A stretch of DNA of 55,499 bases. Origin: Tortispora ganteri. Its lineage: Eukaryota. Positions 1 to 55,499 of the stretch are shown in pieces; the first letter of the stretch is position 1, and each line of letters opens with the position of its first letter. The notes under the pieces were generated by a model. That model was not told where the DNA came from and searched no databases. It worked only from the letters and a program-made list of their open reading frames with translations. The DNA lies in NCBI GenBank assembly GCA_003707115.1, contig PPNB01000010.1, forward strand, positions 248,001 through 303,499. Direction: 5' to 3'. The translations under genes and the position numbers were made by a program.

Positions 1-180
1 TTTCAGGCACTCCTTGTAGCTGTAGCAGACTCGACGATAGTCACCTGTAATGTATTTGTTATCTTTACGCCATGGTTCGAGGTTGTCCCAGGAAACAAGT
101 TGCGACGTTGAATGTTGTTCTACGTTTAGCGATTCAAGCGGGCTATCTTTGGCCGTTTGCATTCTCGTACGAACTGCCAT
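1..180 (-). CDS. PAQR/IZH-family (adiponectin-receptor-like) membrane protein, 5' part only; runs off the left edge
   Basis: Manual translation from ATG at 180 gives MAVRTRMQTAKDSPLESLNVEQHSTSQLVSWDNLEPWRKDNKYITGDYRRVCYSYKECLK, matching the PAQR N-terminal pattern W..L..W..DN.YI..xYR....S...C. Absent from the ORF track because it is truncated. Confidence 0.85.
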   Translation of the reverse strand, partial: MAVRTRMQTAKDSPLESLNVEQHSTSQLVSWDNLEPWRKDNKYITGDYRRVCYSYKECLK

Positions 181-3042
181 ATTGAGTGCACAAAGAAAAA
201 CAAGATATGCGATGTAAATGGGCGGGTAGGAGACAAACTAACTGTTTTAGTGTAACAGTGGTCTAAGTGATTCCGATAAGGTTAAAGGTGCGAGAGCTAT
301 TACTGAGCGAAGGCTGATTACAAAATTGTCGAACGCAGTGTTAGCAGGAAACAATGATGATATAGCGACAATTTATATTTGGCAAAAATTGAACAAAATA
401 ATAGGTAATGATTACATGCTATGATTGATCTGAGTTCTTACTGATGAGGTTGGGGACGTAGATAGTTCTAATACAATGACTTGGGCTGTGAACTGCTCTA
501 AACTCCTATAAACTAATGCAAAACCCGATTAGACTTGTAGAGAAAAATAGTCAATAGCATTGTAACTGTCTATGTAAAACAAGAACAATGTTTATAGGGT
601 GGTGGGAGTGCAGAGTCATTATAGTATTATACTCAATGAGCCAACTATATGAGCTGTGTAACGTTATTGTTGTACATTAGGAAGTTCAGCTCAAACGTTC
701 ATATTATCATTACGGTGCCAGTCTATGTAGTCAAACTAGAAATTCAACTATTAAAATAGTGAATATTAAAATAATATATGTCAATAAGGCTTGAAACAAG
801 ACTATTCAGCTAAATCGATATTGATCTAAACGCGCCTGTTATGCACGCATTCTGAGACACTTTACTTGTGTCATTAACATTAAGGTTTTTTATACAATTA
901 CAGGCGGTGAACTAAAATAAGAAAAGCACGGAAAATGACAGCCAATAACGCACATTTTAAAAGTCTAGATCATTTACCTGCACATTTAAGATAAAGTAAT
1001 AACCCCAAAAAGTCACTGTCAGCTAAAGGCGGCTGATATGTTTTAGATGGTTATGTTAAGACTTATACAGAGTCGTAGAGTATACTAAAAGTGCGAAATA
1101 CGAAACAATACCTATTTATACGAATCTCCGTTGTTTATAATAGTCTCTTAGCGCTTCAAATATTATTAAATCTATCATAAATGAGGCTGTGAAAATTGAA
1201 AAGCAAACAATTAGTGATTTTAGGAGTTTGAAAATGACATTCCAGCGTGAACTTAATAATAGTTAAGATTTTCGTCACTTAAGAGCATCTCATATTAGTT
1301 TGAAGAGACAATAGATCTTGAATTAGACTAACTGTTAAGAAAATGCGTGCACATTTTGCGCAGTTTATCTCAATTAAATAGTGATGTTAGTCTCGACCAT
1401 CGGTGAAACAGATCATAATTAGGTAAAATAGCCGCTAAAATCTTTGTTGCGAATCGTTGGAATTAGGCCAAGAACTGATGCATTAATTAGGAAAAAATCG
1501 GAGAATGAATTTATTGCCAGACATAATGCTTCGGCTATACAATAGCTGTGTTCATATAAACCTATTTAACTCGATCAAAATGTTGATCACCACACACGAA
1601 CTGTCTGTTCCATTTGCTTTTACCTTAGAGACTTACTTGTGCATAATATTGAACCAGCTCGTCTACTTCAGCAGTTTCATAGCTATAATCTAAACTTTCA
1701 AACTAACTAATCAACCTTGCCTAAATGTGCAATTCGTTTACTCAATGAAAGTGTAATGTGAAGTACATTTGGGACCGGATCGTGATGTACGTTACTTCAT
1801 TATTTTTTGATGTCCCGTGGCTCACGAGGATCAGCTGTCAGCCAATGAATGAATCGCTAACTGAGGTGCGCTTTTGCATTCTATTTCTTTTTTTTATAGC
1901 TTTCCTCTAATGTGTAGATTTATTTTTTTTTGTATTTATTAAGCCACAGAACATATAAATTAATTAAATATTATTAATTGCAGTATTGCACCTTTACGAG
2001 GGCGGTTCCGTGATAGATACAGTCTTCTGAACCGGGACCGTGAGGCGCTCACGATGGGCAATCCCACTGCCTCTTGTGAGCTCCGATATTTAGACTTCTT
2101 TCAAAGTTTGTCGCTTATTCGCGAAAAGCCTCAAAAGATTTCATAGCATGGCGTATTCGCGTGCTTTCGGACACAGGCGGGTAAATAAAGAAATAATGTA
2201 CACTTTGTCCGCATGAGGTCTCATCCGTAAGTATGTATTAAGTTCGGGCGCAATAAACCATCTTTAGCCACTCACAGCAAATAAGATACTTATGACGCTG
2301 TATACGCTGTATACGCTGTGTACGTTATAAAGAGCTTATTAAGTATTATGTTAAAATCCGTTAATTTAACCAATCTTACGCGGCATAGCCTGTATTCTGC
2401 GCGTAAAATCGAATTTCGGTAATCGTAATGCGATCTCAGTGTCTCTGAACAAAAACAGTAGACGAATATAGACCAAAACTTACACTTCACGTAAGAGTTT
2501 CACGCGGATGAAATCGATAAAGTAATGCCAAAGTGCGGCCCAAAACGTCAAGTACATCAACTTTGTTGCTAACGCTGAAATGAGGGCGGTTCGATCGGAC
2601 CAGAACCTCCGAGTTCTATCAAACTTAAAATAAATAACCTTCTCAATAAATAGACTATAGAACAACGTTAAGTCATCCGCCAATATGCCTATAACGGTTC
2701 ATCCGCCCTTCATACCAGCTTGCAAAATCCTGGAAACAGTAAGTGTAATTTTCATCACTTTCTTATGCATTTGTATATGTGAAATATAAACTTGCCTCTC
2801 ATGATTGTGAGCCTTACTTCAGTGTTGCCTGTAAATGGGTACAAATATCTTGATTAGAATCGAAGAAGTTTATGAACAACAGAATAACCTTAATTGCTTC
2901 CAGAAGCATTCTATGCTTAATTGCCGCCTCGGAACAGCACCTTGTAATAACAGAACAATAATGTTAATAGAATTTTAATTATTGTAGAAAAACTCAATAA
3001 ACGGAAGGTTTCAAACTCCGACTAATGTACGCCCTGATACAT

Positions 3043-3050
3043 ATATAAAA
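3043..3050 (+). promoter_or_regulatory. TATA box of the adhesin gene
   Basis: ATATAAAA about 50 nt upstream of the likely ATG at 3099. Confidence 0.55.
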
Positions 3051-3098
3051 GAGGGCCAAAAAACTCATATGTCCTTCACTGATAACTCCTCAAGTACC

Positions 3099-5384
3099 AT
3101 GAAGAGCTATAATATCTTATTAGCTGCAGCAGCCTCTGCTTTCCCGCTTTTCGGTAACAAACAAGAGACCGAAACAGTAGTGGTGAAAACAGTAACCGAA
3201 ACTGAGACTCTCACTGCAGTCTGTACTCCACCAGTCTTTACCTCTGTCGTATATGAACAGTCTTATTGTCCTTGCACTACTTCTGGAGTGTACACAGGTT
3301 ATGACAATACTTGCAAAGAAACAACTGCAACATATGCTGAGCCTAGTGCATACGTATGTGGTTGCACCCCAGCCACCATGACAGTCACCTGCTCCACTGC
3401 AACAACATACGAAAAGGTAACTGTCACTAACGGAGGAACAGCAACTGGCACATATGTCTGGAATCCCAAAACTCCTATCACTGAACAAGAGACAATTGTA
3501 TATAGTACCAAGTATTCCACTTACTACTATGATACAACATCTATTGTCATTCCTCAGCCAACCCCTATTATCATCACCTCTTCCGTCACTGTGCAGGTAC
3601 CTGGCCAGGCCACGACATTGATCGAAACAGTTACGGACAAGCCAATACCAGAAGGTACAACGTCTAAGGGTGAAACAGTTGCCCCATCTTTCGTCCCTGA
3701 ACATACCACTGATACAAATATTGGCAAATTATCAACTACTCAAGGCCAAGATACCACTGCGATCGAATCGACTCATCCTCATCCATCGATTTCAGAGTCT
3801 AGCGAATCATCAACGACTGAAGTCAAAGAGAGCATTGCAATCGAATCGACTCATCCTCATCCAACAATTTCAGAGTCTATCGAATCATCAACGACTGAAG
3901 TCAAAGAGAGCATTGCAATCGAATCGACTTATCCTCATCCATCGATTCCAGAGTCTAGCAAATCATCAACGACCCAAGGCAAAGAGAGCATTGCGATCGA
4001 ATCAACTTATCCTCATCCATCGATTTCAGAATCTAGTAAAGCATCAACGACTCAAGGCAAAGAGAGCATTGCGATCGAATCGACCCGTCCGCATCCATCT
4101 ATTCCAAATACCAGCAAATCATCATCTACCCGAGATAGAGATATCATTAATGTCGAGTCGAAACCTCCTCGTCCGTTGGAACCAGAGACGAGCAAACCAG
4201 TCATTTTTTCAAAGCCTTACGGTAATAGCACTTCCTCCATAGTTGTGCCTGATAAAAACAAAGAAAGTTCTAGTCCGTCACCTTCTCCTAGCCCGTCTCC
4301 TTCGCCTAGTCCTTCGCCTTCGCCCTCGCCTTCTCCTAGCCCTTCGCCCTCGCCTAGTCCGTCTCCTTCGCCTAGCCCTTCGCCTTCGCCTAGTCCGTCT
4401 CCTTCGCCTAGCCCTTCGCCTTCGCCTAGCCCTTCGCCTTCGCCTAGCCCTTCGCCTTCGCCTAGCCCTTCGCCTAGTCCTTCGCCTTCGCCTAGTCCTT
4501 CGCCTTCGCCTAGTCCTTCGCCTAGTCCGTCACCTTCTCCTAGTCCGTCACCTTCTCCTAGTCCGTCACCTTCTCCTAGCCCGTCACCTTCGCCTTCACC
4601 TTCGCCTTCGCCCTCGCCTAGTCCTTCGCCTTCGCCCTCGCCCTCGCCTAGTCCTTCGCCTTCACCTTCGCCTAGTCCTTCTCCTTCGCCTTCTCCTTCG
4701 CCTTCGCCTAGTCCTTCTCCTAGCCCTTCACCAAGCTCATCTTCAGAGTACGTCATACCGTCTAGCACAGCACCTGATAGCTGCGGCACCGCAACACCGC
4801 TTTGCGATGCCAGTGGACTTGACCTCCAACAATACTGGACAACTTGGTTGTACGACTTTAATGCAGAGGACATGAAAAGTGGTTACCGTGAGAAAACTTT
4901 CAAAGGTGCACAATCAAACACAGGCATCAATGAAATCAACCAACCGTTTGTGGAGTTGCCAAGAGGTACAAAAGTGAACCCGTTTGGCATTTCATTGACG
5001 TACTACTTCAATTCCACATTTGAGTTCACAGGATATTTCGTACCCCCTAAAACTGGAAGATACGAATTGCATACTATTGCAGATGACGGAGTTGCGGTCT
5101 TCATAGGCACGGGAGGAGCATTTGCTTGCGGAGACGTGAATACGCTACCTGGCGGAGAACCAGTGGTACAATCGCTAGTGTTCACTGAGCCGTACTCATC
5201 TGGCGGTATTTACCTATCAGCAGACGTTGCATATCCAATCCGTATTGTCTGGTACAACCGCGACAATCGGTACGGGCTCATTCTCGGATGGACGATCCCT
5301 GGTGTGGGTGCCAACATAACCGACATGTCTGGCTATTTTTATCCAAGTACATGCACCTTGGGCACGAAGAAGTTCCAAGTATGA
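3099..5384 (+). CDS. Secreted adhesin/flocculin-like protein with C-terminal PA14/GLEYA lectin-like domain
   Basis: Signal-peptide-like start [14 protein letters not shown] (ATG 3099; an upstream in-frame ATG lies at 3069), then a Cys/Thr-rich region, 26-aa repeats and an SP stalk. The C-terminus has PA14/GLEYA motifs [19 protein letters not shown] and YPIRIVWYN. No GPI signal at the end (…LGTKKFQV). Confidence 0.85.
3759..4148 (+). repeat. Coding minisatellite, five 78-bp units (AIESTxPHPSIxESSxSSTTxxKESI)
   Basis: Units start at 3759, 3837, 3915, 3993 and 4071, with degenerate flanking copies. Confidence 0.95.
4272..4733 (+). repeat. Ser-Pro dipeptide repeat, 77 copies (6-bp period, mixed synonymous codons)
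   Basis: 462 nt of TCG/AGT/AGC/TCT/TCA codons alternating with CCN, with no amino-acid interruption. Confidence 0.97.
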
Positions 5385-5941
5385 TAAATTAATTTCTTTT
5401 CTTGTATTGCATAGTACTATTTATTTTTGATATTTATAATTGATTATACTGTATCTTGAAGTATTTAAGTTGTAGTGGCGTGATGAGGTAGATGTTTTTG
5501 TTAATTGTCACGAGGGAACACGTAAGGGGCAATAATAATAACGCGAATTGTCGCCAATTCTAGAAGTACGCTAGAAGCTGCGTACACATTCGGCAAGAAA
5601 CATTAATGGTATACCGATACAATATTTGCAGATCACACAAACATTCGGTGCTATTCTGTTGGTAATCGCAGCAGGCATTCTGACCAGAATATACCGCTTC
5701 GCGCCCCCTGTCCCACTTTGAGCTAAGAACAAATTGCGCGGCTAGGAGTATAAGCCTCATTTCCTTGGAAAAACTAATTAGAAACCTGTTTCGTAGTCGC
5801 ATAAAGTTTTAGAAAGTCTTAATGCCTTTGATACATTGCATTAAATGATAGCTGCACTAAATGCCATACAGTGTCTGTATAAAACGCGACCATATTCTTA
5901 TGGGCCGATTATCTAGCACCGGCCGGATAAAAGCGATCGCG

Positions 5942-6390
5942 TATAAATGCTGTCCATTACTGTTAGTTGCATTTAATTCAGTGGTTCTTTTTAGAGAAGG
6001 CGAGCACGAGGAAGAGATGATTGATGACACAGACACATTCACTTATGTCGGCACACCGCCAGTGTTCACGTCTATGGTGTTTGCACATTCGTTCTGTGCC
6101 TGCATTACACCGAACGTCTATGTCAAATACAATGGAAATGTTCGAATAGATAACAGTGACATTTTATGATTGGCAAGCGTACGGCTGACGCTGCAGTCCC
6201 ATTACCTTGGCTGTCTGTCACCTGCTTGATGCTGACTATCTTCGAACATACGGCTTTCCGACAAGCAAGTACTGATGGAACCCCGAATGTAATATCAGCG
6301 AGTACGAGGACATCGTAAACAGCTTACATTAATCGAAATTCTACTACCACACAGCTTTCATGGTCATACACATCCCACTCCAATTATCAA
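5942..6390 (+). pseudogene. Decayed tandem duplicate of the 5' part of the adhesin gene
   Basis: DTDTFTYVGTPPVFTSMVFAHSFCACITPNVY aligns to adhesin [32 protein letters not shown]. After frameshifts, AYG*RCSPITLAV aligns to [13 protein letters not shown] (TGA 6186-6188), WNPECNISEYEDIVNSLH*SKFYY to [24 protein letters not shown] (TAA 6330-6332), and HPTPII to QPTPII. Confidence 0.9.
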
Positions 6391-6642
6391 TAAGGTCATG
6401 ATCCCGAAATCGACAATTAGCCGTCGCATACCTTCCGCAATAAATCGGTCAGCAAAACACGGCGGATGGACGAAGGCGTGGCAATATCTATCTGCAAGTG
6501 GGTTTCGCGTACTCGATCCGACAATATGACCGGATACTTCCTATGCTGCATCGTGCCTGCTGCAAGGCTTAGGATAACCTTGCGGCTGATACAGGCCGTT
6601 GGGCATATGTCAGCCGCACAGTGCCTAGAAAGTGCCTCTTAG

Positions 6643-7365
6643 ATGAGCGAGCAAGCACCTACAAGACGCAGCCATCCGCGGTCGATAAGCAAGGATGAGC
6701 TCGCGTATGGGCTTGTTTCGCGCGGAGAAAAGCGGCTAAAAAACAGGAAAGCGCAACTGGCACTGTTTGACGAGATTAAGGCGGTAACTGATCCGGCTGT
6801 TCGCCAACGTAAACTCCGCGTACTCCGTGAAGCCGTCGTGTCCAATGGGGTAGTGGACCAGTTGCTAAAGGACGTCCTATTTTATACCGTAGACACTAGT
6901 TTTCCGCGCGGCGACAGCGACAGTTATGTGCCGGCTATGACTAGACTACTGTACGAAGTGCACCCGGTCATGCCATTAAGTGACAGCGAGCTCCAGAATA
7001 TGGTTTCGCGTTACCTGATCCACCTCATACACTGTACTGGGCGGCTTGAAGATGTTATGGGTCTGATGAACATCTTCTGGAATCATGCTACAGAAGATGC
7101 AATGTTGTTCCTCGACGCCTGGGTGGAACGGGACTATGTGCGCTGGAGAGAGCTTAAACACAAGTATGTCGATTCAGACTGGGCAGCAACTATTTCTAAA
7201 GGCGATAATACAATACAGAAATGGGCGCAATCGGCAATATCTGTCAGCTATTTCGTCTTGCCGCGGTCCTGCTTGGTTCAACGCCTAGGTACAGAATCAA
7301 ACTGGCCTACATCTTGGGTAACAGACGGCGATACAATTGTAATAAGGCAACGGAAATCTAAGTAG
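6643..7365 (+). CDS. Conserved fungal protein, probable PCI-like (CSN8/PSMD8/eIF3K-type) helical domain
   Basis: 240-aa ORF. LRVLREAVVS, YVPAMTRLL and C-terminal WVTDGDTIVIR resemble this fungal family (recognised from memory). Confidence 0.55.
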   Translation: MSEQAPTRRSHPRSISKDELAYGLVSRGEKRLKNRKAQLALFDEIKAVTDPAVRQRKLRVLREAVVSNGVVDQLLKDVLFYTVDTSFPRGDSDSYVPAMTRLLYEVHPVMPLSDSELQNMVSRYLIHLIHCTGRLEDVMGLMNIFWNHATEDAMLFLDAWVERDYVRWRELKHKYVDSDWAATISKGDNTIQKWAQSAISVSYFVLPRSCLVQRLGTESNWPTSWVTDGDTIVIRQRKSK

Positions 7366-7385
7366 CTAAATTTGTTTTGATTTCA

Positions 7386-7636
<251 letters not shown>

Positions 7637-7680
7637 TTCTTGCTCGTGGTGGTGGTTTTGGCTGGGAAACCCTGCGTTTG

Positions 7681-7688
7681 CAGTCACA
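7681..7688 (+). promoter_or_regulatory. Homol-D box upstream of TMA7
   Basis: Exact CAGTCACA 45 nt upstream of the TMA7 ATG; the same motif precedes RPL32. Confidence 0.6.
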
Positions 7689-7822
7689 CCCAGGTTTCTA
7701 TCTCGAGCTACTGTTACCCCCAAATCAAGAACAAATGCATATGTATAGTACAAGATTAAAAAATGTTTAGCATAAATAAGGGACCTATATTTGGGTCCAT
7801 CACCAATAAAAAAACAACAATA

Positions 7823-9568
7823 TTAACGGCGAACTGTCTCCGCTTCATGAAGAATACCAAGCCCTTGCAGCTCGGAGGGAGTCATGTTGTTCCAGCCGTT
7901 GCTGGCTGCTGTCCTCGCGGATGGTATATGACCTCCAAAATTAAGACGAGTAGGAACAAAATTGATTGACGACTGTAATTCCGCTTCTGCTTCCCGCGTC
8001 ACAGTACGCTGACCATATTCAGCAGGACTTATAGGTGTATGGATCCCGTTATGTACGTAGCTTCTTCGCGGCGGCGTCTTATACGGGTCGACATTCACAT
8101 TCTCCGGCATGTACTTGCCCACTTTTATCGTCACAGGAATGTTCTCTAATTTCACCGCTTCTGATTGTATGCTCTCTTCCTGCGTATTCATAAGTCTTTG
8201 CTGCAGTTTAAATGATGCCGCCTTGACTTGGTGATAGTCTCTCTCCCCATTGCTTCTCGGCGCCACAGACACGGTGTACGGAGTCGTCATTCTAGATGGC
8301 GGAGAATGTCGGGAATGCGCCTTAGCAGACGTAGAAAAAGGTCTTGTCACAGAGCCAGCAGCACAGTTACGCTCAAACGGTGCTTGAGGAGTCTTCGGCG
8401 TGTACCCTTGAGGTGTAGCAATAACTTTCTGAGGTGTACGAGGTTCATAGGAGCATTGGTCCAACGAAAATTTATGCGGCTGTTGTGGACGCGTTTGCGG
8501 GTAGTTATATCTATTCGCATGCTGTTCTCCGCGGCATGTCCGTGGATTTATTGTGCGTGCAGATAAATATCGTGGTGTGACTGTAAATTCGGGACACTGT
8601 ATTACCAGACGGCGTAGTTCAGGCAGTGATATACGCCGTAGAGGATTAGGCTCAAAAATGCGAACCAAAATAGCAAGAGATGAGCTCGTCAGAGGTAATA
8701 TAGATAATAAGAATGCAGAATTGTGGAGAAATGCGGAATATGCTTCGTCAGACTCGGGGCTGGCTTTCTTCCAAGGATTACGACCGCAAGCGAGGTTTAT
8801 AAATATGACACCAAGTGACCAAACATCGTTAGCAGCAGAATTAAATGGTAGTGAAGTGTCTATTGCGCAGTTGTTTGCATGCTTCGGTGAATGCTTAGGC
8901 GATGTAGATTTGGATGAAGGAGGCGATAGAGCAGATATGGTATTTGTATTAAGAGATGAAGGGGAAGGTTCGTTAGAACTTGGTTGAAAAGAGTTCAAAC
9001 ATTCAGGAGACATGTAAAACGTTGAACCGCAACCGAAATCGCGAGTTTCCGGAGCTGGCGTAGCCAGACCGAAATCCGTTAACTTCAGGCTATTAGTTCT
9101 TGCACAGTAGAGGATGTTTTCCGGCTTTAAATCTCTATGGTATACTCCTTGTGCATGACAATACTGTACAGCGTCTATTAGCTGTATAAAAGCTCGTCTG
9201 ATAGCATTAGGATCGTGGACAAAAAGGTTGCGCTCAGTTATATTGGTAAATAGGTCGCCATCGGGGCAATATTCCATAATCATGTATACTTCATGCGGTA
9301 CTTCTATAACTTCGAGAAGAGAGACGATGTGAGGATGCTTTGACACTTTTTTGTGCAGTGCAATTTCGATTTTCTGGAATTGGAGTTGTCTTTGGGTAAT
9401 ATCTTTCCGCCGCAAGATTTTTACGGCGAACCTTGACTTTGATACGAGTTCAATGGCAGAGTAGACGGAGCCGTAGCCACCGACACCTAAAACCTGTTCT
9501 AGTTGGTATTTCCCGCCGATTACTTCGCCCAACCTCATAGAAGCCTTCGAAGCGGAGGTTTGAGACAT
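7823..9568 (-). CDS. Ran1/Pat1-family (Sks1/Vhs1-like) Ser/Thr protein kinase
   Basis: Kinase motifs GVGGYG, AVK, HRDLKPEN and DFGLA; RAN-family signatures DFGCGSTFYMSPEC and NLACGRNPWKKA; long disordered C-terminal tail. Confidence 0.93.
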   Translation of the reverse strand: MSQTSASKASMRLGEVIGGKYQLEQVLGVGGYGSVYSAIELVSKSRFAVKILRRKDITQRQLQFQKIEIALHKKVSKHPHIVSLLEVIEVPHEVYMIMEYCPDGDLFTNITERNLFVHDPNAIRRAFIQLIDAVQYCHAQGVYHRDLKPENILYCARTNSLKLTDFGLATPAPETRDFGCGSTFYMSPECLNSFQPSSNEPSPSSLNTNTISALSPPSSKSTSPKHSPKHANNCAIDTSLPFNSAANDVWSLGVIFINLACGRNPWKKASPESDEAYSAFLHNSAFLLSILPLTSSSLAILVRIFEPNPLRRISLPELRRLVIQCPEFTVTPRYLSARTINPRTCRGEQHANRYNYPQTRPQQPHKFSLDQCSYEPRTPQKVIATPQGYTPKTPQAPFERNCAAGSVTRPFSTSAKAHSRHSPPSRMTTPYTVSVAPRSNGERDYHQVKAASFKLQQRLMNTQEESIQSEAVKLENIPVTIKVGKYMPENVNVDPYKTPPRRSYVHNGIHTPISPAEYGQRTVTREAEAELQSSINFVPTRLNFGGHIPSARTAASNGWNNMTPSELQGLGILHEAETVRR

Positions 9569-10872
9569 TGGAGTGAAGAAAATGCAGAATAAAGGGGCTC
9601 ACAGGAAAAAGAGATCAAACTGCTACAAAGCTTGATGGGAGGTTCTGTTGCAACAGTTGATGCAGATAAAGCAATAAAATGATGTGGCAGAATAAGTTAT
9701 AAAGAATGTCAGCAGAAAAACCGCTAGACTTTCGCTTCAAGCGAACGGAGTAAATGTAAGAAATGAAGCGTGGAATCGAATGTGGGTGGAGGAAAAGGCA
9801 AGTCGGTAGTCAATTAGTGTTCGTCAATTAGCTATTCCAAAAGAAGGCTGGGACGGGGAACAGGGCGAGAGGCCTTAGTGTCGGTTCAATAGGCAAAGTT
9901 TGATCAGAAAAAGTATCCAAATCGGAAAGAAGGTTTTCTAAATTTCTCTTTTCAGTAAATTAAATGGTAAATTTTCAGTTCGATCTCGGATTATCAGACT
10001 CACTTTTTATATCCTTAAGGCCGTTTGAAAAAAAGCGAATATGTCGTTCTTGCAGTTCTGTTGAAGGAAAATTTATGCAAATTTGCGTCGATTAATGTAG
10101 AAAGGTACAACTGAGCAGCAAAGTTTGACAGGCCACAAAAAAATAAGAACACTTATTATGGCTAATGGTTCAATGGTCCTCGTCAAAATGTCCGAATTGC
10201 CCTTATAGTAGTTAGGCTGATGAGTTTAATAAAGTTAGTCTTCGGACAAATCGGAACAGCGTGCGAGCAGTTAGATCGCCGATGAGGATGACAAAATTGT
10301 AAAGCGTATGTTTGGTCGGAGTTAAGCGAAACAAACCAATGATCAATTAAAACAAAAAAGCAGCTTTTCGGAGCAGCCAGGATTAGATATAATCGAGACC
10401 AGATTGGCTTTGCTAGGCGTGAAGACAACGATTCAGGCACAAGGTTCTCGGTGTCGTATGAAAAACAATAATTTGAAATGGCAGCCCAGAATTAACACAT
10501 CGTTAAATACTGGGTTGCATGTAGGTGCACCTTATTCTTTGACAGGTTTCGACACGTGTATTCAAAGACAGCAATTCAAATAAACTCGTTTAGAAACACG
10601 TCCGGGCGTTCTTTGAGTAGAAAAATTTCGTACTTTAAGTAGGTTAAAGTTTCAAGCCCATTTTTCGTTGGCCGTTTTGAGGATCCTCACCGACAAGCTC
10701 ACGCTGTTCGGTCATGAGCAAATGTTAAATAGTCAGAATGTACTGTTTGCGATAAGATCGCAAGTTGATTTGAATTATATTGCTGTTAGCTTGTAGTCAT
10801 TGTGAAGTGCGACTTTGGAACTTGGCTAACATTGAAGTTCGTTCTTTAGCTTTGGGATGAGGCGCACAAGTG

Positions 10873-12579
10873 TTACTTAGAAACGTTGTTTTCACACGTA
10901 TCAGGCAACCTGCCGATCCTTATTAATCCATTAGCCATTCCTGTAGCATATATGCCGTTATGTCCCCAACAGCATGCCGTGACACCCTGCTTGTTCCCCA
11001 TCGCCAAGACCTCCGAAGTGCTGACCGGCATGTGACTCGTAGTGGTAGATCCTTTATTACTATTAATAGTAACTCCAACTCTTTTTCTAACTTCTTCGGG
11101 TTTGAATCCATCAATAAATCTATAGGCGTCCCTTTCGCAATCGTACTTCAGCTGCCATAACTGAACTTGCCGAAACTGCTTGCCTGTGTCGTGCTTATTT
11201 AGGAACTTTCGAATGATATTGGACGTCTTAAGAGTACCGTCGATAGATCCTGTTAGTACCACTGGATGTTCAGGAGATGCACTTATCGTTGTCAATGTGC
11301 CATTGTGCCATGATACTAACCCACCCCAATGTACATTTCGGAGAGAACCTAGTCTGCAGTTTAGTGAGTCTTCTACCCATAAAAATCCATGCATGTGTCT
11401 CGACCATTCAACAGGTGAGCCGAACGACTGATACCGTTTCCATTTTAGTTGTGCAAGCGTTTTCAAATCAAGCACTAAAAACTGCCCATCTGTGCTCATG
11501 ACTCCAATGCGTCCGGGGTATTCTGGGTAGGCAGAATTGATGCCTATGATATAAGAGCTGTGACAAGGCACCACCATCTCAAACATTAAAGTATGAAGTG
11601 AATATAAACCAACATAACCATTATCAAATCCCATCACTATCTCATTAGGGCCGTTCCAGGTGGCGCACGAGATAAGGGACATTGAGCTCTCGATAGTTAC
11701 TGAGGGGGTTTCGAGATGATGGTATGTTACGTCATTTGAGCCAACTAGACCCTCGAAGTCCAAGACTCTGGCATTACCATCTTGGAACACACACAGACAC
11801 TGAAGAGTATTGTCACGCCATTTTATGTTCCATGCGGAACCCCAGCTGTGGGTTACAACTGCAGTTAGCGTAGGCGACATTGTGGTCTCATCATAGGACC
11901 ATAATTGGATAACACCTAGAGATAGTTTTCTTTCAAAGGCTGAGGATGGCACAGCAGCATAGCGTTCAGTGTCGGATAGCAAAGAAACGGCAAGTATGTG
12001 GTGAGTATCTATGTGAGTCCAACTCATGTCGGTAACATAGTAGCCTGTATTAATGGTGTTAACGTAGGCAGTACCTGCTTCGATAGTGACGAGCTGCGTA
12101 TCAGTGTCGATGAGATAAACAACACGGTCATTAAGTAGTTCTTGTGGAGACTGTGCATTGAATATTGTACGCGGGAGAGTAATAAGGTCTATTTGTGGGC
12201 GTTCGAGGACCGGCCAAGTGTATGGATCAGGTAAATGTACCAGGACTGGCGACCAAAATTCGCGCTGATGCACGCGATCCGCCAGTAAAGTAATATCGAA
12301 GCCAAATTGCTGAGTAAAAAGCATATCCAATGAAGTAGATTTATCGATTCTGACAATTTTGTTGATCCCTTCTTGTTGTTTTTTGGCAGGTACGGAAACA
12401 ATTGACGCGGTAGATTGATCGCGGTCACTAACGTCACTACCGCCGTCTGTTGCCATACTAGAGTCACTTATATTGCCATCTAAACTTACATCACTATCTG
12501 CTGAATCATTTTCAGCATCATCATTGCCAAATTGACTGTAATTTATCAGGTTTCGACGTCTCGTAGATCGTCTGGACAT
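10873..12579 (-). CDS. TFC6: WD40 protein, probable TFIIIC subunit Tfc6/Sfc6
   Basis: Real ATG at 12579 (MSRRSTRRRNLINY). Basic/acidic N-terminus followed by WD repeats (HSWGSAWNIKW, HPVVLTGSIDG, ATGMANGLIRI). Confidence 0.7.
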   Translation of the reverse strand: MSRRSTRRRNLINYSQFGNDDAENDSADSDVSLDGNISDSSMATDGGSDVSDRDQSTASIVSVPAKKQQEGINKIVRIDKSTSLDMLFTQQFGFDITLLADRVHQREFWSPVLVHLPDPYTWPVLERPQIDLITLPRTIFNAQSPQELLNDRVVYLIDTDTQLVTIEAGTAYVNTINTGYYVTDMSWTHIDTHHILAVSLLSDTERYAAVPSSAFERKLSLGVIQLWSYDETTMSPTLTAVVTHSWGSAWNIKWRDNTLQCLCVFQDGNARVLDFEGLVGSNDVTYHHLETPSVTIESSMSLISCATWNGPNEIVMGFDNGYVGLYSLHTLMFEMVVPCHSSYIIGINSAYPEYPGRIGVMSTDGQFLVLDLKTLAQLKWKRYQSFGSPVEWSRHMHGFLWVEDSLNCRLGSLRNVHWGGLVSWHNGTLTTISASPEHPVVLTGSIDGTLKTSNIIRKFLNKHDTGKQFRQVQLWQLKYDCERDAYRFIDGFKPEEVRKRVGVTINSNKGSTTTSHMPVSTSEVLAMGNKQGVTACCWGHNGIYATGMANGLIRIGRLPDTCENNVSK

Positions 12580-12702
12580 CGTGCAGCGTGGGATGACGAG
12601 ATCCCAACAATAAACTATGCGAAGGCCCACTTAATCCACACTCTTTATACTCGCCCCACCCTTCTACCCATCTACGGCTTTTCAGCACTAAAACAATCAC
12701 AA

Positions 12703-13884
12703 ATGGACGAAGAAAAATGCTGGATTTGCCTCGAAACACATACAGAGGATATAGAAAACAGAAAATGGGTTAGACCTTGCGCATGCAGTCTTACTGCACA
12801 CGAACAATGCTTACTTGACTGGCTCCTAGAGTCAAAGAACCTCACATGCCCACAATGCGGCAGTGCTATTCGCATAGAGTCCGCATCCAGCGTGTTCAGC
12901 AGTAAGAGTATCGCCTTCTACGATAACTTACAACTAATTTACAGAACAGGTTTAAAAACGTTGTTTATCGGATCAATCGCCGGCGCTTCTATATCGAGCA
13001 TATACTCTACGTTATTTGCCATTGGGGCAGCACAGCTGCGTGTAATGTGCCCAAGAGACATGGCCTTTAATGCGCTTGGCGTCTCGCAAGTATCTGAAAG
13101 CGAATACAAACTTTTGCCTCTAGACGGTAAACGACTTACACTTATCCCCATGATCCCCGTGTGTCTTGTGTGCTCCCGTATGAACAACTCGGCAGCTAAT
13201 GGCGTCATCTCATGGGTCATGTTCCTCGCTTCAGTTTCAACACCTTTCAACTACAAACAGTTCGTATCCTCGCTGAAGCCAAGTGAACCGATAGGAACGC
13301 TCTGGCTTGTCATGGAAGCAAGACTCGTTTATATGTATTTCTATGATAAGTACATCCTGCCCAAACTCAGCCATTGGGTAGCAGAGTCGTTCACGTACCG
13401 TCGAGATCTCGAACTGTTGCTTACGAATAACGTTAACAATGGCAACCAGGTCGGCACATTACGTAATATGTTTGCAGCGCTCCCCAACGCGTTTCCGCGG
13501 ATCGATGTAGAGCTTGAAGTGCTGGACGGCATCAATGCTGCTCCAGACCAGCCGCATCATGATCCGCCAATGGCCGATAACCAGCAGAATCACCGTAACC
13601 AGGAACAGATCCGCATGGCTCAGAGACGCCGCGCTCGCAATATAATATTCGGTGTCGATACACTCTTCGGTATATTAAGCCCCTTGTTGCTACCTTCCGC
13701 TAGTGCTTTCGCAGGCAATCTTATCGGAAAGCTGCCTTTCTTCAAAAAGATGAACGTGTTTTCTAGGAACGTAGTCGCGGGCTCGATCCTTATCGTTCTG
13801 AATGATCTCATATACATTGGTGTGACATACTTGAGAGCTAAAGACAGAAAGGGCCTGAGGATCGCCGCTTACAAGAAAAAATGA
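12703..13884 (+). CDS. RING-CH (RINGv) membrane E3 ubiquitin ligase, MARCH5-like
   Basis: ATG at 12703. The C4HC3 RING CWIC...WVRPCACSLTAHEQCLLDW...CPQC is followed by several hydrophobic segments. Confidence 0.88.
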   Translation: MDEEKCWICLETHTEDIENRKWVRPCACSLTAHEQCLLDWLLESKNLTCPQCGSAIRIESASSVFSSKSIAFYDNLQLIYRTGLKTLFIGSIAGASISSIYSTLFAIGAAQLRVMCPRDMAFNALGVSQVSESEYKLLPLDGKRLTLIPMIPVCLVCSRMNNSAANGVISWVMFLASVSTPFNYKQFVSSLKPSEPIGTLWLVMEARLVYMYFYDKYILPKLSHWVAESFTYRRDLELLLTNNVNNGNQVGTLRNMFAALPNAFPRIDVELEVLDGINAAPDQPHHDPPMADNQQNHRNQEQIRMAQRRRARNIIFGVDTLFGILSPLLLPSASAFAGNLIGKLPFFKKMNVFSRNVVAGSILIVLNDLIYIGVTYLRAKDRKGLRIAAYKKK

Positions 13885-15914
13885 AAGCGCAAAGTAATGC
13901 CACTATTTCATGTTTGTTTTCGATAAAAGTTCACCTCTATATCCCGCAGCTTGGTGTACGTGCTCCCGATGGTATCTGTTGACCCTGATTTCTTGCGCAT
14001 TTCGTGACTGATGAAACTATCGATATCGTCGAGGTATGCGGCAGCGCAATGCTGCACCGCCAATTTCTCATACCACGAGCTGCGGGTGCGTGCGTCTTTT
14101 TCGCTCTGTATTTTGGCAATATTCATATCATAAGCAATGCAGATCGAGATTGGTCTCTTTGAGGTAGCTACGGCGTGCGGTGCGGTTGCGGTTTCGCTAT
14201 ATTTCGGATGGAAAATTGCAGAGTATTAAGCGCGTTTTTGGCCCAAGAAGGATCTACGCGAGGCTTTAGCGAAGTCTATGACGTCGTAATCGAAATGGTA
14301 GCTAATGATATCGAACGAGACGAAACGCCGTGCAGCTTAATGGGAATGTGACAGAGTGTGTACGCGTACTACGGGCGGAGCGGTGTTTGGTAGTAGATAT
14401 CGAAAACCGTTTGTCACACATTTTGTGTGGTTCTGGGTTCGGGGTATTCGCCCACTTTAAGGTGGCTCTATCGAACCGGTTTTTAGAAGCGAAATCTGCC
14501 GACACATTAGCACTAAAGGCCGGCACCGTTTAGTGTCTGAAATAATTACGCCCTGCTTAAATCATATGATACTATTACTACACTGTGCGGTGTATTAGCG
14601 GATACGTCCGGGTGCGTGACAGTATTCTGGATCACACAGGAGGGTCGCCCAATGTCGGTGAAGGCCGAGATGGTCCGGTAGAAGAAGCTTAATTTAACAT
14701 GACGCTCATGTAATATCCGAAAATGGTAGGCACAACAGACTGCGGCTGCATTGTGTGCCGGCATAGAAGAAATCGGGAACCTTCGCAGAATTGAGACTAT
14801 AGTCCCGGCCTTAGCCTAGGCGGCATTATGAGTGTATGCGCTTCTGCGTTTGGTGCTGTCTTCAAAGCATTACAGATTATGTAATGCCCCTGGATCTAAA
14901 TACGAATGGACTCGCTGAAAGCTACGACAATGCAATAATAGCGAAATAAATTAAAACATAGAAAACCCTCCGACGAATCAGGGACGTTAGTGCGACATTG
15001 GCGAACTAAATAGAAATTAGCAGCTTATCAGCATAACATTCGCAAGAGTGGTTCTAAAAATAATGCTGATTTAGGAATCTTTTTAGCGCAGAATTCCTGC
15101 TACCCGAATGTGGTCAGTCGGTCAATCGCTTTGATTGGTTGGTGGCATTCTTGACAGACTAATTTTAGCGATGGATTTCCCAGCAAAGTACAACGTCGTA
15201 TACCGTTAGATCAATAAGCTGGATATGAAAAATGCTATCGGGATTTATAACGGGCTTTTTCGGGCTCGGTGAGAAGAATCACATGGGCATATTCAATTGC
15301 ATAGTGTGACACGGCACATAAAACAATTCGTAGTCGATTGTTGCCAATAAGCTATGTTCGGCCAATCGGCTGAAACCGAATTCCAGGAATGAACCCCGGT
15401 ATCTTGCGCTTCTTTTTTCAGGCCCCACTTGGCTTCTCTTTCAGTCGGGCCGGCATTCCTTATCCCACCATTGTCGCCGCCCACTTTTGCCTCGGTGGGC
15501 ACTAATTCCCAACATCTACACGCTCCTATTTCTGCCCATCGCCCAATCCTCAACTCTAACATTGTTAAACTGCACATATTAGCCAATAGCACAGCTTTAA
15601 TAACTGGAACACTTCCTAAACAAGAAATACCTGCTAACCGCTCTTGCCTCGTTTCGTATAAACTATCCCACGCCAGTCAATCTTATATCAATCACAACTC
15701 TTACTCTGTCACCCCCCCCTTTTCCGCGCTTTCTATATATCATCTTGTTCTCTTTTGGACTGCAGTTTTTCCTTATCTGCTTCACGCATATCCCTTTTGC
15801 TTTTATCTTCTAACTGACTTCCTTCTACATTGACCTGCTAATCTGTTCCCTTTCCCCTTCTCCATACTATCGCATAATACCCATCGGATGTCCCCGAATA
15901 CTCGCATATAGCTA

Positions 15915-16820
15915 ATGGCCTCACAAATACAATCTCGTCCATTCAATTTCAGAAAACATTCTCGCAGATCTATGTCGTCTCACGACCCTGTCGCTGCTCT
16001 TTTGGCGCAAACAATCATACCGCCCCGCAGGCGCTCTGTCCAGCTCAGCATTCTACTTTCCGCCCCAGATCTTGACGCGGACGACACCGACTCCGCATCC
16101 CACACATCAGAATCTTCAGCCGTCTCATCCTGCGGCAACTCCATTGACGATTACTTGCCTAAGAGAAAGTTACGTTATCTCTCTGAGCCGGTCATAGTGC
16201 ATCCGCTTGACTCAAAGCTAGCGGACACCGCAGACCCTCTCATTCCCGACAACCATTTCTCCTCACATCCCCTCTCGATATCGCCTCCTTCATACTTCTC
16301 CAAGAAGTCACTGCCTTCTCCTACTAAATTTTCTTTCATGTCTAATCTCACTGCATCGCTTCGCCAACTGAGCAGATCTATCGCTCTATCGAACGATGCC
16401 CGTACAATGATCCCTTCAGCGAAACCTTCTCCCGTCGATGCACCTGAGTCTTTGACTCAGGCTGATCCTTCGACTATGGATCACAACTACGCGCAAGCAG
16501 CCTCCATGCTTTCCACATGGTCATTCGATGAATCAGAATCTTTGGCTTTTTCCCGTCCCTTGGACGACATGCCTGTCGCGGAAAACTATCAGAAAATCTC
16601 CTTCGGAATGGGTGAGTCTGGTCTGCTACCTCTTCGCCCTCGCCATAACAGACAGGGCTCTGACTTTATGAGACTCCTTGCAATAGAAATGTCTATGCGA
16701 CAGTCAGGTAAGCTCCATATGTCTGATTTTGGCTGCCTGTGCCGCCCTCACATGGTGGTGGCTCCAAGAACTAATGACGTCCTCAAACCTGCATCTCTCC
16801 GTCTAGCTCAACTTAGCTAA
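15915..16820 (+). CDS. Conserved fungal Ser/Pro-rich protein of unknown function
   Basis: 301-aa ORF. The C-terminal SDFMRLLAIEMSMRQSGKL resembles an FLR...EMxMR..GKL motif of an uncharacterised ascomycete family. Confidence 0.75.
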   Translation: MASQIQSRPFNFRKHSRRSMSSHDPVAALLAQTIIPPRRRSVQLSILLSAPDLDADDTDSASHTSESSAVSSCGNSIDDYLPKRKLRYLSEPVIVHPLDSKLADTADPLIPDNHFSSHPLSISPPSYFSKKSLPSPTKFSFMSNLTASLRQLSRSIALSNDARTMIPSAKPSPVDAPESLTQADPSTMDHNYAQAASMLSTWSFDESESLAFSRPLDDMPVAENYQKISFGMGESGLLPLRPRHNRQGSDFMRLLAIEMSMRQSGKLHMSDFGCLCRPHMVVAPRTNDVLKPASLRLAQLS

Positions 16821-16998
16821 TCTCTCTGTCTTACTTAATTTTTTGTTTACAGGTTTGAACTGCTTTGTAATGTCCTTTTTACGATAACAATTTGGGTAAT
16901 TCAATATATACAATAAGTGCTTTAATATTGTCCACTACCTCTATTAGTAAATAACGTATTTGTCATGCATTAATAGGTCATGTGTGTGTTCATCTTTA

Positions 16999-19398
16999 TC
17001 ACACAAAAATGTCTTTGAACTTCTTTCCATTACCATGAGGATGTCTCACACTTCGTTTGTGTGTATTATGCTCTTGTTTCCTCGAATCGTCTATTTTTGA
17101 TACAAAGACGCCCATGCGGCCTGCTGACATCCAGATATTTTTGCCCAGCTTCGCAGGCAGTTTTCTTCCGTAAAGGCACTGATCAACAATCCATGTCCCT
17201 AATATAAATTCTTCACGACACAGGTACCCTTTGAAGTTCCGGTCTACTAAGTTCCAGATTTGCATCAAAAGTTCGTCGTCCAGCAGTGATCGTCGCCATA
17301 TTTCTCTGATAACCAGTCCGTGTACCACATCCACCTCCATATTGCCAAACGGGTCCATCAGTTTCTCTTTATTATCTATGTTGACTCCAATTGCAACTGC
17401 ATCCACTCCAAATAAAGGTGACATTCGCCAATCATTCAAAACATATCGATCCCTGTTGGCCTCCCATACACCTTCGATGCGCTTTCTGTCGGTTTCTGAT
17501 AGCTGCATCCGTTCGGTGGCAGTATGGCTTTTCCAAGGTTCATCCACATTAAACACTCTCTTACTGCGTTTCTTCCGCATAGTGGGCAGCAGTCGTACGG
17601 GCGAGACTTCAATTCTCTCTGGATGTGAAGCCCTTAGTCCTCGACCGGCACGTAACTCGTCACTCTCATCAGCTGCGGCGTCCGTAGATATAAATGGTTC
17701 GTTTTTCGTGACACTAAGCGATATAGGAGATTCAGTGACTGCCACTGTCGTGGGGATTGGAGACGGTTCTCGGCTGAGATTGCGGTAGTCTTCCAGGAAC
17801 ATCTCGTCGTCGCTAGCAAGACTCAGTTCACTGCCCGACAATCCAGGAAGCATGCGTCTTTCCAGCGCTGGTCGAGTTATTTCAGCCGGTTTCGCTGGCG
17901 AAACTTTAGGAATCTCTAAAAATACGGAATAACTGCGATTTCTGGTTTTCCTTTGATTGTCTGTAAGTGCACTGTTGGGTTTTAAGGAATCACCAGAGTC
18001 GCCAAACGGTGTAGGCCTCGTAACCGTCTGAATCATTCCGAAGGAGTGTTGCTGTTGAGCGCTTGCCGGAATAAGATGGTCCAAGGGCTTACTGGTGACC
18101 TCATAGCTTAGCCGTCGCGCTTTTAAAAGGTTGTGAAGGTCCTTCTTGTCGATGGCACGTTTGTTGGTGGGGAAAGCAGTGTCTGCAGCAATATGTAGCA
18201 GGTGTTTGGGCGCTTCTGCCACTGCAATAATTGGCCTTATAGGAATAGGTGCATCGTGATGATGTTTCTTCTCTGGTTTTATGCAATTGTAATCTGGTAC
18301 GGAGAGGTGCGATATGGAAGGATCGATCGAGTCGTCGGATTTTTGTTCAGATGGTGAAGTTGGTTCGGTTGCTTGTGCTGGTAGTTGCCCTGATTTTTTA
18401 GAAAAGAAACGTTTGAATATATTGCGCTTGCGCTTTATATTACCTTTAGGGAGATCAGAAGGTGGCTTGTCTGTAGAGGTTCGTACTGTCTCTGGGAACT
18501 TTGGAATATCGGCTGGTACAGGTTCTGGCGGCGGGTGGTCCAGAAGATCGCCCGGAAATCGTGAAGAGGCGGGTTTGTTTTCACTAGATGCAATGCTTTC
18601 GTATTGGTTACCAAAGGAGAAAGCATGGAGAACGGGACGTCTTGGGGTGTGGAACTCTGGCGACTTGCGGGGCTGCCATGGTGGAGTAGGCGGGGGCCGT
18701 AGATCGGGCGATGAGGCCAAGGGGTCTATATTTGCCGCGTCATGAACTTCACGCTTGTCATAAGCTATATCGTCTATTAGTTGTGAAAAGTGTGCCTGAG
18801 ATTTGGCGTAAGACTGGACGTCGTTCCAGCGGTCCTGTTCTGCGATGAAGGATTCGACGTGTTTGTTAGCGGCGGAAGCTGCCAGTACTGCGTGCGATTG
18901 CAGTTTTCTTGAAGGTGATGAAGACTTTGAGCGCAATGTCGCGGAGTGAGAAGGAGGATCAATTGAAAGAGTAGTGCTGGCGGCCATGGTTGCTGCAGTT
19001 TTACTGCTAGTGGCTGGGGCCGGAACTCCGATGGAGGGCGAAGAGATTTTGAAAGAATGTGAACTGTTTGCTAGTTTATTGTGTGCTTTTGAGTGAGCTT
19101 TTGGTGAATCTGATCTATTAATGTCTGAATTGCATACGTCGACAGCTTTAGTTGCCGCCGTGAAAGCCGCATTAACAGTGCTTTGTTGTTTTGGTGGTGC
19201 TTGTTTGGTTAGTTTAGCTGCATTTGCAATGCTGTATTGCTTTGGCAGTTTCTGTAGTGGCAAGGAAGATGATTTAGATGTATCTTTCGAACGAGCAACG
19301 AACATAGCGGCGGCTAGTGCGGCATTGCTGGCTGCCGGTTTAGTAACAGCAGTGCCAGCAGAGCCAGTGTGGCTAGTGGGGCTCAACGAGCGGTCCAT
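16999..19398 (-). CDS. IRS4: Irs4/Tax4-like EH-domain protein
   Basis: ATG at 19398. Disordered N-terminus with AALAAA patches; C-terminal FNVDEPWKSH, RKRIEGVWEAN and the EH domain IWRRSLL...IWNLVD...EEFILGTWIVDQCLYGRKLP. Confidence 0.85.
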   Translation of the reverse strand: MDRSLSPTSHTGSAGTAVTKPAASNAALAAAMFVARSKDTSKSSSLPLQKLPKQYSIANAAKLTKQAPPKQQSTVNAAFTAATKAVDVCNSDINRSDSPKAHSKAHNKLANSSHSFKISSPSIGVPAPATSSKTAATMAASTTLSIDPPSHSATLRSKSSSPSRKLQSHAVLAASAANKHVESFIAEQDRWNDVQSYAKSQAHFSQLIDDIAYDKREVHDAANIDPLASSPDLRPPPTPPWQPRKSPEFHTPRRPVLHAFSFGNQYESIASSENKPASSRFPGDLLDHPPPEPVPADIPKFPETVRTSTDKPPSDLPKGNIKRKRNIFKRFFSKKSGQLPAQATEPTSPSEQKSDDSIDPSISHLSVPDYNCIKPEKKHHHDAPIPIRPIIAVAEAPKHLLHIAADTAFPTNKRAIDKKDLHNLLKARRLSYEVTSKPLDHLIPASAQQQHSFGMIQTVTRPTPFGDSGDSLKPNSALTDNQRKTRNRSYSVFLEIPKVSPAKPAEITRPALERRMLPGLSGSELSLASDDEMFLEDYRNLSREPSPIPTTVAVTESPISLSVTKNEPFISTDAAADESDELRAGRGLRASHPERIEVSPVRLLPTMRKKRSKRVFNVDEPWKSHTATERMQLSETDRKRIEGVWEANRDRYVLNDWRMSPLFGVDAVAIGVNIDNKEKLMDPFGNMEVDVVHGLVIREIWRRSLLDDELLMQIWNLVDRNFKGYLCREEFILGTWIVDQCLYGRKLPAKLGKNIWMSAGRMGVFVSKIDDSRKQEHNTHKRSVRHPHGNGKKFKDIFV

Positions 19399-19547
19399 GC
19401 GGCAGCGATCGTGACCAATGCAGAGAGAAAAGGTATACAGAAACAATCCAAATATGCTTAATTGCTTGTCAGCATTACAAGTAGTTAAATAGAATCAAGT
19501 ATCGTAGCCTCTGGATGAGCGTAGGGTTATACACTGCGGAATGCTTT

Positions 19548-19563
19548 AGAGAGAGAGAGAGAG
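19548..19563. repeat. (AG)8 microsatellite in the IRS4 upstream region
   Basis: Direct reading: agagagagagagagag. Confidence 0.9.
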
Positions 19564-19898
19564 GCTTGCGAACGATGTTGTTGGGTAGTAGTAAGAAAGA
19601 GGTTGGTTTACCTGGTCTTATTGATGACGCCGCGTTTCCTAATTGGGAATCACAATCATTTTTAGCTTAGTAATAAATTTACTAATAACCAAACGAGGTC
19701 AAATCAGCTATTAAAGCGCACACAAATCCTTTGCGAGTAAAAAGTTTGCACCAGATCTGAGAATATTCACAACGCGACAATCTCTCAGGGTCGTTCCTGT
19801 TTAGGCAAATTCCCGTAGTTTCTATTGAGATTTTTCCTGTTGCTTCCCGTAACTCTATTTCCCCACAATCACCACATACTGCTAACCGACGCAGAAAA

Positions 19899-20843
19899 AT
19901 GACTACATCGCCAGTATCTGTGCTTTCACCGCTAGTCACTCGTGTTTTGGGCTGCAATCCGGGTAAATTTACACTCGACGGTACAAACACTTACCTTGTA
20001 GGCCGCGGTAATCGCAAACTCCTTATCGACACCGGCGACGGCGTTCCCGAATATCACCGTGCTCTCCGCAACTACCTGAACGAAAACAAAGTTGAACTAT
20101 CAGCCATTCTCCTTACTCATTGGCACCCGGATCATATTGGCGGCGTTTCCCAGATCCTTGAAGACCTCAAACCAGCCAATATTCCCGTTTACAAAGCGCC
20201 TTCGACCGAATCGACCGGCCCTAGTGCACTCGCCCCAACCTTGCCTAACTCCACTCCGCTTTCGCCCTTAGGTACATGGGTTTGTCAGCCCATTCATGAC
20301 GGTCAAATCTTTGGCCAGGACGAAGGAGTGAAACTTCAGGGATTTCATACCCCAGGCCACGCTGATGACCATTTTGTCTTCTATCTGCACGACGAGGACG
20401 CGCTCTTCTCGGGTGATAACGTCCTCGGACGCGGTACTGCCGTCTTTACAGATCTCAAAGTCTACCTCGCATCGTTAAATAGGACCGTAGATTTGGTAGG
20501 ATCAAAGCTCAAACTTCTCTACCCGGGCCACGGTCCTACCACGGGTATACAGGGTGAGAATTCAGAATGCTCTGCTCTCGAAAAGATCAACCAATATATA
20601 TCCCACAGATTACAACGTGAAACTGAGATCTTAGCACTCATGAAAGAGAGATCAACAAAAGGAATGGGTTCTACTTCAAGGGAAATTGTGGAAATCATTT
20701 ACAAGGATTATCCGTCAACTATATGGTATGCAGCAGAGATGGGGATCAAACTCCACCTCAAGAAACTGACAGATGACGGAAAAACCTACCAGAACAGTAA
20801 TACGTGGTATCTGTCGGAGGCGTATTTGTCTGGAAAATTGTAA
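19899..20843 (+). CDS. Metallo-beta-lactamase-fold protein, LACTB2-like
   Basis: NPGKFTLDGTNTYLVG, THWHPDHIGG (HxHxDH), HTPGHADDH, FSGDNVLG, YPGHG and a C-terminal winged-helix-like region. Confidence 0.92.
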   Translation: MTTSPVSVLSPLVTRVLGCNPGKFTLDGTNTYLVGRGNRKLLIDTGDGVPEYHRALRNYLNENKVELSAILLTHWHPDHIGGVSQILEDLKPANIPVYKAPSTESTGPSALAPTLPNSTPLSPLGTWVCQPIHDGQIFGQDEGVKLQGFHTPGHADDHFVFYLHDEDALFSGDNVLGRGTAVFTDLKVYLASLNRTVDLVGSKLKLLYPGHGPTTGIQGENSECSALEKINQYISHRLQRETEILALMKERSTKGMGSTSREIVEIIYKDYPSTIWYAAEMGIKLHLKKLTDDGKTYQNSNTWYLSEAYLSGKL

Positions 20844-21002
20844 GGTGGCGAACTACAAGTGTTGCCACTTAGCAAAGAATTCTAGGCTTCTCATGAATAC
20901 GACTCCATTGGATCTCACTCATAGTACCTAAAATAATAACTACCGATCACATCGCATTTATTTATTCTAACATCTTTTAACAATATATAAGTGTCAATAT
21001 GA

Positions 21003-22551
21003 CTACTTTTTAGCTTTCGTAACCTCCGTCCACTCGCTATCGCTTCCAATATCTTCCTCAGACTGTTTCTCCTTTTGCATTCGTAGTTGTGCAAATTTTC
21101 CAGCTACATCGGCAACGCTGTTTTTCTTCTCATTGTTATCACTCTTACCGTTCTTAGACTGCTTGAATTCTTTTGGTTTCGACGACTTGACTTCAGTCGC
21201 GGTTTGTGCGGCATTGTTCGCTTCCTCCTTAGCCTTTTTTTCCAGTTCTTGGAGTCTAGCCGCAGTGTCAACTGGTTTGGCAGCGCCAAATGGGTTTCCT
21301 GAAAGCTGAGTCACAGATCCAGCACCTTCGTGAGAACTCTCACCGGAGGTGCCACCTGTTTCAGTTTTTCGCCATTCAGCAGAGGCAAACAGTCCAGAAG
21401 GAATTCGCGAAGAGGGTTGACGAGATCGGCGAGACTCATCGTTGTCCGCAGAAGGGGACGATATACGGTTACCTGTACCATGACGCCATGGTCGACTGGC
21501 ACCTTCAGGTGTGACACTGCGACGTTCTGTTTCGTCAGCAGGGGCATAACGAGCCGAAGCAAAATCGAGGCTTCTATCAGATATGTCAGACTGACGCGGT
21601 CTGCGTTCTTGTCTCTCGCGCCGATCAGCAAAACTCGGCTGGCTGTCTAAATCTGGAGCATCACTTTGTCTAGCGGCAGCAAAATCCATACGGTTTCCGC
21701 TGAAGCTACGCTCAGATCTATTGGAGAGACTAGGTTGACGCTCGAAAGGCGGAGGAGCTCTTCCTTCTCTGGCAGACGAGAAATCAAGACTTTTCCCACC
21801 GAAAGGACCTGATCCTGATCTACGCTGTTGTGGTCTTTCCCTGCCAAGAATATCTGCGACGTCGAGCTCGCGGTCTTCAACGGGCTCAGTTCGGCGCCAT
21901 GAGGCGCCACCACCGACGCCAAACCGTGAGAAGCGTGGGGTCTCTTCACGTTGCTCGGCAACACCGATGCGGGTAGAGCGGCCATCAATCATGATGTTGT
22001 TTCTGGCAATGGCCTGAACAAGCCCGTCTCTAGTGGCAAAGGTGACGAATCCAGAGCCCCTGGGCTTGCCAGTAAGTCTGTCCATGGTCAGACGAATAGA
22101 TTCGATGGGCAGATCCTTAAAGGCTTCCCTAATGTGATCTTCAGTGACTGTAAGTGACATGCTTCCGAGCCAAGCGGTGTATGGTGGCGCATCGGGTACG
22201 GGTGGTTCGGGTCTGCCGAAAGAAGTTGTAGCGCCAGAGAAGTTCATGGTGTGCAAATCAGCAGGAGGAGGAATATCGAAATCCTCATCGGCCCACAGTT
22301 CGTTCATGGGAGCGATGGGGCCACCAAAACTAGCGTCCTGGTGGAACTCATTCAGAGTCATTTTCTTTCCTTTTTTTGGCGCTGCAGAATACGGTTAGTG
22401 CTATCCAGCGAAGACTACAGGTGCTGTAAGGTCAGTAGTGTGTGCTAGAGAAACGCGCGTCATCGCGACAACGTGACCCTGCAGCATACCACAAATACAG
22501 CTACATCAGCAAGTATGTATACACACGTGCAAGAACATTTTACTTACGCAT
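21003..22551 (-). CDS. TIF3: Translation initiation factor eIF4B; 4-nt first coding exon 22551-22548, intron 22547-22382, exon 22381-21003
   Basis: Splicing ATG-C|GTAAGT...CACTAAC...CAG|CG gives MPPKKGKKMTLNEF. The protein has WADE, an RRM (PPYTAW...RGSGFVTF), LDFxxAR repeats and NPFGAAKPVDT. Confidence 0.92.
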
Positions 22552-23010
22552 ATTGGAAGAATTTAGTTGATTTCAAAGTGAGTAAGTGCGTAACTCACCC
22601 AGTGTTGAAAGGCGAGGTTTGCAGGTCTATGGGAAGAAAAAATTAATAATCTACTAAAACTTTAAAGATTATTACCGTAACTATGCAGTAACTCTGTTCG
22701 AGGTATTAGAGTATCAAATAACGACGGTCATTTTGGTAAACAAGAGCTTTTTATGAGTCTTAAAAGGACTAATAAAAAAAAGTAATAAGACATTGAGTAT
22801 TATAAATATATTGATAAACTACTTTTGGTTCACTATTCAGATATATTGTTTGAATACAAGGCGTGCAGTCTGATAAAATCTGCCTGCATATCCTACTAAT
22901 ACACTCCCAGCCCTTCTCGCCTCTCCAACGTGCAGCCAACACCGTCTTGAACAACATTGCTAAATTATTCACAAAAATACAAGTGATATTGTAGAAATCA
23001 GTGATTCTAA

Positions 23011-26000
23011 ATGCGTCAATTGATAAATTGGAATTATTTAGAAAACTTTGTGGTGAATCTGTGGACACAACTGGCAACTATCGATCCTCAACCATGGGTT
23101 CACCGTCTTTTCGTTCTTATTGCATCATTGTTACTACTTCAAGTCCTTATTATCGTTGCATTTTATTTATTTTTGGGTATTAAAATTTCTTTCTTTGGCC
23201 TATTTTCTGTGCATTTTCTTAGAATACCTATTCGCCCTGGTCTATCATTATCTATTCGAATGATCCGCTTGCGTCTGCATTACCCCACAATCGCTTTCCA
23301 GGGTTTTATTAAAATAGAAATTTTTGGTCTCGACTGCTACGTTACTAGACATAAATTATCATATACGGACCAAAAAGTTGTCTCACATATTATCGAAAAC
23401 CCTTCTGCCGTTTTCGATGAGACTGCCCTCCAGCAACTTATACATGCTCGTGTATCTAAAACATTATTCATTTGTCGCATCCTCCAAAAAATATCGCTGT
23501 TCGTCACTGCAGCCTCCCTCAATATAGACAATAAAATAGAAGTGTACCTGTCGACAGCTACACTCTTCGCCAACAGACGTCCAAGTTCACATTCGCATCT
23601 CCATTTCTCTCCTTCAGCTAAACAAGCAAAAGTAGATGCTGAAAATGACCTACCCCCCTCCGAATCTGCTTCTTCCAGCACTTCTGATTCGAAAATAGAA
23701 CTTGAATGCGCATTGCGTGGATTCGGATACTCTGTAAACGGTTCCTCGCAGAACCGTTTCCTCGATTACATATCCCTGCTTTGTAACGCTGTCACGCTTG
23801 ATTCTTCATCAATCTCTCGATGCGGTGTATTTTTAAGAATCGGTCATCTCTCTTTATCAATGGACGAGTTTCATTATGCTTTACAGCATTTGATCACCAA
23901 AAACGCTGCTGACGCCTTTAATCATTCTGGTTCCCATACACATGAAGAATATGTCGATATTTTTGAGGAATCCCTCAAGTTTCTCGACGAGCAGCCAACT
24001 GAGCTTGTCGGAGGTTTTGCTAAACTTGGCCTGATTGCATACAGACTGGGTAACTATATTACTGAATTTGACGTTCATTTTCAGCGTCTGGTCCTGCATA
24101 AAATTCCTCCCACCCCTTTTTTGCCTTCAGACTTTGCTCCTGATACTGGCAAATGCGAACTTCCTCTCAGTTTTGATCTCGCAGTGCGAGAAATCTCTCT
24201 CTATTGGAGACTCCTTAATAGAGATTCACCAGTATTCAAATCGTCCTTCCCGCATACTGATAATGCACATCATTTTATCATGAACGCACTCTCTATTGCT
24301 ATATCAGCTTCTTCTCTCGGAAACAAGCGCGAAGTCATCTACATTCCCTCTCTAAGTTTAACTGCTCGTACTAATGCACTGTTCAAAATATTGAGACTTA
24401 TTCAACGTTCTCCAGTCGATCCCGAGAGTAATATATGTCGCGGCAGCCTTGTCATAACATCTCCTACAGTGGACTTATCCACCGCTTCACTACCGCACTC
24501 TACTGAGTTCTACCATGAAAGGCTGGCGAAATACAAGAATTGGGCTCCGAAGAAGTCACCTGGTACTGTGAAGTTTTTGAGCAGATACTTCAGCAAATCT
24601 CGCCTGCATTTTTTGTACTGGGCAATCCCGCGAATTTCAATGAAAGTTGTTCTTGACGAACCTACTCTGAGATTTTCCGTTCACAAAGAGTCTATTGATC
24701 TCAACAATGACGGTGTTTTGTTTGTTTCTTTTAGCAGCATTGCCTTGTTTGCTGAACCTCACAGTCTTATACAGTTCCGCGGAGAAAACGGCGAACAACG
24801 CAACAGACTCCAAGTCGCTCTGCGCACTTACGTAACATCCTTCAAAGTATGGTTTAGGAATGTTTCGGATGTTGGCGATGTTAATACTGAGCTTCCTATT
24901 CAGCTTTTTTCTTTGGACTCGGGATTGGTTAGGGCTAACTTCTCTAGCTTGTCCAGTCTTGCTTGGACGTTTTATGTTCAGTGTAACAACTTGTCACTGA
25001 GCCCAAATTTCAACCATTTCAACAATGTGCTAACGAAGATATATCTGTTCTTAGAGAATCGAAGGACTATATCCACCCGTTACAAGCAGACTCCTGCCCC
25101 TAACGGGACTCACAAAGTTAGTTACCCTTTATTGAGCAATATTCCTTGGTGGGCTACCTATATAAAAGTTGATGTGCGCTCACTTTCTTTGTCTACCTTG
25201 CGCACAGACATCCAATTACCTGATGAGATCAGAGGCTGCTTCTATAACGTGCGTGCTTTAAGTTGCGAAATGACAACAAACCAAATCAACGTTGGCTCGA
25301 TATATGGATACCCGCCTTCTGATGAGAACTTACCCAGCATTGGCGACACCAATCTAACCACGTTTAATTTGATTCCACTAAAACCTAACAAGGAAAGCGA
25401 ATCTGAGGAAATGCACAAGACTATAAACACAGAAGATCCAGCATTATCCAAAGACTCGCCCGTCTTCTTATCTTTGCACAGAAAAGCGCATATCGACATT
25501 GAAGACTTCAGCATTTCTGCCGAGGAGGCCGAGTCAGGTATCAGTTCAGCAAAAATTCTGGAACCTGTCAACATCCGTGCTAGCCTGTCAGTGTCTAACT
25601 CAGTCTCCGGTAACAGCGCTGAACATATATTGGTGGATATGTCTCCTATTAAACTGAACTATACTCCTTATAACTTATGGTGCTCACTCTTAGCCGTGCG
25701 GAATATTATGGACTTGATATCACTTAACCGTGAGCAAAAGTCCAAAACGCCTGCGACTACTAGACCAAAGGTCGATCAATATGGACCTCTTCCTGGCCAC
25801 CAGAGACTGCTTGACATCGGCATTACAATAGGTTATATCTCTCTGAAATGTCCACAGGCTGAATTGCAGTTTATAGCAGGAAAGGCGCACATCTGTCGAA
25901 ACGTTGACAAGAGCATTGATATCCAGTCCGACTCACTTAGCATGTTTATCAAATCGGAATGTTTTAAGGCTAGTTGGTCTCGGTGTTTCTCGTTTGCTGG

Positions 26001-29000
26001 TTTGCGAGTAACCGTGCCTGCTCCGTCGCCGAAAAATCAAGACAGAGAAATCACCGTTGAGTCTGATGGAATCTCACTTATTATACCGCATAACTCTCGC
26101 CCTTATATGGTACTAGAGCGCATTGTGAACAATTTCAAGACAATTAAGCAGCTTATGCACATGTTCAAAACTGCGAGCAAGGAATATGTGCTGACTCCTA
26201 AAGAAGTTTACGGTTTCAAGATGCCTCATATACATTTCATCAGTAGCAACTTTGTTTTCTTGGCAGAGGACAACCCCTTTGAAGCTAAGTTATCAAATAT
26301 TTTCCTTTCAGGACTTAAAGAGCAAGATGACCGATTGAAGCGTGAGATAGCCCTGAAAGTGAAGCTGGATCAGCATGAAGCAGAGCGCAAGACAAGAGAA
26401 GCACAAAAATTCCGAAAAGATCTGACCGCTAATTTAGATTCTACGGGCCTGAGGGCGTCTATGAACAAAAAAGAGTTCTCAGGTTCGATTGCGAGCTTTG
26501 AAAAACTTATTCATCATAGAGACCGTCGCAGGAACTCCACTAAGGGAAAACATGGACCAACTGCTACTACCAAGGACTTGTACCATAGCTCAAAGTTTTT
26601 CCCCTCGTTCCACAAGAAAAACTCCGGCAAGAACCAAGGAGTAGAATCTGAATTGACGCCGGAACAGATCAAATCTAGGGCTGAATATCTGCTTAAAGAG
26701 TACGATTCTGTATCCTGGACAAGAAAGATCCGTGCTGAAACACGGAGGACCCGTATTAAAGTGCGTCAAGAAGTTTGGGAGCTATTATGTCATATCTCTA
26801 TTCCCGACGAGTTGACAAAGGAAGAATCATATGTTGAGCTTTCAGATGATTTCCCGCTCGGTATTCTATTATTTTCAGGTTTTGAGTTAGAACTTGACGC
26901 TCCGTCTTATAGGCTAGAGCATATTCGTGACTTCTTGTACGAGGTTGGTAAGGGCATCCCGAAGGATACGGCATTTACGCTTATGATTCCTTTTATGCTC
27001 AAAATCTATGCAGAAGAAGTTTCCATCCAGCTACGCGACTATCCGCTGCCTTTCCTGCACGTTCCACCTTGTGATATCGAAGAATCTACCTCTGCTTGGT
27101 CATTTTCTGGTGACTTCGTTATAGGCGAAGAGCTTGCTGGCCCAGAAACCCGCAGATATGTCCCTGTGGTGGTAATGAACCCGGAAATTCACTCTTCAAA
27201 AGGTTGGACACTGTACGTGCCGCGCACATTGAACCCTGTGAAAACCTACTGCAAGATTGACTTGGATATTAACAGCAATTCGCCTACCAGAATTTGCTGG
27301 AGTGAGGCCATACAACCTGCTCTAGGTCGCTTCATGGGTAGGTTAGATGCTTTAAGTAAGCCGAAGATTGATCGCTCACCTGCCATAGGTTTCTGGGATA
27401 AGCTAAGGCTTCAGCTTCACTCTCGCATTGCTGTGAAATGGAAAGGTAGCGGCGATGTGATCTTGAACATTAAGGGCACACGGTCACCGTATAATGTAGG
27501 CGACCATGGATCTGGATTTTCGTTCTGTTGGAGAGATAACGTTGAATTTCATGTCAACAAGAATTCCAAGCCACAGGAGTTCATGGAAGTCATTAGTCAG
27601 GAATTCTATCTAGCCATTCCAGACCTATCCGGGCTTGTGGATAAATCTAGGCCATATGTCAAAGGCCAAGGTCAACACGCTTTCTTTGATTCCTTTTCGT
27701 ATCCGTCGCTTTATTCCGAGGAGCTTGAAAAACTCTGCATGAAAGTTGCCGGCAATGTGCAATGGCTCTGCGGAGTCATGTTCCAACATACTGGTGAAGA
27801 CGGGAAACTATCATATAAGACTTCTCCTCATTACGGCGTTACATTGGTTCATCCGCATTACTCAGAAACGATGAAGAGAGAAGGTAAAGTCTATGATGCC
27901 TTTGAATCTTTCAGGACACACCACATTCATCTGGCGATATCTGTGACCTGCCCTGAAAACTTTGCATGGAAAGCTAGGAACGTACTTCATATGTCAGAGA
28001 GTCGAAGTGTAAATTCCGTGCATTTGTCTCCACAGTTCTTCTACCAGTTTCTGGCATGGTGGAGCATGTTCTCTGGTGTTATGTCTATACCAATCTCGCA
28101 GGGAAAACTATTCAGCGCGCATGCGCAATCAAGTGCCAAGTTTTCGCGTCATCTTACCACTATAAAATACCGTCTCTGTCTTGCTCCGCTTTATATCTGT
28201 CACGTCTATTTACATGAAGACACTACCACACCAGAGAAGCACAGAATAAACGCTACTGGATTGAAACTGAAACTGGACTCCTTTGTGATGGATCTGCATC
28301 AGCGCAGAGAGCCGATTGTTAGGATTAACCGCGAGCTGGATCGAAGGAACCTTGTCATGCATATGAAACTGTACTCTGGCCAGATAGATATGGTCAATGC
28401 AGATCTGCGTGTTGTATCAGGTAAATTGAAAGCTGTTTACAAAGAGCCTATGGATTCAGTCTCTGACCGCCTGGACAGCGAATCTGAGCGTGACAGTATA
28501 TCTGCGAACTTTACGGCAAGCGGTACCCCTAGAAGCGGCTCCATGTCCTCACGATTTATGAATGCCTTTAAGAATGTGCACATTAATGACGACGATTTTG
28601 CATGGGTTGATTTCGACGATTTTGTTGACCATTTACTCATTCCAGGCCTTGAATCTACAAGCATCGATACACTTTCGTACCATCCGTTCATTTGCGCGCC
28701 ATACTTTACGTATTTTCGCGATACAAGCACAGAGGCTGCTGATGGAGAGAATGACGAAGCTAATGCCTTAGATGGTTCTAAATATTATAATTTCGGCAGT
28801 GAGCACGTGCACGAATGTCTAATAGGAAACGACGACCCGATATACCTGCAAAGAAACTTGGCTATTCGAAGATCTGAAGAGTTGAAAGGTCTAATTGACC
28901 GAAGCAAGGCCACTCTTTTTGAGATAGGCGACCAAGACCCTGAAAGAGCTGGACTGTTAAATTCTGACTTAGAAGCACTGGAAAAGGCATTTACATCCTG

Positions 29001-31938
29001 TCACGAGTTTGTGCGGTATTCAGATAGGTTTTTGGCAGGAGACAAACATGACTCTCTAGAAGGACTGAACCTTGAAACTTCGTTTGAGCATTCTAAAGGT
29101 ATGTCTAATGAATTGGACTCTTACATTATGCAGTCTATTAAGACCTGGTCGACGTCAAGTACTTCGAATGGATTGTATAGTATGCAAAACTACTACGACT
29201 CCGACGACAGAAAGATGTTCCATAACCGGTTTATGTTACACAATGTTCTTATCAAATGGGACAACGAGGTGCGGAATAACTTGATTTCTTATATCCATTC
29301 GGTCAGCAAACGAAGAGGAGACGTGTATTATCTGTCGCAGAAAGCTGCAGCGTATATTGATAACCTCGTGAAGCAGACATCGAAGTTTGACGAAAAATCG
29401 TTTACTTCTGAAGCGATTGAGAAGTTGCTTTCCAAACTTCTGGAGGCTGAACAGGAGCGCGAAAACTCGTACGTGCCCGTCATGGGAGAAGGTGCCACTA
29501 CGCATTCACAGAAAGAGCTTTTTGAGAAGAGATTACGTGAGTGTCGAACAGACAAAACGACTCCAGTAGACACTTATCTGTTTAGAATGATATCTCCTCA
29601 GATTCAGATGTCCAGCAATGAGTGCCCTGACGGTGTTATTCTTATGATGATCCAGAATTGTGAGGCTCGTGTAACACAAATGTATGACAAAGCTGCGGAA
29701 CAAGATGAAATTGGTGGTTTAGTCGAAACACGGTACGGTGTCATTATGGAGAAATCTCAAGTTTTTTGTTTTAAGAAAAACTCTAAAAATATGCCTTCTT
29801 TTGCGATTTTGCGATCTGATCCTTATGGTAACAAGCAAGGTTCTACCTGGCCGCCGTGGTTGCCCATTGAATCAGTTTACGACGAAGATTATTTACCAGT
29901 TGCAAGAGTTACCAACCCTTTTACGCCGTTCATACGTTATGACCGAAGAAACCCACTGAGAATTGGAAAAGACGACATATCTATTCATGACGAGGGCGGC
30001 AATTCAGTATCGGCTGTGGACGAAATGCCTGACGTAATTGCAGGATATTTCAATGACGCGACATTTACGTGTGACTCTGAACAGTATGCTACTTGTTTTG
30101 TCACCCTTACTGATCTGTTTATGTATTCTGAGCTAATTAATGCTAATGATCATGATAGGGTTGCTAAACTTGTCCTGCAGAGCGACTTCACCAATGTTAA
30201 GGGAGTATCTGATCTTGTGAAGAAACTGCAATCTAATATTCGAGACCTTGGGCAATATGAAATGATTCTGCGATCTAGGCCGTCGTTAGATCGTCATTTG
30301 CGTCATACTCTACGGCATATTCACTCTGAAGTCAATGGTTTACGCGAGGAACTTCACTATTTAATGCAAGCTATTGATTTGCAGCAAAGTCAAATAGCAA
30401 AGATTCAGAAACGTGGAAAAGAAGCCATGGTGTCTCGCAAAGTTGTTGCTTCTGGAGAGTCACTGATATTCCATATGCTAGACAAGAACAGGAAACCATT
30501 TGTTGATTTCGCAATGGCTAATGCTAATTTTCGACGCTCAGAGTCGCTTGATGGGTCAAACTCGAATCAGATAATGATCGATGTTATGCAAGGATTCAAT
30601 CTTGTTCCTGACTCACTGTACCCTGAGTTGTTTTTGCCTTATATAAACCCACGACGAACCGAAGGCATCCCTGAGTTTGAACATATGATCTCCATTAGCT
30701 GGGTCATGCTTGAACCTATTGGAGGCATTCCGGTGATGCTGAAGTTTGAAGGTCAGTTTCAACCTTTGAAAATACAGTTAGAGGATTCTACAGGAAAAGC
30801 ATTGATGGATTATATATTTCCGAATGCAGCAGGCGAACGTTTGCGAAGGTCGCGAAACAAAAAGAAACAGGTTTTGCCAAATGATGGAAATGGTTCTGAA
30901 TGCAGCTCAGACAAATCTGGATCCATCTGGAGTTTATCAGAGACAGATGACGATTCTGATAGATCTGATGGATCTGATGAATTTGATCAAGATGATTGGC
31001 TCTCGCATAACACTGGATCTATTGGTACACAAAAAACCGGTACCGGCAGTGGTCTGCGTAAGATATTTAATGACCGACGAAGTACCAGCTATAATAGCGT
31101 CAAAGATACTACACCTGGTCAGTCGTCTGGCCGTATCAGCGAGCATCGCTCCGCACATTCAAGCACGCTCTCGCTTTCACGCCGTGTGAAGAAACAAGAT
31201 GAGATAGAAGAAGGAAGAGACGATGTGGAAAAGATGCAGAAACGTGCAGCTAGCTATACAAGTTTTTTGGATATCGTGATTGACCCACTACTACTGTGTG
31301 TGAGTTTCCGCGGACCGGGCAAGAAACGATTAGCAACAGTTCACGAGTTTGAGCTCTACTTGCCGACTATTGAGTTTCAGAACAAAACATGGTCTAATTT
31401 AGATCTTGTTAATCATCTAAAAAAACTTGTTATCAAGTCTCTGCTGTCACATACGGGTGCGATACTCGAGAACAAGATTACACGGCGCGCACGCCAGAGA
31501 CGTACCATGACTTACGGTCTAATCAGGCAAGTATCTAATTACCGCAACTTCCTTTCATTGGAAGACATTGCTGAAAACAGTAATGCTGCATCTCTGAAGC
31601 GGAATATCGATACACAAACCTCGCACGTGAAGATCGAGATCTCTGCACCATCAGAGAATTTGCATGACCAAGAACGGCTTAGGAAGTACAACAGCCCGGG
31701 CATTGATCATGTACCGAAATCGGTTACTTCGCCGAATCTAAGCGATACTAATAGTTCATTCGCGAGTCCTCATACGCCATTGTCTTCTACGCCCGTGAAA
31801 AAAGTGTCCAGTCGGTCTACTAGCATAACTAATGGGAATGACCACAGTTTAAGCACGGATACCGGGTCGCCAAACAGCAGCCGAAAAAAACGCTTTTTTG
31901 GAAGATTTGGACACAAAAAAAACCGAGATAACAAGTAG
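23011..31938 (+). CDS. FMP27: Fmp27/BLTP2 (Hobbit) bridge-like lipid transfer protein
   Basis: 2975 aa with an N-terminal TM segment, the family motifs LRDYPLP, IGFWDKLRL and WPPWLP, and an Apt1-like C-terminus (NKTWSNLDL). Confidence 0.93.
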   Translation: MRQLINWNYLENFVVNLWTQLATIDPQPWVHRLFVLIASLLLLQVLIIVAFYLFLGIKISFFGLFSVHFLRIPIRPGLSLSIRMIRLRLHYPTIAFQGFIKIEIFGLDCYVTRHKLSYTDQKVVSHIIENPSAVFDETALQQLIHARVSKTLFICRILQKISLFVTAASLNIDNKIEVYLSTATLFANRRPSSHSHLHFSPSAKQAKVDAENDLPPSESASSSTSDSKIELECALRGFGYSVNGSSQNRFLDYISLLCNAVTLDSSSISRCGVFLRIGHLSLSMDEFHYALQHLITKNAADAFNHSGSHTHEEYVDIFEESLKFLDEQPTELVGGFAKLGLIAYRLGNYITEFDVHFQRLVLHKIPPTPFLPSDFAPDTGKCELPLSFDLAVREISLYWRLLNRDSPVFKSSFPHTDNAHHFIMNALSIAISASSLGNKREVIYIPSLSLTARTNALFKILRLIQRSPVDPESNICRGSLVITSPTVDLSTASLPHSTEFYHERLAKYKNWAPKKSPGTVKFLSRYFSKSRLHFLYWAIPRISMKVVLDEPTLRFSVHKESIDLNNDGVLFVSFSSIALFAEPHSLIQFRGENGEQRNRLQVALRTYVTSFKVWFRNVSDVGDVNTELPIQLFSLDSGLVRANFSSLSSLAWTFYVQCNNLSLSPNFNHFNNVLTKIYLFLENRRTISTRYKQTPAPNGTHKVSYPLLSNIPWWATYIKVDVRSLSLSTLRTDIQLPDEIRGCFYNVRALSCEMTTNQINVGSIYGYPPSDENLPSIGDTNLTTFNLIPLKPNKESESEEMHKTINTEDPALSKDSPVFLSLHRKAHIDIEDFSISAEEAESGISSAKILEPVNIRASLSVSNSVSGNSAEHILVDMSPIKLNYTPYNLWCSLLAVRNIMDLISLNREQKSKTPATTRPKVDQYGPLPGHQRLLDIGITIGYISLKCPQAELQFIAGKAHICRNVDKSIDIQSDSLSMFIKSECFKASWSRCFSFAGLRVTVPAPSPKNQDREITVESDGISLIIPHNSRPYMVLERIVNNFKTIKQLMHMFKTASKEYVLTPKEVYGFKMPHIHFISSNFVFLAEDNPFEAKLSNIFLSGLKEQDDRLKREIALKVKLDQHEAERKTREAQKFRKDLTANLDSTGLRASMNKKEFSGSIASFEKLIHHRDRRRNSTKGKHGPTATTKDLYHSSKFFPSFHKKNSGKNQGVESELTPEQIKSRAEYLLKEYDSVSWTRKIRAETRRTRIKVRQEVWELLCHISIPDELTKEESYVELSDDFPLGILLFSGFELELDAPSYRLEHIRDFLYEVGKGIPKDTAFTLMIPFMLKIYAEEVSIQLRDYPLPFLHVPPCDIEESTSAWSFSGDFVIGEELAGPETRRYVPVVVMNPEIHSSKGWTLYVPRTLNPVKTYCKIDLDINSNSPTRICWSEAIQPALGRFMGRLDALSKPKIDRSPAIGFWDKLRLQLHSRIAVKWKGSGDVILNIKGTRSPYNVGDHGSGFSFCWRDNVEFHVNKNSKPQEFMEVISQEFYLAIPDLSGLVDKSRPYVKGQGQHAFFDSFSYPSLYSEELEKLCMKVAGNVQWLCGVMFQHTGEDGKLSYKTSPHYGVTLVHPHYSETMKREGKVYDAFESFRTHHIHLAISVTCPENFAWKARNVLHMSESRSVNSVHLSPQFFYQFLAWWSMFSGVMSIPISQGKLFSAHAQSSAKFSRHLTTIKYRLCLAPLYICHVYLHEDTTTPEKHRINATGLKLKLDSFVMDLHQRREPIVRINRELDRRNLVMHMKLYSGQIDMVNADLRVVSGKLKAVYKEPMDSVSDRLDSESERDSISANFTASGTPRSGSMSSRFMNAFKNVHINDDDFAWVDFDDFVDHLLIPGLESTSIDTLSYHPFICAPYFTYFRDTSTEAADGENDEANALDGSKYYNFGSEHVHECLIGNDDPIYLQRNLAIRRSEELKGLIDRSKATLFEIGDQDPERAGLLNSDLEALEKAFTSCHEFVRYSDRFLAGDKHDSLEGLNLETSFEHSKGMSNELDSYIMQSIKTWSTSSTSNGLYSMQNYYDSDDRKMFHNRFMLHNVLIKWDNEVRNNLISYIHSVSKRRGDVYYLSQKAAAYIDNLVKQTSKFDEKSFTSEAIEKLLSKLLEAEQERENSYVPVMGEGATTHSQKELFEKRLRECRTDKTTPVDTYLFRMISPQIQMSSNECPDGVILMMIQNCEARVTQMYDKAAEQDEIGGLVETRYGVIMEKSQVFCFKKNSKNMPSFAILRSDPYGNKQGSTWPPWLPIESVYDEDYLPVARVTNPFTPFIRYDRRNPLRIGKDDISIHDEGGNSVSAVDEMPDVIAGYFNDATFTCDSEQYATCFVTLTDLFMYSELINANDHDRVAKLVLQSDFTNVKGVSDLVKKLQSNIRDLGQYEMILRSRPSLDRHLRHTLRHIHSEVNGLREELHYLMQAIDLQQSQIAKIQKRGKEAMVSRKVVASGESLIFHMLDKNRKPFVDFAMANANFRRSESLDGSNSNQIMIDVMQGFNLVPDSLYPELFLPYINPRRTEGIPEFEHMISISWVMLEPIGGIPVMLKFEGQFQPLKIQLEDSTGKALMDYIFPNAAGERLRRSRNKKKQVLPNDGNGSECSSDKSGSIWSLSETDDDSDRSDGSDEFDQDDWLSHNTGSIGTQKTGTGSGLRKIFNDRRSTSYNSVKDTTPGQSSGRISEHRSAHSSTLSLSRRVKKQDEIEEGRDDVEKMQKRAASYTSFLDIVIDPLLLCVSFRGPGKKRLATVHEFELYLPTIEFQNKTWSNLDLVNHLKKLVIKSLLSHTGAILENKITRRARQRRTMTYGLIRQVSNYRNFLSLEDIAENSNAASLKRNIDTQTSHVKIEISAPSENLHDQERLRKYNSPGIDHVPKSVTSPNLSDTNSSFASPHTPLSSTPVKKVSSRSTSITNGNDHSLSTDTGSPNSSRKKRFFGRFGHKKNRDNK

Positions 31939-32019
31939 CGATAATATTATTGTACAGTATTCATTAAATGTCATCAGATATCAAAGAGACGGCTCTCTGC
32001 GGCACATAAACGAGTTGGG

Positions 32020-32535
32020 TCATCGCTTCAGACGCTTAATGTCGTTGTGATCTATACCTGAATGACTTTTCCGCTTTCTAATTTTGCCGTCTTCTTTCGG
32101 TCCTTCTGGTGAGCTAGCCACATTTGACGTATCGTTTAGCCCCAAAAGAGAAGATTCAAACCCGACTGCGACGGTCGACGGATCGAATTTGAAGGCATCC
32201 CTGAGTGCGCTGATATCAAAAGGTTTCAAGGCTGGCCGGGATTCAAACAAAGGACTGTCGATCAATGGCAAGATTGTGTGTTTTGTAGGGATATGATTCT
32301 TGCCTATCAAGTCCGCTATGTGGCCCTTGTAAGACTTACGCAGCTTATTCTTGGCGCCTGTAATAGGATCTGTTCGTGCTACAGAATCAGCAAGAGACTT
32401 CAATCCGAAAAGGGTAATGAGATTATCCTGTACGTTTGGTGAAGGTATATCATACTTTTCGCCAGGTACAAAATAGAAAGGAGATTCTGCCGGAAGAGAA
32501 GCATTTCTCCCCTTGCCTTTCATTGCCGATGGCAT
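32020..32535 (-). CDS. ROX3: Mediator subunit Med19
   Basis: ATG at 32535; NLITLFGLKSLADSVARTDPITGAKNKLRKSYKGHIADL is the Med19/Rox3 signature. Confidence 0.9.
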   Translation of the reverse strand: MPSAMKGKGRNASLPAESPFYFVPGEKYDIPSPNVQDNLITLFGLKSLADSVARTDPITGAKNKLRKSYKGHIADLIGKNHIPTKHTILPLIDSPLFESRPALKPFDISALRDAFKFDPSTVAVGFESSLLGLNDTSNVASSPEGPKEDGKIRKRKSHSGIDHNDIKRLKR

Positions 32536-32656
32536 AATAAGGTCAAGAGAGTGGGGCAGTAGGGCCGGGTGTTGCAAATGGGAGAAGATGCGGAAAAGGA
32601 ATAAGGAGTAGTGGTTGTGGGGTTGTTGTCAAGGCAACACAACCCTCTTTAAACCA

Positions 32657-32664
32657 CAGTCACA
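32657..32664 (+). promoter_or_regulatory. Homol-D box upstream of RPL32
   Basis: Exact CAGTCACA about 100 nt upstream of the RPL32 ATG. Confidence 0.7.
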
Positions 32665-32762
32665 TAACTTAAGAAAGCTTTGGGAGTGGATAGCTACTAC
32701 ACGCAAGCAACCCAGCACAGAATACACAACCCAAGACACAGTTTCTTCATAAAGACTATATA

Positions 32763-33155
32763 ATGGCCGCCGTGTACAGCAAGAAGATTGTCAAAAAGAA
32801 AACTACACGATTTAACCGCTTCCAAAGCGACAGAATCATTGGTGTTGCTCCTTCATGGCGCAAACCCAAGGGTATTGACGGTGCCATGAGACGCCGATTC
32901 CGTGGCCAACCTAAGATGCCTAAAATCGGATACGGCTCAAACAACAGAACCAAGCACTTAAACCCCTCTGGACGCAAGGTAATTGTTGTTAACAATGTTG
33001 CTGACCTCGACATGCTTACTCTTCACACCAAGACCTACGCCGCTGAGATTGCAAGCGCTGTCTCATCAAAGAAGAGAGTTGACATTGTCAAGAAAGCCCG
33101 TGCTATGGGTATTCAGGTCACTAACAGCTCTGCTCGTCTCCGTGCTGAGGCTTAA
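32763..33155 (+). CDS. RPL32: 60S ribosomal protein L32 (eL32), intronless
   Basis: KIVKKKT..F.RFQSDR...SWRKPKGID...[15 protein letters not shown], 130 aa. Confidence 0.98.
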
Positions 33156-33338
33156 GCTTATCTTTTTACGTTATGTTATTTCTTCTAACCCCTTCATTTT
33201 CGAAAAGATAATCTTTTCTCATTACGATCTTACGTTAATGTGCGTATGGTCCTCTCCTTAACGCTGAATCTAGGTGCAGGATATGCAATATTCTCATATT
33301 TTTTACTGCGTAGTATTGTACACTAATTCATATTTCGC

Positions 33339-36300
33339 CTAGAAAGAATACATGTAGTGATGTTGGTGGTACAGTTTGCGTGCTTCCAACTGATCAGCGT
33401 GGTATCGCAGCACTGATGCATACAGCGCATTCAGCCCTATGCCGCCGTTTGGGCCAGTATACCGCGGTGTATCCACATCTAGCACCAGTGCGCACCGTCT
33501 ACATAATGCCACTGCTGTCTTTCCGTGCGTTTGATGCTCGTCAGCTGCACGCCGCATCTCCTTGCTGGCTATCGGTCCTGTGGCTGTCCAGTGTTGAATG
33601 TCCTGCAACAACGATAGACCGCCGCTGGCAATAGCATACTGCGAATTCTGCTGTAGCAATTCCATCCTATCTACCCAAAGCGACAAACAAATCACACAAT
33701 AAAATATTGCAGCCATAGTCGCGGTAGACAATCTTTCGACCGATTCGCGCGGGTCGCGCTGTTCGCAGGGCGCACCATTGGTTTGATCCTGTGACAATGC
33801 CTCAATAATGTAACATGAATTGCCTTTAGGCAGTCGAGAGCTGAACATCAAGAATGTATTGGTAATAAGCGACTTCGCCATTCTGAACAGAGTCGTAACA
33901 TCGGCAATGACCTCCTCTATTTGTTTTGGATCGTGAACAAAGCGCGCGTCTTCTGTACTCAGTGCGTTCAGGTCCTGATGGACCTCGGTAACATCCTGCC
34001 TGTAGCGCAAAGCACACGTAATACGGTACATAGTAGACCGTGGAATCTTCGGAATAGCAGGAGCCTGTCTATTCCTGGCGTTGCCGTTGTCCGTGATCTC
34101 TTCCGGATAGAAATCTGAAGGGCCACCGAATAGTGCGCCTATTAATTCTATCTGGCAGAGGTTCACAACAGATCTTGCAAGAAAAAGGAGTGGATGTGTA
34201 AGGACTTGATCATGAGAAAAGTAATATGCATTCACAAAATAGTTAGGTGTGGTCATCATTGAATCAAGGTATTTCTCTAATGTAGACACTGCTTTCACTA
34301 ATCTCGGTTGCGTAGAATGTGCGGTTTTAGGCTCATATATAAGGCACTCAACAGCAGAAGCTTTTCTTATATAATTGTAAAGAGCACATGCAAGGACCAT
34401 GGCACCAAATGGAGAATGAAGACAATCTGATAGCGTGTCCTGAGTATGAATATCATACAAGCCCATTTGGTGTTTCCCGGTAATCGGATGATCGCTGAGT
34501 AGTAATCTCAAAAGGGTTCCAATTGAGGCAGGTTTTCTGTCAGAGCTAATTGATTCTAATTCGTGATATCTTATAAGAAACTTGCTAGGGTTCCGCGTAA
34601 ATTGTTGCTGGTTGTCGGAGTTCATCCAAAGACTTTCGCTGCAAGGAAGAGACATTTCTGCAAACTCCAAGTTCATTAGGGGATCCGGTACAGAAATATC
34701 CAGGTTATAAGAGGCCCGCATCATAACTGAAAGAACATAAGCGCCGCAGACTGTGCGATGAATGGCCTCTTCCGATATCCAATCTGCAAGACTTTGTGTG
34801 CCCATTCGCATTGCCCCATATTCTTCGCGACCGTTTGGAAATCTAGAATGGTACTCCGTAGCATTAAGATCAAAAGATTTTGAATGAGAGTCGGAGTTCG
34901 AACGCATATACTCTTCATATGTCGAGTTAGACAACAAGTTAGTCAAACTTGCCTGAATGGATATCATATGGTCGACCATCCATGAGTTTCCGTATCTGAG
35001 CACGTATAATAAGTTGAGCGCTGCTGTTTGTAAAATCCATACAGGACAGGAGTGTGATACTTTTGCAAAATGAGGGTGTGCGCCTAACGAGGAGCCGTTA
35101 CTTGTTCTGCGAATGCTCGAAAGGTTAGCAGTAGCAGCGTTGAACTGAGACATGGCCTGCATGACAAGTTTATAGCTGGCATGGAAGAGCTTGGCAGAGA
35201 CGTCATCAGACGATTCAGGGATATGTTTTGCACCTAAAGCAAGTACAGATAGTATCAGAGGAGAAGAAACTCTTGCGGGGATAAAAGATGCAATATGCAA
35301 GATAGGGAAACTAGGATGAATGCGCACAAAGTAGGCAGCAATGCATGCATTCAAGAAGTCGGTCTGCGGAAAATCATAATCTGTCATTACTGTACCGTTT
35401 GGATCCCAAGTAGCTATATTTTCAATAATCAGCGAGCGTGTAAAGTTCGATATAGAAATAGCAGCGAGGCCCATGGCCGGTAGGTCCAATATTGGCTTTC
35501 TGCGAGAATAAGAAGAGTCAGGGTAGTCGTAGACATTCTCGTTACGCAATACAGGCAGGGATTCATGCTGAGAAAGGCCCGATGGAGAAGTCGGTTGAGG
35601 AGGAGAGTGTGCGTTAATGTGAGACTGTGGTGGCTGCTGTATTGGCGGTTGTTTTTGCGACTCTTGTTGTGAGTGTTGTGACTGCGGTGATGGCAGTTGT
35701 GGTGGTGGCGGCGGCCTCGGCGGCTGCTGCGACGTCAGTGATGGCAGCGAATGCGGCTGATCAATCATAGTAGGTTGGCTGTAGGAAGGCGGCCTATAGT
35801 TTTTGAGATCTGTCATAAGGGCGGCGGTGGACAACTCAACGCCAGCATTGACGCTGTCGACAGAGCCGTTTACAGTATGAATTCCATTTTGGAGGCCGTT
35901 CGAGCAATTTTTCGAGTGTGTTTCAGTGATACTAGTGGATTCATGGACAGAAACGGGCAACGACTGGCTTTCCTGCGCAGCTACCGATACGAGTTTGGCG
36001 AACGAAGATGTTGAAGGTGCTGCGTAGAAGGGTGGTGGAGACGAAACAGCAGCTGGGGGTGCAGTGTTCTTGGGGTATGAACCAGCAGGAAGAGGTCGTT
36101 TTTTAGTAAAGGAAGATGAGAATTTTGCATGGACGGTGCGTTCGTGTCTAAGCAAGAGATCTCTACGAACGAAAGAGACGGAGCATATAGAGCAACTGAA
36201 AGGCCGTTCCTTTGTGTGTGAGCGTTCGTGCCTTATCTTGTGCTCTGAGCGGCTAAAATCCTTAGAGCAGTAAGAGCACGTATATTTACGCTCAGATTTG

Positions 36301-36419
36301 CGTTTTGGAGGGTTTGAATTGGGGAGCTGAGATCGCGAACCAGTCGAGAGAGTGATGACAGACTGCATACTGGTTAGCGGTGGAGGAGTAGACCCCTGAG
36401 CCATAGAAAGGTCTGACAT
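33339..36419 (-). CDS. C2H2 zinc-finger transcription factor with fungal TF middle domain (Adr1/Tda9/AmdX-like)
   Basis: Two fingers, YTCSYCSKDFSRSEHKIRHERSHTKERPFSCSICSVSFVRRDLLLRHERTVH, plus YFVRIHPSFPILH and LPCSESLW. Confidence 0.9.
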   Translation of the reverse strand: MSDLSMAQGSTPPPLTSMQSVITLSTGSRSQLPNSNPPKRKSERKYTCSYCSKDFSRSEHKIRHERSHTKERPFSCSICSVSFVRRDLLLRHERTVHAKFSSSFTKKRPLPAGSYPKNTAPPAAVSSPPPFYAAPSTSSFAKLVSVAAQESQSLPVSVHESTSITETHSKNCSNGLQNGIHTVNGSVDSVNAGVELSTAALMTDLKNYRPPSYSQPTMIDQPHSLPSLTSQQPPRPPPPPQLPSPQSQHSQQESQKQPPIQQPPQSHINAHSPPQPTSPSGLSQHESLPVLRNENVYDYPDSSYSRRKPILDLPAMGLAAISISNFTRSLIIENIATWDPNGTVMTDYDFPQTDFLNACIAAYFVRIHPSFPILHIASFIPARVSSPLILSVLALGAKHIPESSDDVSAKLFHASYKLVMQAMSQFNAATANLSSIRRTSNGSSLGAHPHFAKVSHSCPVWILQTAALNLLYVLRYGNSWMVDHMISIQASLTNLLSNSTYEEYMRSNSDSHSKSFDLNATEYHSRFPNGREEYGAMRMGTQSLADWISEEAIHRTVCGAYVLSVMMRASYNLDISVPDPLMNLEFAEMSLPCSESLWMNSDNQQQFTRNPSKFLIRYHELESISSDRKPASIGTLLRLLLSDHPITGKHQMGLYDIHTQDTLSDCLHSPFGAMVLACALYNYIRKASAVECLIYEPKTAHSTQPRLVKAVSTLEKYLDSMMTTPNYFVNAYYFSHDQVLTHPLLFLARSVVNLCQIELIGALFGGPSDFYPEEITDNGNARNRQAPAIPKIPRSTMYRITCALRYRQDVTEVHQDLNALSTEDARFVHDPKQIEEVIADVTTLFRMAKSLITNTFLMFSSRLPKGNSCYIIEALSQDQTNGAPCEQRDPRESVERLSTATMAAIFYCVICLSLWVDRMELLQQNSQYAIASGGLSLLQDIQHWTATGPIASKEMRRAADEHQTHGKTAVALCRRCALVLDVDTPRYTGPNGGIGLNALYASVLRYHADQLEARKLYHQHHYMYSF

Positions 36420-37567
36420 TTGTCAGGGGTGCCAAAGCAGATCGGTAGCAAAATTATGAGAAATTATACAGTGCTACTTGAGATTGTTCTGGTGTGTTTA
36501 CAGGGGATTAGACATGTGCGCGAAACGACTACATGGTGCCCAGTGCTGTTATGTATTGGGAAAAAGCGGGGAAAGTAGAGGAAATAAAGTTTCTTAATGG
36601 AGGGGAGAAATATGTCGCGGACAGAGGCGGGGCTGAACTTAAGGGGAACAGATTGTTAGCAAACAAGGCTTTATAACGGCATGAATTGGCAGTCGAATTA
36701 CTTTATGTTTATAAAATTATATGCAAATAATCTTACTAATGTTCAGATAACTATGTAGAATAACCAATCCGGGTTTTTGCTGGTTCAGCGATCCAAAGTG
36801 GGAAGTTGTTATATGGTGTGTGAATATGTACCCCCACTTGGAATGGAAGTGAGTCATATTGGGTATATGCGATCTATATGCCCAAAAAAACCCCAGATAG
36901 TACTATCAGTAAATATTAACATTAAACACTGAAGTATTGCTTATGTAATGTTATAGTTACTCAGACTCCTATAAAACGCCCGCAGTGCAAGGGCTAGACT
37001 GGTAACCGAAAACAACAATGCCGGTCGAGCGAGACAATTGATCAGCAGAAAGAAGATAAAGTTTAACATTGAAGTTTTTGACCAATAAGAAGTACTGAAG
37101 TAATCATGGCTCGCGTGCCGGTGTTCAGGGAAAGGGACCCTTGCTGGCTCATAGGGTCCTGTATTGTGTTTTTTATTTTTTTGACGTATTTCTAAAATTC
37201 GTAAAATCTTCTTTACTTTATCAGCAAACTCCATAGAGCGATTAAATGCTGTTTGGAGGTTACAAAGTACTACTATATTGTATAATTTAATAATACTGGC
37301 AACTTCTTAGCGTAAACCCCTTCGCCCTCATAACTGTTAAAACTGTCTGACCGCACCATCCCCAACCCTCATAATCTAGCTTAGTAGCTTATCCACCACA
37401 TTCATCTATTCAGTCATAACATCCAATCAACACTCTACGATTTCTGAGCGATCCATTTAATTTATTTTTACACTCTAACTGAGTGTTACTTTCCTTTACA
37501 GCTATTCCATTCCCCATTCTTCCTGCTACTTTCTGTGGCCGTCTGTGACCGCCTCCACTGCACCAAA

Positions 37568-40500
37568 ATGGCTTCGATACCTCAGGCCGGCCCTGATGGC
37601 TATCTGTACGCTGTCTCTCTGGACCAGAAGGTCTCGCGTGGTATTCCCTTTCATCAATGGGACCCCACGCATTCGATATCGGCCTCATTGCGCGCCCAGG
37701 GTTTCTCACCTCCTGACCTTGAAGCCGCCGCAAAGCTTTACGTCCCGGATCCTGAACCCGTAAAACACGTCATGAACCAGGCCTCCCGCCAATCAGCCCT
37801 CTACATCTACGAAAAACAAAAGCGAAAAAAACAGATCCAGGCTGCACGCCATAAGGCTCATGCTCTCTCCCTCACAGGTTCCATTACAGAGTCAGAGTCC
37901 TCTGATAACGAATCAGCAGAAATTAACATGAACAAGGAATCTGTTATAGACCTCTGGAAAATTCCAGACATAGCAGTCTCTGATAACTCTGGATTGACTC
38001 ATCCTCCCTCCTGGGAATACTTGCTCAACCAAATGCAGACAAGCATCGCTGATATACACTCATGTCTCACCCACTTCTCCTCTTCCTCCTCTTCGCCTAC
38101 AAAAGACCTCATCCAGCTCGCTGAACGCGCTGTGTTTACCCTGCATGATATTAATTTGGCTGCAGGCAATCCCGGCCTACTACCTCCTCCCAAGTACTCA
38201 ACAGTACAGGGCCCTTTCATATCACTCGCAGTACGCCTTTCTAGATTCATAGGTAAATGCTTTTATATCGCTTCAGCCTGCATCGAATGGCCTTTGAGTT
38301 CTCCACGCAGATACATTCTGCCTCAAAATATTGCTCGGTCCGCTCTCATAAGCGCTCCAGAAGAACTCTCTTTGGAATCAGACGTAATATCGCGAACCAA
38401 GGACTTTATTCATGAAGCTCGCATCATCTCGGGAAGAAATGCCCGAACAAGCTCCGTTTCTACTGTCTCAAGCTCATTGAGTGGACTTTCTTTGGAGTCA
38501 CAAAGTGATATGGTTCCTGTGCCGTCTCTTAGACCTATTGCTGTCGCTAACCCTTCTGCTTACTCTGGGTTTGCCGGCTTTTCTGGACCTTTATGGCAAA
38601 ATTTCTCATCTGTCCCTTTCAATGAAGACCTTGCGAACATTGTAGCTCATCATAAACAGCTGATTATTGGTGCTGCGGACTTCTTCGACGAATGCCTAAC
38701 GCTGTTAAATGCAATGCTTTCAGAAGATGAGTTTGGCCAAGAAATGATTCGTCACGCAACTGCGGCATTCGGCGCCTCTTCTGAGTCTGGCCTCACATAT
38801 CAGTTTTTTTTCAAAACATTCGGCTCTCATTTTGCTGCGTTAACTAATTTTGGCACTGTACTTGACTCAATTGATTTAAGTGCACTTATCCAAAAACCGT
38901 CTAGTGGTTCATCGGCTAATCTTCATTCAATTGATCCAATGAATAGCAGAAAAGGATCTGCTTCTACTATTGGATCTGCCGGTTCGACTCAAGAACCTGA
39001 TTTCAGCCACATAACACCGACTCTGGCTGATTTTTTTGAAGTTCGTAAAGAATACTTCGATTCTGTCGCTGATCTGGCCATGGAAAGTCAATCAGTGCTG
39101 TCTGGTACGTGGTTTAACAGTACTGCCAACGTATCAGTCAGCTACGATACTGGAGGTCTGCCTTCCTCTATCTATGATCCCGAGTTGTCTCATATTTATG
39201 AGATAGATAACAATGTCCTTAAACGAGAGGCTATTGCTCGATTGCGCGAAATGACAAAAGAAATGAACACTCTAGTCTCTCGGGTTGAACTAAGCTTGCA
39301 GCTGCTATTGGAAGAGTCTAAGAACCAGGCTCAAGAGATAATTACTCAAAGATACAAATCTAATCACCAATTTAGGGGCAGATCTGATCGTCCAGAGGAA
39401 GTCTCGTTACTGTTCCGCGAACCCAACAAGGCAGCCAAAATCTTAGGACTAAGTGCTACGAAGGATGATACAACCTTTGATGATTCTCTCTCCGTTGACA
39501 AAAATGTATCTCAAAAGAAAATGTCTATGGATGTTGGGCATAGTCGCAGCGGACCTGATGAAGAACCATCGTGGCTGCGCCTTGACCTGCAGCGAGAACT
39601 TCTGCTCGATAATAAGAAGCGAGTCCGTGCTGGTACACCTGCAGCTCTTGTTGAGAATTTAACTCGCCATGATCATTATGATCCGGACTTCAACTCCTCA
39701 TTCTTATTGACATTTCGCGTTTTTATGTCCGACACTGAGCTATTTGAGCTTCTTACAGAAAGGTTTGCGATTCAGCCGCCGGAAGGACTTACCCCGACTG
39801 ATTTTGGCGAATGGGTAGCCAAAAAACAAAAACCTGTCAGATTGCGAACATTTAATGCTCTGAAAACTTGGCTGGAGAGTTATTTCTACGAGAATATTTT
39901 CCTTGATCAGCAAGGCAACTCTGAGCCAACAGAATTTATGAGAATGCGGACCCAAGAGTTTTTAAAATCCGCTTTGACTTTTGGAAATCAACTCCTGCTT
40001 CAAGGGTTTGCAACTCCGACAACAGTACAGAATTTAATTGAGATAATCAATAAGCGTTTGGATGGTGCTACCGGTACCTTAAAAGCGTTTATTCGCACAC
40101 AGGACAATCCTCCACCTTCTATTATCTCTTCGGACGTACTGAAACTGATAATTTCAAAGAAAATTGTGATTACAGATATTAACCCGGAAGAACTTGCTAG
40201 GCAATTTGCTCTTAGAAACTATCGACTGCTGGCAGCAGTTGAACCTCCCGAACTGATGCAAAAGGCATGGTCGTTAAAACCTAACAAAGATGGAACGATT
40301 CGATTAAACAGTTTGGGCATTCCTATTAGCCAAGCTCCGCATGTGCGAAGAATCATTAAATATTCTAACCTTCTGACTAATTGGCTCTCGTTACTTGTTC
40401 TCGAACAGACGGATGTTCGACGACGAGCCGGTGTTTTAAGGTACTTGATTGTATTTGCAGAGGCTTCATATGAGATCCACGATTTTTCAACGTTAATGAA

Positions 40501-40990
40501 TATTTTGTCTGCGTTATACGGATCTTCGATTTACAGATTACGAAAGACATGGAATCAGGTTGGTAGCAAGTACTGCTTGACGATTGAGAAGCTTCACCGA
40601 CTTATGAGTCCTTCTAAGAATTTTGCGCAATATCGGAAACTGTTGCATAATTTGTCACTTCCGTCCATACCGTTTATGGGTGTATATTTGACAGATTTGA
40701 CGTTTATTGAAGACGGCAATCCGGATGTGATTGAGATAGAAGACCCCAGTAAAGGCAAGCTGGTTAAGTACATTAATTTTGCAAAACACCAGAAGACAGC
40801 TGAGATTATACGTGAGATTCAGCAGTTTCAAGCCAACCCGTATGAGTTCAGGCCGCTGAAAGAAATTCAACATTGGCTGGACAGCAGACGGCAGTCTGTT
40901 GAGAATCTGAATGTTGAACGATTGTACGAGATGTCATTGGAAAGAGAGCCACGGGAAGATGATGATTACAATATGTGGCAGGTTGGTTAA
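37568..40990 (+). CDS. Cdc25-family Ras guanine nucleotide exchange factor (REM + RasGEF; no SH3 visible)
   Basis: ATG at 37568. REM motif VRAGTPAALVENLT...FLLTFRVF; GEF motifs ELARQ, SSIYRLRKTW, IPFMGVYLTDLTFIEDGN, INFAK and SLEREPRE. Confidence 0.92.
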   Translation: MASIPQAGPDGYLYAVSLDQKVSRGIPFHQWDPTHSISASLRAQGFSPPDLEAAAKLYVPDPEPVKHVMNQASRQSALYIYEKQKRKKQIQAARHKAHALSLTGSITESESSDNESAEINMNKESVIDLWKIPDIAVSDNSGLTHPPSWEYLLNQMQTSIADIHSCLTHFSSSSSSPTKDLIQLAERAVFTLHDINLAAGNPGLLPPPKYSTVQGPFISLAVRLSRFIGKCFYIASACIEWPLSSPRRYILPQNIARSALISAPEELSLESDVISRTKDFIHEARIISGRNARTSSVSTVSSSLSGLSLESQSDMVPVPSLRPIAVANPSAYSGFAGFSGPLWQNFSSVPFNEDLANIVAHHKQLIIGAADFFDECLTLLNAMLSEDEFGQEMIRHATAAFGASSESGLTYQFFFKTFGSHFAALTNFGTVLDSIDLSALIQKPSSGSSANLHSIDPMNSRKGSASTIGSAGSTQEPDFSHITPTLADFFEVRKEYFDSVADLAMESQSVLSGTWFNSTANVSVSYDTGGLPSSIYDPELSHIYEIDNNVLKREAIARLREMTKEMNTLVSRVELSLQLLLEESKNQAQEIITQRYKSNHQFRGRSDRPEEVSLLFREPNKAAKILGLSATKDDTTFDDSLSVDKNVSQKKMSMDVGHSRSGPDEEPSWLRLDLQRELLLDNKKRVRAGTPAALVENLTRHDHYDPDFNSSFLLTFRVFMSDTELFELLTERFAIQPPEGLTPTDFGEWVAKKQKPVRLRTFNALKTWLESYFYENIFLDQQGNSEPTEFMRMRTQEFLKSALTFGNQLLLQGFATPTTVQNLIEIINKRLDGATGTLKAFIRTQDNPPPSIISSDVLKLIISKKIVITDINPEELARQFALRNYRLLAAVEPPELMQKAWSLKPNKDGTIRLNSLGIPISQAPHVRRIIKYSNLLTNWLSLLVLEQTDVRRRAGVLRYLIVFAEASYEIHDFSTLMNILSALYGSSIYRLRKTWNQVGSKYCLTIEKLHRLMSPSKNFAQYRKLLHNLSLPSIPFMGVYLTDLTFIEDGNPDVIEIEDPSKGKLVKYINFAKHQKTAEIIREIQQFQANPYEFRPLKEIQHWLDSRRQSVENLNVERLYEMSLEREPREDDDYNMWQVG

Positions 40991-41060
40991 TAATGACGCT
41001 AATTGCATATTATTATGATAATGATAATTTACTGTAAGTGGTCGTAGCCTGAGTAGCAAG

Positions 41061-41750
41061 CTACAGTCGTATGCCTTGACTGATTGCATCACGGCGTTCT
41101 TCCCATAACGTCTTGCCTGAGCACGAGCAAACAGTTTTTTCGTTCTGCCAAAGGCCAGCTGAGCGTGCAATGACGCCTACCGGAGAGGAAGTATCTACAT
41201 TGCCGCTGGGGTCAGTCGAGAGGGCGACAGATCTGCCGATGAGGCTGGCAACGGTGAGGTGGGGCATTGTCTGGTAGATCTGGGCAGTTCCTGAGGCGTC
41301 GGTAAGGATCGGTGAGAGTGTATGAAGCGCAGTGCCCGTAGATAATGCGCCACGTGAGATGTCGCCAGACGATCTAATAGTCGGGTAGTAAGTGCAGTTC
41401 GGCTGTAGTTGCGAGAGAGAGACATCAAAAAGCAGAGAGGTTGTAGTGAGAGTGACCATGCGAATAAGACCGCGTATAGGAGACTTTATATTCTTGGGGT
41501 CGTGCGATTCTATGATACATACTGCAGCAGAGTCTGGAGCGCCAGAACCGCGAATAATTGCGTCGCGGCCTGTTGATTGGATAAGCTGTACGAGCCGGGA
41601 CGGAGGTGCTGAACCTGTGACTTTAACGATATCTTTGTCTACATCGCAAGAGACATTTTCTATGCGCGGGTCATTCCGAAGTGCAGTAGTTATTGAATTG
41701 GCGCAATCCTGGCAAGACATTTTCACTGAGTAAATAGATGTGTATGACAT
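41061..41750 (-). CDS. CCS1: Copper chaperone for superoxide dismutase
   Basis: N-terminal MSCQDC (MxCxxC), a SOD-like middle domain, and GVIARSAGLWQNEKTVCSCSGKTLWEER. Confidence 0.96.
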   Translation of the reverse strand: MSYTSIYSVKMSCQDCANSITTALRNDPRIENVSCDVDKDIVKVTGSAPPSRLVQLIQSTGRDAIIRGSGAPDSAAVCIIESHDPKNIKSPIRGLIRMVTLTTTSLLFDVSLSQLQPNCTYYPTIRSSGDISRGALSTGTALHTLSPILTDASGTAQIYQTMPHLTVASLIGRSVALSTDPSGNVDTSSPVGVIARSAGLWQNEKTVCSCSGKTLWEERRDAISQGIRL

Positions 41751-41851
41751 TTTGTATTATGTAATAGTCAGTTAGGGGGAGAGGAAGGAAAGTGGGAGAA
41801 GGTGGGAAGAGAGAGTATATGTGGGGGGTGTGAGAGCTAGAGCAAACCCGA

Positions 41852-42913
41852 TTATAGAACAATTCTATTGCAGAAATCTGGGTGTGGCTCGTTGAACTGG
41901 TTCAAGTTGTAACAGAGAATTCTGAGCACTCGCTCAACGTACGCGGCGGAGTGACCTGAAATATGCGGGCTGATAAGGACATTAGGTGCCTCCCATAGCG
42001 GATGGTTTGCGGGTAGGGGTTCAGGATCGGTGACATCGAGGGCAGCGCCGGTGAGCATACCAGTACAGAGTGCATTAATGAGGTCAGACGTATTAACGAG
42101 GCCACCGCGTGCAATATTGACGAGCACAGCGCCTTTCATGAGCTCAAAGGCGTCGGCATTGAAGATACTACGAGTGTCTGGAGTGAGAGGAGCCGATATG
42201 AGGACGACGTCAAGTCCACTTTTCAGGAACTCGCGAAATGTATCTCTGCCTGCGAACCATTTCGACGGGATAGTACCGTCAGGATCACCAGATCCAGGAA
42301 CAGCGATCTCCTTGTACGTTTTATTGGGCGGATTGCGATGCGAGTATGCAACGACATCCATGCCCATCGCAGAGCAAACACGAGCGACTTGACGACCTAT
42401 AGCGCCATAGCCGAAAATACCTATACGGCGACCCCACATGTCACCGAGACGCTGATTAGACTCAAGGAGTCTCTGTTGACCCCAGAAATGTTTGTTCTGC
42501 CAGCGTAGGATCGTCGGAAGCTTGTGTGAGAGCGACAGAATAGCCATGATAACCCACTCTGCTATCTGCGGTCCGTGAACACCTGATGCATTGGCGAGAA
42601 TGACATCCAGCTTCTTCTCCTTGAGCTCTTGCATATATGGTAATGTCATAAGATGGTCAATACCTGCACTAAAGGTTTGAATGTACTTCAGTTTAGGTGC
42701 GACAGCCGAGGACGGGGGTAGAATAGCGAGAGTCAATAAACAGGTGACATCCTTCCAATCTGCATCATCTATGTGTTCGTGTCTCGTTACAAGCCGAACA
42801 GTTACATTGTCTACATTTGCCACTTCTGAAAGTATGTATTTTTCTGCAGATCCAGGCACATAACCAGCCTGTTGTAGTTCAGGCAGTAGTACTAAGATAT
42901 TGCTTGCGGCCAT
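41852..42913 (-). CDS. D-isomer-specific 2-hydroxyacid dehydrogenase
   Basis: ATG at 42913. SAGIDH, NASGVHGPQIAEW, GYGAIG and catalytic NIARG / DVTDPEP / SPHISG. Confidence 0.93.
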   Translation of the reverse strand: MAASNILVLLPELQQAGYVPGSAEKYILSEVANVDNVTVRLVTRHEHIDDADWKDVTCLLTLAILPPSSAVAPKLKYIQTFSAGIDHLMTLPYMQELKEKKLDVILANASGVHGPQIAEWVIMAILSLSHKLPTILRWQNKHFWGQQRLLESNQRLGDMWGRRIGIFGYGAIGRQVARVCSAMGMDVVAYSHRNPPNKTYKEIAVPGSGDPDGTIPSKWFAGRDTFREFLKSGLDVVLISAPLTPDTRSIFNADAFELMKGAVLVNIARGGLVNTSDLINALCTGMLTGAALDVTDPEPLPANHPLWEAPNVLISPHISGHSAAYVERVLRILCYNLNQFNEPHPDFCNRIVL

Positions 42914-43078
42914 TGAACGGACGCAAGAGATAGGTGTTAACTGGGATATAATGATGACTAAGGCAGAGAGACCTCTAACTACCCAACAAATCCTCAATTT
43001 TCTTCTTGTTTGCGGCATTCTAACCGCTGTCCTATAAGCGTCTTATTAAGTCATTCTCAAAAATTATTCTTTGTGAGT

Positions 43079-44047
43079 ATGGTACAGCCCGAAATTATTG
43101 CAAGCAAAAAAGACATACCTCGGCTCTTCATTGGTGGTGCAGTTTTCAATTTCCAGTACACCCAGCACCCGGAACAGGTGCCTGTCACTGATCTGCTACA
43201 AATTGCCTACGACCGCGGCATTTACGGCATTGACACTTCTGAGTACTATGGACCCTCAGAAATCCTCATTGGTAAGGCGTTAAGGAAACTTAAACTGCCC
43301 CGCAATGATCTCTATATCGCTACCAAAACAGGTCGCATTGCCATCGATCAATTCGATTACTCTCCGGAACACATAGAGATGTCAGTCTACCGGTCTCTCG
43401 ACCGACTCGGAATTGACTATCTCGACCAGGTTCTTGCTCACGATGTTGAATTTGCCCCGCCTGAAGATGTACTCGTTGGTATCGGCAAGCTTTTTGAACT
43501 CAAAGATAAAGGACTGATCCACCGTGTAGGCGTCTCGGGCTATCCGATCAATGTCTTGCTCGATATAGCTGTCCGCGCCAGAAATATGTACGGACGCCCT
43601 CTTGACGTCATTCTCTCATACTGTCATTACTGTCTACAGAATACCACCCTACTAGGACGCCTTGAGGAGTTCAAGGCAGCTGGTGTCGATATCGTCATCA
43701 ACGCCTCCCTGCTATCAATGGGCCTGCTGCGCAACTCCCCACCGCCAGAGTTCCATCCTGCCTCTGCCGAGATAAAAGCCGCTGTTGCAGATGCAGCCTC
43801 CGAAATCAAACAGAAGTACAACATTAACCTCGGCGATCTCGCCCTCCGCTTTGCTCTCAGAACTTGGAAAGGCCCTTCCATTATAGGCTGCCTGTCCATC
43901 GAAGAGGTCGCAGTAGCTGCAGAATCGGCTGGCAGTGCGCCGGGAACAAGCACGCCGACTCTTTCTGATACAGACAAAGAATGCATAGAGCTGTTCCGGT
44001 TACGTTTGGGCGACTTGTACAATACAGAATGGCCATCAGGACTGTGA
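43079..44047 (+). CDS. ARA2: Aldo-keto reductase, Ara2-like D-arabinose/L-galactose dehydrogenase
   Basis: ATG at 43079. GGAVFNFQY, DTSEYYGPSEILIG, TKTGR, HDVEF, GVSGYP, NASLLSMGLL and FHPA. Confidence 0.82.
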   Translation: MVQPEIIASKKDIPRLFIGGAVFNFQYTQHPEQVPVTDLLQIAYDRGIYGIDTSEYYGPSEILIGKALRKLKLPRNDLYIATKTGRIAIDQFDYSPEHIEMSVYRSLDRLGIDYLDQVLAHDVEFAPPEDVLVGIGKLFELKDKGLIHRVGVSGYPINVLLDIAVRARNMYGRPLDVILSYCHYCLQNTTLLGRLEEFKAAGVDIVINASLLSMGLLRNSPPPEFHPASAEIKAAVADAASEIKQKYNINLGDLALRFALRTWKGPSIIGCLSIEEVAVAAESAGSAPGTSTPTLSDTDKECIELFRLRLGDLYNTEWPSGL

Positions 44048-44351
44048 GTTCTTTCGTAACTTTAACAGCCACACAACCGTTGCACCTGTCTATAATATTC
44101 TGCCACTATATAATGCGCTGGACTTGTTCATTGACTCGTTTTGTGCAATAGCAATTGAATTGCACCTGGATATATTTATTCCAGGATATATCACACATAA
44201 AAGAGACACGTCTCGCATGTAAACCGCAAGTACGAGAAGATACCGTTGATATTAAGGTTTTCATGTCATTAAGGTTTATCTCATTGGCCTCCCCTATCTG
44301 GCACCTTCCATTTACCATAACACTGCACTACTAATTTGATCATTAACTGCT

Positions 44352-46178
44352 ATGTGGAGCAAAACTTATACTGTTGTAGAGTCTTCCAAACTTGTTGGAG
44401 ACCGCGTAATATTACCGGCTAGTAGCCTTGAGGAGCTCCTGCGGGCATACGACAATGCCTTGCCATCGCCTTTGACATTCCAACTCGCTAATGGCAACAT
44501 ACACTGTGGCGTACAGGAATTTTCAGCTGATCCTAGTATAATAATGATGTCTTCAGAGCTATATGCGGCTTTAGAAAGCCCTGAAACTGTGCTCATTCAA
44601 AGTAAGGAGCTGCCTAAAGGCAGTAAGGCAGTCTTTCGCATCAAAGGTCCACACTCAGTAGACGACTGGAAATCGCTGCTGGAAGCCCGTCTCAGGACAT
44701 CTTACACCACACTGAGTGTGGGACATGATATTTATATTGAAAACGGTTCAGATACTGTCACAGTTGGTGTCGAATCATTAGAACCCTCAAGTGCAGTCGG
44801 TGTCATAGACACCGACCTTGAGGTCGATTTTGTCTCCGACTCTGCGTCAAGCGTTTCGGTAGCTCAAACCATAATATCACTAGGTAGCTGGTATTGTGGT
44901 CCTGGTTTATTTGTACTTAAGGAGTGGGACAGAAATCGGAAGCTCCTTCTCAAAACCGATCATGGATACGCCTTTGCAGATACAAATTCCGAGCCAACCC
45001 AGCAGCGGTTCCAATGGTTGGCTGGCCTGGAGGACGCAACTATACTTACAGGACCGGCAGATACTTTACACGTACTTATACCTCAGAAATGCTCATTTAC
45101 CGTGGAATATGACATTATAGAAAGCGAACGGTCACCGTTGGAAGAAGAGATGGACGTTGAAGAATGCCCTAACTGTCATCGAAAGATCCATAAAAATGCC
45201 TTTATGATGCATTCTGTATCCTGCCAGCGAATGAACATGGTTTGCAAATACGGATGTGGGGCGGTATTCAGCAGACGTGAATTCAATGGCCAGCCTCCTG
45301 AAAGCGTACATTGGCACTGCAGTCAATGTACGGCTGTAGGCACGCGACCTTTTACACTCGATGACCATTTAAAGTTGTTTCATATAGCTGAAAACTGTGG
45401 GAAGTGCTCAAGGACGGGTTTTGAGAGTGCTTACAGCGCTGCAATACATCGTGCCACTGACTGTCCTCAACGACTGCATATTTGCAGGTTTTGCCATCTG
45501 AGTGTGCCCCGAGGAGAGACGTCTGTTGCGGAAAGTGTAATGGGTATGAGTGGGCATGAAGCTGAATGTGGCAGCCGTACTTCTGAATGTCACTTATGTG
45601 GCAATAATATAAGATTAAGAGATATCGAGATGCATATGGGCTGGCATGATCACACAAGGCGACAAGGTACGGCACCAATTATATGCAATAACGTGAATTG
45701 TGGCCGCATTGTTGACTCAGACAATGCTCTTGGTGTGTGTTCTATCTGTTTTGGTCCTTTGTACAATGCTGTTCTGGATACAGATGGACTGAAGCTGCGG
45801 CGAAGGCTTGAACGACGTTATTTCATACAGTTGACGCATGGATGCGGCAAGGAATGGTGCCACAATAATGAATGTATGACAGGGGCGGGCCATAAATTTG
45901 CGATGAAAGAGGCTGCCTCGCGGGTTAAGGAACTCATGAAAGAAGGAAGTAAAGGGGTATTTTATTTTTGCGTGGACGAGACGTGCACGAGGAATATGGT
46001 GATTGTCAACTGGCTCGTGGAGGAGCAGGAGTACGACAGGTCATGGTGTTGTGCGGCAGCACAAGCGGCACAGGGACGAGAAGATCTTGCGAGAAAATGG
46101 CTGGCAGATAATGCTGTTAAATTGACAGAAAAAGCCGAAATTCTTCGAGGTTCAAACGTCATAGAGCAGAGTGCCTAA
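44352..46178 (+). CDS. UFD1-domain protein with TRAF-like zinc fingers and an AZUL-like zinc domain
   Basis: UFD1-like motifs GDRVILP, HCGVQEFSA, LPKG and IDTDLEVDF; several CxxC/H fingers; AZUL-like RYFIQLTHGCGKEWCHNNEC. Confidence 0.85.
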   Translation: MWSKTYTVVESSKLVGDRVILPASSLEELLRAYDNALPSPLTFQLANGNIHCGVQEFSADPSIIMMSSELYAALESPETVLIQSKELPKGSKAVFRIKGPHSVDDWKSLLEARLRTSYTTLSVGHDIYIENGSDTVTVGVESLEPSSAVGVIDTDLEVDFVSDSASSVSVAQTIISLGSWYCGPGLFVLKEWDRNRKLLLKTDHGYAFADTNSEPTQQRFQWLAGLEDATILTGPADTLHVLIPQKCSFTVEYDIIESERSPLEEEMDVEECPNCHRKIHKNAFMMHSVSCQRMNMVCKYGCGAVFSRREFNGQPPESVHWHCSQCTAVGTRPFTLDDHLKLFHIAENCGKCSRTGFESAYSAAIHRATDCPQRLHICRFCHLSVPRGETSVAESVMGMSGHEAECGSRTSECHLCGNNIRLRDIEMHMGWHDHTRRQGTAPIICNNVNCGRIVDSDNALGVCSICFGPLYNAVLDTDGLKLRRRLERRYFIQLTHGCGKEWCHNNECMTGAGHKFAMKEAASRVKELMKEGSKGVFYFCVDETCTRNMVIVNWLVEEQEYDRSWCCAAAQAAQGREDLARKWLADNAVKLTEKAEILRGSNVIEQSA

Positions 46179-46243
46179 ACTGGGTGCCCTTCTGCACTTG
46201 GGACAATCTTTAGTCTCTTTAACTACCACCTGCGAACTTCGGC

Positions 46244-46601
46244 ATGCGATTAATCATTTTGGCGTTAATGTGGCCAGCAATGGCGTGGCCGTGGTACTGT
46301 TTGTGTGATTGTCTCGGTAACACTACTGTGCTTCAACTAAACGAATCTTCGAGTGCTTGTGGCGTTTGCACGAGACAATATTGCATCGACAGCGGATTTG
46401 AGTCGTGTCAAGCAGCGCCATTAGAGACAATCATAGTCAAATGTTTTCGTAAGTATAGGCTGATGACATGAATATTATTAACGATTCTAACACACCCTAG
46501 AGCGTGAAAGCCTTAAGGAACTGATAATAAATAGCACATTCATTGCCGTAACAATAGGTCTGTTGGCCTATTCTCTTGTACGGCGATTTCTTCGCAGGTG
46601 A
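46244..46601 (+). CDS. Small Cys-rich single-pass membrane protein (101 aa); exons 46244-46448 and 46501-46601
   Basis: The 52-nt intron GTAAGT...CTAAC-acaccc-TAG joins ...IVKCF to QRESLKELIINSTFIAVTIGLLAYSLVRRFLRR. The product has a signal peptide, CxCxC, CxxC and a C-terminal TM helix with a basic tail. Confidence 0.88.
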
Positions 46602-46759
46602 ACGAAATGCACCAGAATGTTATGAACTTTAATAGCCGTACGGTTTAGTTACCCCGGTATTACTCCGACTTTCTCTTCGTTTCTCACGGTTACTGTATTT
46701 CTTAATAGATTCTTGCAGTTTCTGGTTGTTCTGTCTTAATTTATAAACGATTTTTTTCA

Positions 46760-47620
46760 ATGATTACCGGTACTGTCTATCGAATTGCCGCTCGCAGCAG
46801 TCGCGTCTCTCAATTTCGCGCCTTCTCCGGTTCCGCTCTGCGCGGCTATGAGTTCATCAAAACCAGCAAGACTGACAAGGGAGCCTTACTCATTGAACTG
46901 AACCGTCCTAAGGCCTTGAATGCGCTGTGCACTCCGCTGATTGTCGAGCTTAATCAGGCTTTAAAAGAAGCCGAAACTGACTCGTCTATTGGCGCCACAG
47001 TAATTACCGGCTCCGAGAAAGCATTCGCTGCGGGGGCTGACATCAAAGAGATGAAGGACCTCTCTTTCTCTGATGCTTATGGAAAGGATTTCATTGAAAA
47101 TTGGTCTGATCAAGTGTATAACGTGAAGAAACCTGTTATTGCTGCCGTTAATGGTTTCGCTCTTGGTGGCGGCTGCGAATTGGCTATGATGGCTGACATC
47201 CTCTATGTTGGCGAAAAGGCCAAGTTCGGTCAACCCGAAGTTAAGCTTGGTGTTATTCCAGGTGCTGGTGGTTCTCAGCGCCTTACCAGGGCTATCGGCA
47301 AAGCAAAAGCAATGGAAATCTGTCTCACTGGTGACATGTTCTCTGCTCAGCAAGCCTACGATTGGGGTCTTGCTGCCAAGATTTTCCCTCCTGAGCAGCT
47401 CGTTAGTGAAGCCATCAAGACCGCCGAAAAGATCGCTTCCTACTCCAAGATTGCTGTCAAGGCTGTCAAGGAAGTTGTCAACGAAGGATACAACCTTGGT
47501 CTTGATCAAGGTATTAAATACGAGCGCCGTGTATTCCACGGTCTTTTCGGTTCTCACGACCAAAAAGAGGGTATGTCTGCTTTCGCTGAAAAAAGAGAGC
47601 CTAAATGGAAGAACGAGTAA
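46760..47620 (+). CDS. Mitochondrial enoyl-CoA hydratase (ECHS1-like)
   Basis: Arg/Ser-rich presequence; LNRPKALNAL, AFAAGADIKEM, ALGGGCELAM and FGQPE...IPGAGGSQRLTRAIGK. Confidence 0.96.
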   Translation: MITGTVYRIAARSSRVSQFRAFSGSALRGYEFIKTSKTDKGALLIELNRPKALNALCTPLIVELNQALKEAETDSSIGATVITGSEKAFAAGADIKEMKDLSFSDAYGKDFIENWSDQVYNVKKPVIAAVNGFALGGGCELAMMADILYVGEKAKFGQPEVKLGVIPGAGGSQRLTRAIGKAKAMEICLTGDMFSAQQAYDWGLAAKIFPPEQLVSEAIKTAEKIASYSKIAVKAVKEVVNEGYNLGLDQGIKYERRVFHGLFGSHDQKEGMSAFAEKREPKWKNE

Positions 47621-47733
47621 GTAGATGTGTAAATGCGTCATAGTATACTATTATAATAAAAAAAATAACTGATTAAATAATTGTTGGGCAGCCTGGTGCT
47701 AGTACGCCAATGGAGAAAGTAAGAGACACTCTT

Positions 47734-48696
47734 TCACGATCGTTCTGGGGAATGTCCTGGCGATACATCAGGAGAATGCAGAGTTATTTGTGCACTGTTG
47801 GCGCTGTGATCTCGGGGTGTCAACCTAGGAGAGAAAGGAGAATCATGCGAGTCATCGTCAGGGAACCTAGAGCTGAGAGTTGTGAACATCGGTGAATCAG
47901 GAGTTATGTGAGTTGCAGGTGGGAGGTGAAGTTCGTTCAGGCTTAAAGAAGTATTGCTTTGTCTGAGTTGATAATCAGAAGATGCGCTAGGGTCTCTATC
48001 GTGCTGGTGATCATTGCCCTTTTCGAGTATGTCGAGATAGTTGCGTCTGCCGGGGTCAGCTTGCCGTTTAGCTTTTTTCTTTTGGCGCTTTATGCTAGGT
48101 CTGACGACGACGACGGGCACTGGGGAGTACTGGAGACAGTATTTCGAGACTGAGCCGGGCATCAGGCCTTGAAATCCGTTCAAGGACCGACCGCGAGTTC
48201 CGACGATGAGCATTGCGGGCTCGTAGACCTGGATCATTCGCTGAATAGTTTTCTCTACCTTTCCGACAACGAGTTCAAATATTATACTTGTTTTTTTATT
48301 TTCAATATTTTTGTCGAGTACTTCTTGAAGTTTTTCTTGTGCAATTTGTCGGTACTCGCTGTCGTCAGTCTGGGTGAGTTTTGAGGCTGGATCGATGACT
48401 CTGAGACAGACGACCTCGTCGCCATCTGACACCAGCTCATCAAGCAGCCATTCAAGAGCAAATTCTGAGTAGTCATTGTCGTCGAGGCCGCATAAGAATG
48501 TCCGAGACTGGCGTGTATACCTATAATCGAGGTGTTTTGTGCGGAGTGTGTAAGAGAAAAGTGAGGCGTCTTTATTGGTGAAGGTGTCGAAAGATACTTG
48601 AGGCTGGAACTTCGGCGGAGGTGGTGGCGAGCTTGGTCTTCTTAAGATTTCGTGATCAATTGATCTTTCTTTGGGATCGATAAACTTGATAGACAT
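47734..48696 (-). CDS. Fungal universal stress protein (Usp domain)
   Basis: SRTFLCGLDDNDYSEFALEWL, LIVGTRGRSL and GSVSKYCLQYSPVPVVVVRP. Confidence 0.92.
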   Translation of the reverse strand: MSIKFIDPKERSIDHEILRRPSSPPPPPKFQPQVSFDTFTNKDASLFSYTLRTKHLDYRYTRQSRTFLCGLDDNDYSEFALEWLLDELVSDGDEVVCLRVIDPASKLTQTDDSEYRQIAQEKLQEVLDKNIENKKTSIIFELVVGKVEKTIQRMIQVYEPAMLIVGTRGRSLNGFQGLMPGSVSKYCLQYSPVPVVVVRPSIKRQKKKAKRQADPGRRNYLDILEKGNDHQHDRDPSASSDYQLRQSNTSLSLNELHLPPATHITPDSPMFTTLSSRFPDDDSHDSPFSPRLTPRDHSANSAQITLHSPDVSPGHSPERS

Positions 48697-49115
48697 CTAC
48701 GGTGGCGGAGGAGAGTGTAGGCGGACAGACAGATAGGCAGGGCGTGTGTGCTGGCCTTGTTGACGAGCAAAATGTGGATTTGGCACGACTAAGGGTAGTG
48801 CAAGAGGTGTTAAGTAATGCAAAATTCGCGCAAAATATAGTTAATCAACTATTAATGTTGATAAACCTCTTCTGAAGCGATTGGCCGGTATATATGTTAG
48901 TAGAAAATGTACTTGATGGTAGTAATGGAGAAGAAGAAATATAGGAAAAGGTCCCAAATTGATCAATTTCCAAGATATAGAGGTAATGAAGTTATTGAAA
49001 TAATATTTTACTAAGCCTGGAATAATTAATGAATAAATTAATAAATACAAAATTTTAACAAACTACATATACACAAAAATATTTAAATAACTAATAATAA
49101 CAAACCATAAAATAA

Positions 49116-49787
49116 TCATAACCGTTCGAAATCTTCGCCCATGATCTCGGACACGTAGGAGTCAAATCTGCTCACCTGCTCTACTTCTAGCTTCTTACCG
49201 TCAGCGATCTTATTATGCAAGGCTTTTATACAAGACTCGCATGACTGTTGACTCTCAAATCGAATATATCCTACACAACTTTTTTGGTCATAAGAATTTT
49301 TGATGCGCACTTTCAGCACTCGACCGTAGTTACTGCAGTGTACTTCGAGATCTTTCGTCGATGTGCCCACAGCCAGGTTTGCCAGTCGTACAACAGGTGC
49401 CTTCAGTAGCGCTTGACCTTTGATAGACAATGATTCTAATTTCTGTTTCTGTTTTGGTTTTTGTTTCGAATTCTGTTTCAGCGAACCAATCGTTTTCACA
49501 GCACCATTCTCTTTTGAAATCAGGTTTTTGCTGAAATTTTTGCTTTTAGTCGCACCCAAGCCTGACTTGCTTATCTTTTCGTTGCTTTTTGATCGCTTGA
49601 TCCCGTGAATAGACAAAAATAAAGGATTGTTTATCAGTTTTTCCTTCTTCTTCCATTCGTCGTGTCCATCACCTATCCGCCGCGACAGTTCGTTCCCCCC
49701 GAAAATCTGGTCCATCACGCTCTTCGACGGGTCCACATTCTTCGCTAATTCGCTCTTAACCGCACTGTTTTTCTTGCCGCTGCCCAT
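49116..49787 (-). CDS. Basic RRM-domain RNA-binding protein
   Basis: ATG at 49787 (MGSGKK). Lys-rich, with a C-terminal RRM VVRLANLAVG...VGYIRFES...ADGKKLEV. Confidence 0.8.
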   Translation of the reverse strand: MGSGKKNSAVKSELAKNVDPSKSVMDQIFGGNELSRRIGDGHDEWKKKEKLINNPLFLSIHGIKRSKSNEKISKSGLGATKSKNFSKNLISKENGAVKTIGSLKQNSKQKPKQKQKLESLSIKGQALLKAPVVRLANLAVGTSTKDLEVHCSNYGRVLKVRIKNSYDQKSCVGYIRFESQQSCESCIKALHNKIADGKKLEVEQVSRFDSYVSEIMGEDFERL

Positions 49788-49883
49788 TTTCACTCGGAAA
49801 ATTGCCTTGCTATGCCTTTGTTCTGTGAACTCGCAAAGTTGCTCTTCCCACGCTCTCGCTAGTACCAAAATTAGTTCCATTTT

Positions 49884-49893
49884 ATCACGTGAC
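49884..49893. promoter_or_regulatory. bHLH (Cbf1-type) site ATCACGTGAC in a divergent promoter
   Basis: Matches RTCACGTGAY and is centred in the 187-bp gap between two divergent ATGs. Confidence 0.6.
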
Positions 49894-49974
49894 TTACACA
49901 CTACACACATTCCATTCCAAGACCGCATACAATACCAGCCACAATGCGTGCATTATACTCTCCGTCTGCACCCC

Positions 49975-50931
49975 ATGGACGCAGTTACTGCGTGGCTAGC
50001 TGATCTGATCCGCGGTACAGCCGCTCATAAACCAGTAACTGTTGCCATCAGCGTATTCACCTCGTTCTTCGTGCTCCTCGCCGTAGCCGTCGATATCTCT
50101 ACGCTGTTTCTCCAGAAAACTCTCACGTTTCCGCTAGACAATGCCCTAGCAGCACTAGATCTTCTGTCAGACAAGTTAGGCGCACCGCCTCTCCCGAAAC
50201 GCTCTCCCAGCTTCATTGGTCTGCGCCCCTGGCCTCATCCACACAAGGAATCTGACATTCAAAATGATTCACCTATTGAACCGCGCACTCCAGAGTCTGA
50301 GCCCCTGCCACCCTCAGTACCCGACTTGCAGCCAGACCACGAGTACAAGACATTTGGCGTCCTCACTAGATCAGACGACACCCACCATCTCAGAGCCATG
50401 GCTAACAAGTTCCTAGGAATGACCCCTGTCGCTCCAGCTGCTCCTACACGCGAATCACACTTCACTAAGGTCTCCCGCAAGCTTAGCGCCTCCATCGCTC
50501 GCTTTCGTCCTGCTTCATCGCCTGATGTAACTGCGCTCGGTGAAGGCCACGACCCTTCGGTATGTTTCCCTGAATGCCCTTGTGCCCCGCCAGAAGTGAA
50601 GAACCGTGCGGCTTCAAATAAATCGCTCAAATCGAAACGTAGCCGCAAAAGTAACAAGTCCAAGCGCTCGCGCAAGTCTAAAAACTCAATCAAACGCAGA
50701 AACTCAACTGCTTCATTGGACCATTCTACTCCTTCAGAATCGGAAGACTCCGATTCTGATTCCGACCCAGGTTCCGTTGAACAGCCTGAGAAGGAAGAAA
50801 TCGACTCTAATAATGTTGAAGGTGACGACAATGACGATGATGACGTGTTTCCACACGACCCATCCCTCTGTCATCCTGAGTGTCCATGCGCCCCTCCAGA
50901 AATTCGCGCGCTTATATCTAAATCTGTCTAA
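49975..50931 (+). CDS. Orphan protein (318 aa) with an N-terminal hydrophobic segment and a duplicated Cys/His motif
   Basis: First ATG at 49975; TM-like VAISVFTSFFVLLAVAV; HDPSxCxPECPCAPPE occurs twice. Confidence 0.75.
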   Translation: MDAVTAWLADLIRGTAAHKPVTVAISVFTSFFVLLAVAVDISTLFLQKTLTFPLDNALAALDLLSDKLGAPPLPKRSPSFIGLRPWPHPHKESDIQNDSPIEPRTPESEPLPPSVPDLQPDHEYKTFGVLTRSDDTHHLRAMANKFLGMTPVAPAAPTRESHFTKVSRKLSASIARFRPASSPDVTALGEGHDPSVCFPECPCAPPEVKNRAASNKSLKSKRSRKSNKSKRSRKSKNSIKRRNSTASLDHSTPSESEDSDSDSDPGSVEQPEKEEIDSNNVEGDDNDDDDVFPHDPSLCHPECPCAPPEIRALISKSV

Positions 50932-51076
50932 ATAACCTATTCGGTGTTCGAGCTATAGAGATCATATATGCTTGTTATACTACAAATACGTATTACAATA
51001 CTCATAGTTAGTTTAGTTACGTCCTCAAATTATTAAATGTAAATGTAATATAGATATACGGACACATAAGAATGTC

Positions 51077-54000
51077 TTAATCATCAGTCTCAGACTGCTG
51101 CAGTGCCTGGAATGCGCTAACAGGAGCAGGCGAATCGGTTCGAAGCGTCTCAGGCTTATTTCGCTGACTATTGTTGCGTCCAGATCCTCCACGACTAAAT
51201 GTAAAACCAGAATCATTATGGCTGCTTGATCCAATAGATTTCGACCCTCGGCGATCTTCACCGGCAAGATGAGTCGAGGACCCTTGTCGAGAAACACTGG
51301 TCCATCCTTCAGATGATCGGTCCCCGCGATCTCTGTGGTCTCTGTGGTCTCTCGAAGATCCTCCGCGACCTCCTAGCCCACCACGAGAATGTGATGCGGC
51401 TACGGCAGCAGCCGCAGCAGCCGCAGCTGCCTCCTGTTCTTCGTGAATATCTTCAATTTTCATCGGACCAGCGGCCTTGTCTGCAGGCCAACCCTGTTCA
51501 TAGGCTTCCAAAACATCAAGAATCTTGAATTTCAACTTCTGCGAGAGCTCAGGGCTGTTCTTCAACTTATCTAAACGATCGATATACACAGCCATACGTT
51601 GAGGCTGCTTGCTCTGGAATGGCGCACCAGCTGTAAGAATCAAATGACACGCTGATTCAACTTCTTCTTCGCGAGGGTTAGCGATATGGCCAAGCAATTG
51701 CTTGATACAACCATTAACAACAGTCTCTGAAAGCATGCCTAGTGTGTACAACTCTCCAATAAATCTCACCAAACCCAGACCTCGTCGTTTAATCGCAGCA
51801 AGTCTATAATACTCTTCAGAAGCTTTTTGAGCTTCAAGTTTTGCAGCTTCAATTTCATCCGCAGTTCCACCGCTTGTAGATCCTTTTTCAGCTTTTGCAT
51901 TAGCAGAGTCAAGATGTTCCTTAGCCTCTTTTTCGGCTTCAGTGACTTCAAGCGACCATCCTTTTTCAAAATTTTGTTGACAGCGCATCAGAAGGTAACG
52001 TCGGAAAAGTGCACCACCAACTACAGGTTGACCGTTCTTGTCAAAAACACCCTCTGCAGTGATCTCAGGAGAGACGTTTCGAAGCATTATATTACAGAAT
52101 TCGGCATATGTTTGACTCCAATGAGGTTCATCACAAGCCTTATCAAAGGTCAATTCCAATATTTGCTGTAATGTGCTGCCATCTTTTTCGAACCTGCTTT
52201 GATCAGCAATCTCCAATACTAATTTAGAAATTCCAGGTAAGTTATCAGGGGTCAAGCGGTTCAGTAAACCATTTATTTTTCTTCGTACCATTTCAGGTGC
52301 CATTAAGCCCTTATCTGTTTTCTCTTCTATCTTTAAACCCTCAGCTTCTGCTTGACGACGAGGCTTCCATCTGTTTTCTGATCTTTCTAATTCAATTGGC
52401 TCAGAGGGAGCAGACGGTTCGTTCCTGTCACGACCATCCCTATCGCGTCGGCGAGAAGATCCTTGGCGGCCGCTATTTGAGCGTCCAGACAAATTGCTTC
52501 CAAAACCAAAAGGAGCCGCAGAAGCGTTGCGATTGGATTTGTTTGAGCTGTTGCCTCCGTGGCGACCAAAAGAATTCTTATTACCGCCAACAGATCCCAT
52601 GGGCATATTGCTGAACGAATTTCCTGAAGTAGAAGAACCGCCTCTGTAAGATCCTTTTCCAGCATTTCCAGTTCTCGATCCGGATCCTCTGTTGATATTA
52701 AGTGCAGATATTATTTCTGTCCAGTTGGAAACAGGAGGATCAGTGATAATCGAAGAAAACTGAGTCAGGAAACCCCTATCGTAACGGGGCCGTTTTGTGG
52801 CATTCAACGAAGGTCGGGGCGGGAGAATTCCAGGGGGATAGATCACAGATTCAACGGCAGAGATGCGCTTAGCGTTAGCAAGTAGTTCAAAGAATTGCTT
52901 TCCCTCAGATTTCTCCTCTTCTTGAGGTATCGGAGAAGCAGCTTCGGTTGACTCTTCGGATGCAGAAATGGAAGGTTTAGTTTCGTCTGTTGTATTTTCT
53001 TCAGATTCGATAGGTTCAGGAACGTCCGATGCTTTTGCGGGTGCGTCTTCAGGAATACTTTCTTTAGCTTCAGGTTCACTAGATGGTGTTTCAGAAGCAG
53101 GTTCGTTTTTGGGTTCAAACCCTTGCTTTTTCAGGTGTTGCAAAAATGCATTCTTAAAGTCGTTGGCAGCACTAGAACTCGGCTTTTCGGAGGTAGATGC
53201 AGCAGATTCAACAGAATCTGAGGCAGATTTTACCGAAGAAGCTAATTCAGTAGCAGTGGACTCAGAAGAGCTAATGGCGGCCTCTGAAGGAGTAGCAGCA
53301 GAGACGGGCGCCAGAGCGGGTTTATCGCTAGCAGCAGCGGGTTTAGCAGGTGCAGGTGCAGGAGATGAAGCTGCAGACGTTGAGGCACTGACAGGTTTAG
53401 CAAATTGCTTTATATCGACTTCCTGTAGCGTTTCGGGATTTAAAATTTTGATCGCACGACGCACAGGCTTAGCAGGTACAGCTGCGGGATTGGCCGATAG
53501 CACAGATGGAGAGCCCATGGCGACAGGTATAGCGGTAGCCGCAGAAGGGCTAGGCGAAAGAACAGCGGGAACGGGAGAGTTTGCGTTGGGGGGATATATT
53601 CCCTGCGGAGGAATCATTCCAGGCATCATCTGGCGCTGACCAGCATAATGAGGTACATACATTTGACCCTGCATCGGAGGAACCGGGTAGCCGTAGGCCT
53701 GCGCATCGGCCGGCCCGTAGCGGTTCATGTAGTACTGGTTAGGATACATATGAACGGGTCGATTATTTGGCATTAAGGCCGGGGACTGGCCGTTGCGATT
53801 GTTCATACGGCCGACAACGGGGTTAGATCCAGGTGGGATAGGGCCGCTGGCGGATCTCTGAGGATAAGCATTGACATCCTGGGCGCCAGGCAGCGGATGA
53901 GACGAGTGTGGTTCAGCCATGCTCTGATTTCGAGCGTGCTGAGGCGGTTTCTGACCTTGATTAGGTTTAGGAGCAGATTTCTAAAAGATGTTAGTATCAA

Positions 54001-54322
54001 ACAAATGAAAAAGCTAAGAACATGTGATTTGAAAAGTTACAAGGAAGGAAACGCGATAACGAAAGACGAAAAAGGCGAGTATCTGGGTCAGTACCAGCAA
54101 TCGATTGACGTTAAGGCAAGCGAGAATAAAAAAAATACTTACTTTATTTGAAGTGTCAGTAACAGATGAAGACGCAGGTGCAGGCGCTGAAGTCGAAGCG
54201 GCAGATGCAGGAGCAGGAGCAGGAGCAGCGGGGGCAGCTGGTTTTGCGGCCTGAGGAGGTGGAGCGACTGCAGATGCAGCCATTTCCGCAAAAGAGGTGA
54301 CACCGTTTCCTGGATTAGACAT
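51077..54322 (-). CDS. TIF4631: Translation initiation factor eIF4G; exon 54322-54143, intron 54142-53981, exon 53980-51077
   Basis: The phase-0 intron GTAAGT...TACTAAC-atcttt-TAG joins ...DTSNK to KSAPKP. The protein has AIKILNP, an eIF4E-binding-like RYDRGFL, SENRWKP and a MIF4G domain (KINGLLNRLT, DKACDEPHW, KRRGLGLVRFIGELY). Confidence 0.93.
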
Positions 54323-54669
54323 GACTATTTATGCTTTTAATTCTCAGAGAGATAAAAAACCAAACAAATAGAGAGAAAATACGGGTTCGTGAGGGACCTT
54401 TTCGTAGGTGCAGATATGGGTGGCCCTTGCAACGTAGATTACTTCCTAATAGAAAGACCAAAAGACGAAGTTTCACGAAAGAAAAGCACACAGAAAAAAG
54501 ATATAAAACCAAAAACTAGAAGAACTGTTAAAAAGATAATTCGGATTTTTAGTAGCAAACCGAACAGTACTTTTCTATCACCGAATGGTTTGGTTTTTTT
54601 ATCTGTGAAGAGCGTGGCACCGAAAATTTTAGGCCACAGTGGGACTTCCTATAAAAAACAAACCCTATT

Positions 54670-54679
54670 ATCACGTGAC
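54670..54679. promoter_or_regulatory. bHLH (Cbf1-type) site ATCACGTGAC upstream of eIF4G
   Basis: Same 13-mer TTATCACGTGACT as at 49882-49894. Confidence 0.6.
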
Positions 54680-54752
54680 TAAGTTAAACAATTACTTGTA
54701 GTATGAGAAAGTTAAGAAAGATGCTTGTCATTTATTCGTCTATGTTTGATTT

Positions 54753-55499
54753 TTACGCGTATTTCGGGACACCCGCCTCCAGATTCAGCATTTCGTCTGT
54801 GTCCGGTGCTAGTATGTGCGCAACATACAGTGCCACCCCTGTGAATATGCTCGCAAGCGTGTAGATTAGGTCAAACCAACGATCCGCAAATACAGTGTCA
54901 AACGGCACACCGAGCGCCTTCGTGATCGCAGACGACATGTTCTCCGGCAGATTAGAACGCAACATCATTGACGTCGCTATCATGTATGATCCAAATAATT
55001 CAGCAGATATTAAGTAGAACATACTTGGTGAAACTTCAGACACATTTGTTAATTTCCGAAATAGTTTAGCCGTCGTCACAGCAGACGATAGCGAACAAAG
55101 AAAAATCACACCCGAAACTAGAAATCCACAAATACCCTGCCATGATTCAATATCAAGTTCAGGATCCCAATATTTTAGCCATACTGCCAGAATGCTCGTC
55201 ACCAAATCGTTCGCACCTCTCCGCTCTTCCACTCCACTCAGCTTCCCGGTCAAGCTACGTCGCACGACAATCACACTTAACAGCCTGTAAATACAATATA
55301 ATGAAAATATCCCATACATCTGTTTGCTTATCCAGCCGACAGTTGTACGTTCGTATTCCTGCTGTTGCATCCTCTTGTTACAGGTCCGCAGATCTTGGTC
55401 AACAGATTTGCGCAGTAACTCCAAGCCCTGAATTTCTTGCCTCAATGAAGAGATCTTGTGCGTTTTGCCGCCTCTACCGAACCCAGACATAACACTGCC
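54753..55499 (-). CDS. GPR89/Golgi pH regulator-family membrane protein, 3' part (5' end outside the window)
   Basis: The frame is open to the right edge; IFSLYCIYRL, ELFGSYMIATSMMLRSNLP and FADRWFDLIY match the family C-terminal domain. Confidence 0.85.
   Translation of the reverse strand, partial: GSVMSGFGRGGKTHKISSLRQEIQGLELLRKSVDQDLRTCNKRMQQQEYERTTVGWISKQMYGIFSLYCIYRLLSVIVVRRSLTGKLSGVEERRGANDLVTSILAVWLKYWDPELDIESWQGICGFLVSGVIFLCSLSSAVTTAKLFRKLTNVSEVSPSMFYLISAELFGSYMIATSMMLRSNLPENMSSAITKALGVPFDTVFADRWFDLIYTLASIFTGVALYVAHILAPDTDEMLNLEAGVPKYA

What the first reader, a model, noticed from the sequence alone, without database searches (positions are those of the whole stretch)
22382..54142. 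Shared hidden 'poison acceptor' design in the introns of both eIF4B and eIF4G: candidate splicing-based regulatory system for translation initiation factors
Seen: the window's two other introns are 52 and 56 nt, whereas the eIF4B (22382-22547) and eIF4G (53981-54142) introns are 166 and 162 nt. Each has a productive distal ACTAAC+YAG and also an internal TACTGAC followed within a few nt by CAG. In both, that CAG lies in a predicted stem, and its use adds an in-frame segment (42 and 102 nt) containing TAG. Established: unproductive splicing coupled to NMD is a common autoregulatory device for RNA-binding proteins, and eIF4B and eIF4G are partner cofactors of the eIF4A helicase. Inference: a structure-gated alternative 3' splice switch may tune the levels of these factors. 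I know of no description of this in yeasts but cannot search.
Basis: partly seen in the sequence, partly recalled or inferred. Interest (0 to 1): 0.78.

Follow-up and report, generated by a model that had tools for sequence, protein, structure and literature searches.

The report
Second branch sites in two yeast introns
Two translation-factor genes of a Tortispora-like yeast each have an unusually long intron carrying a second, weaker copy of the 3' splicing signals, whose use would give a dead-end message; this design is already known from baker's yeast, and whether it is used or regulated here could not be tested.

Summary
The sequence observation holds. Both genes lie on the minus strand. 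The eIF4B-like gene has a 166-nt intron (22382-22547) and the eIF4G-like gene a 162-nt intron (53981-54142). Each has GTAAGT, a distal ACTAAC and YAG, plus an internal TACTGAC followed by CAG. Using either CAG adds 42 or 102 nt in frame with a TAG.

The motif pair is unlikely to be chance. TACTRAC occurred in both shuffled interiors in 9 of 20000 trials, and with a nearby YAG in 0 of 20000.

The interpretation could not be tested. No RNA run was listed, no genome is held, and no DNA of a relative could be reached.

Two sub-claims are weakened:
- **Structure gate:** the folds are no more stable than shuffles (z +0.53 and -1.04), and the productive CAG of eIF4B is predicted to be just as paired.
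- **Use of the internal CAGs:** they lie 8 and 5 nt from the branch A, against 10-13 nt at all four productive sites in the window.

The mechanism class is already published for budding yeast: the two-branch-point LSM2 intron, widespread non-productive splice sites, and UACUGAC as the weak branch site of SUS1.

Best reading: these are real introns with a competing weak upstream branch site that probably leaks into messages with a premature stop. Regulation is unproven. Interest is modest.

The parts
22548..22551 (-). eIF4B-like gene, coding part of exon 1 (ATG plus C)
   Evidence: Sequence. Joined to exon 2 it gives an N-terminus beginning MPPKK. Exon 2 read from 22379 aligns from residue 3 of a basidiomycete eIF4B-like protein, P0006 (E 3e-6).
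22382..22547 (-). eIF4B-like intron, 166 nt: GTAAGT ... CACTAAC ... CAG
   Evidence: N-terminal homology.
22431..22437 (-). Internal branch-site-like TACTGAC (putative branch A at 22432)
   Evidence: One of only 3 TACTGAC in the window, both strands.
22424..22426 (-). Internal CAG, 8 nt from the putative branch A; its use adds 42 nt with an in-frame TAG at 22403-22401
22415..22417 (-). Next internal TAG, 17 nt from the internal branch A; its use adds 33 nt and runs into the same TAG
   Evidence: Read.
22394..22400 (-). Productive branch site CACTAAC, 13 nt from the G of the productive CAG
21003..22381 (-). eIF4B-like exon 2 (RRM protein; 88% identical to Tortispora caseinolytica CANCADRAFT_45319)
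   Evidence: Pfam RRM_1; homolog table.
54143..54322 (-). eIF4G-like exon 1, 60 codons, phase 0
   Evidence: No Pfam family. That it is coding is inferred from the open frame and its in-frame junction with exon 2.
53981..54142 (-). eIF4G-like intron, 162 nt: GTAAGT ... TACTAAC ... TAG
54087..54093 (-). Internal branch-site-like TACTGAC (putative branch A at 54088)
54083..54085 (-). Internal CAG, 5 nt from the putative branch A; its use adds 102 nt with in-frame TAGs
54078..54095 (-). Small predicted hairpin (intron positions 48-65) that pairs the TACTGAC with its own CAG
   Evidence: MFE; P(unpaired) of the CAG is 0.02 with and without flanks. Prediction only.
54014..54016 (-). Internal TAG, 74 nt from the internal branch A and predicted accessible. 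It is also the in-frame stop of the intron-retaining transcript.
   Evidence: P unpaired 0.85-0.87; ORF 54014..54322.
53990..53996 (-). Productive branch site TACTAAC, 10 nt from the G of the productive TAG
51077..53980 (-). eIF4G-like exon 2 (MIF4G and eIF_4G1 domains)

Best explanation
Both features are genuine 5'-proximal spliceosomal introns of the eIF4B-like and eIF4G-like genes of a Tortispora-like budding yeast. Each carries two branch-site-like elements. A downstream CTAAC-type site sits 10-13 nt before the productive YAG. An upstream UACUGAC keeps pairing with U2 through a G-U wobble but is weaker.

Most spliceosomes assemble on the downstream site and make the productive mRNA. A minority probably assemble on the upstream site and ligate to a YAG lying between the two branch sites. 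For eIF4B that would be the CAG at +8 or, more likely, the TAG at +17. For eIF4G it would be the CAG at +5 if such short spacing is tolerated, otherwise the TAG at +74.

Every one of these products carries an early in-frame stop and would be removed by nonsense-mediated decay. The upstream site therefore acts as a constitutive drain on output.

Shown: the anatomy, the non-random motifs and the premature stops. Inferred: that the upstream site is used at all. Not supported by any evidence here: that its use is regulated, gated by structure, or coordinated between the two genes.
For: The introns are real:
- Full signal sets are present.
- The eIF4B N-terminus restored by splicing matches homologs.
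- The eIF4G junction is in frame.

The internal motifs are non-random:
- TACTRAC occurred in both shuffled interiors in 9 of 20000 trials, and with a near YAG in 0 of 20000.
- All 3 TACTRAC plus YAG within 12 nt in the 55.5-kb window, both strands, lie in these introns.

The upstream site is plausibly competent. UACUGAC is the natural branch site of S. cerevisiae SUS1 intron 1, and changing it to UACUAAC was used to improve splicing (passages of PMC3201862; PMC4338336).

There is a published precedent for the architecture. The LSM2 intron has an upstream second branch point, a 3' splice site between the two, a premature stop, and a threefold rise in upf1 deletion cells. In two-branch-point introns the 3' one matches the consensus better (PMC5029451 section 10).

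Premature stops are confirmed for all candidate acceptors.
Against: - No RNA evidence of any kind could be brought.
- The nearest CAGs are 8 and 5 nt from the branch A. That is below the 10-13 nt of the four productive sites in the window and below the 10-nt minimum set by Prp18 in S. cerevisiae (passages of PMC10711555).
- The eIF4G element is predicted to be folded on itself, which could keep it silent.
- The pattern was defined after looking. With the loosest definition (CTRAC plus YAG within 30 nt) chance gives it in both introns in 125 of 20000 shuffles.
- Only four introns of this organism could be examined.
Confidence: 0.45

Rival explanations
1. Silent chance or relic motifs. The internal TACTGAC plus CAG elements have no function and are essentially never used. 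The CAGs are too close to the branch A, the stronger downstream CTAAC site wins, and in eIF4G the element is folded on itself. The introns are long for unrelated reasons, for example the longer, expression-enhancing start-proximal introns typical of highly expressed genes.
For: - Spacing of 8 and 5 nt against 10-13 nt at the productive sites. The S. cerevisiae minimum is 10 nt.
- The two introns share nothing beyond the splice signals.
- The folds are not special.
- The motif was picked post hoc.
- In Yarrowia lipolytica, introns next to the start codon go with high, stable expression, and translation genes are enriched among intron-containing genes (passages of PMC13309789).
Against: - Low shuffle frequencies even for loosened definitions.
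- The full heptamer, extended to the identical 8-mer TACTGACC in both introns, goes beyond the CTAAC core that two of the four productive sites have.
- Other budding yeasts use very short spacings: 7-8 nt in D. hansenii, and a branch point fused to the 3' splice site in Y. lipolytica.
- Usable YAGs at +17 (eIF4B) and +74 (eIF4G) exist even if the nearest CAG is skipped.
Confidence: 0.33
2. The internal acceptors form a selected, regulated switch: unproductive splicing coupled to NMD, gated by RNA structure. It tunes eIF4B and eIF4G levels, possibly coordinately or autoregulated.
For: - Same design and identical TACTGACC in both partner genes, unlikely by chance.
- The eIF4G element sits in a self-complementary hairpin.
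- Regulated non-productive splicing exists in yeast, for example the RPL22B 5' splice site under stress (passages of PMC3983031) and LSM2.
Against: - No evidence of use, regulation or conservation.
- The structure is not beyond shuffles (z +0.53 and -1.04).
- Pairing of the eIF4B CAG depends on context (0.00 against 0.54), and the productive CAG is as paired as the internal one.
- Short branch-to-AG spacing.
- Only two genes were compared. The third translation-related intron in the window (TMA7, 56 nt) has no room for such an element.
Confidence: 0.12
3. The upstream element serves another role. Candidates: a docking site for the branch-point binding protein or U2 that helps, or delays, spliceosome assembly on an unusually long intron; a distant branch point used with the productive acceptor; or, in eIF4B only, part of an intron-hosted box C/D snoRNA (UGAUGU at intron positions 40-45, CUGA inside the TACTGAC).
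For: - In eIF4G the upstream site lies at the distance from the 5' splice site that is typical for this organism's short introns: the first 60 nt look like a complete mini-intron.
- Multi-branch-point introns in S. cerevisiae include cases without a known alternative mRNA.
- In the eIF4B intron, C-like, D'-like, C'-like and D boxes occur in the right order (read).
Against: - No Rfam match even at E up to 10 in the eIF4B intron or at gathering score in the window.
- There is no terminal stem flanking the putative C and D boxes, and no C box in the eIF4G intron.
- Accessible YAGs lie between the upstream site and the productive acceptor, so a distant-branch-point route would mostly give products with a premature stop.
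Confidence: 0.07

Closest known systems
Two-branch-point intron of S. cerevisiae LSM2 (Gould et al. 2016, PMC5029451; section 10 read)
   Same: One intron has an upstream, less consensus-like branch site and a downstream consensus one. A YAG lies between them. Its use extends exon 2 and brings in a premature stop, making an NMD target.
   Different: In LSM2 the branch, the junction and the rise in upf1 deletion cells were measured; nothing is measured here. The LSM2 upstream site is AACTAAC; here it is TACTGAC, with the nearest AG only 5-8 nt away. The genes and the lineage differ.
[quoted passage not shown] 2014, PMC3983031; abstract and passages read)
   Same: Alternative 3' or 5' sites give transcripts with a premature stop that NMD hides. 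Some are used more under stress and lower gene output (RPL22B, GCR1).
   Different: None of the passages seen names a translation initiation factor. Regulation was shown there by RT-PCR in mutants and is not shown here.
SUS1 intron 1 of Saccharomyces sensu stricto (PMC3201862 and PMC4338336; passages read)
   Same: Uses the same non-consensus branch site, UACUGAC. Its weakness underlies inefficient, condition-dependent splicing.
   Different: In SUS1, UACUGAC is the only, productive branch site of that intron. Here it is an extra site upstream of a consensus one.
Structure-controlled 3' splice site choice in yeast (APE2 thermosensor, Meyer et al. 2011; recalled, not read; cited as reference 28 in PMC10711555)
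   Same: The idea that a hairpin hides or exposes a YAG near the branch point.
   Different: Here the predicted folds are no more stable than shuffled sequence and do not separate the internal acceptor from the productive one in eIF4B.
Fused branch point and 3' splice site of Yarrowia lipolytica introns (PMC2911113, PMC2483917; passages read)
   Same: TACTGAC-C-CAG in the eIF4G intron has the one-nucleotide interval typical of Y. lipolytica. A basal budding-yeast spliceosome can therefore use such spacing.
   Different: The four productive sites in this window have 10-13 nt spacing, so this organism does not appear to use the fused type routinely (n = 4).

Membership tests
Spliceosomal intron of a budding yeast | A 5' splice site GTAAGT/GTATGT type, a CTAAC-type branch site and a YAG at short distance. 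Removal restores a continuous, homologous reading frame. | tested here: met
   Signals. The spliced eIF4B N-terminus aligns from residue 3 of P0006. The eIF4G junction is in phase 0 with an open frame on both sides. No homolog was found for eIF4G exon 1.
Multi-branch-point intron with an internal poison acceptor (LSM2 type) | A second branch-site-like heptamer upstream of the productive one, with the downstream one closer to consensus | tested here: met
   TACTGAC lies upstream of CACTAAC (eIF4B) and of TACTAAC (eIF4G). Enrichment over shuffles.
Multi-branch-point intron with an internal poison acceptor (LSM2 type) | A YAG between the two branch sites whose use brings in a premature stop | tested here: met
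   eIF4B has CAG at +8, TAG at +17 and TAG at +31. eIF4G has CAG at +5 and TAG at +74. All lead to in-frame TAGs.
Multi-branch-point intron with an internal poison acceptor (LSM2 type) | Lariats at the upstream branch A and spliced reads at the internal acceptor | not testable with these tools
   No RNA run was listed, so read laying could not be used.
Regulatory unproductive splicing coupled to NMD | The isoform rises when NMD is blocked and changes with condition or with the level of the protein | not testable with these tools
   No expression data could be reached.
Regulatory unproductive splicing coupled to NMD | The alternative site is conserved in orthologous introns | not testable with these tools
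   No genome is held. The metagenome scan found no relative. Only proteins of Tortispora caseinolytica were reachable, not its DNA.
Structure-gated 3' splice site (thermosensor type) | A stable, specific structure that hides the alternative acceptor but not the productive one | tested here: not met
   z-scores of +0.53 and -1.04 against 200 shuffles. The eIF4B internal CAG is 0.00 unpaired intron-only and 0.54 with flanks; the productive CAG is 0.07 and 0.01. Only the small eIF4G hairpin is robust (0.02 in both contexts), and it rests on prediction alone.
Intron-hosted box C/D snoRNA | C box RUGAUGA and D box CUGA joined by a terminal stem, or a match to a known family | tested here: not met
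   No Rfam match. The eIF4B intron has UGAUGU and CUGA but no flanking complementarity. The eIF4G intron has no C box (read).

The most novel reading that the evidence does not exclude
In Tortispora-type yeasts the two cofactors of the eIF4A helicase would be held under one splicing rheostat. Each start-proximal intron carries a deliberately weakened branch site (UACUGACC) with an almost fused CAG. Its use would depend on spliceosome availability, temperature or local hairpin opening, and it would divert pre-mRNA into transcripts with a premature stop that NMD destroys. Because NMD itself needs translation initiation, this would couple the capacity of the cap-binding complex to the output of its own genes. 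For eIF4B the diverted mRNA is an 8-codon upstream ORF followed 39 nt later by the in-frame AUG at 22361. The switch could therefore also shift between the full protein and a form lacking the conserved MPPKKGKK start.
Probability: 0.08. Interest if true: 0.6.

Novelty: new member of a known kind. Interest (0 to 1): 0.3.

Why it matters
If the upstream sites are used and conserved, this would extend splicing-coupled NMD control to core translation initiation factors. In budding yeast it is so far documented mainly for ribosomal protein genes, splicing factors and a few others. It would do so in an early-branching, relatively intron-rich yeast lineage that has hardly been studied at the RNA level. 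It would also give a natural test of how short the distance between branch point and AG can be outside Saccharomyces.

If the sites are silent, the finding is an ordinary pair of long introns with cryptic signals.

Independently of this, the work shows that the deposited Tortispora caseinolytica gene models for both factors are incomplete at the 5' end.

Tried and rejected
- **RNA evidence:** The look-up of sequencing runs on 20900-23000, kind rna. No RNA holder was listed, so read laying could not be used. This says nothing either way.
- **Whole genome:** none is held. The genome-wide count of second branch sites in long introns could not be made.
- **Orthologous introns:**
  - A metagenome scan with the eIF4B protein gave 189 pattern matches, none confirmed.
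A Tortispora contig would have matched the first one, since the pattern ARNNIMID is also present in P0002.
  - Protein searches gave only T. caseinolytica as a close relative: P0002, 88% identity, annotated from the internal Met.
  - Its eIF4G did not appear in the two word-index searches.
  - The exhaustive search found only a partial 270-aa model, P0137, covering residues 534 onward. It says nothing about exon 1 or the junction.
- **Earlier notes of this scan:** five look-ups held nothing on this genome or these genes.
- **Rfam:** no family at gathering score in the window. Nothing at E up to 10 in the eIF4B intron. Only four sub-threshold, implausible matches around the eIF4G intron.
- **snoRNA reading of the eIF4B intron:** rejected, because there is no terminal stem and no Rfam hit.
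- **eIF4G intron as two 60-nt introns around a 42-nt stop-free exon** (5' site GTAACT at intron position 103): rejected.
  - The C at position +5 breaks the G that all four 5' splice sites seen in this window carry.
  - The 14 residues are hydrophobic and T-rich, unlike the flanking Ala/Pro-rich sequence.
  - An open 14-codon frame is not unusual.
- **Recursive splicing:** rejected, because no GT follows either internal CAG.
- **Intronised former exon:** unlikely. For eIF4B the conserved N-terminus spans the productive junction. For eIF4G the segment is T-rich and full of stops.
- **Common ancestry of the two introns:** rejected. The alignment is at random level outside the signals.
- **TACTAAC at 48896-48902 as a further long intron:** rejected, because no 5' splice site lies upstream in the AT-rich promoter.
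- **Literature:** searches (Tortispora plus intron) listed no paper on splicing control of eIF4B or eIF4G in yeasts. I saw listings only, and subscription journals are not covered.

Full report
**What is there**

The window is 44.9% G+C. The finding's two genes both lie on the minus strand.

- ORF 21003-22361 encodes an RRM protein (Pfam RRM_1). Its closest database relative, at 88% identity, is a hypothetical protein of Tortispora caseinolytica NRRL Y-17796. More distant hits are named eIF4B.
- ORF 51077-53980 carries the MIF4G and eIF_4G1 domains.

**The introns are real**

In the eIF4B-like gene, ATG (22551-22549) plus C22548 is followed by GTAAGT. The intron ends at CAG 22384-22382. Exon 2 then continues in frame for seven codons before the Met at 22361.
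- Read from 22379, exon 2 aligns from residue 3 of a basidiomycete homolog that starts MPPKK (E 3e-6; sequences). Splicing therefore restores a conserved N-terminus.
- The deposited T. caseinolytica model starts at the internal Met and misses this.

In the eIF4G-like gene, a 60-codon exon 1 ends at GTAAGT. The intron ends at TAG 53983-53981, and exon 2 continues in phase 0. Exon 1 has no family match. That it is coding rests on the open frame and the quality of the splice signals.

The window's two other introns are 52 nt (46449-46500) and 56 nt (7550-7605). The latter lies in a TMA7 gene whose exon 2 matches Pfam TMA7 positions 11-62 of 62.

**The observation**

Every coordinate in the finding is correct.
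- The internal TACTGAC elements are at 22437-22431 and 54093-54087.
- Their CAGs are at 22426-22424 and 54085-54083.
- Using them adds 42 and 102 nt, both in frame and both with TAG.

TACTGAC occurs only three times in the window, all on the minus strand. Two are these elements. The third is in eIF4G exon 1, 13 nt before the 5' splice site. Both intronic copies extend to the identical 8-mer TACTGACC.

**Chance**

I ran 20000 dinucleotide-preserving shuffles of the two intron interiors. Both shuffled interiors carried:
- TACTRAC in 9 trials.
- TACTRAC with a YAG within 12 nt in 0 trials.
- ACTRAC with such a YAG in 1 trial.
- CTRAC with such a YAG in 16 trials.
- CTRAC with a YAG within 30 nt in 125 trials.

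Across the window, both strands, TACTRAC plus YAG within 12 nt occurs three times. By the positions these are the two internal elements and the productive eIF4G site.

The pattern was defined after looking, which inflates significance. Even so, I take the elements to be non-random with roughly even to good odds. The premature-stop part adds nothing: any acceptor upstream of the productive one in such introns runs into a stop.

**Structure**

Neither intron folds better than its shuffles (z +0.53 and -1.04).
- The eIF4G internal CAG is robustly paired (P unpaired 0.02 with or without flanks). It sits in a small hairpin in which the TACTGAC pairs with its own CAG.
- The eIF4B internal CAG goes from 0.00 (intron only) to 0.54 (40-nt flanks).
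- The productive eIF4B CAG is as paired as the internal one (0.07 and 0.01).

The 'structure gate' is therefore not supported for eIF4B. For eIF4G it is an untested prediction.

**Would the sites work?**

UACUGAC is a natural but weak branch site in S. cerevisiae SUS1 intron 1 (passages of PMC3201862 and PMC4338336). The heptamer is therefore competent in principle.

Spacing is the problem. I count from the branch A to the G of the YAG, the convention of PMC10711555.
- The four productive sites in the window are at 13, 10, 10 and 11 nt.
- The internal CAGs are at 8 and 5 nt.

In S. cerevisiae the shortest natural distance is 10 nt, and Prp18 enforces it. Shorter sites, down to 7 nt, appear when Prp18 is missing. 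D. hansenii is said to use mostly 7-8 nt. [quoted passage not shown]

So 8 nt is plausible and 5 nt doubtful for this organism, and four introns are too few to decide. If the nearest CAG is skipped, the next YAGs also give premature stops. These are TAG 22417-22415 at +17 for eIF4B, and TAG 54016-54014 at +74 for eIF4G, the latter predicted accessible.

**What is known**

The architecture is published for budding yeast.
- The LSM2 intron has an upstream second branch point, an acceptor between the two branch points, a premature stop, and a threefold rise in upf1 deletion cells. At least 12 genes have multi-branch-point introns, and in those with two, the 3' one matches the consensus better (PMC5029451, section 10 read).
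- Non-productive alternative sites are widespread and sometimes stress-regulated (PMC3983031, abstract and passages).
- Start-proximal introns in highly expressed and translation genes are typical of Y. lipolytica (PMC13309789, passages).
- T. caseinolytica is described as comparatively intron-rich (PMC5499181, passages).

I found no paper on splicing control of eIF4B or eIF4G in yeasts, or on Tortispora introns, in searches. I saw listings only.

**What could not be done**

- No RNA run was listed.
- No genome is held.
- No related DNA was found.
- The only T. caseinolytica eIF4G model is a partial 270-aa fragment.

**Verdict**

- **Best reading (0.45):** these are two-branch-site introns in which a weaker upstream UACUGAC competes with the productive site and leaks some transcripts into products with a premature stop that NMD removes.
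- **Silent chance or relic motifs (0.33):** nearly as likely.
- **Selected, regulated, coordinated switch (0.12):** possible but has no positive evidence, and its structural component is not supported.
- **Other roles (0.07):** an assembly aid, a distant branch point or a snoRNA host.

If real, it is a new member of a known kind, so interest is modest.

Noticed in passing
window 22548-22551 and 22362-22381 (minus strand); protein P0002: The deposited Tortispora caseinolytica eIF4B-like protein (CANCADRAFT_45319, 452 aa) starts at the internal Met. It lacks the conserved MPPKK... start, which this window encodes across a 4-nt coding exon 1 and the 166-nt intron. The relative's model is probably 8 residues too short.
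   Followed up: partly
protein P0137: The only T. caseinolytica eIF4G model found is 'partial' at 270 aa (CANCADRAFT_13514). It lies on the same 2.61-Mb scaffold as the eIF4B gene, so the two genes are probably syntenic there as well.
   Followed up: no
window 53981-54142 (minus strand): The eIF4G intron divides exactly into three parts: a 60-nt unit (GTAAGT..TACTGAC.CAG), a 42-nt stop-free in-frame segment, and a 60-nt unit (GTAACT..TACTAAC..TAG). The 60-nt units match the size of this organism's short introns. I judged it a coincidence because of the C at +5 of the second 5' site and the hydrophobic, T-rich 14 residues.
   Followed up: partly
window 54155-54161 (minus strand): A third TACTGAC, the only other one in the window, lies in eIF4G exon 1, 13 nt upstream of the 5' splice site. 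It lies within the exon 1 reading frame and has no YAG after it.
   Followed up: no
window 22432-22508 (minus strand), eIF4B intron positions 40-116: Box C/D-like order of motifs: UGAUGU, then CUGC, CGAUGA and CUGA, about 77 nt end to end. The CUGA is part of the TACTGAC. There is no terminal stem and no Rfam hit. rRNA complementarity could not be checked because no rDNA was available.
   Followed up: partly
window 22359-22423 (minus strand): If the internal eIF4B acceptor were used, the start codon would open an 8-codon ORF ending 39 nt before the in-frame AUG at 22361. Reinitiation could then give a protein lacking only the first 8 residues, rather than nothing.
   Followed up: no
window 7385-7635 (minus strand): A TMA7 gene with a 56-nt intron after codon 10 (ATCTAAC, 11 nt to the G of the CAG). 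Exon 2 matches Pfam TMA7 positions 11-62.
   Followed up: yes
window 46244-46600 (plus strand): A small cysteine-rich protein with an N-terminal hydrophobic stretch and no Pfam match for the exon 1 part scanned (46244-46447). Its 52-nt intron joins it in frame to a C-terminal hydrophobic segment. Its identity is unknown.
   Followed up: partly
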